Shown in pieces: positions 1 through 64,000 of a stretch of 64,000 bases of DNA. The translations under genes were made by a program, and so were the position numbers. The stretch comes from Haliotis rufescens (Eukaryota). The first letter of the stretch is position 1, and every line of letters starts with the position of its first letter. A model generated the notes under the pieces. That model was not told where the DNA came from. It ran no database searches and worked only from the letters and a program-made list of their open reading frames with translations. The stretch lies in the NCBI RefSeq assembly GCF_023055435.1, contig NW_025963780.1, positions 44,144,001 through 44,208,000 on the forward strand, read 5' to 3'.

Positions 1-2297
1 TTCGTGTATGTCTTCACTATATCTGCATACAATCGTCATGATGTTTGAGGAATGTTGGTTGAGCGTTTCTGACCAGCCGTATGATGCTTGGGCTGTCCCA
101 CAATCACGACGTGCACCTACAACTATATATCGCTAGGCTGTTGATTGTCAGCGTAGATTGTTACGAAACCCGAAGAGTCGACACAGGATTTCAATATGTT
201 ATTAGGGCCATTTACTCTTGTATGTACACGTCACTCACCTAAGAGCAAGTTAGGTAAGGACAAGATATATGGATAAACAACTTCGTTATCATCACTAGCT
301 TGATAACGGTGTTAGAACCTAAATCGAAACGTCGCTCCTAATTGTAATAGACTCGTGAAGATTCCGGGGTAGCGACTAACGGGATCGGGTGGTCAGGCTC
401 GCTGACTTGGTTGATGCATGTCATCAATCCCAATTGCGTGGATCGATGCTCATGATATTAATCACTGGATTGTCCAGACTCGATTATTTACAGACCGCCG
501 TCATATAGCTGGAATATTGCTGAGTGCGGCGTTAAACAACAAACCAACCATAATTGTAATAAAGAAGTTGTTCATCTATATATCGTTTCCTTACTTAGTA
601 CTCCAACTTCTAAATGCCTCTGAGAGAAGTTAAGAGCAAGTTGTGTCTAATGACAGAATCGGCCTATATATAGTCTTCCATCCCTTACGCTATCAGTATA
701 CTGTGTCTGAGTGGGGTATTCATGTTAAACTGCGGCATGGTATCTCAGTGTGCTAGCACTATAAATCGGCATCAGTCCGGACTAGTACAAGGAGCCATAC
801 AAACACACACTCGCATATGCACGTCGCTATATAAGTGCAATAATCTTGGACGCGACGTTAACCCCAATTTCACCTCGCCTCACCCCCCTTCTCTTACATT
901 TATCTAAACGATGCACAAATAACTCTCGTCGTTGTACAGATGCGTTGTCTGATGCGGGGTCGGTATCAAATGTCCGATACTGGCTACAAAAACCAACAAA
1001 GTATATTAGTAACATTCTACAAGACCAGTGTCTGCTGCAATTTCGTGCCCTCCCAAAAAGTTTAATAAATTCGTGAAGAGATTGATGTCCACGGATATTT
1101 AGGATATGTAAAAACAAATGTACATAAAAGTACAGAAGGTAATGGAGGAGAAAAGTTGAATTAGTTGTTAATCGGGACTGATTGTTCTCAACAGGTGGCC
1201 TGTGCACAGGCTGTGCCCGTCGTTAAGATATTGCATATATAATACGAACTTGCGTCACTGATTGTATTTTAGTGAGGTACTGTAAACTGAAGAATATCAA
1301 ATGTTGTCATATAATGCGTATACTTCCATATACCCACCTAATTCAAATGTAGGTCCTGTCAGTGTGAAGCGTTATACAGTTGAAAACCTACCGCCAAGTA
1401 TTGATAATGAATAGCATGAGCTCAAATAATACCTGCCAAAACACATATTTTGTGAAATATTGTTGAAGACTTGCGCTTTAGTGTATTATGGCGTGTCAGC
1501 TTGATGTTGGAAGGGATGCATGTCTTTGGCGTTTACCACCCTGTGAAACCCACGAGTACGGGTATGATGCTGACAAACTCGCAAACCAAGGAACATAATC
1601 TGTACAAAACTGGGAGTCGAACCCAGGATCATAGGTTCCAGGCATAACTAAGGGACGCAACCTTGCACAGCGATTTATGGCGGCTTAGACCACTCGGTCA
1701 TCCTTGCTCCCAGGCCCGTAAACAAGTTAACAAATCTTGATGAAATATTAGTTAATAAGATTTGAAATTTATACTTATATGACGGTTAGCACTGGACGTG
1801 AATTTGTAGTCTCATGCAGTAAACATGATTGATTGACATCAATTAAAGTTTATTTGTATAATTACGCCGCTACATGAACTAGTTGCTGAGCCTGACCACC
1901 CGATCCATTTAGTATATTCTTAACATAGGTTGCTCAAATACCTGTACCTGTGCATTCCCTCAGCACATGTAGAACAAATAGCATGTATTCCAATGACACG
2001 AAACTCGGAAAAAATCACTGTCCACATAAAAGGCATTTATACAAGCCTGATGGTGAAACATTACTTGAATGTACTTCCGTAATGTTAAATCTCTGGAGTG
2101 TAAAAATGCTATTTAAATGTGCTGTTGAAGATTGAAAGTCTTGAATGTAATATTATCTATTTTATGATTATTAAGACATGTATTAGTATCAGTGTTATTA
2201 TTAAACTTACTTTAGTATTTGGCACACCTTAAACTGAGACAACTGGGCCCCACCACAAGATAGCTTAACAATTAAAATTGACACAGTTTAGAGCTGC

Positions 2298-2362
2298 TGA
2301 TAAGATAACAGCTGCATGTGCAACGCCTTCTGCGCTTTTAACAAGGATGTAATGGCGTTCAC
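2298..2362 (+). promoter_or_regulatory. Putative proximal promoter of gene A (tandem GATA; TATA-like/ETS/CRE-half positions diverged)
   Basis: tgataagataa...tttaacaaggatgtaatggcgttc; homologous block upstream of B (20113-20190), C (31660-31725) and D (minus, ~58805-58868), each followed by a GT donor of a likely non-coding exon 1. Confidence 0.45.
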
Positions 2363-3125
2363 TGCATGACATTGTCTGTGTGTCAGCTATTTATGGTGAA
2401 GTTGGACATATGTGGCTCATCTGGTAATACATTCAGAGGTAGGTACGTTGTTACATTCAGACACTGCCAAAACAATGATTGAAACATGTCATGTGAACTC
2501 ATCAATAGGCAGTCGGTAGTGAGTTACGTTGGACATATGTTGGGTGTCCTCAGCTCACGTTACCTCACAGACACACCTTAGTATTTCATGGATTAAATGC
2601 ACCCATCAGGTCCCCAAAAGGGTGGTTTCCATCAGCTGTATATCGGGTACTTACTTTTGACCAAAAATACACCCGGGTATGCGTCAGTGAACATGTTTGT
2701 TTTATGTACACACACGTGACGGTATTGTTCGTCATGTTTTGTGATATATCTCATCCGACGTTTCCTTGACCTAATGTGTTTTCCAGAAAGGTACATGTCA
2801 TGTAAAGATTGTCATCATTAAAGATGTTTTATAATTTGGTGAAACATAATCCCAACTGCTATTAAACAACTCTGTTGTAAATCTTGATCAAAGTTAGCAC
2901 TGCAATTGCTATACCCTATATACTTGTGCATTCTACAAAGCAGAGCCAGTGTATCATGCAACTTAATTAAAATGTAAAGAGTTGTAATCACATCTCACTC
3001 TATATGTTTGTATCACAGAATTTTATGATCAGTAACGTGTTACCAAAGTCAATGTTTTAACCATCCTGTAGTCCCCAATAACGAACACCTGAACGAATGT
3101 TTCTCCAGACCTAAACCACAACAGC

Positions 3126-3180
3126 ATGTGGACGAAGTGGCACGCATCACACTCTCTGCTGATATGGATAACGCTGCAAG
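3126..3180 (+). CDS. Receptor paralog A, signal-peptide exon (MWTKWHASHSLLIWITLQ)
   Basis: ttctccag acceptor upstream, ATG at 3126, phase-1 donor G|gtatgt; 55-nt coding part conserved in all 4 copies. Confidence 0.75.
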
Positions 3181-3841
3181 GTATGTTGTGATTATTTTAT
3201 GACAAATGATAGCATCTTTGTGTCTGAGTGCAGTGTTATAAGAATGATATGTCTACAGTGTCATCAGTGCTATACTGTGACAGTTACATTAATTTATACA
3301 AACACCGTCTAAAGCTGGTGGTGTTTCGTTGAAGAGGTTCATCAAACTGTTACATTGATCAGGTTCAGATTCATTTATCCTCTGTAAGATGGCAGCAATA
3401 TGAACAGCTAATGGTGGATTGAACTTGTAAAAATTAAAAGTAACGAAAATAATCAAAGTCCTATTAAAATATCAGGTTTGTGTTTGCATTTTCTGTTTGC
3501 AACTTACTTGAAAGTAAATATATATGGTTTTGACCTTATTATCAGTGTAGGTGCATAAGTATGCTTATTGCATGTTTCGGTGGATAATCTGCACTGGTTA
3601 TTCTCCTGTATCGACAATTTTTATTTAGTGAGTTCAAGAGGTATATCGGTTGTCCAGATACCTTATTGTAGGTAACGATCCACTATCGTAAAAAACATTT
3701 ATACAAGTCTTCAATAACAATTTTGCCTTCGCAGTTCTATGTCCAGCTGTATGTATGTAATCATATCATCATTTGACTTGTCGATGTGACGTTAAGTTTT
3801 AATTCACTCACTCTTTAGTCTCAATTAATTTGCATTCACAG

Positions 3842-4237
3842 TTCTATGTACAGCTGTCTCTGGCCTGAGACACAAGACTGCCTGTTACAATTTCCTGTTG
3901 ATGGTCGATCCTCCGTGTGCCACTACAGAGATGCTTCTTCCTACCATGTTTACACTCGGGGTGTCTTCTGACGTCACATGTCACAGTGAAATAACTGGAA
4001 CCAGCTTAAGACAGAAGGGTCCAGACGAAATCAGACGTTGCTGTCAACAGCGTGAGAATGATACCGTGACAGATTACTGCCTCCCTGCCATGAAGAACCA
4101 ACTCCCGGGTCACAACTACCTGGACTTTGTGAACACGTGCACTGCCGCTACAAAATGTCAGCTGTCAACACCTGGTGGTACGGTGCAGCATACTGATGGT
4201 GAAGACTATGTAACATTCACGTTTGAATGTGTGCACA
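3842..4237 (+). CDS. Paralog A, Cys-rich domain 1 (degenerate SUEL/Gal-lectin-like)
   Basis: ttcacag| ... CAC A|gtgagt; 396 nt, phase 1-1; VLCTAVSGLRHKTACY...CC...C...C...DYVTFTFECVH. Confidence 0.85.
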
Positions 4238-5732
4238 GTGAGTTGTGTCCGTCATAAACTTAATGTTATCAGCTTCCTATATGTCCCACAGGACACACTT
4301 TACCATTTTAGCCTACACCTGGTGTCATCACTAGTTTCAGTGATCCGTTCACATAATGTTCATCGGTACTTTGCCTATAAATATCAGTGGAACCTGGGGA
4401 GATAATCGAGACTGGTTATTCTCTGGCGTTGACGTCTCATAATTACTTGCCACTCGTGTAATGGCGTCCAGGCACTTCTACTATTCTATCTGTTGCCCAT
4501 TCTTTCATTGTTGCAAGCTTTTGGACTAAATTATAACATGCCTGGTTATAATTTCATGCTTTGCGTTTCTTTATTTTGTAATTGTACAATACAGTTGTTT
4601 ATACACAATAAGTCATTTCAGGGAGAGATATTTGCGGTCAGTCGTGACTCTGTTAATTTGCAACAAGAAACAACTACTATGTGGTTTATAATGTGTTCAC
4701 GGTTAATTTGAAAGAGATGGAGGCATGACCCGCTCACCCTCCCGAGGCGTTGTGACTGTAACTTTCTATGTTGCATCCCTCATCCCTCTCTTGATCGATA
4801 ATCATGGTTCTGATTCTCAATTTCGTCCTAGTAAGAGCCTTGTTTTGTCAGTGTCACTGAAGTAAATGTCTGTGACGTGCAGCTTGTCCTTGGGCTTCTC
4901 GCGGCTCTGATTCCATATTCGTCCTGTAATGAACCTTGTTTTGTCAGCACCACTGGCGTGTATATGAGTTTCACTGAAGAAAATGTCTGTGACGTGCATC
5001 ATGTCTTTAGACTCCCTGGCCGAGTTGGCCCAGTCGTCCAAGACGCCGCAGTCAACACTGCAGAGTCGCGTCAACGAGACGTACCAGAGCCCTATAATCA
5101 TGTGTAGGAATCCAAGATTGTCCTGATGGGCACGCCAGTAACCTGTGATTGTGGGTTCGAATTCCGGTTCGCCCCGATTATATTTCTAGGTTTGTCAGCA
5201 CCATAACCGTTGTCGTGGGTTTCACCAAAGTGGTAAACGTCTGAGACCTGCATCATTTTGGTCTTTCCTCCGAAGTTACCGAAGTTCAGCTGACACACCG
5301 TGATATAACTTGAATACTGTTAAAAGCGGCATTATACCCAACTCACTCACTCGCTCACTCACTTATGTGTCTTGGTTTCTGTCAGCATCATACCAGTGGT
5401 CGTGTGTTCTACCAATGTGGTAGAAGTCTTTGACGTACATCAGTTTTGGTTTCCTCACAAACTAAGCTGACAAGCAATGGTTTAGTCAAATATTGTACAA
5501 AGCTGCTTTAAACTCGCCCACTCGCACTTGGAAATTGGAAAGGAAAAATAGATATATTATTCAATATATTACATCATGTTAAAAGCTTCATTTGGTCTTT
5601 ATTATGTTTGATGCTATTAAAAGCATGTGGTTAATGGATATTGTATTAAATACCTATTTACATCGAATACTTGTACATCTACCATCGTGTTAGAAGTATA
5701 CATAACTTTAATTTCTTGGCCAATCTTTTCAG

Positions 5733-6083
5733 AGGACACGGTGCTGCACATCCAACATGATTCTCCACACACAGGACAGGAGGTGTACCTGTACAACGAC
5801 CAACATGACGGGATGGCCCATGCTAAATGTCTAGCATACTCTCACGAGTGTAACTCCCATGTCATAATACAACTTGCTGCAACCCGAGTTGTGTCTCCCG
5901 CCTGCAGTGTGGACTTCACTGATGGGGATGTGTCAACCAAGGTGGACTGTAAGAACCCACCTGCATCAAGAAACTGTTCCAGCGCAATGTTTGAGAGCAA
6001 GTCCAACTATGTTAACATGTCAATATTCATGACAGTCGATCCTGGGCGTCAAGAAAAAGAATTTCTGTGGCTGCTGGCGAAAG
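5733..6083 (+). CDS. Paralog A, domain 2 (CUB-like beta domain, tentative)
   Basis: ttttcag| ... AAA G|gtaagt; 351 nt, phase 1-1; highly similar exons in B, C, D. Confidence 0.85.
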
Positions 6084-7717
6084 GTAAGTGATTAATAATT
6101 ATATTTGTCCCTATGTGTTGCTAAACTTGGAAATGTGACTAAAATTCTTGCGGAAAATGTTCCTTGATGGCAATTTGACGTCTGACGTCTGCTCTGTCGT
6201 CGTGCCATGTTGCATTTTTATTATATCTTGAGTGTTAAACTAGGCATTATGGACAAACACAATTACAATTACTAGGATATATTGTTTGTGATCTTTATTC
6301 ATATACCAAGGAGTAAAACCTACCTGTAACTTTCACCAAGTCAAAATACTTAAGCTTGAGTTGCCGAGTATCGTTTTGTTGAAGAACAGCATTATAATCA
6401 TAAAAGTGCTACCTTTTCTATCGTCACACCTCTCCCTCAGAGCATTCAGTATTTCAGTGAACAAATGCATGCAGTCGACACGTGTGACTCGGTCTCAGAG
6501 TGAACGTTACTTTGCAACTGCTGCTGGATGAACCTGCTGTCAACATGGCTTCACTCGTCACAAACATATAAATACGGATCATATTAATCATAAAGTGGTC
6601 CGCCAAAATGTAAAATAATTAATAAAATAACACTTAGTGCTTTCAATTTCCCCCAATGGTACCTACCGGTTCTTTTGCTTAGGTTTATTCCTTTGAAAAA
6701 TTGTCAGATAATTGTACCATTGCAAAAATATTTATTTCAATGTTTTGTGTAAAGAATCTTTTGAAAAAGAAATATGTTTCCATACTTATTCACTGCTGCA
6801 TCTCCCTCTCACTCCTGGTGCTTTTACATAGATAAAGAGGGGTATGTTTCAAGAAAAAACACGCCAAACTTCTTTGTTCAGCACCGGAACCCACATTATG
6901 TTTATCTCCGTCCTGCAGAGTGAACGCGAACATGTTTGTGATAGCAGTATGGATACCAATTTGTTGTGTGGGCTAAACGGGGGAACGGGTGGCCCAGACG
7001 TCTAAGGCGCCGCGATTTGCTGAGCAGTGTTGCGTACCTTTGGGCACGCCAGAAACCTATGATTGTGGGTTCGAATCCCGGTTCGCCCCGATGAGGTTTC
7101 TAGGTTTGTCAGCACCATACCTGTACTCGTGGGTTTCATCGAAGTGGTAAACGTCTGAGACCTGCGGGCTTTCCTTCCACATTAAGCTGACTCGCCGCGA
7201 TATAACTGTAATACTGTTAAAAGCGGTGTTTCACTCAACTCACTCAGTTACTGTGTAGGCTAAAAGTTCCAATGGATCAGTGACAGTCCGCAGGTGTCTC
7301 CGCATATATATATTCACGGTGTACTTCTCAATAAAATAGTTCAATTTCTCCTATGAGAGGTAGTAGAACCAGCCAAAAGCCTAGCGGAAATATCAAGTAA
7401 ACATTATTTAACCACCTCCCAGAGCAGTGAATCGATCCTTGCAGTGTGGAGTTCTAAAGTACACGCCACTATTATGACGTCATAATGTTCAAGAGACAGG
7501 AAGTAAAAGCATCTCAGCGCAGGAAGTTTACAGAAACACAAAATGATGTCAATGTTTCCAACTTTTCAGTCGTTTGTCGTTTCGTTTCGTACATAAACTG
7601 ACGCTGGTGGCGATACTCCGTGTGTTAGTGTTAACACTGTCTGTCTGATTTATTTCATGAACTGGTGTGGATGTGCATGAGTATATGTGGTATTATTCAA
7701 TAATCATTTTGTTGCAG

Positions 7718-8083
7718 CGGATACAGGTAAGAATGTTACCGTCGTCTGTGGAGCCACCATTCCTGCAGATGTGTCACTGAACTGCCCAACGCCTGCATCA
7801 ATTACTACGACATCAACTACTTCAACTACAACTACACAAACAGTGACGTCCAATAACGCCTCCAGCAACCACGCACAGATAGCGGTGACATCATCACCTG
7901 GTCAACCACAGACACAACCTTCAAAATCAACGGCAGCAGGGACAACGATGCACAGCAATGACTCTACCACGCTATCGTTGTCCAGTGTGAACGGCTTTTC
8001 CTCCGTCATCACTCCCCGCCATCCCGATCCAAACTCTCCCACAACACTCGCGCAGCAGAGTGGAGTCACAGAAACGACGTCAG
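7718..8083 (+). CDS. Paralog A, end of domain 2 plus Thr/Ser-rich mucin stalk
   Basis: gttgcag| ADTGKNVTVVCG...TTTSTTSTTTT...; 366 nt; the donor G|gtacac is weak but shared with C. Confidence 0.75.
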
Positions 8084-8283
8084 GTACACACAGTAAATAA
8101 ACTTAGAAATTCTCTCTTTTCATGAGGTTCGCTCACGTTTTCGCTAACACCTGGTGTCATAACATTTTGATAGTGATTCATAAACACATGCTTGTGATGT
8201 AGTCGGAATCGTACAATGGACGCTATTTTAGGCAAATATTTGTTAGGATAAAGGAAATGGTTTTGTCGCTTTATGTATGTATA

Positions 8284-9903
8284 CAACTCGTCATAAATAT
8301 CGCACCACACATTTTAAAGTAAAAGTAGAAAAGATAATTTTCGGTTTTTTAAACTACAAGTACATATTTCATATACTACACCATCTGTGAACATAATATC
8401 ACAAACACACCCTGTTCCAAGCTGCACGTGCATGCTTGCGTTGAGCATGCTTGTACCGGGGGTCCGTTTGCTAAAAATGCAGTATGCACACAGCCTCTTT
8501 TGGCGTATGTTATGTTGGCAGACACAGCTAAAATTTGGTTTTAGGCATAAATTAAGCTTTATTTTGACCAACCAGTGAAGTGCCCAAGCGTCCAGTGCCT
8601 CTGAACCAAAGATGGCAAATTATTGGTGTGCACCAGACTGGTATGTCATGTCGTGCTATTGGAGCACAACTGAACATTCATCACACTGTCATCAGCTGGC
8701 TAATACGTAAGAATACTGCTTCCGGTGTAGTGAAGGATGCACCGAGGTCTTGACGTCCCAGAAAAACCAATGACAAGGAAGATCGTGCTCTCGTACGCCA
8801 AGCCAGACGAAGCCCAAAGTCTACTTGTACACAGCTGCGACATTGATGGCATCCATACAACAGAGTGTCCATCAGCACCATCAGACGACGCCTTAATTCT
8901 GCAGGATTAAGAGCAAGACGACCAATCAGACGTCCACTCCTCACAAATCAGCACCGCCATGCACATGCTCGCTGGAACCTGAGGACATGGAGAAGGATCC
9001 ACTGGTCCGATGAAAGCAGATTTTTGCTGCATCATACAGAAGGGAGGGCACGAGTTTGGAGGCAGAGAGACACAGCATATGATCAGAGGAACATTCAAGC
9101 TGATGTTCCATTTGGGGGTGGATCCGTCATGGTGTGGGGGTGTTGTTCCTATGATTGTTAACTTGACCTCATCACAGTTCCCGGAACACTGAATGGGTAG
9201 AGGTACCAGAACTTGATCCTGGACGGTGCTGTTGTGCCTCATTTCGATAATCACGCTCTCGCCACACGTCCAGTCTTTATGGACGATAATGCCAGACCAC
9301 ATCGTGCTCGAGCTGTTTTCAGCATCTCCAACACTACGCCATTGAGACACTACCCTGGCCTGCCAGAAGTCCAGACATTAATCCTATTGAGCAATTGTGG
9401 GACATTTTGAGACGTAGGGTGAGAGCAAGGGATCCTCCAGTTCATAACCTTCAGGAATTGACCCATGCATTGCATGATGAGTGGCAGCAGATCCCCCAAC
9501 AGAGATTCAGACGTCTGGTGACCAGTATATGACGGCGTGTCGAAATTGTTATCCAAGTGCGAGGCGGTTACACCAGATACTGAGTTAGCCAGTCATTGTG
9601 GACCTTACTAGTGTGTTTGACATTAATGAAATGTGAACTGTGTTGTGTGGCTGTTGTAACGACTTCGGCAGCCATACTTATTTCACCTTATTTCACGGTG
9701 ATTTCAGTGAACTTTGGTTTGCTACAATCAAACCCTCAATTAGTGCTCAAATTCGGTCTTGTGTTGTCAATTTTCTGACTGAACGCTCACATGAGGCCAT
9801 ATAAACAGTTTAATGTGCATTTTTAAGCACCATTTTTATGAGGTTGAAGATCCAGTTTTACTCAGTGAAAAAAAGTGGGTGGTGCGATATTTATGACGAG
9901 GTT
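8284..9903 (+). mobile_element. Tc1-family DNA transposon, near full length, decayed transposase
   Basis: TIRs caactcgtcataaatatcgcacca / tggtgcgatatttatgacgag flanked by TA; motifs WSDESRF, FMDDNARPH, SPDINPIE broken by stops and frameshifts. Confidence 0.92.
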
Positions 9904-10003
9904 TATATAATACATTCCAACATATTTTCGCACGTCAAGTTTTAGTGTCCGTTCCCCCACGTGCACATGGTTACGACTGTTTGGTTGTCAGCTGTACACG
10001 AAT

Positions 10004-10004
10004 G

Positions 10005-10068
<64 letters not shown>
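10004..10068. repeat. (TA)n(TG)n microsatellite
   Basis: Direct reading. Confidence 0.9.
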
Positions 10069-10269
10069 GCTTTCTGTCTGCTGCTCAGGACCAGTAACTT
10101 CCTATTTTGCATCAAAATGTGGCTATGAAATGTAGATTGTGTAGTAGATGCCTAGCTTTGGCACAAACACAGTGTCTTAAGTGACATGATGGAGTGGCTT
10201 GATCCTTTTGTCTTCGTCATGCTTGTGGTTTTGACACAGAAGTCCATCCAGTACGACCAAAAATATGTA

Positions 10270-10490
10270 GAGGGCGTTATGGAAAATGATAAATACAAAT
10301 ATTCTTTGGCATAGGCCCGTATACAGCCTCAGACGTATCCAGGCCAACAGACATGATCTTGTCCTTTTTGATGAATCCAAGGAAATCATTTATATTATTG
10401 AATTGTCTGTCCCTTTTAACACTGATGTGATTGTGAAGGTTCAGGAAAAACATGGCAGTTATCCGGACTTCGCTTTCGAAATGTGATTTA
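10270..10490 (+). mobile_element. Non-LTR retrotransposon restriction-like endonuclease fragment (second copy ~38830-39030)
   Basis: ANRHDLVLFD...IIELSVPF and ANKPDLVLFD...VIELSV match the RLE PD-(D/E)xK-type pattern. Confidence 0.6.
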
Positions 10491-10859
10491 AACAATATCT
10501 ATTTCCAAAAACGGAATGGGATTGGTGAACAGACAAAGCCTATTTAAATACTTCTCCCTATAAAGGACATTTAACAAGGTAAACCGTACATAAAATAATA
10601 AATTTAGATTATTTGTACCTACTGTTACAAATATTATGATGCGAATATACAAGTCACACACAAATACATAAATACGAAAATACACAAATACACACATAGA
10701 CACAAACCTATATCGGTACATGACCAATTCGGTGCATCCATGTACACACATGCTTGTACATCTATACCTCTACATACCTCACATACAGACAGCTATTTGA
10801 TTGATGTAATCGTAAAGTAGACACATTTTAAATCTTTTAGATTTTGCAATGCACAAATG

Positions 10860-11870
10860 AACAGAATGTACAATAGCAAGGTTAGTATCAGAAGATGTTG
10901 TAGTATTTCCATATTAGACTGAATCCAAGTCGTATCCTATTATATAATAGTACATATTGTTCCGAAGATTGCAGTAGTTGCAACATGAAAAGAGGTCATG
11001 TCTAGGATGTTCATAATGATATCCACAGGAACAGGTAGTAGAATCATGAATATGTCTATGATATTTGTGTGCATTTAAATCACTGCATCTTAACCTGAGG
11101 CGGCAATGGAGAATTTGACAGAAACGGGTACCATAGTCTAAGTTAAAGTCAAATATTTGAGCATTTTCTGTTGTGATGATACATTTTGTGAAGCCATATA
11201 CAGTACATTTTGATTGAACATTATCCGGTAATTCATTCGACATTCGCACTGTGTTGGGTAAAAATTATTTGTAGTGATTAACTGTTCTGGCATTTACAGT
11301 CTGTAGCTGTGAAGGAGTTCTTAAATTGAAACATGCGCCCACTGAGACATTCGGAGGATCAAGATTACATAGATATTCAGGGGCCAACTTATGAACCACT
11401 TTGTAAAATGTTTTTAACGTATGAGATTGCCGTCGTTTGGATAAGGGTGTAAGGTTGGTTTCAGGGTATAGAGACTCGTGACTGGTACCACGAGTAGCTC
11501 CACATATTGTTCTCAGTTTGTCTAAATTTAGCCTTTCCAATACCAACGCTTGATCTTCAGAACGGTTATCCCATACCTTGTCACAATAGTCGAATATTGG
11601 TAAAATAAATGATCAGTATAATTTCTCTAACTTTTCTGGACAGGCGGCATTGGAAAGTTCTGGAGCAGTTAATCATCGGGCTAACTTTATCGACTATATT
11701 GTCTATATGATTTGGCTAGTAGCCATCTTGCTGTTAAGTTAGACCTAGGTGTTTGTGCGATGTGACCTCTGTTATTGGAGTACTTTTCTTTTTACGAACA
11801 GGTTTTGAACTTGGATTAATTTTTGTTGAAAACATTATGTTTTCAGTGTGTGTGTCTTTCGAAATGTAGC
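10860..11870 (-). mobile_element. LINE ORF2 3' relic (second copy ~39330-40330)
   Basis: LRTICGATRGTSHESLY..L..RR..H.L..FYK and HCRLRLRCSDLNAH...CSCG..E...H...C. Confidence 0.75.
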
Positions 11871-12678
11871 AAGTTGTTCGACTGCCCATTGTTTTCGGTG
11901 CTTTAGATTTGGTACCGCCCACAATCTGTCGTCTTACATTGGGAGAGTATTTTAAGTGTTTAAGGTTTTATGTACGAATCACGTGTGGACAATATATGTA
12001 AACACTTGGCAGTTCATACTACTCCTGCTTGGTTGTGTGTGACATTGTTGGCCATGTTGACACTTCATTGACTTTCTTAATCTGCCTCTAGTAGTTACAA
12101 GTTACAATTTGCTACCTATTGCTGAAACAATGTCACATAGCCACATCCACTTATTGTAAGACCTCGTGGGAGACCTCTGAAGATCCGGGGTAGATCTTTA
12201 GCAACCCATGCTTGCCATAAAAGGCTACTTTGCTTATCGTAACGGGATCGGGTGGCCAGGCTCGCTGACTTGGTTGATGCATGTCAATGTATTCCAATTA
12301 CGTGGATCGATGCTCATGATGTCAATCACTGGATTGTCTGGCCCAGACTCGATTATTTACAGCCTGCCGTCATATAGCTGGAATATTGCTTGGAGCAGCG
12401 TTAAAGAACAAACAAACAAACACGGTCTCCGGGGAATCCGGGTGAGAAAGGTTCAATGGAACCCGGTTGGTTGTATGAGGCGACCACGTGCGATCAGCAG
12501 GTGCGTTTTGGCTGGTTGCATGTCATACTGTACCCATGACTTTGATCGGTGCTCATGTTTTCTTTCACATATTTGTCAGGTCAAGATTTGATTATATCTC
12601 ACCTGAATATGGCTGACTGCAGTGATAATCAACAGTTACACACCCACTCTAAAGATATTATATGTATCGTGTTGTCAG

Positions 12679-12756
12679 AGGCCACTTCACCAATGGATAA
12701 AGACATATCAACTCCAGCTGCAACAACAGAAACTGTTCCTTCAACATCAAGTAAAG
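12679..12756 (+). CDS. Paralog A, short stalk exon (EATSPMDKDISTPAATTETVPSTSSK)
   Basis: gttgtcag| ... AAA G|gtattc; 78 nt, phase 1-1; homologues in C and D. Confidence 0.7.
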
Positions 12757-13736
12757 GTATTCAAAGTTGGAAGTTTGATGTGAAGCTAATGCAATATTCA
12801 ATACTTGCCCCCTGAGGTGATGTCCCTTGTGTGGGATCAAACATCATATCAGGAGATAACAATAACAATAGCAATAATAATGCATGCTCAAACCGCACAA
12901 AGTGATGGTGATAATACAAAATAGTACTTTCCTGACCACCCCCCGCGCTAACTTTCAGTCAGTTGCAATTGCACCAATCGCTGGCTGACGTCGGTTCCGT
13001 CTCAAACTAGAATGGCGGCTTACGGAAAGTTTGACAGGGAAAAAATAATTTCTTCACTCACGTAAATACAATAATGAGGAATTATTTTCTTATAGATGTT
13101 GTACCATTGATCAACCAGGCATAAATTTGATATTGACATTGTACTTGTGCTAGGTATTGCGCCTTTCTTACAAGATGATCATAAACGTCAACATGGTCAT
13201 CTTATCAACGACTGCCTCTGTGGTCTAGTGGTAGAGCGTCCGCCCGGAGAGCGGGAGGTTTGGAGTTCGATCCCCGGCCGCGTTAAAAGATGGTACTTGT
13301 TGTTATCCTGTCGACATTAAAGGGCGAAAACAAGGACTGGTCGGCTCGGAGTCAGTATACTGTGTCTGAGTGGGGTATTCATGTTAAACTGCGGCATGGT
13401 ATCTCAGTGTGTTAGCACTATAAATCGGCACCAGTCCGGGCTAGTACAAGCAGCCACACACGCACACGCACACGCACACACACACACACACACACACTGC
13501 ACGACGCTATATAAGTGCAATAATCTTCGACGCGACGTGTAACTCCATTTCACCTCACCTCACATCTAATCAACAGTGTATAGGTACTTGAGAATGATAT
13601 TAGATGAATAAAATGTCACTACAGCTAATTGCAAGGTGGATGAAAAAGGATCACAAAAAGTTTGACTCGTGACTCACAACGACACACATTCTAATGTAAA
13701 ACTGTATGTATCTAATACTACGACATATGTTAACAG

Positions 13737-13824
13737 AAGCGGTTATCATCGGCAGCAGTGTGGGAGGAGTCATCATGATAGCAATCATAGTGACAATCAC
13801 GGTCTGTGTCCGACGAAAGAAAAG
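13737..13824 (+). CDS. Paralog A, transmembrane exon (EAVIIGSSVGGVIMIAIIVTITVCVRRKK)
   Basis: gttaacag| ... AG|gtaaaa; hydrophobic stretch followed by basic stop-transfer RRKK; frame absent from the ORF track. Confidence 0.8.
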
Positions 13825-13948
13825 GTAAAAGCTTTTACAATTAGAATTACCATATCGGGGAAATAACATATCCAAACATTCACTCTACATGGAGTGAGTC
13901 ATGCATGAATCGTCGTGTTCTTAGATAGACATTGCCTCGCAATTCAAG

Positions 13949-14114
13949 TGAGTGAGTGAGTATGGTTTTACGCCACTTTTAGCAATATTCCAGCAATATC
14001 ACGGCGGGGGACACCAGAAATGGGCTTCACACATTGTACCCATGTCGGGAATCGAACCCGTGTCTTCGGCGTGACGAGCGAACGCTTTAACCACTTGGCT
14101 ACCCGACCGCCCCC
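13949..14114 (-). mobile_element. tRNA-derived SINE family 2 (also approx. 20307-20472, 45342-45498, 49458-49622, 58869-58960, 59656-59815)
   Basis: A/B boxes (tagcctagtgg, ggttcgattcc), (ACTC)n tail; TSD cgcaattcaag; empty site in copy C at ~42496. Confidence 0.88.
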
Positions 14115-14772
14115 GCAATTCAAGAGTATGTTTGTAATTGATCTTTCATCTATCGTTGATAAAATCATCATACATGGTTACTGAGATTATGCATATCAGT
14201 GAAAACACTTCTTATTTCCTATACTTCCGTTAAAAACATGATATAAAATAAGTTCAGGACGATTGTTTGTGGGTGTCAACTTCGGTATTATGAGGAACTC
14301 AACATTTCAGAGTATATGCTAACTCCCTCATCCGGTGATATGAATTTGCTACATCCTTTCACCGGATGAAGTAAGCCTATACACGTAAATGTTGTGTTCC
14401 TCAGAATAAAGTAGTTGACATCCATAAATTCTCTTTCTCATGTATATCACTTTTATGCCATTCAAAGACTTGATATATTATGTTGATATCGAATGTGTAT
14501 TAGTTGTGTTTCTCAGTTTCGACATATTGCATACAACTGTCCTTGAGGCAATGAACACTCCATCATTGGTCTTTCTGGTGCCTGAATACAATCATGGTGC
14601 AATTATGGTATATTGATCGGTATGAAGTTAAATAATATATCAATCGGTTCCAAGATGAAGTATTCCAAAATTAAGGCTATGCACACGTGCTTATACAACA
14701 AGCGGAGCAATATATGTATTGCACATAAAAAGCCATCATTATACCTACTGAATTTATATTTTCTAGAAACAG

Positions 14773-14827
14773 TTTAGAGAAACAAATCCAACACGTGGAC
14801 ACAATGAAGAAAACCACTAGGATGTGA
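14773..14827 (+). CDS. Paralog A, last exon: truncated tail SLEKQIQHVDTMKKTTRM*
   Basis: aaacag| acceptor as in C; 1-nt deletion relative to C gives TGA at 14825; C-like tail sequence continues out of frame to ~15160. Confidence 0.55.
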
Positions 14828-15599
14828 ACGGTCAAACGGTGCCCGGAACTCTGTAAGTGATGGATACGTGCCTAACCCAATCTATGAAGGAACTGATGAC
14901 TACAAGCTGGAGCAATTGCACAGAAAGACTAGCAGTGACATTAAAGATGGCTATGAACCAGACACGGAGTCACCTTGTGGCTTCACGCGATCAGGACCAG
15001 AACGTTTAGGCCTCAGTCTTGACAAAACCTCCCTGGTGACGCAAGGACACCTTGACTATTTTGACGACATAGTTTTTAATACAGAGCCAACTGGGGGACA
15101 TTCAGAAGCGAAGAGCGATGGTAGAGTTTCAGATCTCTATGCCAAGGGGAACAAAGCACATCATGTGCATCTACACATGGGCGTATTGTCATGCATTTTT
15201 AAATTACACATGACAATGAATTAAAAAAATATGTTCTCACTGGATCTCCACAAATTGGGATGCTATTGTGCTTAAAAGCAAGGTTACAATCAACATAGGT
15301 AATTCTTTCACATCTATTATTTAATTGCTATTAAAGGTATGTTCTCCAAATATGTCGCACTTGTAAAACGTCTTATAGATTTTAGCTCAAGCTCGTATTT
15401 ATCCTTTTCTGTCCACGTGTGTTGTTCATTCTGCAGTAACAGATGTTTACTTATTAGTGCATATAGTTGTCTATTGCTTGTGTTTATTGATTTTTGAGTG
15501 AAACATTTTTGCGCATTTTCCCAAACTTTGCTATTTGTGAGCTATGTTCCATTAACTATGTTGTTCATACATATCCAAAGTGCGGGTGTAATTCTTTGT

Positions 15600-16800
15600 G
15601 TTTTTCCCTACCATGTTAATTGTTCACCTGGAAAAAACATCGGACATCGGACATCATGTTTGTGACTGAGGCATCAAATTTGGAAATGTCCTCCACATGT
15701 CTACCATAAAAACTTTTTGGAAGCTTTACTGAGGCCTTGAATGTTGTCACCTTAATCCAGCAACTTCTGAGCAAGAGTCGTGTGACGCTCTTTGAAATCT
15801 TGGGTTGAAAGAGCATGCTCGATCGTATCTCAAGAGTTGTGAAACGTCAACACCAAAGGCTGGAGCAGCTGGAATATTGCTCAACTTGTAGGGAAAGTTG
15901 ACTATTGGAAAGTTGAACTCATCACTCTTGTCATGCAGTCTGGTGGAGAGTGTTTTGTCACTCTGAATCTTTATGCATAGATCTAAACATAAAACAGATG
16001 AGGCGGTCTCACTGGTCTCCTTTTTTCTAGTTCAGGTGGGTAACTCAGTAGAAGGGAATTGGCTATTCGATTGTTATTGAACAATATGAGATCATCGATA
16101 TACCTGAAGCTTAAGTTACACTTAAATATGAATAAAGTAACAGATCTACAAGAAGGGGAGCACAACTGGTGCCCATGGGCATGCCTACTTCTTGCCTAAA
16201 TGTCTTACCCCCAAATTTTACGTAGATGTTATCAATGAGGACGTCCAGCATTTCACATATTGTTTTATCAGTAAACATCAGATGGCATTTGCTTTCATAT
16301 TTCATAAAGTGTCCTGAACCTCTGAATATTGTTACGTAACTGTATCTGTGTTCACCACATTTTGTAACAAGAGCCCCATGGATTAAGGAATGAAGTTTTC
16401 CCTTAAGTGTGTCATGTTAGATAGTGGTATACAAAGTTGAAAAATCAAATGTTCTGAGATTGCAGAACGTCAAGCAAACCCTTTGAGTTTTTGAGAAACC
16501 ACATGGTATAAATTCCACTTGTCTCAAATACTTTCTGTGAATATAAATTAAGCCCTTCCTTGTTTGTATTAAGGATTATGGTCAGTCTTTGAGGCAGGGA
16601 TTTGGTGGTACATTTGCTGGACCCAGCCATATGTCTATCTTTTGTACGGACATCACGCACTGACTTTAAAACACGAACGAATAAAACAACCTTTCAGCGA
16701 TTTCTTTGGCGAATACTGTGTTCAACGTTCAAGGTAGAGACTTAAATGCAACTGTCAGATCTTACTCTATTTTCATCACAGTCAGCAGACACTCATTCGG
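15600..16800 (-). mobile_element. Penelope-like reverse transcriptase relic
   Basis: LIDNIYVKFGGKTFRQEVGMPMGTSCAPLLVDL, FRYIDDL, AGSSKCTTK; multiple frameshifts. Confidence 0.8.
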
Positions 16801-17815
16801 TGTTTACAATTATTAAATTATGAAAATCGTTCTGCCAAATCTTATATTGCTTGATATAGATTATTTATTCATTTTCTGAAAGTTTTACATGAAAAATAGC
16901 GAGCGAAAAGAGATTTCTTATGACAATGGAAATGTTTTTGTTTCTGTTATTTAGCAAATGTTGAATAGCACTAATATAAGAATAAGATCCAACGATTTCA
17001 AAACGTTTATGTCATTTGCATGAGATTTGATTATTGCGCAAAGCAGTGAAACTCATGTGTTATTACTAGGACATCTTCCCGAGGCAAGAGAGTTAACTGA
17101 ATGTAACAGCCAAGTTTCCATCCTGCCTGGAATTTCTGGGTTCGGTCGTAGCGCCACCAGTGGCTATTACGAGTTATGTCCCTTCTACGTCCCTCCTTCT
17201 GACCAATCAGATTCCACTCTGATATCACTTGCATTTGCTTTAAACAAAATTGCACCGCCCTATCTAGACGGGAGGACGCCAAGGACCGCTTTGTGACAAG
17301 ACCCGGAATGGCGAATGTTGTTAATTGAACAGCAAGGATAACTAACCCAGATTTTGTCGTCCTTCTTTGAAGGATCACGTTTTTGGTCATTACAGTGAAT
17401 TGTATACTGAGAAACTTGGACAATCATATTGGTAACAGTATCCTATCAAGCGATCATACGTCCCTAAAATACAATTGTGTGTCTGGTAATCTATACATCT
17501 GCATACCATACCACTTTTGATCTAAGGTCGTACACAATAGCTTATTATTTGTTCTCTTTCTAGAAGCTAAATTCTATGTATTATCATCTTACTGCTGTAC
17601 TTAATCATTGCATGGATTATTAAATTCAAAATTGAAATTTGTTCTTATGTATTACATGTAAATGAGACTAATCGTGATCAGTTAATAAACATATTCCTTT
17701 ATATAAGTTGTTAAATCATCTTTTATGTACAGTACGTTGGTATAAATTATTATAAAGTGTCCTCTCATTGATGTTACATATACTCAATATGTATTAACTT
17801 TCTTGTACGTATATA

Positions 17816-18969
17816 CACTCTTCAAAGAAAGAAATGCACAGGTAGATTTTGCGTAAATTTATTGTACCTAATAAAGTAGATAAATTTAATTTAATATCAT
17901 AGATACAAATATAATATTTGGGAGCTCGATAGTCGACTGCTGTCGTTTTTCAAATGCATTGAAAACTGTTCATTGTCATGTTACGTAAGTCCACAAGGTT
18001 GCACTGAACTCAGTATCTCATGTGACTGCCCCGGGCAGCAATCACGGCTCTGCATCTCATCGGCACTGACTGGATAAGTGTATGAAATCTGTCCTGCGGA
18101 ATTCTGCGCCATTCTGCTTGTAACGCGTTGGTCAGTTGTGGGAGTGTCTTCGGCGTGTTCATTTCGACGACGACAAACACGTTGTCTTCCATCTCGCCGG
18201 TGAAGAAGAAATCATTATTCGTTGCTAAACCACACTCGTCTCCAGTTTCTCGAATTCCAAGGCTGTAAGGTATGGGACCAACGCAAGCGTCGCTGTCGAT
18301 GGATCTGTTGGAAAACAGGGACGCTAACTGGTCACCAGGGTTGGTCTCCAGCCTCGCGAAGATGGTTCCTGACACTGGTCCTGACACTGAAGATGGTCCG
18401 ATATCCTCCTCAAATCAGGGATGCGTCCTGCAGTATTCGTAGCTGTTGCATTGCAGGGGTGGTAACTCTTGGTCGGCCGGTTCTCGGACTGTCTGCAGTG
18501 GAATTGAACGGTGTGTATCGGTCCCAAATGGTGAAAATGTTGCAGTGGTGGACGTTGAAGTGGCGTGCAACAGAAGACTGCGATTCCCTCTTTGAATACG
18601 TCCAATTGCGATGTTCCGATCGGCAGCGCTGGGTCTTGGCATTTTCGAACTTGAAAAATGTTGACAACTGAATGACAAATTATTGGCTTATGCTTGCCTT
18701 TCTATAGCCACTACCACGAGTTACGAATGCCAGAACTTGCACGTGCATTTTGCTTTACTGTTTTCCTCCATGACATTTTTTTAACAAGTGTGAAAACAAT
18801 ACCATTTGAGACATTAAATCGACAATGGCTGCGTTTTGACACACCGTGTGTCGAATATCAGGCCATCAACATTTTCCAACAACATATATCCAATTTATAT
18901 ACCGATGTTTTTGTGTAGTCAGGTTCAATGAACCACATACTACCTGTGCGTTTCTTTTTGTGAAGAGTA
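17816..18969 (-). mobile_element. Tc1-family element, internally deleted
   Basis: TIRs cactcttcaaagaaagaaatgcacaggtag / ctacctgtgcgtttctttttgtgaagagt in TA context; N-terminus MPRPSAADRNIAIG, motif PRTGRPRVTT, C-terminus RCRAVIAARGSHMRY. Confidence 0.88.
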
Positions 18970-19323
18970 TATACACATACATATATGATGTTTCACTTAG
19001 TGACCTCGTTCTACAGACAAAGACACTTCTGCGTTGAGTCCAACTCCTCCCTGTCTGATGAGAAACTCTACCTGTCCCACGAGGCTATACAGACGGGCAT
19101 GTGTCGCCTATAGAACACCCTGCGATGCTTGGGCTGACGTTTGTGTCGTTGACACTTGAAGAGTCTGACTTCGCACAAACTGCACTTTTCAACGAAACAA
19201 TATACTATTCAGCACAAAGTCTAATTATGTCCACACAGGTCTCATAATAATATTTCAACTATAGAAGCAGTTCGTCTTGTTGAAGGTTACACCGACTGTA
19301 ATATTCTTGTATATAAACAGTTA

Positions 19324-19745
19324 NNNNNNNNNNNNNNNNNNNNNNNNNNNNNNNNNNNNNNNNNNNNNNNNNNNNNNNNNNNNNNNNNNNNNNNNNNNNN
19401 NNNNNNNNNNNNNNNNNNNNNNNNNNNNNNNNNNNNNNNNNNNNNNNNNNNNNNNNNNNNNNNNNNNNNNNNNNNNNNNNNNNNNNNNNNNNNNNNNNNN
19501 NNNNNNNNNNNNNNNNNNNNNNNNNNNNNNNNNNNNNNNNNNNNNNNNNNNNNNNNNNNNNNNNNNNNNNNNNNNNNNNNNNNNNNNNNNNNNNNNNNNN
19601 NNNNNNNNNNNNNNNNNNNNNNNNNNNNNNNNNNNNNNNNNNNNNNNNNNNNNNNNNNNNNNNNNNNNNNNNNNNNNNNNNNNNNNNNNNNNNNNNNNNN
19701 NNNNNNNNNNNNNNNNNNNNNNNNNNNNNNNNNNNNNNNNNNNNN
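19324..19745. other. Assembly gap (N run)
   Basis: Ns. Confidence 1.
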
Positions 19746-20615
19746 TGGCATATTGAGAAGAAGACCAAAACCTCTTTGCTTTGCAGGACGGACTAATACA
19801 CATGATGTTATAGACACAGGTAAGGTGAAGGATTGACACAGGTAAGGTGTAGGATTGACACACTGTGTTCCTGAATGATTCCATACAAATATTCCAATGA
19901 TACGTAACACGAAAAAACCAACTTATACATGTACATGCCTGTCGGTGAAAAAATACTAATACTCGAGTTTGTTTCTGTAATTTCAAATATCTGGAATATT
20001 CAACAAAGATTGCAGGACACGAGTGTAGCAATGCCAAATTATGATTATTAAAACATATGTATTAGTGTTTTGAATAGACAAATATTACAAATATTACACA
20101 TGACACAGTAATTTATCTGCTGATAAGATAACTGTTATCTGTGTAACACAATGCGTCTACGCTTATAACAAGGAAGTAATGACGTTCCTTGCATCGATTT
20201 GTTTGTTTCAGCTTTAAGATGTGAAGTTGGAAGAAGTTGGATAAGCAGGCTATAGAACCCTAGGTAGGACAGGTTGTTACATTAGGACACTGCAAAACAA
20301 TGTCTAGTGAGTGAGTGAGTATGGTTTTACGCCGCTTTAAGCAATATTCCAGCAATATCACGGCGTGGGACACGAGAAATGGGCTTCACGCATTGTACCC
20401 ATGTGGGGAATCGAACCCGGGTATTTGGCGTGACGAGCAAACGCTTTAACCACTTGGCTACCCCACCGCCCCAAAACAAAGATTACAACATGCCACGTGA
20501 ACTACCAAGTGATGCAGGGTGTCGGTACTGACGTACGTTGGACATCTACATATCTTCAGATCACGTTAACTCTCAGATACACCTTCACAGGATTTCAAAA
20601 ACAGGTCCCAAAAGG

Positions 20616-20902
20616 GAGCACGGGTGGCCCAGTCGTCTAAGGCGCCGCAAATCGCTGTGCAGAGTTGCGTCCCTTGGACACGACAGAAACCTATGATTGT
20701 GGGTTCGAATCCCGGTTCGCCCCGATTATGTTCCTAGGTTTGTCAGCTCCATACCCGTGCTCGTGGGTTTCACCGAAGTGGTAAACGTCTGAGACCTGCA
20801 TCACTTCGGGCTTTCCTCCCATATTAAGCTGACACGCCGCGATATAACTGGAATACTGTTTAAAGCGGCGTTAAACCCAACTCACTCACTCACTCACTCA
20901 CT
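20616..20902 (+). mobile_element. tRNA-derived SINE family 3 (also approx. 6979-7247, 36644-36888, 5020-5361; partial minus copies 1520-1710, 30650-30830, 38270-38366)
   Basis: ggtggcccagtcgtctaaggcg...gggttcgaatccc, (ACTC)n tail; TSD caggtcccaaaaggg. Confidence 0.85.
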
Positions 20903-20967
20903 CAGGTCCCAAAAGGGTGGTTTCCATTTGGTGAATTCCTGGCGGATAACATCAGATACTAAACTTA

Positions 20968-22041
20968 TAAGGTTTGATTGATAAGTTCTGAGCTTCACAA
21001 AGAATGAATTGTATTATAGTGAAATATGTTTTTTTGTGGACATTGCATGATGCCACAGCGGTATATTCACAATTCAGCTTATTGTTGAGTCAGTAAAATT
21101 AGGAGGAGACTGATCTTTGGAAAATGGACACACTTGAGCAACGTGCAGTGGTCAAGTATTCTCAGAAAAAGGGTTTAACACCAAACGTTATCCATGAAGA
21201 TGTGAGTACAACACTAGGGAAGGATGCCCCTTTCTATGCAAACGTAAAGAGGCTGACAGCAGAGTGTAAACGTGGTAGGGAGACCCTTGAAGACGATTCC
21301 TTCCTGGTAGGCCTGTCACATCAACAACACCAGAAATGACCCAGAGAATCCAGGATATGGTGATGACCGACCGGCGAATGGCTGAGCGTCATGCTGCTTG
21401 TTCAGTAGGCATTTCCCAGGAGAGAGAGACGCACGACATATCTTGTAATATTCTAGCTTTGTTTGAAGCCCATCCAGAAAGATTATTATGACGATTTGTA
21501 ATTATGGACATGACCTAAGTTTACCACGTACAGTCCAAACAAGGATCAAAACAGTTGTAGTATTTGAGATCACCACCAAGGAAGGCAAATACTGTATCAT
21601 CAGCTTGAAAGGTTTTTGGATGTCATCATTTTGGACCATCCTCCAAAAGCTCAGACTGCATACGAAGCATATTAATCCACATTGGAGGCAATTACAGAAT
21701 GAAATTAAGAGGTGGAAAGCTGAGAAAGTATATGCTCTTCTATCAGGACTATTTGCTTGTCGAAAAACTGTCATTGCCATAGTCAGGGATGTCGATTTGA
21801 TCTCCTTTAGCACTCACATTATTGTCCTGATCTGGTCCCGTGAGTTTGCCATCTGTTGCCAAACATGCCGAACGATGACGTCACAGCAGCGGTGGAGAAC
21901 TCTTTTGGACAACCAACCGAACTTCTACGAAACTGGGATAAAACCCCTCCAACATCGCTGTTCGAAGAGGATTCTGGTGAAAAATAAATCATTTTAATAT
22001 CTGTCTGTCAAGTCTTTGTGAGGCTCAGAACACCCCTCGTA
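20968..22041 (+). mobile_element. mariner-type transposon relic
   Basis: Inverted ends ttctgagcttcacaaaga / tctttgtgaggctcagaa; MDTLEQRAVVKY...KRGRETLEDD HTH region; FYETGIKPLQHR C-terminal remnant. Confidence 0.8.
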
Positions 22042-22645
22042 CCCAGGAAAGGTGGCTTCCATCCATCTGATTCCTTGTGGGTAGCATCAGATACATACTT
22101 ACCTAAAAGGCACACGGGTATATGTATACGTCAGTGAACATTTTTGTTTTATGTAGACACAAGTTTTTGCTTCATGTTTTGTGATATGGTGTCATGACTG
22201 ATTTTCAGTGGTCCATTCATATAAATTTCACAGATGTTTTGCCCTTTACTCCAAATGAAATGTGTTTTTTACATAGTTTTGTATATTTGTAACCCTTTGA
22301 CTCATTTGCCTTTTTTCCAAGTGTTCATGTCTAATCTAGAACCGTGTCATATAATACTATGTTTTGAGATCCCGATATACGTTTTAAAACTCGTATTAGA
22401 AATAATTCCGGCTGCTTTTGAAAAAACTTAAATAGATGAGAGTATAAGTATTATACCCAATATACTTGTGTTTTCTACAGAACAGAGACAGTGCATCATG
22501 GAACTGTATAAAAAAAATAAAGAGGTGTCACTCTCTATGTTTGTGGGTGTTTATTTACTGTGTTAAACTGTCAAAATACCCTCTCCTATAGACCCTGATA
22601 TCGAACATCTGAATGGGTGTTTCTCCAGACCTAGACCACACCAAC

Positions 22646-22700
22646 ATGTGGAGGAAGTGGCGAGGATCCCTCTTTCTGCTGACATGGATTACGCTTCAAG
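22646..22700 (+). CDS. Paralog B, signal-peptide exon (MWRKWRGSLFLLTWITLQ)
   Basis: ATG 22646, G|gtatct donor, 55 nt. Confidence 0.7.
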
Positions 22701-23904
22701 GTATCTTGTGATCTCGTTTATGATGGAATCATAGAGTCTTTTGAGCATGCATTGAGTGTTATAAATGTTGAGATGATGGGTCGAATTAGTTTATCAAACT
22801 GTTTTATTCATCACATTCATCCTCTGTAAGATGAGACCCTTATGTAAACCTAATGTAGATTGATCTTGTAGATAGAACACTGGATATTAAACATAGGAAG
22901 AGCCTAACAACCGCATGAAATATAAAAAGGCTTGCCCAGTTGGAGTTTCTTGGATATACATTTTTGGTAGGAAATGGCTGGCATTTGAAAATACAATGAT
23001 ACAATGCAATCGATGGTGAATAACATAGTTTGCAAAATGCATCTTCTACCTCCTTTATGGATGCCATTTACCTGTATAAGAATAAGAGATTTGGACAGGA
23101 GGAAACGCTTCACAAATATCTAGAGCTGTTGTAAATGTTGGTGGTAGTTTCTTGTGCAAGATTTTCAGAACTGGTAAATATGATGATGTTGAAACAGCTG
23201 TATGTTTATTTAACGGGTGATCTCTTCACGGGTAAGTAATAAAGAGCATGCTCGTTTATTCCAGGGTAAGGGACAGGGGTGACACCGTATCTTGAATCCC
23301 AAGATTATCATCCAAGGTCTTTCCACTGCAAAGTTTGATTTAGTTCTAAATGAGCAGTCACTGGTGCAATGAGTGTCACGGTATAGCAAATTACAAGTGA
23401 GAGAATGTTAAAGTCAGCAATATCTAATTGCAAGTAACATTTCTGTGAATGAATTATTCTACCGTACGGTAACGGTAAGTAACGAAAATTGCAACGAAAA
23501 TACTCCGAATCCGATGAATGTACCACGTTTTTGTTTTCTCGATTGGGGTAAACATAATGTAAAACGATAATAATAAAAGGTATATGGTTTTGCAAACCTT
23601 GTCGTCAGAGTGTATGTGCAGTTTCTGCTCCAGACAGTGCCTTGACGATGGATGGATGTAGCAAACGTTATTCAGCTGTCTAGATCTCTTATTGTAGGTA
23701 ACGACCCATTACCGTAAATGTCATTTTAATGAGCAGGCACTGAGTTGACAATGGATGTGCCAAACGATCCACTACCGTAAATACCAGTTTAAACTAGTCT
23801 TCAGTCACAATCTCTCTCTCGGCACGGTATGACTGAAATATTGTCAATGTGAGGTTAAGTTTTAATTCAGTCACACTTTAGTCTCAATCAATTTGCATTC
23901 ACAG

Positions 23905-24300
23905 TTCTATGTCCAGCTGTCTCTGGCCTGAGACACAAGACTGCCTGTTACAACTTCACGCTGATAGTGGATCCTCCGTGTCCCACTACAGAGATGCTTC
24001 TTCCTACCATGTTTACACTCGGGGTGTCCTCTGATGTCACATGTCACAGTGAAATAAGTGGAACAAGCTTAAGACAGAAGGTAGTAGAGGAAATCAGACG
24101 TTGCTGTCAACAGAGTGAGAATGATGCAGTTACAGATTACTGCTTTCCTGCTATGAAGCACCAACTCAAGGATCACTACTACCTGGACTTTGTGAACACG
24201 TGCACGGCCGCCACAAAATGTATGCTGTCTACACCTCTTGGTAAAGTGCAGCACACTGATGGTAAAGACTATGTAACATTTACGTTTGAATGTGTGCACA
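23905..24300 (+). CDS. Paralog B, Cys-rich domain 1
   Basis: ttcacag| ... A|gtgagt; 396 nt open frame, all Cys conserved. Confidence 0.8.
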
Positions 24301-26198
24301 GTGAGTAGTGTCCATTATAAATAAATGTTTCAGCTATGTATATATGTCATTGACCATAGACAGGAAGTAAGGAAACGCTAAGCCCAACGCCGACTGTGTT
24401 CAGATATAACGTGACAGGACTTCTTATGAGCTTTACGTGCATGTTATGAAAGCCCATATAGCATGTGATGTAGTTAGTCATTGGAACCCATTGTACATGT
24501 AAGTAGTGTTTGGTCGTTTGTTGTTTAACGCCGCACTCAGCAATATGTCAGTTATATCATGGCGGCCTGTAAATAATCGAGTCTGGAACAGACCGTGCAG
24601 TGATCGAATTTGTGATCAACGATCCACGCCGTCGGAGTAGATGACACACAGACAAACAGGTCACCGAGCCAGACAAGCCGCCTCTCCCGACCAGCTCAAG
24701 TTGCTGGGGACCTAATACTGACAGAGGCAAATCCCCCTCCTTGTCATGCAACCAGGCGAAAGTTATGTATGCTATTTGTTGCCAATTCTTTCATTGCTGC
24801 AAGTTCATAAACCATATTAAAACCTAACTGGTTATACATGCTACACGTCACTTACTACAGGGTAGACATGTTTGTGGACCGTCATAACGCAGAATGTTAA
24901 TTTTCAACCTCAAACAACTACCACAAGTCTTTCAAAAAGTGGTGTATCCATTTCACGCAGATGGAGGCATGGTTATTTAAACTTTTAAGGCGCAATAAAT
25001 GTAACCATGTAAAATATAAATACAGCAAGTTCGCCCAACGGTTTCAGCAAAGAAACGTTGGCCCAACGTTCGATTAACGTCCGATTAGAAACTTGTATTA
25101 ATTTATGTTTAAACATAATTATTATAATATATTTTCGAATTCCACACATTTCCACATGTTAATGCTTTTAAACATTATATTTCATAATATCTTGAAACTC
25201 AGAGAAAGTCTAAGCAGATCTGTAAATATTTATTGACAACCCAATATTTCCTGACGAGTTCGTCGTACCTTGTTAACTGAACCCAAGTCATTGATATTTT
25301 GCCGCCCTATTATTATAGGGCCTTTATAATCCTTTCAATGATAAATAATCCAAGCTTCTGTCATCAGCAAACCCTGCAGTTATTAAAGGTGTATATATAT
25401 ATCTAAAAAGAAACATACCCAGATAGGCACCTTATTGTTCAGCGCACTTAACATATATCAGCGCGCTGTGTACATGTTTGTATATGAAGCACTATGGGCC
25501 ATGTGGCCTCAAATGCAAATATGATAAACTTGTCATAAAACTTGTCAAACTTGCCACTTTGGTATTAACTAACTCCCCGCTGAAGTTAATACGTGCTAAA
25601 TATTGACAAATAATTGAAGGCGACCATGTCATCAGTCTCTCTAAAAGAACAACAACGATCCTATCTCCACTGTTTGGTGATCGAAAAGTGAACTCGCGAG
25701 GTAACGGACATCAGTGAAGCTCCGGATTTTATTTGTTATCATTTACACGGAATGCTGAGAGTTTCAGCTAGCCTCTTTCTGAATTGTTCAGTTCCGATTG
25801 ATGTATATTTTATTTCTGACTGTCACAAGAAAAAGCGATTTTTGTTTGGTACTTCGTGTTTTATTAGGTAGTCGTGTGCTCGCTCGCTGTCCACTCTATA
25901 CTGCGTTGGTTGGTTGCTTTGTTGTTTTACGCCGCACTCAGCAATATTCCAGCTATATGACGGCAGTCTGTTTAAAGCTGCGTTAAACTCACTCACTCAG
26001 GCTTGAAAGGGATGAGGAAATTAGATTTATTATTCCATATATTACATTGTGTAAGAAACGTCATCCGTTCCTTATTATCTTTGATGTGTTTTTTTAAATC
26101 ATGCGGACAATGGAAATTACTTTGGATACCCATTTACAAGGAATATTAGTACACGACGGTCAGAAGAATAACTTTAATGACTTGGCCATCCTTTTCAG

Positions 26199-26530
26199 AG
26201 GACACGGTGCTGCACATCCAACGTGACTCTACACTCACAGGACAGGAGGTGTACCTGTACAACGACCAACATGACGGGATGGCCCATGCTAACTGTCTAG
26301 CATACTCTCATGAGTGTGACTCCCATGTCATAATACAACTTGCTGCAGCCCGAGTTGTGTCTGCCGCCTGCAGTGTGAACTTCACTGATGGGGATGTGTC
26401 AACCATGGTGGACTGTAAGAACCCACCTGCATCAAGAAACTGTTCCAGCGCAATGTTTGAGAGCAAGTCCAACTATGTTAACATGTCAATATTCATGACA
26501 GTCGATCCTGGACGTCAAGAAAAAGAGTAA
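26199..26530 (+). CDS. Paralog B, domain 2 ending in premature TAA
   Basis: ttttcag| acceptor; 17-nt deletion relative to A removes FLWLLA and creates GAG TAA just before the gtaag donor. Confidence 0.7.
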
Positions 26531-27128
26531 AGGTAAGAGGCAAATTATTGATAAACACCTTTACTGTTTATAAGATATGTGCTAAAAAGATTAAAATCTC
26601 ATTTCCAATAAGTGTACACTGCTGTAAAAATGTTTCTTCTGACACTTATGCGTCAAATCCATAAATAATGATCACATCAGTGGCAAAATACTTGTTGGGT
26701 GTCATTATGAGTGAGGAATATATTTGGAAAATGAAGCTTTGTCCCCGTAAAGCTTGTATTCTGAATCCTCGAACACCATATATCAATATATAGGACAATT
26801 TTATGGTTTGTTAAAAGCTGTCAGATTATTCAGTTTTCTCAATGTTGTATTAAAGTCAGATGGATGAAAACAGGTCATGAGTTGGACTTGTATCACGTCT
26901 TCTTCCACTATGAATCTATGCCTGGAGACCGAATATCATTGAACTCGATCGAATGCTTAAGTATTGACGAAAACCACCATGAGCCTTTTTATCACAGGAA
27001 ATAATACCCCTATCAATGACAGTTGGTGCGCACATACAAACGTACATCGTTACTGCACGAGGGCCTGAATATTATACATGATCTCAGGTATTGTCACAAT
27101 GTCATTAACTCAAAACCTTTACTTGTAG

Positions 27129-27486
27129 CGGATACAGGTGAGAATGTTACCGTCGTCTGTGAAGCCAACATACCTTCAGATGTGTCACTGAACTGCCCAA
27201 CGTCTGCATCAACTACTCCATCAACTACGTCAACGTTAACACCAACTACTTCAACGTCTGCATCAATAACTACATCAACTACTTCAACGTTAACACCAAC
27301 TGCTTCAAACGCCTGCATCAACTACTACGTCAACTACTTCAACGTCTGCATCAACTACGTCAACGTCTGCATCAACTACTACGACATCAACTACCTCAAC
27401 TACAAGTACTAATGTTGCTGCTACCACTGCTACTACAGAGACCTCCAATAATGCCTCCAGCAAACACACATTGTTAGCGGTAACAT
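27129..27486 (+). pseudogene. Paralog B mucin-stalk exon with +1 frameshift
   Basis: ttgtag| ADTGENVTVVCE...; extra A in tcaaacgcct (~27308) shifts the Thr repeat into the INYY frame; donor T|gtatgt. Confidence 0.6.
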
Positions 27487-28172
27487 GTATGTTCCCCTTA
27501 GAATTCGAGGATCCGAATTTCGTGACCCTGAACAAGCCAATAAATCTTGGACATAAAACATGTGTCCATAAGTACGAACCTACGAAGTTGATATGCTCGA
27601 TTAAATATTCCTGCCAGTTGTATTCAGAGTCAGAAACTGTTATTGTTTTTATCATTCATCTGATATTGCTTGACATTCAAGTAACATCACATGTGAATTG
27701 CGCTTGTTGTGAAAGGCGAGTGTTTATTTGTTTGAAATGTGTACGACTCATGAACACAGGTGAACACGTCAGGTGACTGGTTGTTTGCAAGCCACTGGTT
27801 CGGCAGTCTTACAATTCAAACAACAAAGCCAACAACTATACCAAACAACAACAATACCCCATTATCGTGTTGTTATATTGAGAGACCCGTGAAGATACGG
27901 GTTAGAATCGGTCTTCAGCGACCCATGCTTGCCGTCAAAGCGACTATGCTTGTCGTAAGAGGCTCGCTGACTTGGTTGATGCATGTCATCGTATCCCAAT
28001 TGCGTGGATCGATGCTCATGATGTCAATCACTGGGTTGTCTGGTCCAGACTCAGTTATTTTCAGACCGCCGCCATATAGCTAGAATATTGCTGAATGCGG
28101 CGTTAAACAACAAACAAACATACAAATATATTGCAGGATAATGATATGGTGTTTTTTTGTCTTCTTGTTCAG

Positions 28173-28260
28173 GTGAGCCATGCAACACACTACCCATAGC
28201 ACTAGGCGTATCCGTGGCTGTTCTGTTCGTTGGCTTTGTTTCAGGTTGGATAATGTCGAG
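28173..28260 (+). CDS. Paralog B transmembrane exon (CEPCNTLPIALGVSVAVLFVGFVSGWIMS), non-homologous to the A/C TM; downstream of the premature stop
   Basis: Polypyrimidine ttgttcag| acceptor, AG|gtaaat donor; 88 nt, phase 1-2. Confidence 0.65.
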
Positions 28261-28628
28261 GTAAATCCTATTATTACTTTTATTTGGTATCTCAGAAAAT
28301 GTCAGTGTCCAACACAAAATAAATATGCATTGAATTATGTTTTATTCTGTGTATGAGCAACAACTTACAAACGTTAATCTTATATATATATTACGATTAA
28401 TTTTGTTTCCCTACCTGACCAGCCTTGTGCTTACGATGTTGACTATACAGTAATCTACGGTTATAAAGAACACGCTTATAACTTTTTAGTCCCGACTACA
28501 TGCTGTAGTTATGCTGTATATATGCTTATAACGAATTGCGGTTATAACCAACTAAAACTAGCAGTCCCTTTGAGTTCGTAATAACCGTAGTTTACTGTAT
28601 AGCTATTGTGGAAACCTCTATTTCCCAG

Positions 28629-28779
28629 GTTTTTCTATCAACGCAAGACAAGGAAGAATGGTGCAGATGTTTACAACACGACCTCAGCTATGGAAGAAGA
28701 ACATACGTACACTACAGTCCAACCTACCAGCACGGCAACATATGCCAACACCTCCTATGAATCATCTTACAATCAATAA
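28629..28779 (+). CDS. Paralog B Tyr-rich cytoplasmic exon (RFFYQRKTRKNGADVYNTTSAMEEEHTYTTVQPTSTATYANTSYESSYNQ*); downstream of the premature stop
   Basis: tttcccag| acceptor in matching phase 2; basic juxtamembrane run; open to TAA overlapping AATAAA. Confidence 0.65.
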
Positions 28780-31700
28780 AAAATGGGCATAATATTAAAA
28801 ATAAATATTTCCTTTCCTTTTGGTGTGTATTTACATTTTCGAAGCACTAGGGTGTCGTTTAGTTGCTGATATTATTTTACAGTGTTGCAGAAGTAAATCA
28901 ATTTCATTGAGTTACTCAGTGACTAAGACTGCTTTCGTTTTGTCAATATCCCAATCAAAAGTGGACTTCACACTTGGTTCCCGTATTCATGTAAATAACT
29001 GCAGAAGGTTTTAATGCTTCTTCTAATTACGTTGTAATGACGTCAGTATTGATATCGTTACTTTTTAAAATTAAATTACATGATATAAATTCCCTGAAAC
29101 TTCATATAAAATCTATTTAGGACATGATTCTGGTTCTGTGCATAAACAGTCAAAATTGTTTGCAAACTCTGTACCAAGCTGTAGGACATTTGTTGTAGGA
29201 TATTTCTTATTGGCAAATACTTTGCTTGTATATATTTTTGTAGATATGACAAGATCTCGTTAATTCCTAATGGAAAGGAAAGGAATTCACAGAAAGTTTA
29301 TGACAGATGGAATGGTGCCGTCATTTTCAACAAAAACGAATGTTCTTCACCCCCCACAATTCTGATGTGTATCGTCGTTTATTGATTCATTCGATTAAAG
29401 TTGAAGACGAGATCAATGGCGCTGCATCTGACAGTGCCGTCCGTGAACAAACACACACCCACCCCATCCCCACCCACCCCAACAACCCCAACCCCAACCC
29501 CCACCCCCTCACTTCCCCAGCCCTTAGAAATATCTAAACGATGCACAAATAACTCTCACATGTCAAGTACTGGCCACAAAAACAAAGTATAGTAACATTC
29601 TACAGGTCTTCACAGCACTCCTTGTGTGCCGTAAAAGGCGACTATGCTTGTCGCAAGAGGCGACTAACGTTATCGGGTGGTCAAGCTCGCTGACTTGGTT
29701 GATGCATGTCATCGATCCCAGTTGCGTGGATCGATGCTCATGATATTAATCACAGGATTGTCTGGTCCAGACTCGATTATTTACAGAGTGCGGCGTTAAA
29801 CAACAAACCAACCAAACCAACAACAAGGTCAGTGCCGTTCAGATACCCTTGACATGCAACTCACGTTAATAACGGCTTTCGATCTTCCTGCTGCAATTAC
29901 GTGTCCTCACAAAAGTGTTATAAAATCGTCAGGAGTTTGATGTACACGTATAGTGTTTTATTAATTTACTTCTTTTTTGATATTATGGATATTACCGACA
30001 GATAATGATCTGGAAGAGCTACTGGCTGTAAAATATTCTTTCTCCATATCGGCTAAACGGCCCTGTTTGTGGATAGGTAATAGACTAATATACACGTATA
30101 AGACGAAATGAAATATGTCTTGGCATCATATGTTGTGTATTAGATGATGGTTATGCCCTGAATTGTCAGAATGTTAGATCACGAGGACTGAACGGTAGAG
30201 CGTTTCATGATACACTAGGGTTTTGGACACTTGCTGGTAACACCAAACACTGATATGAGAAATTAGGATATGCAAATACAAATGTACATAAGTATGGAAG
30301 GTAGTGGAGGAAACAAATCGAATTAGTTGTTAATCGGGTCTGATTGTTCTCAACATGTTACGATATTGCATAGACAATACGAATTTGCATCATTGATTCG
30401 AGTTATTGTAAACTGAAGAATACCAAATATTTCCATATAATGCGTATACTTCCACATACCCACCAAATTCAAATATACTTCCTGTGTGAAGCATTATACA
30501 GTTGAAAACTTACCGCCAAGTATTGCTAATAAATAACGTTAACTCAATAATCAGACTCGGGTGCCTGCCGAAACACATATTTGGCGACATAAAGTTGAAA
30601 ACGTTTGTGTTGTAGTGTATGTCATGTCAGCTCGATGTTGGAAGGGATGCATGTCTTACACATTTACCAACCTGGTGAAACCCACGACTACGGTTATGAT
30701 GCTGACAAACTCACAAACCAAGGAACATAATCTGTACAAAACTGGGATTCGAACCAACGATCATAGGTTCCTGACGCAATCCTGCAAATCAAGTGACGGC
30801 GACTTAGACGACTCGGTCATCCTTGTTCGAGGTCCGTAAACAAGTAAATACATCTTGATGAAATAGAAGTTTATTAGATTTCAAATTTAAACTTACGTAA
30901 CTTAAAGTTTGTATAAATACGCCTCATGAACTAGTCGCTGAGCCTGACCACGCGATCCACTTAGTCACCTTTCATTCTCAAACCGAACCCCACGGGTTAA
31001 GTATTCATAAAAAAGGCACTTTCCTTCTCACCCCAATTTTTAGTCCTATATTATCACATTAACACAACCATTACACAATGCAATTGGTGCCACATTAATT
31101 TTGTATATGTGAAATAATGATCTAATTCCGCACGTGTATTAAGCATGATTGCTCATGAAATGCAAAATCCATATCATGACTATACCGCCATTAAAGTTGC
31201 TGTACAATATTATACTCACTTGTGAAGAGATAACACTAGAAGGAGAATTTCACCAAGTGCTTCTCATTGTAGAGGAGTTCCGATCAAATACCGCTACAGA
31301 TGTCCACCATTCATTCAGCACATGTTTGAACAAATGACATGTATTCAAATGACACGAAACACGGAAAAAATCACTGTCCACATAAAAGGCATTTATACAC
31401 GCCTGATGGTGTAACATTACTTGAATGTACTTCTGTAATGTTAAATCTCTGGAGTATAAAAACGCTTTTCAATTGTGCTGTTGAAGATTGGAAGTCTTGA
31501 ATGTAATAGTATCTACCTTATTATGTACATGTATTAGTATCAGTGTTTATATTAAACTTACTTTAGTATCTGGCACACCTTGAACTGAGGCAACTGGGCC
31601 AACAGGGACCCACCACACGATAGCCGTTAACTATTACACGTGACAAAGTTTAAAGCGGCTGATAAGATAACAGCTACATGTGCAACACTGCGTCTGCGCT

Positions 31701-32304
31701 TATAACAAGGAAGTAATGACGTTCACTGCATGGCATTGTCTGTGTGTCAGCTTTTCATGGTGAAGTTGGACATAGGTGGATCTTTGGGTAATACACTCAG
31801 AGGTAGGTACGTTGTTACATTCAAACACTGCAAAACAATGATTGAAACTTGTCATGTGAACTGATCAATGTTGCAGGCAGTCGGTAGTGAGGTACGTTTG
31901 ACTTACATGTATGTTGGGCGTCTTCGGTACATGTTAACCCTCAGATACATCTTGACAGTATTTCTTATATTATATGTACCCAACAGGTCCCAAAAATAGG
32001 TGGTTTCCATCCGCCGGATTCCTGGCGGATACCATCGAATACTTTCCTAAATTACACCTGTGAAGTCGTTAGTGAACATGTTTGTTTTATGTACATACAC
32101 GTGACAGATTTTGTGCGGTATGTTTTGAAATATTTAATCTCTTACTGGTATAAAGTTTGGTTTGATTTCTTAAATACATTCCACTTTTTCTGGAGCTAAT
32201 CTGTAATCTAGGTACGCACGTACCATGTTATATCTAATAAAATCCTGATATATGATTCAAAATTTGGATTAAACTTTATTCAAGCTGCCATGAAAGACTT
32301 TCTG

Positions 32305-32575
32305 AGTGAGTGAGTGAGTTTGCTGTTTAACGCCGCACTCAGCAATATTCCAGCTATATGACGGCGGTCTGTAAATAATCGAGTCTGGACCAGACAATCC
32401 AGTGATTGATATCATGAGCATCGATCCACGCAATTGGGATAGATGGCATGCATGAACCAAGTCAGCGAGCCTGACCACCCGATCCCATTAGTCGCCTTTT
32501 ACGACAAGCATAGTCACCTTTTACGGCAAGCATTGGTTGCTGAAGACCTATTCTACCCCGGAATCTTCACGGGGA
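32305..32575 (-). mobile_element. SINE family 1 (other copies approx. 352-550, 12172-12421, 27885-28120, 29626-29822, 34795-34960, 40641-40906, 48268-48408, 51684-51950, 58117-58268)
   Basis: Shared core ggtggtcaggctcgctgacttggttgatgcatgtcatc...gcggcgttaaac with simple-repeat tail; TSD gaaagactttctg here and tgagcatctttg at 51672/51951. Confidence 0.85.
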
Positions 32576-32831
32576 GAAAGACTTTCTGTCATAAATCTGG
32601 AACAAAGACACTATATTTTCTACACCCTATATACATGTGTTCTCTACAAAGCAGAGCCAGTGTGTCATATGTTACTTGATTACAAAGTAAATAGTTGATA
32701 CCACTCTATAGTTGTGTATGACAGAACTGCATGATGACTAACGGTACTATCACACTCATTGTGTTTACTCCCCTATAGTCTCTGACACCGAGCTCTGAAT
32801 GAGTGTTTCTCCAGGCCTACACCAAAACAAC

Positions 32832-32886
32832 ATGTGGAGGAAGTGGCGGGGGTCCCTCTCTCTGCTGACATGGATTATACTTCAAG
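32832..32886 (+). CDS. Paralog C, signal-peptide exon (MWRKWRGSLSLLTWIILQ)
   Basis: ATG 32832, G|gtatct donor, 55 nt. Confidence 0.75.
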
Positions 32887-33916
32887 GTATCTTGTGATCA
32901 TTTTTATGAAAGTATCGTAGCATCGTTTGTGTATGAATTCAGTGTTATAAGAATGATATGTTTATGATAATATCAGTGTTACATGTACTGTAACAGTGAC
33001 ATCAATGTATATAATCATGGTTTAAACTCAGCGCTGTTTAGTTGAAGAAGTGCATATCACTGGTACATTGATCAGATTCGGACTCATTCATCCTATGTTA
33101 GATGACAGCCTCGTGTACATCTAATTGTATATTGAACTTGAAGATTGAACACTGAATTTTGAACATGTGAAGGTAAAATGTTGTTCATTATGTACCTATT
33201 GATAGAGATAATGAAGGCAGCCCAACACTTTATACGGATATTGAACACAAGCTTAACAACCGACTGAAATTTATTAAGGCTGGTCAGTTCCCATTTCTGG
33301 GATATGCAGTGATCTTTTGTAGAAAAAAGATGACATCTGAAGATTTTATGACGTAATGTAATAGTTCGCGAATTATAAGTTTGCAAATTGCATCTTCGCT
33401 GCATCTCGCCATGAAGACCCCCCTTGGTCGGGGATTCGAATCCAAAGAGCATATTCCTTGGTCTTTCCATTGCAACAACTGCAAAGTTAGTTTGTTCCGG
33501 CTCCAAATGAGCAGGCTCTGATGCAGTGTGTTACAAGGCACAGCCCATATCAACCGAGTGAGTGAATGTTACAGGCATCAATAACGAATTGCAAGTAACA
33601 TTTCTATCATAATGAATACATGATGCTACAGACATTATACGCAAATTGCAACGAAATTAATCATAGTCCAATGAAAAACTACCAGGTTTGCGTTTTGATT
33701 ACATGGGATAAACATAGCTTACTTAGAAGTAACGATATATGGTTTCACAAACCTTGTTATCAGTGTTTATGTGAAATGTCATAAGGTTTAGTGCGTTGAT
33801 GAGGTACTGATGTGCAAACGTTATTTGGCTATCTAGATATATTGTTGTAGGTAACAATTCATTTCCGTAAATACCAGTTTATACAATTTAAATCAGTTTA
33901 TATTAACAATGTACAG

Positions 33917-34300
33917 CTATCTCTGGCCTGAGACACAAGACTGCCTGTTACAACTTCCCGTTGATAGTCGATCCTCCGTGTGCCTCTACAGAGATGCTTC
34001 TTCCTACCATGTTTACACTCGGGGTGTCCTCTGACGTCACATGTCACAGTGAAATAAGTGGAGAAAGCTTAAGATACAAGGGAGTAGATGAAATCAGACG
34101 TTGCTGTCAACAGCGTGAGAATGATACCGTGAGAGATTACTGCCTCCCTGCTATGAAGAACCAACTCCCGGGACACTACTTCCCCGACTTTGTGAGCACG
34201 TGCACGGCCTCTACAAAATGTCAGTTGTCAACTTCTGAAAGTCGGTTGCTCAATACTGATGGTGCAGACTATGTAACATTCACGTTTGAATGTGTGCACA
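33917..34300 (+). CDS. Paralog C, Cys-rich domain 1
   Basis: Ancestral acceptor missing; in-frame gtacag| 12 nt downstream is usable; A|gtgagt donor. Confidence 0.8.
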
Positions 34301-35408
34301 GTGAGTAGTTTCCATTATCAATTCATGTAATCGGCTTTTTAAATATCAGCTACCCCACCCCAACTTACCCCCATCCCAAATAGTGTTGCAAAACGAACAT
34401 GTGTTTCTCTGCACGCAGCAGCAGAACCTCTGCACGTATTCGCAGCAGACGTAATTTAAATTAAGAGATGGGTTTTTTTTCAACAAAATTAATAAACGCG
34501 TTATTGGGTTACTGGATTGTCTTGTTCATTGTCATGATACAGTTGCTCACCGTCGTATGACACGAGTTCTGCTGTGCGGTGTCAAGCAATAAACAAATGC
34601 TTATTTTTATATGTAACTTGAGAGTGGGTGAATGTGGTTTAACACAACTTTGAACAGTATTCCAGTTATATCACGGTGTGTCAGCTTAATGTGGGAGGAA
34701 AGCCCGAAGTGATGCAGCTCTCTGACTTTTACAACTTTGATGAAACCCATGAACACTCAATTTGGGGCGAGTAAGAGGCCACAAACGACATCGGATGTCA
34801 GGCTCGCTGACTTGGTTGATGCATGTCATCATATACCAATTTCGTGGATCGATGATAATGATGTCAATCACTGGATTGTCTGGTCCAGAATCGATTATTT
34901 ACAGACCGCCGTCAGATAGCTGGGATATTGCTGAGAGCGGCGTTAAACAAAAAAAACCACACACATAATTTTGGGCGAACTGGTTTTTGAACCCACAATC
35001 ACAATCACTGTTAAAAGCGGCGTTGAACCCAAATGACGCACTTACGTGTATTTGTTCTTGTCAGCATCATACCAGTGGTCATGTGTTCTACCAATGTGAT
35101 AAAAGTCTTGACCTACATCAGTTCTGGTTTCCTCCCAAACTAAGCCGACACGCCATGATATAGTGAAATACTGTTCAAAGCTACGTTAAACTCGCTCTCG
35201 CACACTTGAATGGGAAAGGATAAAAAGATATAATATTCTATGTATTACATCGTATAAAGTACTTCATTTGTTGTTTATTATGTTTGAAGTTATTTACAGC
35301 AAGTAGCCAATGGATATTGTTTTCAATACCTGTTTACAACGAATACAAGTACATCTACCGTCGTGTTAGAAGTATACACAACTTTAATGACTTGGCCATC
35401 CTTTTCAG

Positions 35409-35759
35409 AGGACACGGTGCTGCATATCCAACGTAATTCTACACAAACAGGACAGGAGGTGTACCTGTACAACGACCAACATGACGGGTTGGCACGTGCT
35501 TACTGTCTAGCATACTCTCACGAGTGTAACTCCCATGTCATAATACAACTTGCTGCAACCCGAGTTGTGTCTGCCGCCTGCATTGTGGACTTCACTGATG
35601 GGGATGTGTCAACCAAGGTGGACTGTAAAAATACATCTGCATCAAGAAACTGTTCCAGCGCAATGTTTGAGAGCAAGCTCAACTATGTTAACATGTCAAT
35701 ATTCATGACAGTCGATCCTGGAGGTAAAGAAAAAGAATTTCTTTGGTTGCGGGCGAAAG
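35409..35759 (+). CDS. Paralog C, domain 2 (CUB-like, tentative)
   Basis: ttttcag| ... G|gtaagt; 351 nt. Confidence 0.85.
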
Positions 35760-37700
35760 GTAAGTGATTAATAATTATATCTGCCCTGATGTGTTGGTAA
35801 ACCTGGAAATGGGACTAAAGGTCTTGCGGAAAAAGTTCCTTGATGGCAATCTGACGTCGGCTCTGACGTCGTGCCTTTTTACATTGTTATCATAATGTAT
35901 GTGTTAAACTAGGCTTAAGGATAAACACAATGACTATTAGGATATGTTGTTTGAGATCTTTATTCATGTATCAAGGAGCAAAACCTACCTGTAACTTTCA
36001 CTCAAATCAAATTGCTTAAGGGCAAGTATCGATATGATTAAGAATAGCATTATAATCATAAAAATTGCTACCTTTTGTACAGACACACCTCCCTCTGACC
36101 ATTCAGTGTTTCAGTGAATAAATACACGCAGTCTACACGTGTGACACGGTCTCAGAGTGAACGTTACTGTGCAACTGCTGCTGTATGTACCTGGCATATC
36201 GTCAACATGGCCTCACTCGTCACAAAGATATTGACACTGAACATATTAATCATAAACCGGTCCGCCGAAATGTAAAAAAATGAATACAAAAGACTTAGTG
36301 CTTTCATCTTTTCCCCAATGTTTCCTGCCGATTTTTATGCTTTGGTTGATTCCTTTGGTTAATTGTCAGATAATTGTATCATTGCAAAAATATTTATTTT
36401 CAATAAATGTTTGCGCAAAGACATAATGGGAAAAGGAAGTTTTACATATTTATTCACTGCTGCATCTCCCTCTCACTCCCTGGTGCCTTTACATAGAGTG
36501 AGAGGGGGATGTTTCATGTAAAAACACGTCAAACTTCTTTGTTCAGCACCGGAACACACGGTATGTTTATCTCCGCCCTACAGAGTGAACGCGAATATGT
36601 TTGTGATAGCAGTATGGATACCAATGTGTTGTGTAGGCTGAACGGGGGCACGGGTGAGCAGTGCTGAGTCCCTTTGGGCACGCCAAAACCTATGACTGTG
36701 GGTTCGAATCCCGGTTCGCCCCGATTTTGTTTCTAGGTTTGTCAGCACCATACCCGTGCTCGTGGGTTTCACCAAAGTGGTAAACGTCTGAGACCCTCGG
36801 GCTTTCCTCCCACATTAAGCTGACACGCCGTGATATAACTGGAACTCTGTTAAAGCGGCGTTTCACTCAACTCACTCACTCACTCACTGTGTAGGCTAAA
36901 TGTTCCAATGGATCAGTGACAGTCCGCAGTCGTCTCCGCATATATATTCAAGGTTTAATTCTCAGTAAAATAGTTCAATCCCTCCTATGAGAGGTAATAG
37001 AACCAGGAAGAAGCCTACCGGGAATACCAAGTAAACATTATTCTACCACCTCCGAGAGCAGTGAATCGATCCTTGCAGTTGGGAGTGCTGAAGTACACGC
37101 CACTATTTTGACGTCATAATGTTCCAGAGACAGGAAGTAAAAGCATCTCAGCGCAGGAAGTTTACAGCAACACAAAATGATGTCAATGTTTCCAACTTTT
37201 CAGTCGTTTGTCGTTTCGTCCCCTTTAAAAAACTAAGGATCCGCGGTATTACACAATGTTTCGTGTTTTTGCATGAAATATTCTACCATTAGGGCTGTAG
37301 ATGTCGAAAGAAGTCATATTAGGTAGATGTTTCGGTGATGCGGTTGTCAACATGATGATGGTCGAGCGAATACTAGTACATAATGTCATGGCAGAACACA
37401 CAAACAAGTGCACATGGTGAATGCACATGCACATGTATTATTCATTTGTCTGCAGTATCAATAACCTCTTTCATATTTACCTACCACATCGGTAATAACC
37501 TACCGCGCATGTAGTGTTTAACAAAATAATATAAGGCGTGGTAGCCAGTACATAATTTGAAATTAATAAAAGTACATAAACTGACGCTGGTGGCGATACT
37601 CCGTGTGTTAGTGTAAACACTGTCTGTCTGATTTATTTCGTGAATTGGTGTGGATGTGCACGAGTATATGTGGTATTATTCAATAATCATTTTGTTGCAG

Positions 37701-38096
37701 CGGATACAGGTGAAAATGTTACCGTCGTCTGTGGAGCCAACATTCCTGCAGATGTGTCACTGAACTGCCCAACGTCTGCATCAACAACTACGACATCAAC
37801 TACTTCAACTACAACTACTGCTGCTGCCACTGCCACTGCCACTGCTACTACACAAACAGTAACGTCCAATAATGCCTCCAGCAACCACGCACAGGTAGCG
37901 GTGACATCATCACCTGGTAAGCCACAAGCACAACTAATAACAACGTCAGCAGGGACAACGATGCACAGCAATGCCTCTACCACGCTATCGTTGTCCAGTG
38001 TGAACGGCTTTTCCTCCAACATCACTCCCCGCCATCCCGATCCAAACTCTCCCACAACACTCCCTCAGCAGAGTGGAGTCACAGAAACGACGTCAG
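37701..38096 (+). CDS. Paralog C, mucin stalk exon
   Basis: gttgcag| ... G|gtacac; 396 nt; an internal in-frame alternative donor CCT G|gtaagc exists near 37916. Confidence 0.75.
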
Positions 38097-38366
38097 GTAC
38101 ACGCAGTATATAAACTTAGAACCTTTCTCTCTTTTCACGAGGTTCGCTCACGGTTTCGCTTACACCTGGTGTCATAACTTTTTGATAGTGATTCATAAAC
38201 ACATGCTTGTGCTATAGTTGGAATCGTACAATGGACGCTGATTTAAGCAAATGTTTCTTCTGATCAAGGTGGTGGGTGAGTTTGGTTTAACGCCTCTTTT
38301 AACAGTATTACAGTTATATCGCGGCGTGTCAGCTTAATGTGGGAGGAAAGCCCGAAGTTTACCACT

Positions 38367-38579
38367 NNNNNNNNNNNNNNNNNNNNNNNNNNNNNNNNNN
38401 NNNNNNNNNNNNNNNNNNNNNNNNNNNNNNNNNNNNNNNNNNNNNNNNNNNNNNNNNNNNNNNNNNNNNNNNNNNNNNNNNNNNNNNNNNNNNNNNNNNN
38501 NNNNNNNNNNNNNNNNNNNNNNNNNNNNNNNNNNNNNNNNNNNNNNNNNNNNNNNNNNNNNNNNNNNNNNNNNNNNNNN
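38367..38579. other. Assembly gap (N run)
   Basis: Ns. Confidence 1.
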
Positions 38580-41151
38580 ATTGAAGATACAATTAATAAT
38601 ACTAACACTAATACTCCCAGATTCAAGGTGAGGCAATCTGAACAACCACTGCATCGAGTTTATGTGCAGTGTGTTGAGAGGATCAGCAACCCTGTGGATG
38701 AAATCGGCTGGCCCGAAAAGTGAAACAGATGGCTTTCTGTTTGCTTCTCAGGGTCAGTTACCGCCAATTCGAAAGTGATTTTGCATCAAAATGCCCATCC
38801 ATGGTACGGCCCATAATATGTAGAGGGCGTCATGGAAAATGATAAATACAAAATTATTTTGAATAGGCCCATATACAGCCTCAGACCTATCCAGGCCAAC
38901 AAACCTGATCTTGTTCTTTTTGATAAATCCAGTGAAATTACTTATGTAATTGAATTATCTGTCCTTTTTGACACTAATGTGTTTGACACTATTAAGGAGA
39001 AACATGGCAGATATGCGGACTTTCATACAAAGGACATTTAACAATTAATAAGGGTAAACTGTACATAACATAATTTAGATTAATTGTACCTACTATTGCA
39101 ATTATTATGTTGCGAATATACAAGTCATACACAAATACACAGATACAGATATTGGTATATGACCAAACCGGTGCATCCATGCACATGTATGTATACACAT
39201 ATATGCATGTACAGCTGTACCTCTACATATCATCATGTCACGCATACAAACAACAATTTGATTTACGTAATCGTAAATAAGACACATATCTAAATTTTAA
39301 ATCTTTTAGATTTTGTAATGTACAAATGAACAGATTCTACAAGAAGATGTTATAGCATTTCCATATAATACTGTCATAAAAGTCATATCCTTTCTTATAG
39401 TAGTACATATTGTTCCGAAATTTGCAGTATTTGCGACATGAAAAGAGGTAATGAGTTGGATCCTCATAATGGTATCCACGGCAGCAGGTAGTAGACGCGT
39501 ATGTCTATGATATCTGTGTTCAGTTAAATCTGAGGCGGGAATAGATACTTTGACAGAAACGGGTACCATAGTCTTAATTTAAGCCAAATATTAAAGGATT
39601 TTCTGTTGTGGTGATACATTTAGTGAAGTCATTTACAGTATATTTTAACTGAACATTATCCGGTTATTCATTCCACATTCGCACTGTGTCGGGTAAAAAT
39701 GATTTGTGGTAGTTAACTGTTCTAGCATTTACAGTCTGTAGCTGTGAAGAAGTTCTTAAATTGAAACGTGCGCCCGCTGAGACATTAGGAGGAACAATCT
39801 AGGAACACGGTTACATAGATATTCAGGGGCCAACTTGTTAACCATTTTGTAAAATGTTTTTAATGTATGAGATTGCCGTCTTTTGGATAAGGTGTAAGGT
39901 TAGTTTTAGAATATAGAGACTCGTGACTGGTACCACGAGTAGCTCCACATATTGTTCTCAGTGCGTCGAAACACAAGCCTTTCCAATACCAGTTATCCCA
40001 TACCTGGTCACAATAGTCGAATATTGGTAAAATGAATTATCGGTATATATTCTATGACGTTTTTCTGGACAGGCGGCATTTGAAATTTCTAAAGCAGTTA
40101 ATCAATCATAGGGCTTACTTTATCTACTACATTATCTATGTGATTTGACCAGTAGCCAAACTTGCTGTCAAATTAGATTAGTGTTTGTACGATGAGACCT
40201 TTTGTATTGGAACACCTTTCGTTTTACGAACAGGTTTTTGGCTTGTTTTTTTTTTTCTTGAAAACATGATGGTTTCAGTGAATTAAACGAAATGTCTTTC
40301 GAAATGTCATGCTTGCTTCCCAAGTTCCAACTTGTCGTACTTCCCATTCTTCACGGTGCCTAAGACCTAGTACCTTTCAATCTGTTGACTGACATTGGGA
40401 GAATATTTTGAAGTGTATACTTGCTTTTATGTACGAATCACGTGTGGACAATATATGTAAACACTTGGCAGTTCATAGCACTCCTGCTTGGTTTTGTGTG
40501 GCATTGTATCCCAATGTGGCCATGTTGACACTTCATTGACTTTTTTTTATCTGCCTCTAGTAGTTACAAGTTCCAATTTGCTACCTATTGCTGAAACCAT
40601 GTTACATATCGTCATTCACTTATTTTAATACCTCGGGGGAGACCCGTGAAGATCCGTGGTAGAACAAGTCTTTAGAAACAACCCATGCTTGCCATAAAAG
40701 GCGACTTTGCTTGTCGTAAGAGGCGACTAACGGGATCGGGTGGTCAGACTCGCTGACATGGTTGATGCATGTCAAAGTATCCCAATTACGTGGATCGATG
40801 CTCATGATGTCAATCACTGGATTGTCTGGTCGAGACTCAATTATTTACAGACCGCCGTCATATAGCTGGATTATTGCTGAGTGCGGCGTTAAACAAACAA
40901 ACAAAACCGCGTGGAAATCCGGGTGAGAAAGGTTTCATGGCACCCAGTTGGTTGTTGTATGAGGCCACCAGATGAGATCAGCAGGTGCGACTTGGCTGGT
41001 TTCATGTCATGCTGCACCCATGACTTTGATCGGTGCTCATGTTTTCCTTCACGTGTTTGTCAGGTCAAGATTTGATTATATCTCGCCTGAATATAGCTGA
41101 CTGCAGTGATACACACCCACTCTAAAGATATGATATGTATCGTGTTGCCAG

Positions 41152-41226
41152 AGGCCACTCCACCAATGGATAATGACACATCGACTCCAGCTGCAACAGA
41201 AACTCTTCCTTCAACACCAAGCAAAG
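41152..41226 (+). CDS. Paralog C, short stalk exon (EATPPMDNDTSTPAATETLPSTPSK)
   Basis: gttgccag| ... G|gtactc; 75 nt. Confidence 0.7.
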
Positions 41227-42285
41227 GTACTCAAAGTTTGAAGTTTAATGTGAAGCGAATGCAATATTCAATACTTGCCCCCTGAGGTGATGTCCCTTCT
41301 GTGGGATCAACCTTATCTCAGGAGATAACAATAACAATCATAATGCCTGCTCAAACTGCACAAAGTGATGGAGATAATATAAGATAGTACTTTCCCGATC
41401 ACAACTGATCGATTTCAGGTTTACATAAATAAATCTGACACGAGTGATTCTATTTAAAAATATACTTCTTTTCACTTAGTGATCACTCCCTTAATGCCCC
41501 CGTTAAACATACCGAAATGTGTGGTAATTGACAGATGCGACCGAGGGAAAGGAGGTCACATTCCGAAGTCAAACCTGAACGTCACCATGGGTGCGTTGCG
41601 AAAAGCCAATCGCTTGCAAACGATGTACAGTAGGGCGCTAACTTTCAGTCAGTTGCAATCGCACCAATCGCTGGCTGACGTCGGTTCCGTCTCAAACCAG
41701 AATGGCGGCTGACGGAAATTTTGACAGGGAAAAAATAATTTCTTTACTGGGAAATGGACAAAGGCATCCACAATCTGTTCCATATCTTCAAAGTGGTCAT
41801 GACTAGTCATAAATTCATGGGCACGTCATCGAGCCTCATCTATTACGTTCTTCATTTGGGCAAGACAACCAAGCGGTAGCTTACCGCCATTTTGAAGAGT
41901 GCAACCGCTTCGACCAGTTGCAGACCCTGGGCTGAGCGATTAATACTGTGTCTGAGTGGGGTATTCATGTTAAACTGCTGCATGGTATCTCAGTGTGCTA
42001 GCACTATAAATCGGCATCAGTCCGGGCTAGTACAAGCAGCCACACACACACGTGCATGCACGGCGCTATATAAGTGCAATAATCCTGGACGCGACGTGTA
42101 ACTCCATTTCACCTCACCTCACATCTAATCAACAGTGTATAGGCACTTGAGAATGATAATAGATGAATAAAATGTCACTACAAGGGGGATGAAAAAGGAT
42201 CACAAAAGGTTTGACTCGTGACTCACAACAACACATATTCCAATGTAAAACTGTATGTATCTAATACTACGGCATATGTTAACAG

Positions 42286-42373
42286 AGGTGGTTATAATCG
42301 GCTGCAGTGTGGGAGGAGTCATCATGATAGCAATCATTGTGACAATCACGGTCTGCGTCCGACGAAAGAAAAG
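42286..42373 (+). CDS. Paralog C, transmembrane exon (EVVIIGCSVGGVIMIAIIVTITVCVRRKK)
   Basis: gttaacag| ... AG|gtaaaa; 88 nt. Confidence 0.8.
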
Positions 42374-43136
42374 GTAAAAGCTTTTACAATTAGTATTACC
42401 ATATCGGGGAATAACATACCCACACATTCTCTGAAAGAACATTCACTCTACATGGAATTAGTCATGCATGAATCGCTGTGTTCTTAAATATACATCGCAA
42501 TTCAAGAGTATGTTTGTAATTGATCTTTCATCTATCGTTGATAAAATCATCATGCATGGTTACTGAGATTATGCATATCAGTGAAACACTTCTCATATCC
42601 TATACTTCCGTTAAAAACATGATATAAAATGAGTTCAGGACGAGAGTTTGTGGGTGTCAACTTCGGTATTATGAGGAACACAACATTAAGGAGTATTTGC
42701 TTACTCCTTCATCCGGTGATATGAATTTACTTCCTCCTCCTACCTGAGAAAGCCTATACTCCTAAATGTGTTCCTCATAATAAAGTAGTTGACATCCATA
42801 AATTCTCTTCCTCACTTCCTCATGTGTATCACTTCAAAATGCCATTCAAAGACTTGACATATTACGTTGATATCGAATCTGTCTTAGTTGTGCTTCTCAT
42901 TTTCGATGTAAAATTGTCCTTGAGGCACTGAACACATCTTCTTCGGTCTTACTGACGATCATGGTGCAATAATGGTATATTAATCGGTATGAAGTTAAAT
43001 AATATATCAATCGGTTCCAAGAAGTATTCCAAAATTAAGCCAATGCATACGAGCTTATACAACAAGCAAAGCAATATATTTATTTCATATATAAAGCCTT
43101 CATTATACCTACTGAATTAATATTATCTTGAAACAG

Positions 43137-43680
43137 TTCAGAGAATACTAATCCAAAACGTTTACTCATGGAGGAAAACCACGAGGATCGGAACGAGCCA
43201 AACGGTACCCGGAACTCTGTAAGTGATGGAAACGTGCCTAACCCAATCTATGAAGGAACTGATGACTACAAGCTGGGGCAATTGGACAGGAAGACTAGCG
43301 ATGACGTTAAAGATGGCTACGAACCCGAACTGGAGTCACCTTACGCGTATGGCTTCACGCGATCACGGCCAGCACCTTCAGGCCTCAGTCTGGGCAAAAA
43401 CTTCTGGGTGACACAAGGACACCTTGAGTATTATAACGACACAGTTGTCAATACAGAGGCAAGTGGGGGACATTCAGAGGAGAAAAGGGATGATAGAGTT
43501 TCAGATCTCTATGCCAAGGTGAACAAAGCACGGGGCACTGATCAGGTGACGGATGTGTATACTCAAGTAGACAAACCAAGGAAGCCTGCTCGTGGAACAT
43601 CCGGGCAGTACTCTGCTGGAGAGAACCCAGGGCAGGATGAGGACATTGATGCCATGTACGCAAAGGTTCAGAAGAAGTGA
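43137..43680 (+). CDS. Paralog C, cytoplasmic tail with NPIY, LYAKVNK, VYTQVDK, MYAKVQK
   Basis: aaacag| phase-2 acceptor in frame with ORF 43168-43680; summed exons 1893 nt = 630 aa + stop. Confidence 0.85.
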
Positions 43681-45699
43681 CTCGACATGTGAAGGTCATC
43701 TGTATTAGGACATCATTATGTGAATGCATGTAGCTGTAAACTATGCTTAAAGAAGTGAATCGCGTTTGTGTGCTTTATAACGTAAAGTGTTACTTTATTC
43801 TATGAAACCCTGTATCATGTGCATCTACACATGGGCGTATAATCATGCTATTTTAAATTACACATGGCTTTGAATAACAAAAATATGTTAACACTGGACT
43901 TACACATATGCGATGCTATTGTGCTTAACACATCATTACAATCAACTTAGGTAATTCTTTCTCATCTATTATTTAATTGCTATTTAAGGTGTGTCGTTAT
44001 GTATGTTCTCACCTGTTAAAAATCTTATAGATTACAGCTCAAGCACGTATATATCTTTTTCTGTCCACGTGTGATGTTCATTCTGCAGTAACAAATGTTT
44101 CCCTATTAGAGCATATAGTTGTCTATTGCTTGTGTTTTTTTATATGTAATTGAGACTTTTTTGCGCATCGATGGGATAGGATGACATACATGAACCAAGT
44201 CAGCTCGTGTGGACAGTTAATCTTGACGTCAGAGCCTCCTCCGGAGATGTCTGTCTGAAAGGCTTAACCTCGGTCTCTTCAGCACTGGCACTTCTTTAAC
44301 ACCGCTAGACTCCGCGATAGTGACGAAGACAATGACGTGACGTAACCGGCAACTTGTGAACATAGTTAATGACGAATATATACTCTTACAGGATCTACAC
44401 ATAATGCGATGCTATTGTGCTTAAAACATCATTGCAATCCACTTGGGTAATTCTTTCTCATCTTTTATTTTATTTGCTATTAAAGGTTTGTTCTCAAGTA
44501 TGTTTTCTTCTGTTACAGCTCAAGCGCGTATATATCTTTTTATGTCCACGTGTGATGTTCATTCTGCAGTAACAAATATTTCCTTATTAGAGCATAAAGT
44601 TGTCTATTGCTTGTGTTTATTGATTTTAGAGTGAGACATTTTGCGCATTTTCCCAAACTTTGCTATTTATGAGTCGGATTACACTATGTTCATATTAATT
44701 CCACGCCTTATGCTGTTCGTACGTGGACAAAGGGAAGATGCAATGCACAGCCAATAAAATAAATAATTCACAGTATTCTTCTTGTCATCCCAACATCCAA
44801 GCATTCGTCGTCATGTGGAAGAATCTAACTAACAAACCCCTCGGCCATGATGATACGTTGTTGATGGAGAGGGGGTACAGTGTCTGATAACATTGTCGTC
44901 ATACAGTCGACAAGAGTCCTTGCCCACACCCCGAGTATGAAGTTGAACTTGTCAAAGGTAGTGACCAAAACAAAATCAGTAATCTACAGAAACAAACACA
45001 ATCTTGTTCACATATCTGACTTCTACTTTCCTAATGCAATACTCTGTTCCTATATACATAACAGCAACACAACCCAAGCCATGGCCATATGAAATTTCTG
45101 CTAAAAGCATAAATGTTATACTGTGACCACAAGGTTGTTATCATTCAGACTCCTTGTCAATCGTGGGCCCCAAATGTAAATATACATGTATCCTACCAGT
45201 CTTCATTTACATGATGATGGACGATATCCAAGAATGTCGGTTCACAGTATTTCACATTTATGGGTCAGCTCCGCGTCACTCCGTCCAACTGACACGCCTA
45301 TTTCTGTGTGTTTTTCACTACCATGTTACCGCAAATTTCGTAGGGGCGATGGGTAAGCCTAGTGGTTAAAGCGTTGGCTCGTCACGCCAGGTTCCATTGC
45401 GCACATGGGTATTTAGTGTAAAGTCCATTTTCCGGTCCCCCCTCATGATATTGCTAGAGTATTGCTAAAACCGGCGTAAAACCATACTCACTCACTCAAA
45501 TTTCATAACTGAACCCAAATAAATGTGACCTCCAATTTGACTGTAGACACGAACCGGCGTCACGAAGGGCCCGTCACACGATCGTTACCATGGCAGCTGC
45601 CACTTGGAACTTGGTTGTATACATGGCTCTGCATAATTATTGATATTAGGACTTAGGATTACTTTGTTCTCAATGACAATGCAACTGAAACCATTTGAA

Positions 45700-46700
45700 A
45701 ATTAAGTTATCACTCTTGTTATACAGTATTGTGGAGATTGTTTTGTCACTCTGAATCTTCATGCATAGATCTAAATATGAAACGGATGAGTCGGTCTCAC
45801 TGGTCTCCTATATTTCTAGTTCAGGTGGGTAAATCAGTGGAAGGGAATTGGCTATTTAATTGCTATTGAACGATAGCAGATCATCGACATACCTGAAGCT
45901 TAAGCTAAACTTCTTGGCCCAATTACCTCGTTTTGACTTTGCCAATCCGAATAGAAATTCTTATTCATATGGATAAAGAAACAGATCCACAAGAAGGGGA
46001 GCACAATTGGCGCCTATGGGGATCCCTACTGCTTCCCTAAATGTCCTACCCCCCAACTTTACGTAGGTGTTATCAATGAGGATGTCCAGCATTTCACATA
46101 CTGTTTTCTCAGTAAACTTCAGATGGTATTTGCTTTCATTTTTCACAAATTCTCCTGAACCTCTGAATATAGATATGTAACTGTGTCTGTGTACACCACG
46201 TTTTGTAACAAAAAACCCATGAAGTTTTTCGTTAAGTTTGTCATGTGGGATAGTAAGTTTTTGAATTTCTTCCTCAGGCCTTATATGTGGCATTATTTGA
46301 TATATCATTTATACCCAGTTCTTTGATCATACAATTTATGTAGTGATGCTTACATATGATGGTTATGTTATTTGATGCCTTGTCAGTGGGAACAACTACA
46401 GACTTTTCATGTTGGGCAGCCAGACTTAGGATAACAGCTGGCTGGGACAGAATGGTTTTATTTCTATTCCGTTTCCTCTTTTTAAGTTTGTGGGTTCTAA
46501 AACTGACAACAGCACGCACTGACTTAAAAACACGAACGAATGCAATAACCTTTCAGCGATTTCTTTGGATAACACTGTGTTCGATTCACTTTAACGTTCA
46601 AGGAAGAGAACTAAATGTAAGTGTCAGATCTGTATTTTTATCACAGTCAGTAGACTGTCGTTCGGTGTTCAACGAAGTATTAACAATTATTTTGTAAGTT
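45700..46700 (-). mobile_element. Penelope-like reverse transcriptase relic (paralogous to 15600-16800)
   Basis: VVVPTDKASNN and GIPIGANCAPLLVDLFLYPYE. Confidence 0.8.
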
Positions 46701-49700
46701 ACAAAAAATCGTTCTGCCAAATCTTTCATTACTGGGGTATCTATTATTTATTCATTTTCGGAAAGCTTCACATGGTTGAAATATGTTCCTTGTGCTTTTA
46801 GTACATACGTCTCCGGTTATGAAATGGAAATGGAAATGGAAAAACAGCGAGGGAGTGGAGATTTTTGAAAGACGATGAAAGAGACTATGGAAATGCTTTT
46901 TGTTGCTTTTATTTAGAGAATGTGGAGTCAGACATTTTCCAGCAATCAGTACATCTCATTGGTCTTTGGATAAATGACATGTATGCGTTGCAGGAAATGC
47001 TATGTGTCAAGCAATGGCGTCATTACGTAAACGCTCCACACGAAATGATATTGGCAGTCTGGTATTATCTGTGACACAAATAATTGCCATCGATAAGATA
47101 ACGTATCGGCGTGCAAGGAAATGATATAAGAGCGTAGGTGTGTGTGCCTTGGACTTTAAGTATCATTATCAGCGGAGAAACACTTCGTGTACACAGATGT
47201 AAAGCACATGGAAGGCCACTGCGTTAATTTAATTTAAGAGCTGTGTATGTGTATGTGTGCGTGTATGTGTTTTTAAATATATTGTTTCAATCACACTTAC
47301 AACTACGCACACATTACTTTAATTAGATCCCACGATATCAAAACGTTTATGAGATTTGCATGAGATTTGCTTATTGCGCAAAGTAATGATAGTACTAAGA
47401 CATCTTCCTGAGGCAAGGGAGTTCAGTGACTGTAATGGCCCAGCTTCCACCCTTGCCGAACTATGTTGGCATTTCTGAGTTCGATCGTAGCGCCACCAGC
47501 GGCTATTGCGAGTTATGTCCCTTCTACGTCCCTCCTACTGACCAATCAGATTCCACTCTGATATCACTTGCTTTTGGTTAAAACAAAATGGCGCGGTCCT
47601 GTCTAGAAGATCTGATCGATAATCAAGATCTATATTGTAATGAAACGGGTCTTACTTCGCGAAGTGTATCAAATCACGCGAGCTACTTGATTAAAAAGTT
47701 TTTTTTAAATATCTGTTGACACTAAGCTGACGGTACACATGCATTGCACATTTTGCAATCGACCGAAATCTGCACGTCAATTTATGATTGACAATGAATA
47801 GACTCCTTAGTCCAGCCAAAATTCTGTAACTCTGTAATTCGAGACTAGTTTGGCAAGGGTTGAAACTGGACTTTTATAGTAGGCTAACTCCCTTGCCTCG
47901 GGAAGATGATAGTAACAGTATTTGCATTATTTATGAACAACAACAATTTAGCAAAACAGTGACGATTATAGTGATGTCAGTTGTCTCAGAGATGCTGCGG
48001 GAGGACACCAAGGCCCACTTCGTGACAACACCCGGAATGTCGAATGTCGTTAATTGAACAGCAAGGATAACCAACGCATATTTTGTCGTCCTTCTATGAA
48101 GGACGTTTTTTTGTCATTACAGTGACGTGTATTAATATTCTGAGAACCTTGAAGCATCCTATTGATAACAGTTGCCTATCAGGCGATTATATGTCCCTCC
48201 AGTACAATTGTGTGTGTGGTAATCTATACATCTGCATACCACTTTTAATCTAGGTCTACAATCGAATTAGGTCTTCAGCAACCCATTTCGTGGATCGATG
48301 CTCATGATGTCAATCACTGGATTGACTGGTCCAGACACGATTATTTCCAGACAACCGTCGTAAGGCTGGAATATTGCCGAGTGCGGCGTTAAACAACAAA
48401 CAAACAAACCTAAGATTTGATTAAATGATATTGTGTGTTATTCTCATATCTCATGTCTTGACAGCTATCACATTGATACTAATGGTACTTCCTGCCTTGG
48501 AATGTTATTCTGCAAACACAACTGTCACACCAGAGGTTGTGGTCGTCCTCCTATCACCTACGATGTCAAGGGTCCAGGTGCAAGCTTGCAGATGATACTC
48601 CGGTTTACCTCACCTGTCATAACTATCAGTCAAAATGCAGATAACATGAATATCTTGCTGAAATAAACACCCTGTTAATGATATATGGCAGGAAAAAAGA
48701 TGTCCAGTCAGAGTAGGGAGATAACGCTGCCTCAGATAAATACCTCATCGCAGCCCAAGGAGTGTCACATTCGATGTATGCACGTTCCCGCTCAACCGGT
48801 GGTCCCATGCTCCAAGACTGATATCTCCCTAATCAGTGTTGTCTTGTTGACAAAAAAGTGCGCTTTTCAAGAAATGTCTAATTTCTGGGCGATAAACTTC
48901 ATGGCTACAATCCAAATGAGGATCGGCAGTTTGGTGACTCGCAGGGATTATATGTAGCCGTGACTTTGGCCAACAGCGTTTTAAATACTACATCTGCACG
49001 TATTTTTCTTTCAGACCGTGCTGGTAATGTACGTAAGCTGCACATACTGCTAAATATAGCCGCTCGCAATCACCTGACTGCCGACCCTCGCTCGTTATCC
49101 TATCTTCGTAAATTACTCATTGTGATATGGTGTGATTCTATTTCAAGTGGCGAGGACTAGAGTGAAAAATAAATGAATTAAAATCATTGGTGACACCAGG
49201 TGTTCTCTACCAATAGCACCCGACACATTCAGTGTGGAATATTCACTGTGGTCCACCCATTACTATTGTCTTACTGTTAAGGGCCCTACCGAGCTATACA
49301 CATAAAACAAAACGCACTGGGCAAGTAGGACGTAAATTTTATTGTATATACCTCATCAGTATACAGTAATTACATCGGCTTCGTCGTCTTCAAGAATCAC
49401 CTGGCTGCGTCACTGCTAACTGGCATGTTAATGATAAACGCGTGTCATAGAACTTCAGGGGCGGTCGGATAGCCTACTGGTTAAAACGTTCGCTCGTCAC
49501 GCCGAAGACCCGGGTTCGATTCCCGACATGGGTACAATGTGTGAAGCCCATTTCTGGCGTCCCCCGCCGTGATATTGCTGGAATATTGCTAAAAGCGGGG
49601 TAAAACCATACTCACTCACTCATAGGACTTCATTATGAAGTTTCAATTATGTATGTATTCTAATTTTAAATTAAGTAGACAAGTTAAGTTATTTCTATAC

Positions 49701-50135
49701 AATACTGAATTGATCTGTATGCCAAATGTTACGATATAGCCAGGGACGTGTTCTGATGTATGAATAATATGATGACACAGCCTAGAGGTCAGTTGATAGT
49801 GCGATGGGAAAGACGCCCTGTAACAATGAATACAAAAATTAATATACAAACATAACTCCGCAACGGCTGTGTTCATGCACAAAATGCACCAAAAACCTAA
49901 ACAGTAGTTTTAAATAACAATCTACTACACCTATAGGATATTCATGGTATGATATTCTACAATCATAAGCTTAAGGTGATATACTAGTACTTAGATATAA
50001 CATTCACACACATAAAAAATAAATAGAACAATAACATAACTATAATATATCAAAGTCGTACGTTTAGGTTGCACAATATATATATTTGGTGAAACCCACT
50101 AGGGTGCATCGTAGAGGTAGAGTGGATAACTGCCC

Positions 50136-50608
50136 ACGATATACCTGTCCATGATATACCTGTCCGTGATATACCTGTCCATGATATACCTGTCCATGAT
50201 ATACCTGTCCATGATATACCTGTCCGTGATATACCTGCCCACGATATACCTGCCTACGATATACCTGTCCATGATATACCTGTCCATGATATACCTGTCC
50301 GTGATATACCTGTCCATGATATACCTGTCCGTGATATACCTGTCCATGATATACCTGCCCACGATATACCTGCCCACGATATACCTGCCCACGATATACC
50401 TGTCCATGATATACCTGTCCATGATATACCTGTCCATGATATACCTGTCCGTGATATACCTGTCCATGATATACCTGCCCACGATATACCTGTCCGTGAT
50501 ATACCTGCCCACGATATACCTGTCCATGATATACCTGTCCATGATATACCTGTCCATGATATACCTGCCCACCATATACCTGCCTACGATATACCTGTCC
50601 ATGATATA
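50136..50608. repeat. 15-bp minisatellite (ATGATATACCTGTCC and variants), ~31 copies
   Basis: Direct tandem repetition; source of the spurious MDRYI/MIYLS ORFs. Confidence 0.95.
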
Positions 50609-52256
50609 CAACACATAAACACGTTCCTATTTACAGACATATGTAAATTACATCTCGATTATCTTTAAATCATGAGTACACTACACAAGTTACTGAATAC
50701 ACACATTATTCCACCTCGACCAAAACACAAATAAAATGAAATATATCTAGTAAACATCCACTATCTACACACAAACACAAGTATATGTAGTATGCTAAAA
50801 TGGTATTAATGAGATTTAGACATTTAGGTATGGAATGGAATAAAAATACATAGAACACAATAATAACGTTAAATGCGAACATTCCAATTACATTAAACCC
50901 ATCCCAGTGCCAAGTGAAGTGTGAGAGGGGTGCAGTGGGGAGGATAAATGAGGTAAAATGAGGACACACAACAACAAAACAAAAGACCATGAGTTTACTG
51001 ATAGTGCTTAGCTGACGACTACTTAAGCAGCAGCCTGAAATGAAAAGTACAATTGTATGTCAATCAATGAGGAGAGTTACTTGATAAATCTGAAATAAAT
51101 ACAATAAATATGTGTTAGTAAATGCATTATCTGAAATATCCAGAATTTGTTGATTAACATACCAAACCAAATAGCTTATTCACAATTCATGATCAATATA
51201 CACAGAAACTATACCATACTACAACTACAATATATTATTTCACGTAAACAAGGCATGGTGAGTGCGAATAATCAATATAATCTACAGAAATAGTGGTAGT
51301 ATTGCAAATGGATATTCCTGTGTTATGTAATACGACATTGGTAATACTGCTCTATCATATTTGTACCACCTAAAGCTCAACTTTGGCGAAGGAACATCGG
51401 TAACATATTTGTGATCACTTCGATTGACACATAACGTTATAAATTTAAAGGAAAATGCCCAGAATGCATGATATCTTTTAATGCGACATTGACAACTCCT
51501 CAACAATCGTGTCAACTCAACTGTTGGAGTCCCGCGTATCTAACTTCACTGATGTTCTACTGTCAGCTCGACACTATGGTCAGACTTGAGCTTAGTGGAA
51601 TTGATCAGAGATATGGCCCAGTAACTGAACTTCTAGGCAGTTGTGTATTGTCGGGTATCATTTGAAGATGATGAGCATCTTTGGCTGGTTGGTTGGTTTG
51701 TTGTTTGACGCCGCACTCAGCAATATTCCAGCTATATGACGGCGGTCTGTAAATAATCGAGTCTGGACCAGACAATCCAGTGATTGATATCATGAGCATC
51801 GATACACGCAATTTGGATCGATGACATGTATCAACCAAGTCAGCGAGCCTGACCACCCGATCCCGTTAGTCGCCTTTTACGACAAGCATAGTCACCTTTT
51901 ACGGCATGGGTTGCCGAAGACCTATTCTACCCCGGAATCTTCACGGGGCGTGAGCATCTTTGAAGCAAATACCCAACTATAACGTGATGGTTGAGGGATG
52001 AGGTACACAAACTTTCTAGGAGTGATAACGAAGCGAAAAGAAGCATATTATTAAACAGAATCACTTGTGTTAGATTTGTTCATGTAAACCTGAAGTCAAT
52101 GTTAATGTCAATCGATCAGTTGGTGATAACGAAAGCACAATATTATCTCCATCACTTTGTGCGATTTGAGCATGTATTATTATTGTTATTGTTATCTCCT
52201 GAGATACTGAAGGATCCCACACAAGGGACATCACCTAAGGGAGCCAGTATTAAATA

Positions 52257-52675
52257 TTACATTAGCTTCACATCAAACTTCAAACTTTGAATATCTTTCC
52301 TTGGAGTTTCTTCTGTTGAAGAAAGAGTTTCTTGTGTTGAAAGAAAAGTTTCTTCTGTTGAAGGAAGAGTTTCTTGTGTTGAAAGAAAAGTTTCTTGTGT
52401 TGAAAGAAGAGTTTTTGTTGTTGAAAGAAGAGTTTCTTGTGTTGAAAGAAGAGTTTCTGTTGTTGAAAGAAGAGTTTCTGTTGTTGAAGGAAGAATTTCT
52501 TGTGTTGAAGGAAGAGTTTCTGTTGTTGAAAGAAGAGTTTCTTGTGTTGAAAGAAGAGTTTCTGTTGTTGAAAGAAGAGTTTCTGTTGTTGAAGGAAGAG
52601 TTTCTTCTGTTGAAGGAAGAGTTTCTGTTGTTGCAGCTGGAGTTGATATGTCATTATCCATTGGTGAAGTGGCCT
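52257..52675 (-). CDS. Paralog D, terminal exon with expanded 7-aa mucin repeat ([TEQ]ETL[LP]ST)n
   Basis: gttgtcag|EATSPMDND...; 21-bp coding minisatellite; the donor of A (G|gtattc) reads G|atattc, so the frame runs on to KDIQSLKFDVKLM*. Confidence 0.65.
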
Positions 52676-53236
52676 CTGACAACACGTTACATATAATGTC
52701 TTGAGAGTATTCAGATAGCGTTAAAAACAAGTGGGTGTGCAACTATTGATTCTCACTGCAGTAGGCGATATTCAGGAGAGATAAAGTCAATTCTGACCTC
52801 ACAAACATGTGACAGAAAACATGAACACCCATCGCAGTCCTCGGTGCACGATTACAAGCAATCAGCCCAAGCCGCACCTGCTGATCACATTTAGTCGCCT
52901 CGTACAACAACCAACCGGGTGCCGTGGAACTTGTCTGACCCGGATTCCCACGAGGTATCAAAACAAGTGAATGTGGGTATATGACATGGTTTAAGCAATA
53001 GGTAGGGAATTGTGAATTCTTACTTGAGGCAGATTAAGAAAGACAATGAGGTGTCAACATGGTAACTATGTGCACATGGGGAAACAAACACTAAAACTTG
53101 CAAAGGATTGTGTGTGGTACGGCATTAAAAGAAAAAAATTCTAAAGTTGTTTTAGCATGTGATGTTTTTTATTAACTCTGTTACTATGGTTGTCCTTGCT
53201 GGCGTTACTGTTGCAGTTGCTGTGCTCGTGGCTTAC

Positions 53237-53377
53237 CAGTTGATGGTGTTACCGCTACCGGTGTCGGTTCCGAAGCAGTTGATTTCGTAGTAGTTGATGT
53301 AGATGCTGGGCAGTTCAGTGACACATCTGCAGGAATGGTGGCTCCACAGACGACGGTAACATTCTCACCTGTATCCG
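53237..53377 (-). CDS. Paralog D, short stalk exon (SDTGENVTVVCGATIPADVSLNCPASTSTTTKSTASEPTPVAVTPST)
   Basis: atttgtag| ... ACT G|gtaagc; 141 nt; read-through would meet TAA 10 codons later. Confidence 0.7.
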
Positions 53378-54176
53378 CTACAAATAAATGATTATTGAAT
53401 AAATACTACACATACTTATACATTTGTACATCAATTAGAGCAAACATTTAGACAGACAATGTTTACACTTATACACGCGTCTGTAGTATTGATAATATCT
53501 CTACCAGCTTATGTATTTGTATAAAAATGTTGTGGGTGCTCCCGAGGACCATTGTCGAATTACGTTACCTACCACGGACATGATAGGAATCAGTAGCTAG
53601 TGTGTGATCCCTAGAGCACGACACTGCCACACGAGAGATATTACAACCAATATTCTTGAGACGTCATCGCGTCAGGGATTCTTGGACACGTTAAACATAT
53701 ACTACTGTTGCGACACCATCGTGCAGTAATTTTATTGACGATATGACAAATTGAAAAATGCATACCGAGGTAGTATCACCGGACAATTCACGATTGCACA
53801 ATGTATTCACTAATTACCTACATGATTTCAGAGAGAGGTTTGACTGTAGCAATGGTGTATACATCCATGTTCATTATACAATATTTTTCAATTTCAACTC
53901 ATGCTTAGGCGTTTTGGTTTGAGTGAAATTTTCACGAACGTTTACCCCTTGATATATGAACAAAGATCACAAACAACATATCTTGAAAGTAATTATACTT
54001 ATCCCTCCCTAATGCCTAGTTGAATACACATGATATCAAAATAATTAGTTATCCTAGCACGACTTCAGGGCAGACATCAGACGCCAATTGCCATCATGGA
54101 ACAATTTCCACACGAAATTCGTTACATTTCAAGGTTGACCAATACATCAGGGGAAATATAATTATTAATCACTTAC

Positions 54177-54527
54177 ATTTCGCTCGCATCCACAGAAATT
54201 CTTTTTCTTGACGTCCAGGATCGACTGTCATGAATATTGACATGTTAACATAGTTGGACTTGCTCTCAAACATTGCGCTGGAACAGTTTCTTGATGCAGG
54301 TGGGTTCTTACATTCCACCTTGGTTGACACATCCCCATCAGTGAAGTTAACACTGCAGGCGGGAGACACAACTCTGGTTGCAGCAAGTTGTATTATGACA
54401 TGGGAGTCACACTCATGAGAGTATGCTAGACAGTTAGCATGGGCCTCCCCGTCATGTTGGTCGTTGTACAGGTACACCTCCTGTCCTGTGTGTGTAGAAT
54501 CATGTTGGATGTGCAGAACCGTGTCCT
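54177..54527 (-). CDS. Paralog D, domain 2
   Basis: ttttcag| ... T|gtaagt; 351 nt. Confidence 0.85.
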
Positions 54528-54629
54528 CTGAAAAGAATGGCCAAGTCATTAAAGATCAAATCTTGTGCACGTACGGGGCCATTTAACAGTAATTCGGTAA
54601 AGGGATATATCACATCACAATATTCCTCG

Positions 54630-55318
54630 TATTGACCGTCAGAAGGAAATGTTCCTGGTATTGACCGTCAGAAGGAAATGTTCCTGGTATTGGCCGTCAG
54701 AAAGAAATGTTCCTGGTATTGACCGTCAGAGGGAAATGTTCCTGGTATTGACCGTCAGAAGGAAATGTTCCTGGTATTGACCTTCAGAGGGAAATGTTTC
54801 TGGTATTGACCGTCAGAGGGAAATGTTTCTGGTATTGACCGTCAGAGGGAAATGTTTCTGGTATTGACCGTCAGAGGGAAATGTTTCTGGTATTGACCGT
54901 CAGAGGGAAATGTTTCTGGTATTGACCGTCAGAGGGAAATGTTCCTGGTATTGACCTTCAGAGGGAAATGTTTCTGGTATTGACCGTCAGAGGGAAATGT
55001 TTCTGGTATTGACCGTCAGAGGGAAATGTTTCTGGTATTGACCGTCAGAGGGAAATGTTTCTGGTATTGACCGTCAGAGGGAAATGTTTCTGGTATTGAC
55101 CGTCAGAGGGAAATGTTTCTGGTATTGACCGTCAGAGGGAAATGTTTCTGGTATTGACCGTCAGAAGGAAATGTTTCTGGTATTGACCGTCAGAGGGAAA
55201 TGTTCCTGGTATTGACCGTCAGGAGGAAATTTCCTGGTATTGACCGTCAGAGGGAAATGTTCCTGGTATTGACCGTCAGAGGGAAATGTTCCTGGTATTT
55301 ACAGTCAGAGGGAAATGA
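54630..55318. repeat. 29-bp minisatellite (TATTGACCGTCAGAGGGAAATGTTTCTGG), ~23 copies, in an intron of D
   Basis: Direct tandem repetition with no spacers. Confidence 0.95.
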
Positions 55319-55417
55319 ACACAGTCGATTAAATATGAGTGTTGACTTATGCGTTTCCTTTTTGGAAAGTATATGTATAGGTAGCTTAAACATAAACTCA
55401 TAATGGACACTACTCAC

Positions 55418-55813
55418 TGTGCACACATTCAAACGTGAATGTTACGTAGTCTTCACCAGCAGTATCCATTACCCGACCTCCAGGTGAAGATAGCTGACAT
55501 CTTGTAGCAGCCGTGCACGTGTTCACAAAGTCCAGGTAGTAGTGATCCGGGAGTTGGTTCTTCATGGCAGGGAGGCAGTAATCTGTCACTGTATCATTCT
55601 CACGCTGTTGACAGCAACGTCTGATTTCGTCTACTCCCTTCTGTCCTAAGCTTGTTCCAGTTATTTCACTGTGACATGTGACGTCAGAGGACACCCCGAG
55701 TGTAAACATGGTAGGAAGAAGCATCTCTGTAGCGGCACACGGAGGATCGACCATCAACAGGAAGTTGTAACAGGCAGTCTTGTGTCTCAGACCAGAGACA
55801 GCTGTACATAAAA
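55418..55813 (-). CDS. Paralog D, Cys-rich domain 1
   Basis: ttcacag| ... A|gtgagt; 396 nt; within ORF 55410-55853. Confidence 0.85.
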
Positions 55814-56275
55814 CTGTGAATGCAAATTGACTGAGACTAAAGACTTGTTTCAATTGTATTTAAGGTAGTGGATCGTTACCAACAATAAGAGATCTGGACA
55901 CCATATACCTTGTCAACTCACTAAATATATGTCGCAGGTTAAATTTGTTGCTAAAAGGTGAATGCAATATTGATTGAGACTAAAGAATTGCTTAAATGCT
56001 ATTTATGGGGTAATGGATCGTTACCTTAAAATAAGATCTCTAGATAGCCTAATACCGTTTTGCACATTCATACCTCATCAAGTCTTACGAAGCAGAACTT
56101 GCACACACACTGACAACAAGATTTACAAAGTCATACATGTTCAGTTAGAAGAATGTTATATTTATCCCAATTAATGGTAACGCAAACTCATAAGACTTTG
56201 ATTATTTTCGTTGCAATTTCCCTACCATGTACTGTGGCATAATTCATTCATAGAAATGTTACTTGCTGACTGTAA

Positions 56276-56573
56276 CACTCACTCACTCACTCACTCACTC
56301 ACTCACTCACTCTAATCACTCACTCACTCATTCTACTCACTCTACTCACTCACTCACTCTAATCACTAATCACTCACTCACCCATTCTACTCACTCTACT
56401 CACTCACTCACTCACTCACTCTATTCACTCACTCACTCATTCTACTCACTCTACTCACTCACTCACTCACTCTAATCACTAATCACTCACTCACCCATTC
56501 TACTCACTCTACTCACTCACTCACTCACTCACTCTATTCACTCACTCACTCACTCACTCACTCACTCACTCAC
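56276..56573. repeat. (ACTC)n compound microsatellite
   Basis: Direct reading. Confidence 0.95.
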
Positions 56574-57240
56574 TTGTAATTGATACTCATTGCATCTGTA
56601 CCTGCTTGTTTGTAGCCAAACCAAATTAACTTGCAGCGGATTGCAATTGGAAGACCAAGCATCATAATCGTGGGATGCGAATCCCGTCAAGCGGTTCCTT
56701 GCACAGTTAAGGAACTTAACGGCGAGATACGGTGTCTTAGAACATTTGGTCACCCGTTTCCCCACCCCCTCACACACCGATGGTCGACAATGTAGAGCAT
56801 TTATTAATTCCTTTGATTTATAAATGCATGACACCTCAGAAATATTACAGGAAGTGGCTTATAAACAATAGATCATTTTTAACAGTTATGAAAAATTCCC
56901 AAAGTACACAACCATATGAAACAGCCCTACATATTTGAGAAGTGTTCAGCTTTGCCAAAACTAATCTCTTGTTCTTATACAGGCCAATGGAATTGTATCC
57001 GTAAAGAAGATAGAAGATGCAATTTGCAAACTTTGGTATTCACGAGTAAATGCATTGCATCATTACATCTACAAATGACAGCTATGTCCAACCAAAGTTC
57101 ACTGTGTCTCTCAGAAACTCGTACTGGCCTGGCTACTCATGTATAGTGTTGGACTGTCTTAAATAAAGCTTCATTATCGGTAACAACGTGAACTGCGTAG
57201 CCGAATTTCAGTAAGTTTACATCAACAGGTATGTTGTGAG

Positions 57241-57590
57241 GTGGTGAGGTGAAATTGGGTTTAACGTCGTGTCCAAGATTATTGCACTTATATAGCGACG
57301 TGCATGCACGTGTATGTGTGTGTGTGGCTGCTTGTACTAGTCCGGACTGATGCCGATTTATAGTGCTAGCTCACTGAGAAACCATGCCGCAGTTTAACAT
57401 GAATACCCCACTCAGACACAGTATACTGACTCCGAGCCGACCAGTCCTTGTTTTAGCCCCTTAATGCCGAGCGCCAGACAGGGTAACAAGTACAATCTTT
57501 TAACGTCTTTTTGTATGACGCGGCCCGGGATCGAACCCTGGACCTTCCGCTCTCCGGGCGGACGCTCTACCACAAGACCACGGAGGCGGT
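57241..57590 (-). mobile_element. tRNA-derived SINE family 4, MetaSINE-like core (tentative) (also 13210-13563; partial 693-884, 41944-42122, 58960-59095)
   Basis: gtggtagagcg/ggttcgatccc boxes, core gactggtcggctcggagtcagtatactgtgtctgagtgggg; TSD caggtatgttgtga. Confidence 0.82.
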
Positions 57591-57861
57591 CAGGTATGTT
57601 GTGAACATATATAATCTTCATATGTTCACTTTCCAATGTTCAATCTTCAAGTTCAGTCTACGAATAGCTGTACACATTGCTGTCATCGAAATGAGTGAAA
57701 ATAATCTGATAAATGTAACAGTTTGATACTACTTCAACCAAACACCTCTACGTTTAGCCTGTTCACATACATTTAGTACATTTAGCACAGTATATGCAAC
57801 ACTCACGTCACCATACACAAGATGTTGGCATGATTCCTTCATACAAATTATCACAACATAC

Positions 57862-57916
57862 CTTGAAGTATAACCCATGTCAGCAGAAAGAGGGACCCTC
57901 GCCACTTCCTCCACAT
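57862..57916 (-). CDS. Paralog D, signal-peptide exon (MWRKWRGSLFLLTWVILQ)
   Basis: Minus-strand ATG at 57916, G|gtatgt donor, 55 nt. Confidence 0.75.
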
Positions 57917-60900
57917 GTTGTTTTGGTGTAGGCTTGGAGGAACACTCATTCAGATGCTCGGTGTCAGAGACTATAGGGGAGTAAACACATTGAGTGTGAT
58001 AGAACCGTTAGTCATCATACAGTTCTGTTATACACAACTGTAGAGTGGTATCAACTTTTAACAATTAGCAATTACACTGTCAACTTTGTTCCAGATTTAT
58101 GACAGAAAAGTTAGTTAGTTTGTTTGTTTGTTTGCTGTTTAACGCCGCACTCAGCAATATTTCAGCTATATGACGGCGGTCTGTAAATAATCGAGTCTAG
58201 ACCAGACAATTCAGTGATTGAAATCAAGAGCATCAATCCACGCAATTGGGATACGATTACATGCATCAATAGCAGCTGGAATAATCTTTAATCCAAATTG
58301 TAAAACATTTATTGGGATTTTTCATGACATTCTATGACACGACACGTTACACGTTAGCTCTGGAAAAAGTAGAATGATTTTAAAGGATCCTATTTATCCA
58401 AATGATAATAAATATAGAAAACTTTAATTATACCTGTAAATGACTAAATACCACAAAACACGACGCACAATACCGTCACGTGTGTGTACATAAAACAAAC
58501 TTGTTCACTGACGCATAACCGGGTGTATTTTAGGTCAAAAGTAAGTACCCGATATCGAGCTGAAGGAAACCACGCTTTTGGGACCTGATGGGTGCATTTA
58601 ATACATGAAATACTGAGGTGTGTCTGTGGGTTAACGTGGGTTAACACAAGGTGTCTAACGTAATAGTTCACATGGTACGTTGTTATCATTGTTTTGCAGT
58701 GTCCCTATGTAACAAGGTATCCTTACCTCTGATTGTATCGCCTGATGACGCAACAACATCCAACTACACAATGAAGAGCTGGCACACCAACAAATCCAGG
58801 CAAGGAACGTCAGTTCTTCCTTGTTATAAGCGCAGACGCAGTGAGGCACGGGCCTCTGTTATCGTATCGGACGGTCGGGTAGCCTAGTGGTTGAAGCATT
58901 CGCTCGTCACGCTGAAGACCCGAGTTCGATTCCCGACATGGGTACAATGTGTGAAGCCCACAGTATACTGTCTCTGAGCCGACCAGTCCTTGTTTTAGCC
59001 CCTTAATGCCGAGCGCCAGGCAGGGTAACAACAAGTACCATCTTTTAACGTCTTTTGGTATGACGCGGTCGGGGATCTAACTCCGGAGGCGGTCCCTATA
59101 TATAGTAGTATGGATATGTTAATACCGTGTTTTCATACCATGTACACATGAATACGAGCAGCGTGGTTGCTGCGGACCTATTCTAACCCGGAACCCCCAC
59201 GGGGTTATTAGTGTATGGTGTTTAAACTAGTGCTCTGCGTCCAGAGAGGTATCGAATCGGAGTTAAAGATCTGGTTTATTGATATGGACTAAGGCTAACC
59301 TGTGAGAGAGATTACGCATTACCTGAATAAGAAAGTCTATAGTGGTCATAGCGTCCCATGGCCACACCAAAGGCCATTCGTGACCAACTCCTGTTATTCC
59401 GGGACAAGCAGGTTACGGAAAGGGGCGAGTGGTGACGAATGACCATAGACCAATATCCGGGTCCGCATGTGGGCACAATGCCCATTCTTGCTATTGCTGC
59501 AGTACAAAAGTATTGACTGTGAATTGCCGAAATGGTTTATAGTAGAACAAATATGAATAATATCATTTTATTGTTATATCATCATACTTCGTAGTTCGCA
59601 GGTGGGGATCCTGGGGCAGAATATAGATACCAGAGTCCCCTCGTGTCTTCAATGGGTGAGTGAGTGTGGTTTTACGCCGCCTTTAACAATTTTCCCTCAA
59701 TATCACGGCGGGGGACACCAGAAATGGGCTTCATACATTGTACCCATGTCAGGAATCGAACCCTTGTCTTCGGTGTGACGAGCGAACACTTCAAGCACGA
59801 GGCCACCGGTCGCCCCTCATGTCATCATCGTCAAGATATGGCTGAAATATTGCCGATTTGACGTTAAACTTTAACTCACTCATGTCCTCAGTCACAGTTT
59901 GTAACCTTGTTGATAATAGTGCATCGTATTCAGGCGGCGTGTTCATGCTGTCTATCACTGGTTTGACTCCTATGGCTTGGCTTACAGGTCGCCATGCAGA
60001 ACATAGCTGGAATGTTGCGGAATTCACTCACTCATAATCAGTGTAGTACTAATTCCTTAAAATAGTCACCTGGTTGGCTGTACTAAATATAGATGTTTGA
60101 TATTCCCCAGACTACTGATTTATAGCCCATGCAGCTATTGACAAACAGTTTATAGTATCAAGCTGCAGTGACACGCTGTCCTCTGCTGTAATCAGCCGGA
60201 TAACCTGCCACGGCCACATGGCGAGCTGTCACGGGGGTACTGTACACGCACTCTGCAATCAGGCGGAATTGGGGGATAACATTTGACAAGGATATTTAAC
60301 CACAAGATTGACTAGCACTATGTCCGTGGTTTTATGTTTCCCAAATAGTCGACTCAAAGGCTTTAGTAGCGCCGTTTATCTCGACGTCGATGTTGATTGT
60401 GCTTCTGAGGAGACGTGAGATCAATATATAGGACGTTTTATGTGGTGTATAATTGAGAAAGACAAATATTGATATTTTTCGTACTTGGTGTGGAAAGTAA
60501 TGAAAGAATAGAGCGGAAAACGAATTCGAACCTGTAGGTTTAAGGGCACAATTTAACATACGTATTGTTGTATTGGGCACTACGATTAGTTTTTTTATTT
60601 CCAAAACACAGTTCATGCAGTCATAATTGCATGTGACATGTTAATATTCCTTGGAAGACTTCTGGTCGGAACACACACTTAATATTATTCATTTTCCGTT
60701 TCCTAGACATTCCAATTTTTACTCCTTCAATTTCCGGGTCCATGACCTTGACCTTTTGTAACCGGAAACAGGTAGATATCAAACTTTTAGTTTTGCGTAC
60801 TTTATTCATGTTCTTTACTTGATAAAGATGCAGTTTTGATCATCGCGGTTGTTTGCAAGATTATAGGCAACAATGCAGTTTACCGGGCGCAGCCCGAGCT

Positions 60901-60987
60901 CTACCATCCGCTCAATTACCGCGCTATAGTGCCACCGCTGTCTCGTTATACGGTTACCGTGCCTCACGCTCTGGTGACTCTCGGTTC

Positions 60988-61248
60988 ACGATCCAACACC
61001 CGTTTTCGGTCTTAGGGAAACTTACACATCTTTACAATCAAACACCCGTTCTCGGTCTTAGGGAAACTTACACATCTTTACGATCAAACACCCGTTCTAG
61101 GTCTTAGGGAAACTTACACAACTTTACGATCCAACACCCGTTTTTCGGTCTTAGGGAAACTTACACGTCTTTACGATCCAACACCCGTTTTCGGTCTTAG
61201 GGAAACTTACACGTCTTTACGATCCAAAACCCCTTTTCGGTCATTAGG
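60988..61248. repeat. 46-bp tandem repeat, ~5.5 copies
   Basis: Unit acgatccaacacccgttttcggtcttagggaaacttacacgtcttt. Confidence 0.9.
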
Positions 61249-61382
61249 GTCAGTGGGTTTGTGCAAGGGTTAGCCATAAATTCTTACCTTTTCAAGCGAT
61301 AATCCAGTTAATCCCATTGGTCGGTCATGTTGACATAAACAATTGCGGGTGTGGTTTCAAGAAAAGATGAATGGGAGAGCGG

Positions 61383-61440
61383 GCAGTGACGTCACACGCA
61401 TGCGCAATTCATTGTTTACTGAATTACGCATGCATGTCAA
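61383..61440. promoter_or_regulatory. CRE (TGACGTCA) plus NRF1-like (CGCATGCGCA) promoter core, probably for DNAJC28
   Basis: gtgacgtcacacgcatgcgca and a second cgcatgcatg, ~2.2 kb upstream of the DNAJC28 coding exon. Confidence 0.45.
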
Positions 61441-63603
61441 TGGGGATTCTAATGACCTGTTAAACGAGCACTGATTACATGTGATAGCGCCTGTGGTCCA
61501 GTGGTAGAGCGTAGGCTAATTAACGCATTAGCGGTGAGCCGGCGAAGCGCGTTCGAGCCCCCACAGCGCTAATTGGATCTGAAAAAGTGCGCCCGGTAAA
61601 GTGCACTACTCCCAGATTATATATAAGTTTTGATTTGAACGTGGTGATGGATGTGTCCTGTCATCGATATCTTCCGTCGTGAGGTCACGAAAGCAGCTGT
61701 CTACTGTTGTGTAGAAACCTTGGAAGCTAAAATGATATCTGTATGGCCTTTTAAAAATCACCGTGATATAACACTGTGGGGAATGATGATGAACAGAAAT
61801 ATGTTCTGTTTTTACAAAAGCCAAAGAAAAACAACAGCATTTTTACAATGGATCGACATGTACCCATTTGTTTTCATTTTTGTTGCATAATATGTGATGA
61901 AATCTCTTAGACTAATTGGCACCTATATAACACTGTCAGTGTCTCACACAAGTCGGTGTAGCAAGAAGTTTCACAATCGGTAATTTGACTACTCATGTAT
62001 TGTTATATGAAACACAAAACAACAATGTCTTTTTTGAAAACCTGTTTATCAGTGCAGAGACCATATACCAATCGGTATATCGTCTCTGATCAATGTTTTG
62101 TGGTTGAGCTGATACTTTTCAGAAGTGATTGGAAGTACTGAATGGATTTCCCGGAGTTTAAGCCTTTGTTGCATAATAACATCCCTGTCACCACTACATC
62201 TACGGTGTCAGATATCATGCACAGGTCTTTGCTATAGGTAACAATAGAAGCAAATAATGTTTAACAATGTTTAAAATCATATATGTCTTCTTTGTGTATG
62301 AAGACGATTTTTTTGGTATTAGTACTGCAAAGTTACCAGACCAGATAAAATGTTGCCAGTCCTGAATTTTCTAGACTAACGAACAAAAGTAACATAAGGG
62401 TAAACATAAGACTAGTACTGTTTAATGGTTTTACGGTTCCCACAAAATACCACCTGACCTTCCAAACATCTGATTTAACTAAAATCATAAAGATATCTTT
62501 CATTGTTACACAAACTCTAATATGTGGCGATCATGGTGATTGGTTCTGAAGACCTAAACACATAAAAGAAACTAGATTTTTTTCCGCACCTTCTCCATTT
62601 GATCCATTCAGAACATCCTCATCAACAAAGTTGATGTTAAATCTTTCTCATGTCCAAAATCCAGGGCCGATGACTTTGATATGTCATGAAGTTCACCACA
62701 ATAAGTACTGTATGCTCTGAAAGTCACATGTACTAGTTCTAAACTCTATTTAGAAGTGGCATAAACATGATAATTAGATAAAGGGACTTGAACGTGACAT
62801 GTGACTCAATTGCTATTTGCATATTCTGAAGTGAAGTGAAGTATGTTTGATTCAGTGGTAAACTCACATCTCTCTTCCCTGATCACGTGATGCATTCATT
62901 CTGTCATGATAGAAGCAAGACCTCAATCCATTCTAGAATGTTCTAAATTAAGTGTGAAAGTCAGGGGTTGCTTGCTATAACCTTCAAGCTTGCCACCAAG
63001 CGCACATTTACATCAGTGCTTAGTCCCCTCAAAAGCATAGGATAATTTATTGTGCTGTTGAACATAATTAAAACAGGATGGGGTTTTCTACTCTTGTTTT
63101 GTGAGATACATTCACTCAGATGTTGTGGTGGTTACAATAACACTGGTGTCATATGTGAAGGTATATGCTATGTGACGTATTTAAGTCATGTGTCGCTTTA
63201 GGCCTTCAAATACTATAGGAGCAAACCCCAAGGACCATCAGGACCCCCTTAAATTTTGAACCCATTTTGCTTCTATGAGTGTAACTACCGTATTCGAAGT
63301 AATAAGCGCCCTGCTTTATTAAGTGCCCATGGCGATATTTGCTTATACATTTTGTATTTTCAACTTTGTTTAACACTAAATATATGTACATGAAGGTGAG
63401 ATTAAATTCCATAATTTGTGTTTTATTTTCCATAACCTGAGCTTGTATAACACATATCATGCAGATAAAATAGCATTTGAAATCTGAATTTTATTTGACA
63501 AGGTTACAAAGTTTATGAATTGATATTACATGTACTGTTATAAATGTTTGTATCCATGGTAATGAAGGTACTATTTTCCAGGTGAAATGTGACATATGGA
63601 ACA

Positions 63604-63978
63604 ATGCTGCGCCGGTCAGTGTCCCTCCCCCTGTGTCTGTGTGCGAGTCTCTTGAAAGGTCAACACTGGACGTTAGTCACTTCCTCGCTGCACAGACAGT
63701 GTAACCATGGTAACGTGGGCACAATCGTCTTCTGTGTCAGTACAAAATATGTCCGCCACTGTCAGTTTTCAACATCATCCGGTCTTGGAGTTGGGTACAA
63801 ACTGAAAAACAACCTGAGCGACTGCTACTCCCTGCTGAATATTTCAGAAGATGCTGCATTAGCTGAAGTGAGAGAAGCGTACATAAAATGTGCCAAGCTG
63901 TACCATCCTGACAGTGGATCAACAACCGCAGATCCCAAGAAGTTTACACAAGTAAAGGAAGCTTACAAGACCATACTG
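63604..63978 (+). CDS. DNAJC28: DnaJ homolog subfamily C member 28, first coding exon (N-terminal leader plus J domain); gene continues beyond the window
   Basis: MLRRSVSL...CYSLLNISEDAALAEVREAYIKCAKLYHPDSGSTTADPKKFTQVKEAYKTIL|gtagga; HPD motif; YHPDSGS-x-TAD context recalled from DNAJC28; acceptor ttttccag at 63581; missing from the ORF track because no stop occurs in the window. Confidence 0.85.
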
Positions 63979-64000
63979 GTAGGAGTTACCTCCCATTTCC

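Follow-up and report, generated by a model that had tools for sequence, protein, structure and literature searches.

A tandem array of abalone receptor-like genes with a lectin-like and CUB-fold head on two tail types, a probable analogue of vertebrate paired receptors

Paired activating and inhibitory receptors with homogenised ectodomains belong to the textbook picture of innate immunity in vertebrates, where nearly all of them are built on Ig or C-type-lectin domains. The abalone genes described in this work share several features with the vertebrate paired receptors (KIR, LILR, SIRP, PILR, Ly49, and subsets of Siglec/CEACAM): a tandem cluster, near-identical ectodomains on two transmembrane (TM)/cytoplasmic classes, homogenisation of the ectodomains between these classes, and birth-and-death turnover with many pseudogenes and with truncated and secreted members. 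On the other hand, the abalone head combines a lectin-like domain and a CUB fold with a mucin stalk and is of neither the Ig nor the C-type-lectin kind, the tails have no strict ITIM, and the short-tailed class carries Tyr motifs of its own while its TM lacks a charged residue to pair with an ITAM adaptor. Furthermore, the host is a gastropod, and the immune role of its genes is putative. The latrophilin and EVA-1-type SUEL proteins are likewise membrane proteins with an RBL-like domain at the N-terminus, and the best folds for abalone domain 1 (D1) are the latrophilin Lec domain and sea-urchin SUL-I. However, D1 has neither a Pfam SUEL_Lectin hit nor the YGR/DPC/KYL motifs, a CUB fold and a mucin stalk come after it, and the protein is not a GPCR but crosses the membrane once and bears Tyr-motif tails. 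The CUB receptors (neuropilin, Kremen, CDCP1), whose CUB modules bind ligands, have a similar single-pass layout, and abalone domain 2 (D2) superposes on CUB with Z of 8.2-8.8, although the abalone proteins lack a sequence-level CUB signature and have one CUB-like domain with other partner domains and tails. Lastly, one of the abalone tails pairs NPxY with further YxxV/L-type sites as in Draper/CED-1/MEGF10, but without an EMI/EGF ectodomain or a canonical ITAM. We consider it probable that the array, with its lectin-like/CUB head on two tail types, is a convergent analogue of the vertebrate paired receptors.

The window, i.e., the whole 64,000-nt stretch of DNA that was analysed, corresponds to C2:44.144-44.208 Mb of Haliotis rufescens. 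A four-gene cluster had been claimed for it in the sequence-only reading, but the cluster is larger: 13 genes stand in tandem at C2:44.018-44.202 Mb (184 kb), and these four form its distal end. B-type and C-type genes alternate six times in the array (B, C, B, C, and so on), followed by one inverted truncated copy (D), so that each of the two 3′ modules is present six times. The identity of D1 and D2 among the 13 copies is 77-89%. In self-BLAST and alignments, the four window paralogs were found at the places claimed for them with a common layout of signal peptide, Cys-rich D1, D2, and a small Cys domain (D3) with a mucin stalk. The claimed phase compatibility of their exons also holds, because D1, D2, D3/stalk, and exon 6 are all 1-1, followed by a TM exon of phase 1→2 and a tail exon of phase 2. 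NCBI models, which are Gnomon predictions, exist for all four genes under the name "uncharacterized". When the NCBI proteins were walked codon by codon along the window, they mapped exactly with GT-AG introns: P0002 onto gene A (G1), P0027 and P0028 onto gene C (G3), and P0037 onto gene D (G4). Gene B (G2) corresponds to P0047, which ends at a TAA after D2. About seven of the 13 copies look intact and six are broken or truncated; within the window, the only intact gene is C. Two assembly gaps are both non-coding, and no reading frame crosses either. The first (19324-19745) is intergenic between genes A and B, where the flanks are 20-100 bp apart in paralogous units, and the second (38367-38579) lies in the gene C intron between the stalk exon and exon 6, where the right-hand flank runs collinear with the corresponding intron of g08. 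Homology between B and C genes in self-BLAST is confined to the exons and 60-230 bp of flank, and C/C introns align over their full length. Duplication of simple pair units was considered as the origin of the array, but the pairs are only partly congruent: g01~g05 matches g02~g06, and the remaining pairs fail to match.

The claim of a non-Ig ectodomain was borne out by the modelled head, which combines a lectin-like domain, a CUB-fold domain, and a mucin stalk. The AF2 model has a pLDDT of 74. For D2 (pLDDT ~90), the best ~20 VIA matches were all CUB domains, with Z of 7.6-8.8 over ~103 residues and rmsd of 2.6-3.2. Thus, D2 is predicted to have the CUB jelly-roll fold. Pfam gave no match for any exon, including none for D2 to CUB PF00431, and the ESM Atlas gave only weak PPC-type or beta-sandwich leads for D2. 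For D1, VIA comparison with latrophilin Lec and SUL-I gave Z of 5.3-5.5 over 83-87 residues, where the pLDDT of D1 is just 49-90, and in the ESM Atlas 21 of 30 hits of D1 were SUEL_Lectin clusters, with a score of 0.95. Its eight Cys are kept even in distant paralogs. None of 14 D1 sequences had a Pfam hit to SUEL_Lectin PF02140 at E ≤ 10, and the D1 profile had no match among PDB sequences. The AlphaFold model of D1 alone (pLDDT 52) was too poor for searching, Foldseek on the whole model returned weak jelly-roll matches alone (TM below 0.22), and building a SUEL profile from the abalone genome itself, meant for profile-profile comparison, yielded two partial exon hits only. By its predicted fold and language-model features only, D1 is therefore described as SUEL/rhamnose-lectin-like.

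The 3′ modules of the two types are not alignable to each other. The B-type tail has 51 aa with two YxN motifs and 5 Tyr, and the C-type tail has ~180 aa with NPxY and three Y[AT][KQ]V motifs. In both, the tyrosine motifs are conserved in H. rufescens, H. cracherodii, H. rubra, and H. asinina while the surrounding residues vary. The two TM/tail modules are old, conserved, and unrelated, and the "four different outputs" proposed earlier reduce to two ancient ones (B and C) and their degraded derivatives. The canonical ITIM [ILVS]xYxx[ILV] is absent from the C tail, whose sites DLYAKV, DVYTQV, and AMYAKV have D or A at −2, and a canonical ITAM is absent from both tails. A Draper-type ITAM (YxxL/I x6-12 YxxL/I) was also sought in the C tail; no such spacing or consensus occurs there, and NPIY is present and conserved. 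Neither TM contains a charged residue, the B-type TM being without K/R/D/E. No homology to the tails was detected in the own genome outside the cluster.

Gene C is by its exon structure the sole full receptor-type gene within the window. Its first coding exon with the signal peptide (32799-32886, + strand; ATG of MWRKW at 32832) is followed on the same strand by the mapped exons for D1 (33917-34300), CUB-fold D2 (35409-35759), and D3 with the mucin stalk (37701-38096; isoform X2 is spliced from an internal donor after 37916). Exon 6 (41152-41226), which is present in C-type genes and missing from B-type genes, leads to the TM exon (42286-42373; alignment and mapping) and the intact tail exon (43137-43680) with NPIY, DDYKL, YAKV, YTQV, and YAKV. 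The long multi-tyrosine tail that had been attributed to this gene is thus present behind the TM, with 11 Tyr.

Gene A (+ strand) begins with the signal-peptide exon at 3109-3180 (ATG of MWTKW at 3126; exact mapping of P0002 and alignment), and the NCBI model alone adds an upstream exon at 2366-2438. Alignment and mapping placed the exons for D1 (3842-4237; SUEL/RBL-like by fold, eight conserved Cys, phase 1-1), D2 (5733-6083; CUB fold, phase 1-1), two-Cys D3 with the mucin stalk (7718-8083), and the C-type TM (13737-13824; phase 1→2), and mapping placed the juxtamembrane exon 6 (12679-12756). The tail exon (14767-15160) codes for the stub RNSLEKQIQHVDTMKKTTRM up to 14827, and the remainder is a C-type tail relic still readable in another frame. 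The lesions of the relic are a 1-bp deletion, a TAG in the old frame, a second 1-bp deletion, and the loss of the 3′ third. The nonsense codon is common to the sister copy g04, which has decayed further, and this tail-dead lineage continues to decay. The same TM and Tyr-free stub were correctly noticed before, but they do not make a distinct output: gene A is a C-type gene with a dead tail, reduced to the head, the TM, and a 20-aa stub.

In gene B (+ strand), alignment identified the signal-peptide exon (22613-22700; ATG of MWRKW at 22646) and an intact D1 exon (23905-24301). The D2 exon (26199-26533) carries a 17-bp deletion that removes the final, invariant CUB strand (FLWxxAK) and leads to a TAA at 26529-26531, and the 358-nt exon for D3 and the stalk (27129-27486; alignment) contains an internal frameshift. 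The gene is broken twice by these frame-breaking lesions, the first of which is a deletion and not just a stop codon. Its B-type TM exon (28173-28260; phase 1→2) is open but unreachable, and the tail exon (28629-28779) has YNTT, YTTV, and YANT with the terminal motif altered by +3 bp. A dispersed-repeat insertion in the intron between them (28445-28601) is missing from the five other B-type genes. The unrelated TM and the stop were rightly recognised in the earlier description of this gene, whereas the tail called ITAM-like is not a canonical ITAM.

Gene D lies on the − strand at the inverted end of the array, with mapped exons for the signal peptide (57862-57916), D1 (55418-55813), D2 (54177-54527), and D3 with a shortened stalk (53237-53377). 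An open frame derived from exon 6 (52257-52676, − strand) has an intact acceptor, a donor changed from GT to AT, and a 21-bp × 15.7 repeat. The NCBI model treats this frame as intronic and ends with a terminal exon at 49817-49789 (− strand; ...RLSHRTIN), after which there is no TM or tail exon. A mucin tail without TM had been proposed for gene D; the TM is indeed missing, and the donor change and the repeat are real, but the model skips the repeat, and the mucin-tailed frame is a possible alternative end. The gene is best described as a truncated C-type copy predicted to give a secreted head. In H. cracherodii, P0034 and P0036 have the same C-termini as the A and D forms, which indicates that these forms are real.

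In the tree of the heads, sequences grouped by species lineage and not by tail type, and the asinina+rubra clade had a support of 92/97. B monophyly was rejected (delta lnL 33.7, p-AU 0.00076), with a B group that was defined once an earlier tree was already known. The dS of the heads was 0.142 between B and C, 0.135 within B, and 0.122 within C, with no type signal at silent sites. Because of the lineage grouping and a B-C dS equal to that within types, the heads are homogenised across types, and it is most simply gene conversion that would keep the head exons alike. The dN/dS was 0.44-0.49, and positive selection was not detected. Adaptive diversification of a "hypervariable patch" in D1 was rejected, as pN and pS are both raised there with a ratio of 0.7-0.77. 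The turnover of the family is one of birth and death.

The array genes encode type-I membrane glycoproteins. Behind the signal peptide come a SUEL/rhamnose-lectin-like, a CUB-fold, and a two-Cys domain, then a Ser/Thr/Pro stalk of the O-glycan type, and finally a single TM helix with the cytoplasmic tail. We hypothesize that B-type and C-type proteins would bind one common ligand, probably a glycan, and deliver different phosphotyrosine signals. Signalling from the C tail may run through NPxY, by way of PTB-domain adaptors, and through its three Y[AT][KQ]V sites, which match what Csk-SH2 prefers; the B tail may signal through its two YxN sites, which match the preference of Grb2-SH2. Genes A and D could serve as signal-less decoys, which decay products would explain equally well. 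The paired-receptor analogy, first drawn for the four genes, becomes stronger at the level of the cluster, with two tail types alternating six times, motif conservation in four species, and heads homogenised across types. The fuller proposal is more tentative, and we rate it below an even chance: that abalone, independently of vertebrates, evolved a true paired-receptor system in haemocytes, in which B and C see the same glycan through conversion-matched heads and give opposing signals, with A and D as decoys.

A rather less likely explanation is a fast-turnover mucin-type surface or glycocalyx adhesion family without opposing signalling, where the tails are alternative anchors, and A, B, and D are pseudogenes kept intact-looking by conversion from their neighbours. 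In its favour are the distant paralogs on C445, where this head sits on giant mucins whose tails are unrelated, and also the six broken copies, the dN/dS of ~0.45 without detected positive selection, the lack of strict ITIM and ITAM, and the greater decay of g04. Against it, both tails keep their tyrosine motifs in four species while neighbouring residues vary, and the strict B/C alternation holds over six units; moreover, the three lesions of gene A after the first all lie in the tail (29% of the CDS), with a chance of ~0.02 under even decay. It is improbable that the same architecture serves non-immune recognition such as gamete, larval-settlement, or food-glycan sensing. Any glycan-sensing role would be compatible with a lectin-like head on a mucin stalk, and fast evolution and tandem duplication of recognition proteins are known from abalone, but nothing specific supports this here, and it is chiefly in immune and phagocytic receptors that NPxY + YxxV tails and a paired layout are known. 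That each B-C pair is one transcription unit, with the tail chosen by splicing the head exons to either 3′ module, is very improbable, because although NCBI P0026 joins the signal peptide, D1, and D2 of g07 (B-type) to the D3, TM, and tail of g08 (C-type) and all exons concerned are phase 1, it is one model and perhaps a prediction artefact, and no gene lacks a signal-peptide exon or a homologous upstream region of its own. If the paired-receptor reading is true, convergent evolution would be clear from a gastropod locus in which this logic is built on an unrelated head, and abalone immunology would gain a concrete receptor family relevant to aquaculture and withering-syndrome research.

In searches with single exons or NCBI proteins, and not with self-joined spliced models, all relatives with a name or species were from Haliotis, 11 in the single-sequence search (1.84 billion representatives) and 33 in the profile search, besides two short fragments without name or species. 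In the literature searched, no paper mentioned the four LOC ids or the head-tail architecture in Haliotis. The array family, which the sequence-only reading did not recognise as a named one, thus seems to have no existing name, and it is seen only in Haliotis, where its relatives are called either "uncharacterized" or after the mucin stretch. Members misnamed in the latter way include "serine-rich adhesin for platelets-like", "GspB-like", and "kinase dst1-like". The locus corrects this annotation.

Six-frame searches of the H. rufescens genome found 13 copies each of the Cys-rich domain 1 (D1) and of domain 2 (D2) at C2:44.021-44.200 Mb, so the array is larger than the four-gene cluster proposed in the sequence-only reading. 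The same searches found six C-type tails and six B-type transmembrane (TM)/tail modules, and three distant copies, with about 30-38% identity in D1/D2, on contig C445. These three paralogs, at C445:27.89-28.13 Mb, join the same lectin-like plus CUB-like head to giant mucins or to tails of another kind (proteins P0007, P0010 and P0011); P0007, of 1794 aa, is named 'serine-rich adhesin for platelets-like'. Exon probes across the window and 130 kb upstream gave a regular map with a unit length of about 30 kb: four B-C pairs, then a B followed by C (G1), B (G2) followed by C (G3), and last an inverted D (G4). Every exon apart from the repetitive stalk was checked for intactness by its length, reading frame, stop codons and splice sites. 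With the genes numbered along the array, g01, g03, g07 and g09 of the B-type and g02, g08 and g12 (G3) of the C-type were apparently intact. Of the remaining genes, g04 carries a stop codon in its TM exon and a wrecked tail, D1 of g05 is interrupted by a stop, and D2 of g06 has lost 1 bp. Damage or truncation also affects G1, G2 and G4. Rather than four different outputs, the window thus holds one working C, as judged by gene models, and three degraded members of a B/C paired array. The trees of the 3' modules are partly congruent with whole-pair duplication, in that g01~g05 goes with g02~g06, and are discordant elsewhere, which fits unequal crossing-over and conversion. Upstream of the window, the X2 protein of LOC124120909 (P0026, C2:44107780-44129217) joins the signal peptide, D1 and D2 of g07 to the D3, TM and tail of g08, the next C-type gene, and either is a chimeric prediction or reflects genuine splicing that reads through from one gene into its neighbour.

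The heads do not follow the division into two gene types. The D1 and D2 trees of H. rufescens are star-like and unresolved and do not separate B from C, and synonymous divergence is 0.142 between types and 0.135 and 0.122 within them. In the tree of D2+D3, the asinina B groups with the asinina C and the rubra B (92/97), in a clade that excludes all rufescens and cracherodii copies. Constraining the B types to be monophyletic lowers the lnL by 33.7 (p-AU 0.00076), for a B group that was defined after an earlier tree had been seen. Furthermore, B/C homology is confined to the exons and 60-230 bp of flank, whereas the introns of C/C pairs align throughout. Splits within Haliotis date to tens of Myr, with H. 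iris and H. rufescens separated about 39.9 Ma (PMC13544226). The simplest reading of these comparisons is that recurrent gene conversion has homogenised the head exons across both gene types and left the 3' modules untouched. Head conversion with separate 3' modules is the signature of paired receptors. Pairwise dN/dS was 0.49 for D1 and 0.44 for D2; pN is raised in a variable patch of D1, but so is pS (ratio 0.7-0.77), and one stretch of D2 reaches a ratio of about 1.0-1.3 at low divergence, so that these measures do not show positive selection in D1/D2.

The 51-aa B tail is conserved in all four species with DVY[NTD]TT, HTYSTV, TYANT and YEY[HY]NQ, of which TYANT and the terminal Y[HY]NQ provide YxN motifs. 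The conserved motifs of the C tail are NPIY-x-TDDYK, SDLYAKVNK, D[VIM]Y[TAS][QK]VDK and [ML]YAKVQK. NPxY is a docking site for PTB adaptors, Y[AT][KQ]V matches the preference of the Csk SH2 domain and YxN that of the Grb2 SH2 domain. Based on these SH2/PTB preferences, we hypothesize that the C-type and B-type receptors would send different signals from a common ligand-binding head. The earlier proposal of a paired-receptor system is supported in part, by the paired B/C array, the homogenised heads and the two old tails. A strict use of the label is disfavoured because the tails contain no canonical ITIM or ITAM and the TM segments no charged residue.

None of the exons has a Pfam match. An AlphaFold model of the G4 protein (P0037), built with a 23-row family alignment, reached a mean pLDDT of 74 (near 90 in D2) and a pTM of 0.71. 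Compared with 48,161 PDB representatives, the top structural matches of D2 were almost all CUB domains (Z 7.6-8.8, about 103 residues, rmsd 2.6-3.2), among them C1s, MASP-1, neuropilin, cubilin, TSG-6, PCPE-1, spermadhesin, Kremen and Gpr126, and D2 is accordingly assigned a CUB fold. D1 matched the Lec domains of latrophilin and the sea-urchin rhamnose-binding lectin SUL-I (Z 5.3-5.5, 83-87 residues), and in an ESM Atlas feature search it adjoined SUEL_Lectin clusters (0.95, 21/30 matches). The model of D1 alone was poor, the D1 profile had no sequence match in the PDB, and 14 D1 copies gave no Pfam match. We regard D1 as SUEL/RBL-like with moderate confidence. By sequence, neither domain belongs to its Pfam family.

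Self-comparison of the window, which spans 44,144,001-44,208,000 of contig C2, gave four homologous gene-sized blocks, three on the plus and one on the minus strand, with AG/GT borders conserved at the presumed exons in paralog alignments. All four genes are already in the NCBI annotation, labelled just 'uncharacterized': G1/A (LOC124125038, protein P0002), G2/B (LOC124120904, P0047), G3/C (LOC124120898, isoforms X1 and X2, P0027 and P0028) and G4/D (LOC124120917, P0037). At every codon the proteins agree exactly with the window, and their introns are GT-AG. The signal peptide exon ends in phase 1; D1, D2, D3/stalk and the juxtamembrane exon (ex6) are all 1-1, the TM exon runs from phase 1 to 2, and the tail is in phase 2. 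This exact mapping on phase-compatible exons bears out the anatomy first described for the four paralogs.

G3/C is complete, with a 135-aa stalk (53% Ser/Thr/Pro) and a single TM helix. The 189 aa that follow the predicted TM core include 11 Tyr, and the tail exon encodes about 180 aa. Isoform X2 uses an internal stalk-exon donor at 37916 and drops 60 stalk residues; the homologous donor in G4, at 53237, is the sole stalk donor of that gene. In G1/A the head exons, ex6 and the C-type TM are all intact, and the tail exon has lost 1 bp close to its start, carries a TAG in the old frame, has lost a further 1 bp and has had its 3' third replaced. The product terminates in a 20-residue Tyr-free stub. 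The stub is not an assembly error, since H. cracherodii P0034 has the identical end. The TAG is common to g04, the sister of G1 in the C-type 3' module tree (96/96). After one disabling lesion is allowed for, the finding of all three others in the tail (29% of the CDS) has a probability of about 0.02 under even decay; this hints weakly at constraint on the head and TM, and the same pattern could come from gene conversion by neighbours. The NCBI model of G1 also has an extra upstream coding exon (2366-2438) that puts 24 residues before the signal peptide; because the other genes start at the MW(R/T)KW methionine or just before it, this may be a 5'UTR exon taken as coding.

G2/B has lost 17 bp at the end of its D2 exon, which removes the last CUB strand with the family-invariant Leu-Trp and creates a TAA. 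Its stalk exon (358 nt) contains a frame change, the intron between the TM and tail exons holds a dispersed repeat, and the tail end has a 3-bp insertion; the TM and tail exons of the B-type module remain open. From these lesions, G2 is read as a pseudogene. The repeat in that intron (28445-28601, ~155 bp), distinct from the SINE-like element described below, is highly abundant in the genome: a search with the G2 3' region gave 1952 first-look candidates. G4/D consists of the signal peptide, D1, D2 and a short D3. Its ex6 is as initially described, with an intact acceptor, a donor changed from GT to AT and a 21-bp unit repeated 15.7 times. The NCBI model splices D3 to a 29-nt terminal exon (49817-49789, minus strand), and H. 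cracherodii P0036 has the same end. No TM or tail exon lies downstream in G4, and with either 3' end the product has no TM. Tandem repeats near G4 comprise a 15-bp unit in 32 copies (50126-50609), in the interval that separates the terminal exon from the ex6 relic, a 29-bp unit in 23.8 copies (54629-55317) in the D1-D2 intron, and a (CACT)n array (56276-56574) upstream of D1.

A full HMMER pass with D2 over 1.84 billion representatives returned 11 proteins and a profile search 33, and every match carrying a name or species was a Haliotis protein, of rufescens, cracherodii, rubra or asinina. Two short fragments carry neither label: P0006, which comes from Logan, and P0049. Named relatives are 'uncharacterized' or called after their mucin stretch, and no literature mention of these loci or of this architecture was found. 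No exon or reading frame touches either assembly gap. The gap at 19324-19745 lies between the last G1 exon (ending by 15160) and the first G2 exon (22613), and both of its flanks have counterparts in the intergenic DNA of other array units, where they stand 20-100 bp apart in the same order. The other gap, at 38367-38579, is within G3, in the intron that separates the stalk exon (ending at 38096) from ex6 (starting at 41152); a dispersed repeat borders it on the left, and the sequence to its right aligns collinearly with the corresponding intron of g08. Transposon debris in introns or intergenic DNA (8681-9350, 18010-18680, 21124-21339, 11265-11546 and 45961-46519) includes pieces of Tc1/mariner transposase ORFs, a Mos1-like HTH piece and reverse-transcriptase pieces. 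Moreover, a SINE-like element of about 180-260 bp is present in at least 10 copies in the window, at 372-550, 12240-12420, 27960-28120, 29627-29787, 32318-32574, 34771-34959, 40643-40905, 48282-48409, 51688-51947 and 58122-58269.

Follow-up and report, generated by a model that had tools for sequence, protein, structure and literature searches.

Homogenised binding domains in paired receptors are regarded as characteristic of the leukocyte receptor clusters of vertebrates, on which pathogens or ligands exert pressure. Multi-YxN docking tails are, in turn, those of LAT, DAP10 (YxNM) and CD28 (YMNM). In pairs of the CEACAM1/CEACAM3 type, the likeness of the binding exons has been ascribed to gene conversion (PMC2832619), as has the homogenisation of Siglec-11 and Siglec-16 (PMC5701461, PMC4042635), and the term merohomogenisation has been used for such a pattern in the KLR, Ly49 and PIR paired receptors (PMC3210942).

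The locus described here lies in a window of 64,000 nucleotides (the whole stretch of DNA analysed) from the red abalone Haliotis rufescens, at 44144001-44208000 on chromosome C2, where an initial annotation had drawn attention to two exons of paralog B encoding a transmembrane (TM) segment and a cytoplasmic tail unlike those of paralogs A and C. Our main reading, which we hold at a probability of roughly three in four, is that these are the TM and tail exons of the short-tail (S) genes in a Haliotis array with paired-receptor architecture, where S genes alternate with long-tail (L) genes, and that the copy in paralog B is most likely an untranslated relic. The family, restricted to Haliotis, would consist of type-I membrane glycoproteins in which a signal peptide precedes two Cys-rich domains and a mucin-like stalk leads on to the TM segment and tail. 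S and L genes would keep nearly the same ectodomain exons by gene conversion, with the TM segment and the tail staying type-specific, and the inverted array member, paralog D, would be secreted.

Like CEACAM1 and CEACAM3 (PMC2832619, PMC5112662), the abalone genes are linked paralogs with near-identical binding exons, apparently kept so by conversion; the TM and cytoplasmic exons of the partners are unrelated; a long tail with tyrosine motifs is paired with a short tail carrying non-canonical tyrosine motifs of its own, instead of with an adaptor-binding TM segment; and secreted and truncated relatives lie in the same cluster. Unlike in the CEACAMs, the abalone ectodomain is not Ig-like, has no Pfam match and is followed by a mucin stalk; neither ITIM, ITSM nor ITAM occurs in the tails, and the animal is a gastropod. 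The confinement of homogenisation after speciation to the ligand-binding part, with signalling ends that remain type-specific across species, is shared with KLRC, KLRB, Ly49 and PIR (PMC3210942) and with Siglec-11/16 and Siglec-5/14 (PMC5701461, PMC4042635). Contrary to the activating partners of the KLR and Siglec pairs, which usually have a charged TM segment and a borrowed ITAM adaptor, the abalone S type has an uncharged TM segment, and, also unlike in those pairs, the array is made up of six tandem copies of the S-L unit as a whole. With LAT, DAP10 and CD28, the S type has in common a short cytoplasmic sequence with a conserved Tyr-x-Asn, whose partner in the abalone is putative, and it differs from them in having no sequence homology in its tail.

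The S-type exons and the alternating array

Paralog B (LOC124120904, the sixth S gene or S6) has six coding exons, all on the forward strand, for the signal peptide, the two domains (dom1 and dom2), the stalk, the TM segment and the tail. Exon 1 (22613-22700) holds the start codon and the signal peptide MGVSPDLDHTNMWRKWRGSLFLLTWITLQ, ends at a phase 1 donor, G/GTATCT, and agrees in translation with the N-terminus of the RefSeq protein P0045. The dom1 exon (23905-24300) translates into an open, Cys-rich stretch of about 130 aa and is 84-89% identical in DNA to those of A, C and D; it is followed by the Cys-rich dom2 exon (26199-26532), which carries a private 17-nt deletion, and by the Ser/Thr-rich stalk exon (27129-27486; 358 nt, which leaves a remainder of one on division by three), with the donor ACAT/GTATGT.

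The coordinates, translations, clean splice sites and matching phases initially proposed for the last two exons hold. The S-type TM exon (28173-28260) is 88 nt long, enters in phase 1 and leaves in phase 2, and lies between AG and GT sites (ttgttcAG on the 5' side, GTaaat on the 3' side). A Cys codon, T/GT, is split between 27486, where the stalk exon ends, and the first two bases of the TM exon; the translation then reads EPCNTLPIALGVSVAVLFVGFVSGWIMS, and the TM exon ends with AG, in phase 2. The tail exon (28629-28779), preceded by tttcccAG, comprises 49 codons plus a stop and is translated as (R)FFYQRKTRKNGADVYNTTSAMEEEHTYTTVQPTSTATYANTSYESSYNQ up to that stop codon, which is overlapped by an AATAAA at 28775.

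The TM exon of paralog C, an L-type gene, at 42286-42373 is likewise 88 nt long and has the same phases as that of B, as had been pointed out. This equal length raised the idea of leftover homology between the two TM types, which was rejected: in register, the exons of B and C share 28 of 88 bases, as against 21.9 +/- 4.0 in shuffled sequences, and 413 of 5000 shuffles reached an identity as high, which is not significant. Together with the finding that blastn within the window returned no match between S and L types for either the TM exon or the tail, this bears out the observation that the ends of A and C are unlike those of B, and supports a non-homologous TM and tail module on the same ectodomain.

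What did not stand is the view of this swap as a peculiarity of paralog B, since it belongs to a six-member S subfamily conserved across the genus. When each exon was searched separately by tblastn over 258 kb, that is, the window with 154 kb upstream and 40 kb downstream added, six S and six L genes were found in strict alternation, each S followed by one L, with a period of about 30 kb. The six S-L pairs span about 180 kb, the last of them being followed by the inverted gene D. In this order B is S6, whereas A and C are L5 and L6, respectively; paralog A corresponds to the RefSeq protein P0003 (XP_048247190.1, H. rufescens). The genome-wide search suggested at the outset, run here on the whole genome both as DNA and in six frames, found both exons in exactly five further copies, all of them upstream on the same chromosome (C2), so that the tail has only six copies genome-wide. 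None of the six S genes has lost the AG/GT sites or the open frame of either exon.

Homologues of these ends in related species, also called for by the initial annotation, are present in RefSeq for four species of Haliotis. When proteins of 253-806 aa were scored against residues 383-461 of P0027 (the TM segment and tail of S1), six were found, all of them members of this family: two from H. rufescens, two from H. cracherodii, one from H. rubra and one from H. asinina. Neither among the proteins of this length range nor in the six-frame search of the whole genome was there a donor gene for the TM segment and tail outside the family. In RefSeq, the array genes are named "uncharacterized protein" or bear misnomers derived from the mucin stalk, and the literature search on these abalone genes found no paper.

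In S4 and S5 (about -29948 and -1569 in window coordinates), a common deletion has made the TM exon 15 nt shorter (73 nt vs 88) without a change of frame, so that it lacks EPCNT, at the outer membrane face. Two runs of N, either assembly gaps or masked sequence, lie in the window, at 19324-19745 and 38367-38579; the second belongs to paralog C and falls in its long stalk region.

Homogenised ectodomains and type-specific ends

The way in which B aligns with the other members depends on their type. With the other S genes, it can be aligned along the whole gene, introns included, at 80-88% identity; with the L genes and D, the alignment is confined to the ectodomain exons with short flanks, at 85-96%, and to the upstream region, at 68-72%. 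The introns of S and L genes gave no alignment, and the S-type donor, at 27486, marks the point where the homology between both types stops. At synonymous sites, the ectodomain exons of S and L genes diverge (dS 0.172 for dom1 and 0.101 for dom2) to the same extent as those of genes of one type (0.162 and 0.088 within S, 0.133 and 0.107 within L).

In a tree of the dom2 exon from the four species, built on about 112 columns, the genes of both types from H. asinina and H. rubra formed a single clade (support 98/90), set against every S or L gene from H. rufescens and H. cracherodii. Forcing the S type to be monophyletic was rejected (dlnL 47, p-AU 0.0099). Since this tree groups the genes by species lineage and not by gene type, the ectodomain exons appear from it to have been homogenised between S and L since these lineages split. 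Both kinds of end, S and L, occur in every one of the four species (H. rufescens, H. cracherodii, H. rubra and H. asinina); as dom2 sorts there by lineage and the TM segment and tail by type, the ectodomain and the signalling end have had different histories. Three of the features by which paired receptors are recognised are found together at this locus: linked genes with similar ectodomains, whose exon DNA is 85-96% identical between types; TM and cytoplasmic ends that differ between types, each conserved across four species; and a ligand-binding part homogenised after speciation, as indicated by the tree, the dS values and the introns. Of the two origins initially considered, exon shuffling or gene conversion of the ectodomain, it is conversion that these same three lines of evidence directly support.

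S2 (about -91013 to -89488) is a hybrid whose stalk lacks the S-type GTATGT donor and continues into L-type stalk sequence, because of which its donor lies a few codons further on (SSAG/GTGAGC, phase 1). Such a hybrid resembles what a conversion tract extending over the S/L breakpoint would leave behind. The predicted RefSeq protein P0029 corresponds to S2 and, by means of this alternative stalk donor, has its ectodomain and stalk joined to an S-type TM segment and tail.

Two repeats accompany the S-type ends. A high-copy SINE-like repeat adjoins the TM exon on its upstream side (27879-28128, reverse strand) and is common to all six S genes, so that its insertion is older than the amplification of the array. 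At least 12 copies or fragments of this element lie in the window, for example at 24507-24680, 25905-25971, 27879-28128 and 29604-29787, and its summed contig depth reached 10^5-10^6 in all four runs. SINE-mediated recombination was considered as the origin of the swap and rejected, as the family is a high-copy one and the element resembles its counterparts in A, C and D no more closely than it does random copies. The intron between the TM and tail exons holds a dispersed repeat (28443-28606, no strand assigned), seen in B only within the array and in dozens of copies genome-wide.

State and use of paralog B

Even though the initial annotation took the module of B to be in use, the lesions upstream of it and the short RefSeq model of the gene argue against this in the reference haplotype. 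A loss of 17 nt after 26527, in the dom2 exon, creates an in-frame TAA at 26528-26530. These 17 nt are kept in all eleven other copies (in L3 without one base of the stretch), which end this exon in ...gaaaaaga[ga]tttct[gt]tgg...gaaag/gtaag, whereas B reads gaaaaagagtaaag/gtaag. The predicted RefSeq model of B, P0045, is accordingly a protein of 271 aa with the C-terminal ...GRQEKE, at the deletion. The second lesion is an extra A at 27307, a +1 frameshift in the stalk exon and the reason why this exon measures 358 nt, which is not a multiple of three; the stalk exons of S1, S3, S4 and S5 (312, 333, 321 and 276 nt) are all open. The base at 27307 is absent from every contig covering it in two other runs of the species, X15 and X18, which stem from different studies and in which the B-specific neighbouring bases are kept, so that the frameshift is either private to the reference or an assembly slip.

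L3 (about -51270) also has a lesion of its own, a 1-nt deletion at the end of the dom2 exon (gaattttttgg vs gaatttctttgg). As this deletion shifts the frame, L3 is possibly a second pseudogene, or else the deletion is possibly an assembly slip.

The tail exon of B has 11 private nucleotide differences, whereas S1 to S5 have at most two each, and B alone has lost the second YxN motif of the tail. In the neighbouring intron, B has only 3 private differences, with 0-37 in the other five S copies (and 0-2 in their exons); homogenisation among the other five tails is a possible source of this excess of exon over intron in B. On account of the upstream lesions, the 271-aa P0045, the private changes in the tail and the loss of the second YxN, the TM and tail exons of B are probably untranslated in the reference haplotype. 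Translation would there stop after domain 2, and the product would be either a secreted two-domain protein or nothing.

Use of the S-type ends by other members of the array is seen in the RefSeq models. The predicted protein P0027 (S1, 461 aa) reads ...DTPVAVT-C-EPCNTLPITLG...GWIMS-R-CFCQRQTRKNG..., with the same junctions between stalk, TM segment and tail as had been proposed for B. Among the runs recorded as RNA, none holds the stretch. Two small RNA-like runs of the same species (X1 and X3) cover the ectodomain exons at depths of 270-614, with 0-5 on the introns, and one 87-nt contig of X1, with a depth of 137, covers 28177-28262, that is, the TM exon. An S-type TM exon is transcribed, as this RNA-like contig indicates. 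The contig has 3 mismatches to B, from which S1 and S3 also differ by three letters, and it may derive from S1 or S3.

A spliced contig joining dom2 to the stalk contains 23 letters found only in paralog D. Because it comes from D and the paralogs cross-map, the ectodomain depth on B is not specific to B. Paralog D (53277-55842) has contigs in both X1 and X3, with depths of 355 and 191, spliced from domain 2 to stalk; their D-specific letters (54177-54199 in the window, reverse strand) indicate that D is transcribed and that its reads cross-map onto B. In RefSeq, D is the predicted protein P0035, a secreted form of 323 aa.

Continued use of the TM and tail exons of B, through haplotypes free of the lesions or through an isoform that skips dom2, is an alternative that we regard as unlikely. 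The absence of the 27307 insertion in runs X15 and X18 speaks for it, as do the intact reading frames and splice sites of both exons; a skip of dom2 would preserve the phase, the dom1 and stalk exons both being in phase 1, and the S-type model P0005 of H. asinina does without one whole ectodomain exon. B may be intact in some haplotypes. Continued use is opposed, however, by a RefSeq model that ends at the deletion after 271 aa, by the 11 private changes of the tail and the second YxN lost in B alone, and by the reads, in which neither B-specific junction (27486 to 28173 or 28260 to 28629) was seen among the 15 of 219 joints listed. An untranslated relic remains our preferred reading for the reference copy of B.

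Tail motifs, putative signalling and family range

Ten S-type tails from the four species were compared, four of them as single-exon translations with the split-codon Arg added in front. Their invariant positions are R...QR..R.NGADVY.TTS.M.EEHTY.T..P.S..TYANTSYE...N, and the conserved features comprise DVY, the acidic EEHTYxT, TYAN (a YxN motif) and SYE. TYAN is invariant in all ten tails, and a second YxN, Y[HY]N, is present in nine, B being the only one without it. The SH2 domain of Grb2 prefers Tyr-x-Asn, and a tyrosine with acidic residues before it is favoured by Src-family kinases. We infer that the S tail is a phosphotyrosine docking site for Grb2-type adaptors, acting through YxN. According to the mechanism that we propose, both types would bind the same ligand, the S tail would then be phosphorylated on its invariant tyrosines (DVY, EEHTYxT, TYAN and SYEY[HY]N), and the phosphorylated tail would recruit Grb2-type SH2 adaptors through YxN, with an output different from that of the L tail, which has an NPxY and three Y[AT][KQ]V motifs. 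That the two tails signal in opposite, or merely in different, ways is something that we can only infer.

The S type would play another role if it were an internalising or decoy receptor, with a short tail that mainly served endocytosis by means of YxxPhi (YSTV/YTTV) and did not primarily set off a kinase cascade, as CEACAM3 is for CEACAM1. Nine of the ten tails have the YxxV, and a long-tail partner with a shared ectodomain and homogenisation fits the CEACAM decoy model; in H. asinina, however, YxxV is replaced by YSTA, whereas the tyrosine of YxN is invariant, and we consider this role quite unlikely.

Still less probable is the "ITAM-like, activating-type" tail of the initial annotation, which, doubly phosphorylated, would dock a tandem-SH2 kinase such as Syk or Shark. 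Following the definitions quoted in PMC2832619, the tails were searched with regular expressions for ITAM, (D/E)xxYxx(L/I)-x6-8-Yxx(L/I), also in a loosened version ([LIVM], x6-12), for ITIM, (I/L/V/S)xYxx(L/V), for ITSM, TxYxx(V/I), and for hemITAM, a tri-acidic run followed by xYxxL. None of the ten tails matched ITAM, strict or loosened, as they read Yxx[V/A]-x7-YxxT, and none matched ITIM, ITSM or hemITAM, the residue at position -2 of HTYxTV being His. The YTTV-x7-YANT spacing had been read correctly, and there are acidic residues before the first tyrosine and two tyrosines 11 residues apart in all ten tails; non-canonical ITAM-like motifs are, moreover, accepted in CEACAM3-type receptors (PMC2832619). 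Of the imperfect match at the +3 positions, described as V and T, the Thr of the second half is indeed invariant, whereas the Val of the first half gives way to Ala in H. asinina (YSTA), and both facts count against an ITAM. The S-type TM segment, LPI[AT]LGVSVAVL[IF]VGFV[SL]GWI[MI]S, contains no K, R, D or E and lacks the charged residue for adaptors of the DAP12 or FcR-gamma type, which leaves this reading very unlikely. The docking tail described above is the one that we retain.

That both exons are chance open frames in non-coding DNA, which only their small size would suggest, is already refuted by the conservation of the AG/GT sites and reading frames in all six copies, orthologues in four species, their use in RefSeq models and a dN/dS of 0.34 in the tail exon within H. 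rufescens (dN 0.047, dS 0.139, the intron beside it differing by 0.146 among the S copies).

Whether the architecture amounts to true paired receptors in the abalone, with a non-Ig, lineage-specific ectodomain, six S-L pairs, conversion limited to exons, and different, possibly opposing, tail signals, is a more tentative matter, to which we would give somewhat less than even chances. If so, the paired-receptor solution with merohomogenisation would have arisen independently outside vertebrates: a mollusc array with the same genetic signature, built on another fold and other tail motifs, would be an independent case in which this architecture could be tested as a general answer to fast-evolving ligands. 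For abalone biology, where disease weighs heavily on culture, the array is a candidate recognition locus. It offers natural variants for comparison, namely intact genes of both types, B with its truncation, A without a tail and D as a secreted form.

As for the fold of the ectodomain, Pfam gave no domain for any of the exons of B at E<=1, nor for 17 family members at E<=10, and a sequence search of the PDB with the family profile had no match. The AlphaFold2 model of P0045, made from a 17-row alignment, reached a pLDDT of 45.6, too poor for a fold search, which was omitted for this reason. A language-model look-up in the ESM Atlas returned a SUEL-type lectin for the ectodomain with a score of 0.81, which we take as a weak lead; the SUEL or rhamnose-binding lectin family (PF02140) was not among the Pfam matches of the exons (E<=1) or of the 17 members (E<=10). 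Full-length comparisons were made on RefSeq proteins rather than on joined exons of B. A full phmmer search with the dom2 exon found RefSeq proteins of Haliotis only, and a word search with this exon alone, to which the length window was applied, a single 103-aa fragment. Distant relatives with 28-33% identity in domain 2 are P0008 and P0012, on another chromosome of H. rufescens, and P0009 of H. asinina. They follow the same plan as the array genes, two domains plus mucin repeats, and their RefSeq names, "serine-rich adhesin for platelets-like" and "hepatitis A virus cellular receptor 1-like", are misnomers due to the mucin stalks. These relatives indicate that the family is wider within abalone than this array.

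Follow-up and report, generated by a model that had tools for sequence, protein, structure and literature searches.

A Haliotis-Restricted Membrane Protein with Three Conserved Candidate Csk-Docking Motifs in Its Cytoplasmic Tail

In a 64,000-nucleotide stretch of the Haliotis rufescens genome (hereafter, the window), positions 43137-43680 of the + strand form the last coding exon of the uncharacterized RefSeq gene LOC124120898, which we refer to as paralog C. The cytoplasmic tail encoded by this exon carries three motifs that satisfy the Csk-site sequence pattern pY-[A/S/T]-x-[V/I/M], and we put forward, as a plausible yet tentative reading, that it is a Csk-docking signalling tail, in which tyrosine phosphorylation, reading by Csk and an inhibitory outcome would follow one another. 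Csk has no membrane anchor, and in vertebrates Cbp/PAG and a few other phosphoproteins bring it to active Src kinases (PMC3492796). Work in molluscs has so far centred on ITIM receptors, such as those of the oyster NCAM1-SHIP2 axis. We know of no molluscan equivalent of the Cbp/PAG Csk anchor. With its three copies of a conserved Csk-type site, this genus-specific surface protein would be a concrete candidate for such an anchor and, if the reading is true, would provide a non-ITIM inhibitory signalling route in an invertebrate.

Gene Structure and Splicing of the Tail Exon

LOC124120898 has two RefSeq isoforms, X1 (XP_048247138.1, P0005; 641 aa) and X2 (P0006; 581 aa), and both cover seven exons of the window, all on the + strand, at 100% identity. 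Exon 1 (32799..32885) contains the start codon and the signal peptide (residues 1-29 of both isoforms, 100%), exon 2 (33916..34300) encodes the cysteine-rich ectodomain 1 (P0005 residues 30-157), and exon 3 (35409..35758) encodes the beta-rich ectodomain 2 (P0005 residues 159-274), which is the best-conserved part of the family. Exon 4 (37700..38096, donor GT at 38097) encodes a Ser/Thr-rich mucin-like stalk, and in isoform X2 splicing starts from a donor inside this exon, after 37916. The stalk continues in the small exon 5 (41151..41225; EATPPMDNDTSTPAATETLPSTPSK; P0005 residues 407-431), and exon 6 (42286..42375; acceptor AG at 42284-5, donor GT at 42376) provides the TM helix and an RRKK stop-transfer sequence (EVVIIGCSVGGVIMIAIIVTITVCVRRKK). 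Exon 7 (43137..43680, acceptor AG at 43135-6) contains the entire 181-residue cytoplasmic tail and the stop codon; its frame runs from 43138 onward to the TGA at 43678-80. Judged from its sequence, the gene product is a Haliotis-restricted type-I membrane glycoprotein, already annotated but unstudied, with a predicted layout of signal peptide, two cysteine-containing ectodomains, mucin stalk, TM helix and polar tail.

The original prediction assumed that the tail exon is spliced to the TM exon. In both RefSeq isoforms, which match the window at 100%, the two exons are indeed joined in frame, and the junction in XP_048247138.1 reads ...TITVCVRRKK-SSENTNP... The joined protein is the database's own P0005/P0006 and was not assembled from exons by hand. 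The splice phases, followed by hand, are consistent: exon 4 ends with one additional codon base (phase 1), the TM exon has two codon bases at its start and two at its end, and the tail exon opens with one, its first base completing the codon AG|T (Ser). The tail acceptor of the paralogues reads ...TTTTCTAG|AAACAG, and paralog C has TTG for the ancestral TAG. In the paralog C model a CAG 6 nt downstream serves as the acceptor, changing RRKK-RNSSE to RRKK-SSE with the frame kept. Eight small-assembly runs with the same organism label, guessed to be RNA, contain 65-78% of the words of the exon and its 3'UTR, and together with the two RefSeq isoforms these presumed-RNA runs indirectly support the junction 42375|43137. 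On the RefSeq model and reading-frame logic, 43137-43680 is very probably a real, spliced tail exon.

We also searched for the fold of the extracellular part. Pfam searches with the four large exons returned nothing at E<=1 except a chance match to zf-UBP_var, and a profile search of PDB sequences returned only generic TM-helix similarity (sodium-channel beta-2 and APP). AlphaFold2 modelling of the full protein with a 21-sequence family alignment gave a mean pLDDT of 28.5 and an unusable model. In the ESM Atlas, the ectodomain scored 0.76-0.80 with SUEL-lectin, CUB and CRF-BP, values that fall in the noise, and exon 2 had a feature score of 0.80 to SUEL_Lectin clusters, which is below the reliable range. 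A SUEL-lectin-like fold of ectodomain 1 may be taken as a weak lead from these scores. Because the ectodomain has no identified fold, the word "receptor" is itself a label that we infer from the sequence.

Tyrosine Motifs of the Tail

All the motifs named in the original prediction are present in the tail exon. NPIY (43240..43251, +) has V at -5, fits the pattern.[^P].NP.[FY] of PTB-type or sorting motifs, and in its context V-P-N-P-I-Y also fits the hydrophobic-x-N-P-x-Y pattern; it lies 38 residues into the tail exon and ~43 residues past the TM helix. It is followed by DDYKL (43261..43275, +) and YYND (43429..43440, +). The first two Csk-type motifs, DLYAKVNK (motif 1; 43504..43527, +) and DVYTQVDK (motif 2; 43552..43575, +), are spaced by 16 residues, and the third, AMYAKVQKK (motif 3; 43651..43677, +), forms the extreme C-terminus. 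The tail had been described as ~180 aa of low-complexity sequence with no catalytic domain. Its length and the lack of a catalytic domain hold, as it matches no Pfam family at E<=1. Strictly speaking it is not of low complexity, having 19 residue types and 3.99 bits; its character is polar (77% polar residues) and acidic (net charge -9). Since it has no enzyme domain, the tail probably works via short linear motifs.

We compared the motif counts with those in 200,000 composition-preserving shuffles of the tail's own residues. The motif Y[AT][KQ]V.K occurs three times in the tail and on average 0.0008 times in the shuffles, where three copies were reached in 0/200,000 cases. Three copies of the wider pattern Y[AST][KRQN][MIVR] are also rare (P=6e-5), and the value for NP.Y is P=0.046. 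The triple motif is thus a real feature of the tail and not a product of chance.

The main rival to Csk docking is a role of the motifs as trafficking signals, which we consider a minority possibility. In this case, unphosphorylated YxxV would bind AP-2 mu2 and NPIY would bind Dab2, Numb, ARH or GULP, and the protein would be an endocytic or phagocytic (scavenger/lectin-type) receptor with an ordinary endocytic receptor tail. The three motifs all fit Y..[LMVIF], but the generic pattern Y..[LIVMF] is within shuffle expectation in this tail and is not over-represented (P=0.21). NPIY with V at -5 fits the PTB/endocytic pattern, NPxY shows no change in the four-species comparison, and a mucin stalk with a possibly lectin-like ectodomain (the weak lead above) would suit an uptake receptor. 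The Csk-type motifs, however, lie 125-180 residues from the membrane, whereas classical YxxPhi signals are nearer to it, and their conservation extends beyond Y and +3 to the -2, +1, +2 and +5 positions, which suggests a more selective reader than mu2. The trafficking and Csk-docking readings are not mutually exclusive. YxxV is an AP-2 sorting pattern as well as a Csk-type core, and NPxY is an endocytic signal, which counts against the Csk reading.

Several known motif classes were tried on the tail and rejected. The original prediction that the motifs are not canonical ITIMs is borne out: the ITIM pattern [S/I/V/L]-x-Y-x-x-[I/V/L] gives zero regex matches, and the -2 residues are D, D and A here and D, D and A/S/T in the other species. 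The ITSM pattern T-x-Y-x-x-[V/I], on which a SAP reading would depend, is unmatched, the T of motif 2 being at -3 (VTDVY). There is no match to ITAM (Yxx[LI]-x6-12-Yxx[LI]) or hemITAM (DEDG-YxxL), as DDYKL has L at +2 and not at +3. The E-P-I-Y-A core of EPIYA is absent, the tail cores being SDLYA, TDVYT and DAMYA, and an ER-retrieval di-lysine is absent as well, with lysines at -1, -2 and -5 instead of -3/-4 or -3/-5.

Conservation of the Motifs in Haliotis

A HMMER search with the tail against 1.84 billion cluster representatives returned three proteins, from Haliotis only. A word-index search with the best HMMER match returned 23 proteins, all from four Haliotis species (H. rufescens, H. 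cracherodii, H. rubra and H. asinina), and the word-index protein search with the tail alone as the query, for which the method is length-limited, returned no match. Conservation of the tyrosines in homologues had been proposed as a check, and it was found: six of the 11 tyrosines (those of NPIY, DDY, L[DE]Y and the three motifs) are invariant in the four species, in tails with an identity of otherwise ~41-77%. The invariant tyrosine of DDYKL is one of these, as is the first Y of YYND, which is conserved in the form L[DE]Y, while YxN at this site occurs in some copies only. SDLYAKVNK of motif 1 is invariant throughout the four species. Motif 2 has invariant Y, V, D and K and varies across copies at +1 (T/A/S) and +2 (Q/K), and motif 3 is kept at the C-terminus of all four species in the form [AT][MLA]YAK[VI]QK. 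The motif columns (-2 to +5) are invariant at 18/24 positions compared with 46/157 elsewhere (Fisher P=3.7e-5).

The seven intact tails contain 21 motif instances, and 21/21 read Y-[A/T/S]-[K/Q/N]-[V/I], all within the set pY-[AST]-[KRQN]-[MIVR]. In peptide libraries, the Csk SH2 domain reportedly preferred pY-[T/A/S]-[K/R/Q/N]-[M/I/V/R] (Songyang et al., 1994). Out-of-set variants were found in three places, namely YFKV in a copy with internal stops (L005/L007), YAKG in the truncated paralog A (L006), and YAEA in P0003, a divergent giant H. asinina paralogue of 1,437 aa. P0003 has also lost NPIY, motif 1 and motif 3, and is the only protein in which the loss of NPIY is seen.

These substitution patterns bear on a further alternative, in which the motifs have no specific function, arose by duplication of an internal segment and were kept by recent gene duplication or conversion. 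The paralogues are young (dS among recent paralogues 0.05-0.35, dN/dS 0.3-1.1), too few substitutions fall in the motif third for dN/dS to be informative there, and dS is lower in this third of the tail, which is compatible with gene conversion. However, the motifs are kept even though the tails of H. asinina and H. rubra are otherwise ~50% identical to those of H. rufescens, and out-of-set substitutions are confined to copies broken in other ways, so the absence of any specific function is very improbable. We conclude that the tyrosine motifs are likely to be functional.

Organization of the Tandem Gene Cluster

Ectodomain 2 is present in 13 copies with 83-100% identity at C2:44.022-44.199 Mb, the thirteenth copy being inverted. 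The long tail is found in six places in the genome, every one of them within this cluster on contig C2, 4.8-9.1 kb past the even-numbered ectodomain copies. Six short tails are located 2.2-2.4 kb past the odd-numbered copies, which makes the cluster a series of six [short-tail gene + long-tail gene] units, one every 28-31 kb. The short-tail type reads ...RCFYQRQTRKNGADVYNTTS..HTYSTV..TYANTSYEYHNQ and carries the YxN-type motifs YANT and YHNQ; it has no ITAM, and no charged TM residue was found. Both tail types are also present in H. cracherodii, H. rubra and H. asinina. As far as sequence can tell, the anatomy of the cluster is that of paired receptors, with near-identical ectodomains and two TM/tail types, and their opposing outputs are putative. 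The six-fold array could serve as a natural system for studying an independent origin of paired receptors outside vertebrates.

The presence of two tail types is relevant to another alternative, in which the long tail would be a positive scaffold, its motifs and NPIY recruiting Shc/Dok PTB domains, PI3K, Crk or a SAP-like adaptor, and the long-tail genes would be the activating ones. The NPIY context V-x-N-P-x-Y fits the Shc-type PTB preference. The B motif of CagA (YTQV/YAQV) binds PI3K and Crk (PMC4412286), and the SLAM peptide TIpYAQVQK binds SAP (PMC2271153). On the other hand, the long tail has no YxxM, no YxxP and no T at -2, and the YxN-type motifs of the short-tail partners would make these a more natural activating arm. 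We regard the positive scaffold as quite improbable.

Recurrence of the Motif in the Genome

The DNA pattern for D-x-Y-A-K-V-x-K has 25 occurrences in the genome, compared with 5 for the backward control and 9 for the reversed peptide, and the excess amounts to ~8 independent loci. Tail-like contexts account for 17/25 occurrences. Three copies are in the C2 cluster with LOC124120898. Five copies are at C157:7.11-7.24 Mb, in a terminal mini-exon reading DVYAKVNK...ED[ILM]YAKPNK, and three are at C90:1.49-1.85 Mb. On C445, the motif occurs as ...DDLYAKVNKTKPMS followed by a stop (43.69 Mb), in two copies with a YED[VIM] array that end with GD[VI]YAKVKK and a stop (43.90 Mb), and after a TM helix as DMYALVNK plus DIYAKVDK (47.08 Mb). 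C556 and C594 have one occurrence each. At C90, C157, the three C445 loci, C556 and C594, the motif is near the C-terminus of unrelated membrane-protein tails or in terminal mini-exons. BLASTP of the paralog C tail against these other tails shows similarity confined to the motifs, and a genome-wide tblastn with the paralog C tail recovered none of these loci. For the bare hexapeptide YAKVNK, the DNA pattern shows no genome-wide enrichment (32 compared with 26 for the control), and a crude scan of C445:27.9-28.1 Mb for tails of distant ectodomain relatives found satellite repeats only.

It is possible, but doubtful, that [D]-hydrophobic-Y-A-K-V-x-K is a general receptor-embedded Csk-recruitment motif of abalones, placed at the C-termini of several unrelated lineage-specific receptor families, the six-fold array of gene pairs on C2 among them. 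If this is true, it would represent an invertebrate way of bringing Csk to the membrane without a Cbp/PAG homologue, using the same peptide that H. pylori CagA mimics.

Candidate Readers of the Motifs

Csk is a single gene conserved in all animal phyla (PMC3492796). The H. rufescens genome has at least 39 SH2-coding exon matches, and an SH2 exon at C1:61700977-61701195 aligns with human CSK along all of its 73 aa (E=5.5e-33), with ~70% identity estimated by eye from the printed alignment; its next matches are SYK and SHP2 at ~1e-17. The tandem SH2 exons of an SHP2 orthologue are at C212:3143085 and 3147413, with E ~1e-32 to PTPN11. Because SH2 exons of both Csk and SHP2 are in the genome, the presence of the readers does not discriminate between the two.

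The motif look-alikes cited in the original prediction are real. For binding of the Csk SH2 domain to the human Cbp/PAG peptide ISAMpYSSVNK, the Kd is 0.5-1 uM (PMC5071372), the Csk site of Cbp being YSSV (PMC3492796), and the CagA peptides are STEPIYAKVNK (EPIYA-A), PEEPIYTQVAK (EPIYT-B) and PEEPIYAQVAK (EPIYA-B) (PMC4412286). Csk binds the A and B segments of CagA and not C or D (PMC4412286, PMC13457649). The A and B segments are also bound by SHP1/2, PI3K and Crk (PMC4412286), so the YAKVNK-type motif does not single out one reader. The sequence match to proven Csk sites suggests that Csk may be the reader of the tail motifs, which we regard as possible rather than probable. SLAM contains a close look-alike that counts against the Csk reading, SLTIpYAQVQK, which is a SAP site and requires T at -2 (PMC2271153).

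The original prediction had Csk or SHP2 docking at the tail, and this stands only in part. The motifs fit the patterns and SH2 exons of both readers are present, but without a hydrophobic residue at -2 the motifs suit SHP2 less well than Csk. We also considered the tail as an unconventional ITIM-like inhibitory tail with docks for an SHP2/Corkscrew-type phosphatase or SHIP, which is unlikely. In its favour, each motif agrees with the loose SHP2 N-SH2 pattern Y[IVTA].[VILP], and SHP1 and SHP2 are among the binders of the CagA A segment (IYAKVNK; PMC4412286). Against it, none of the three motifs has, in any of the species, the hydrophobic residue or Ser at -2 that defines an ITIM, and CagA has its high-affinity SHP2 sites in segments C and D, not in A or B (PMC4412286, PMC13457649). 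The genome does contain tandem SHP2 SH2 exons (C212:3.143-3.147 Mb), and the spacing of motifs 1 and 2 could suit a tandem-SH2 reader.

Returning to Csk docking, the repeats of the form [D/A]-hydrophobic-Y-[A/T/S]-[K/Q/N]-[V/I]-x-K would be phosphorylated on tyrosine by a Src-type kinase; with acidic upstream residues, a hydrophobic -1, a small +1 and V at +3, they fit Src-family YxxV/L/I substrates. An SH2 protein would then dock on the phosphorylated motifs, the best-fitting candidate being Csk, and Csk held at the membrane beside active Src-family kinases would switch them off. Such a tail would follow the logic of Cbp/PAG, of the CagA EPIYA-A/B segments and of anchors embedded in receptors, VE-cadherin for one. 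NPIY, which is nearer the membrane, may bring in an adaptor with a PTB domain (Dok, Shc, Numb, Dab or GULP type). That the tail motifs act as phosphotyrosine docks is reasonably likely.

Comparison with Known Systems

The resemblance to CagA is close at the level of the peptide. YAKVNK of EPIYA-A is identical to abalone motif 1, and YTQV-x-K of EPIYT-B is shared with motif 2. Only the Y-A/T-K/Q-V-x-K half is common, however, as the abalone motifs have neither E at -3 nor P at -2, and CagA is an injected effector whereas the abalone protein is a membrane protein of the host. The resemblance is convergent, at the motif level.

Cbp/PAG1 and the abalone protein are both single-pass proteins with a long, enzyme-free, tyrosine-rich tail, and ISAMpYSSVNK of Cbp is mirrored by ISAMYAKVQK at the C-terminus of the H. 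asinina protein and by IDAMYAKVQKK in H. rufescens. By analogy, they may share a common logic in which a Src-phosphorylated site draws Csk to the membrane. The extracellular part of PAG is 16 aa long, compared with ~430 residues in the abalone protein. PAG also carries a CSSC palmitoylation site, YEEI-type Src-SH2 sites and a single Csk site, whereas the abalone protein lacks both YEEI and a di-cysteine behind the TM helix and has three Csk-type sites. Homology to PAG was rejected, as no PAG is among the HMMER matches from the 1.84 billion cluster representatives. The features of the PAG family are also lacking: the juxtamembrane sequence TVCVRRKK has a single Cys, and the tail contains no Y[EDT][EDN][IVLM]. 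On its sequence, the tail should not be filed as ITIM, ITSM, ITAM, EPIYA or PAG.

VE-cadherin (LY685AQV) is among the listed membrane anchors of Csk (PMC3492796). Like the abalone protein, it is a surface protein with a YA[QK]V site, and the ectodomains of the two are unrelated. The design of CD200R combines an NPxY (Dok) motif with the lack of an ITIM, and the abalone tail likewise has NPxY and no ITIM. Compared with CD200R and the receptor-embedded Csk anchors, the abalone tail differs in having three repeated sites plus NPIY in one tail.

The ITIM/ITSM paired-receptor clusters (KIR, LILR, SIRP and Siglec) have tandem near-identical ectodomains with two kinds of tail, as in abalone, and the membrane-distal motifs of several inhibitory receptors resemble the C-terminal Yxx[VI]xK of the abalone tail. 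The differences are that the abalone -2 residues fit neither the ITIM nor the ITSM definition, that the short-tail partner has neither a charged TM residue nor an ITAM, and that the abalone ectodomain matches neither Ig nor C-type lectin in any search. Among these systems, we hypothesize by analogy that the abalone tail may work like Cbp/PAG or a Csk-anchoring receptor.

Organization of the gene family cluster

The gene family cluster on contig C2 of the H. rufescens genome (44.022-44.199 Mb) contains a two-gene unit repeated six times in tandem with a period of 28-31 kb, and the 3' part of this array occupies positions 1-55900 of the window. Each unit consists of a short-tail gene, the tail of which carries YNTT/YSTV/YANT/YEYHNQ, followed by a long-tail gene with the tail type of paralog C (LOC124120898). 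Four of the six long tails appear intact, while one contains internal stops (C2:44070407-44070920) and one, that of paralog A, is truncated (window 14832-15224). A 13th family copy in the cluster is inverted. In paralog C, the small stalk exon (EATPPMDNDTSTPAATETLPSTPSK, window 41151-41225) is the counterpart of the start of a 21-bp-repeat ORF in the inverted paralog D (EATSPMDNDISTPAATTETLPSTEETLPST..., window 52257-52742, minus strand), where this exon appears to have been expanded.

The introns and spacers of the window hold transposon debris and a minisatellite with a 15-bp unit (MDRYI/VGRYI), in stretches at 8865-9161 (+), 18010-18387 (-), 45961-46308 (-), and 50099-50618. The debris includes two Tc1/mariner-like transposase ORF pieces and one reverse-transcriptase-like piece (…IPIGANCAPLLVDLFLYPYE). 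Downstream of the distant ectodomain relatives on contig C445 lie long satellite arrays (L065 and L068, 28.139-28.142 Mb; L063 and L066, 27.953-27.960 Mb), with units of about 165 bp and 870 bp as judged from the spacing of recurring ORFs in a crude scan, and their spurious ORFs imitate tyrosine motifs (YTNVVK, NPTY).

Variation of the long tail and its motifs

The ancestral acceptor of the tail exon is TAG, which is present in the paralogues and replaced by TTG in paralog C (window 43125-43137). The RefSeq model of paralog C uses a CAG acceptor 6 bases downstream of the TTG, a shift that deletes Arg-Asn and leaves the frame intact. The divergent giant H. asinina paralogue (XP_067649173.1, 1437 aa) repeats the stalk module 5 or 6 times, and its tail lacks NPIY, DDY, motif 1 (YAEA there), and motif 3, keeping VIYAKVDKK as the sole motif.

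The motif D-[LVI]-Y-A-K-V-[NKD]-K is also found near the C-terminus of non-homologous abalone tails or terminal mini-exons, at L042-L044 (C90:1.49-1.85 Mb), L049-L053 (C157:7.11-7.24 Mb), and L056-L059 (C445:43.69, 43.90, and 47.08 Mb). It is accompanied by ED[ILM]YAKPNK in one of these clusters, and in another a YED[VIM] array closes with GDVYAKVKK, followed by a stop.

Csk-like SH2 exons

The Csk SH2 exon (L008, C1:61700977-61701195) has a second Csk-like SH2 exon of more divergent sequence (L009, WYHGRMTREEAERLL...HYHGDYTLSV..., C1:61697081-61697302) 3.9 kb upstream on the same strand. This second exon could be an exon duplicate, a gene duplicate, or part of a tandem-SH2 Csk relative.
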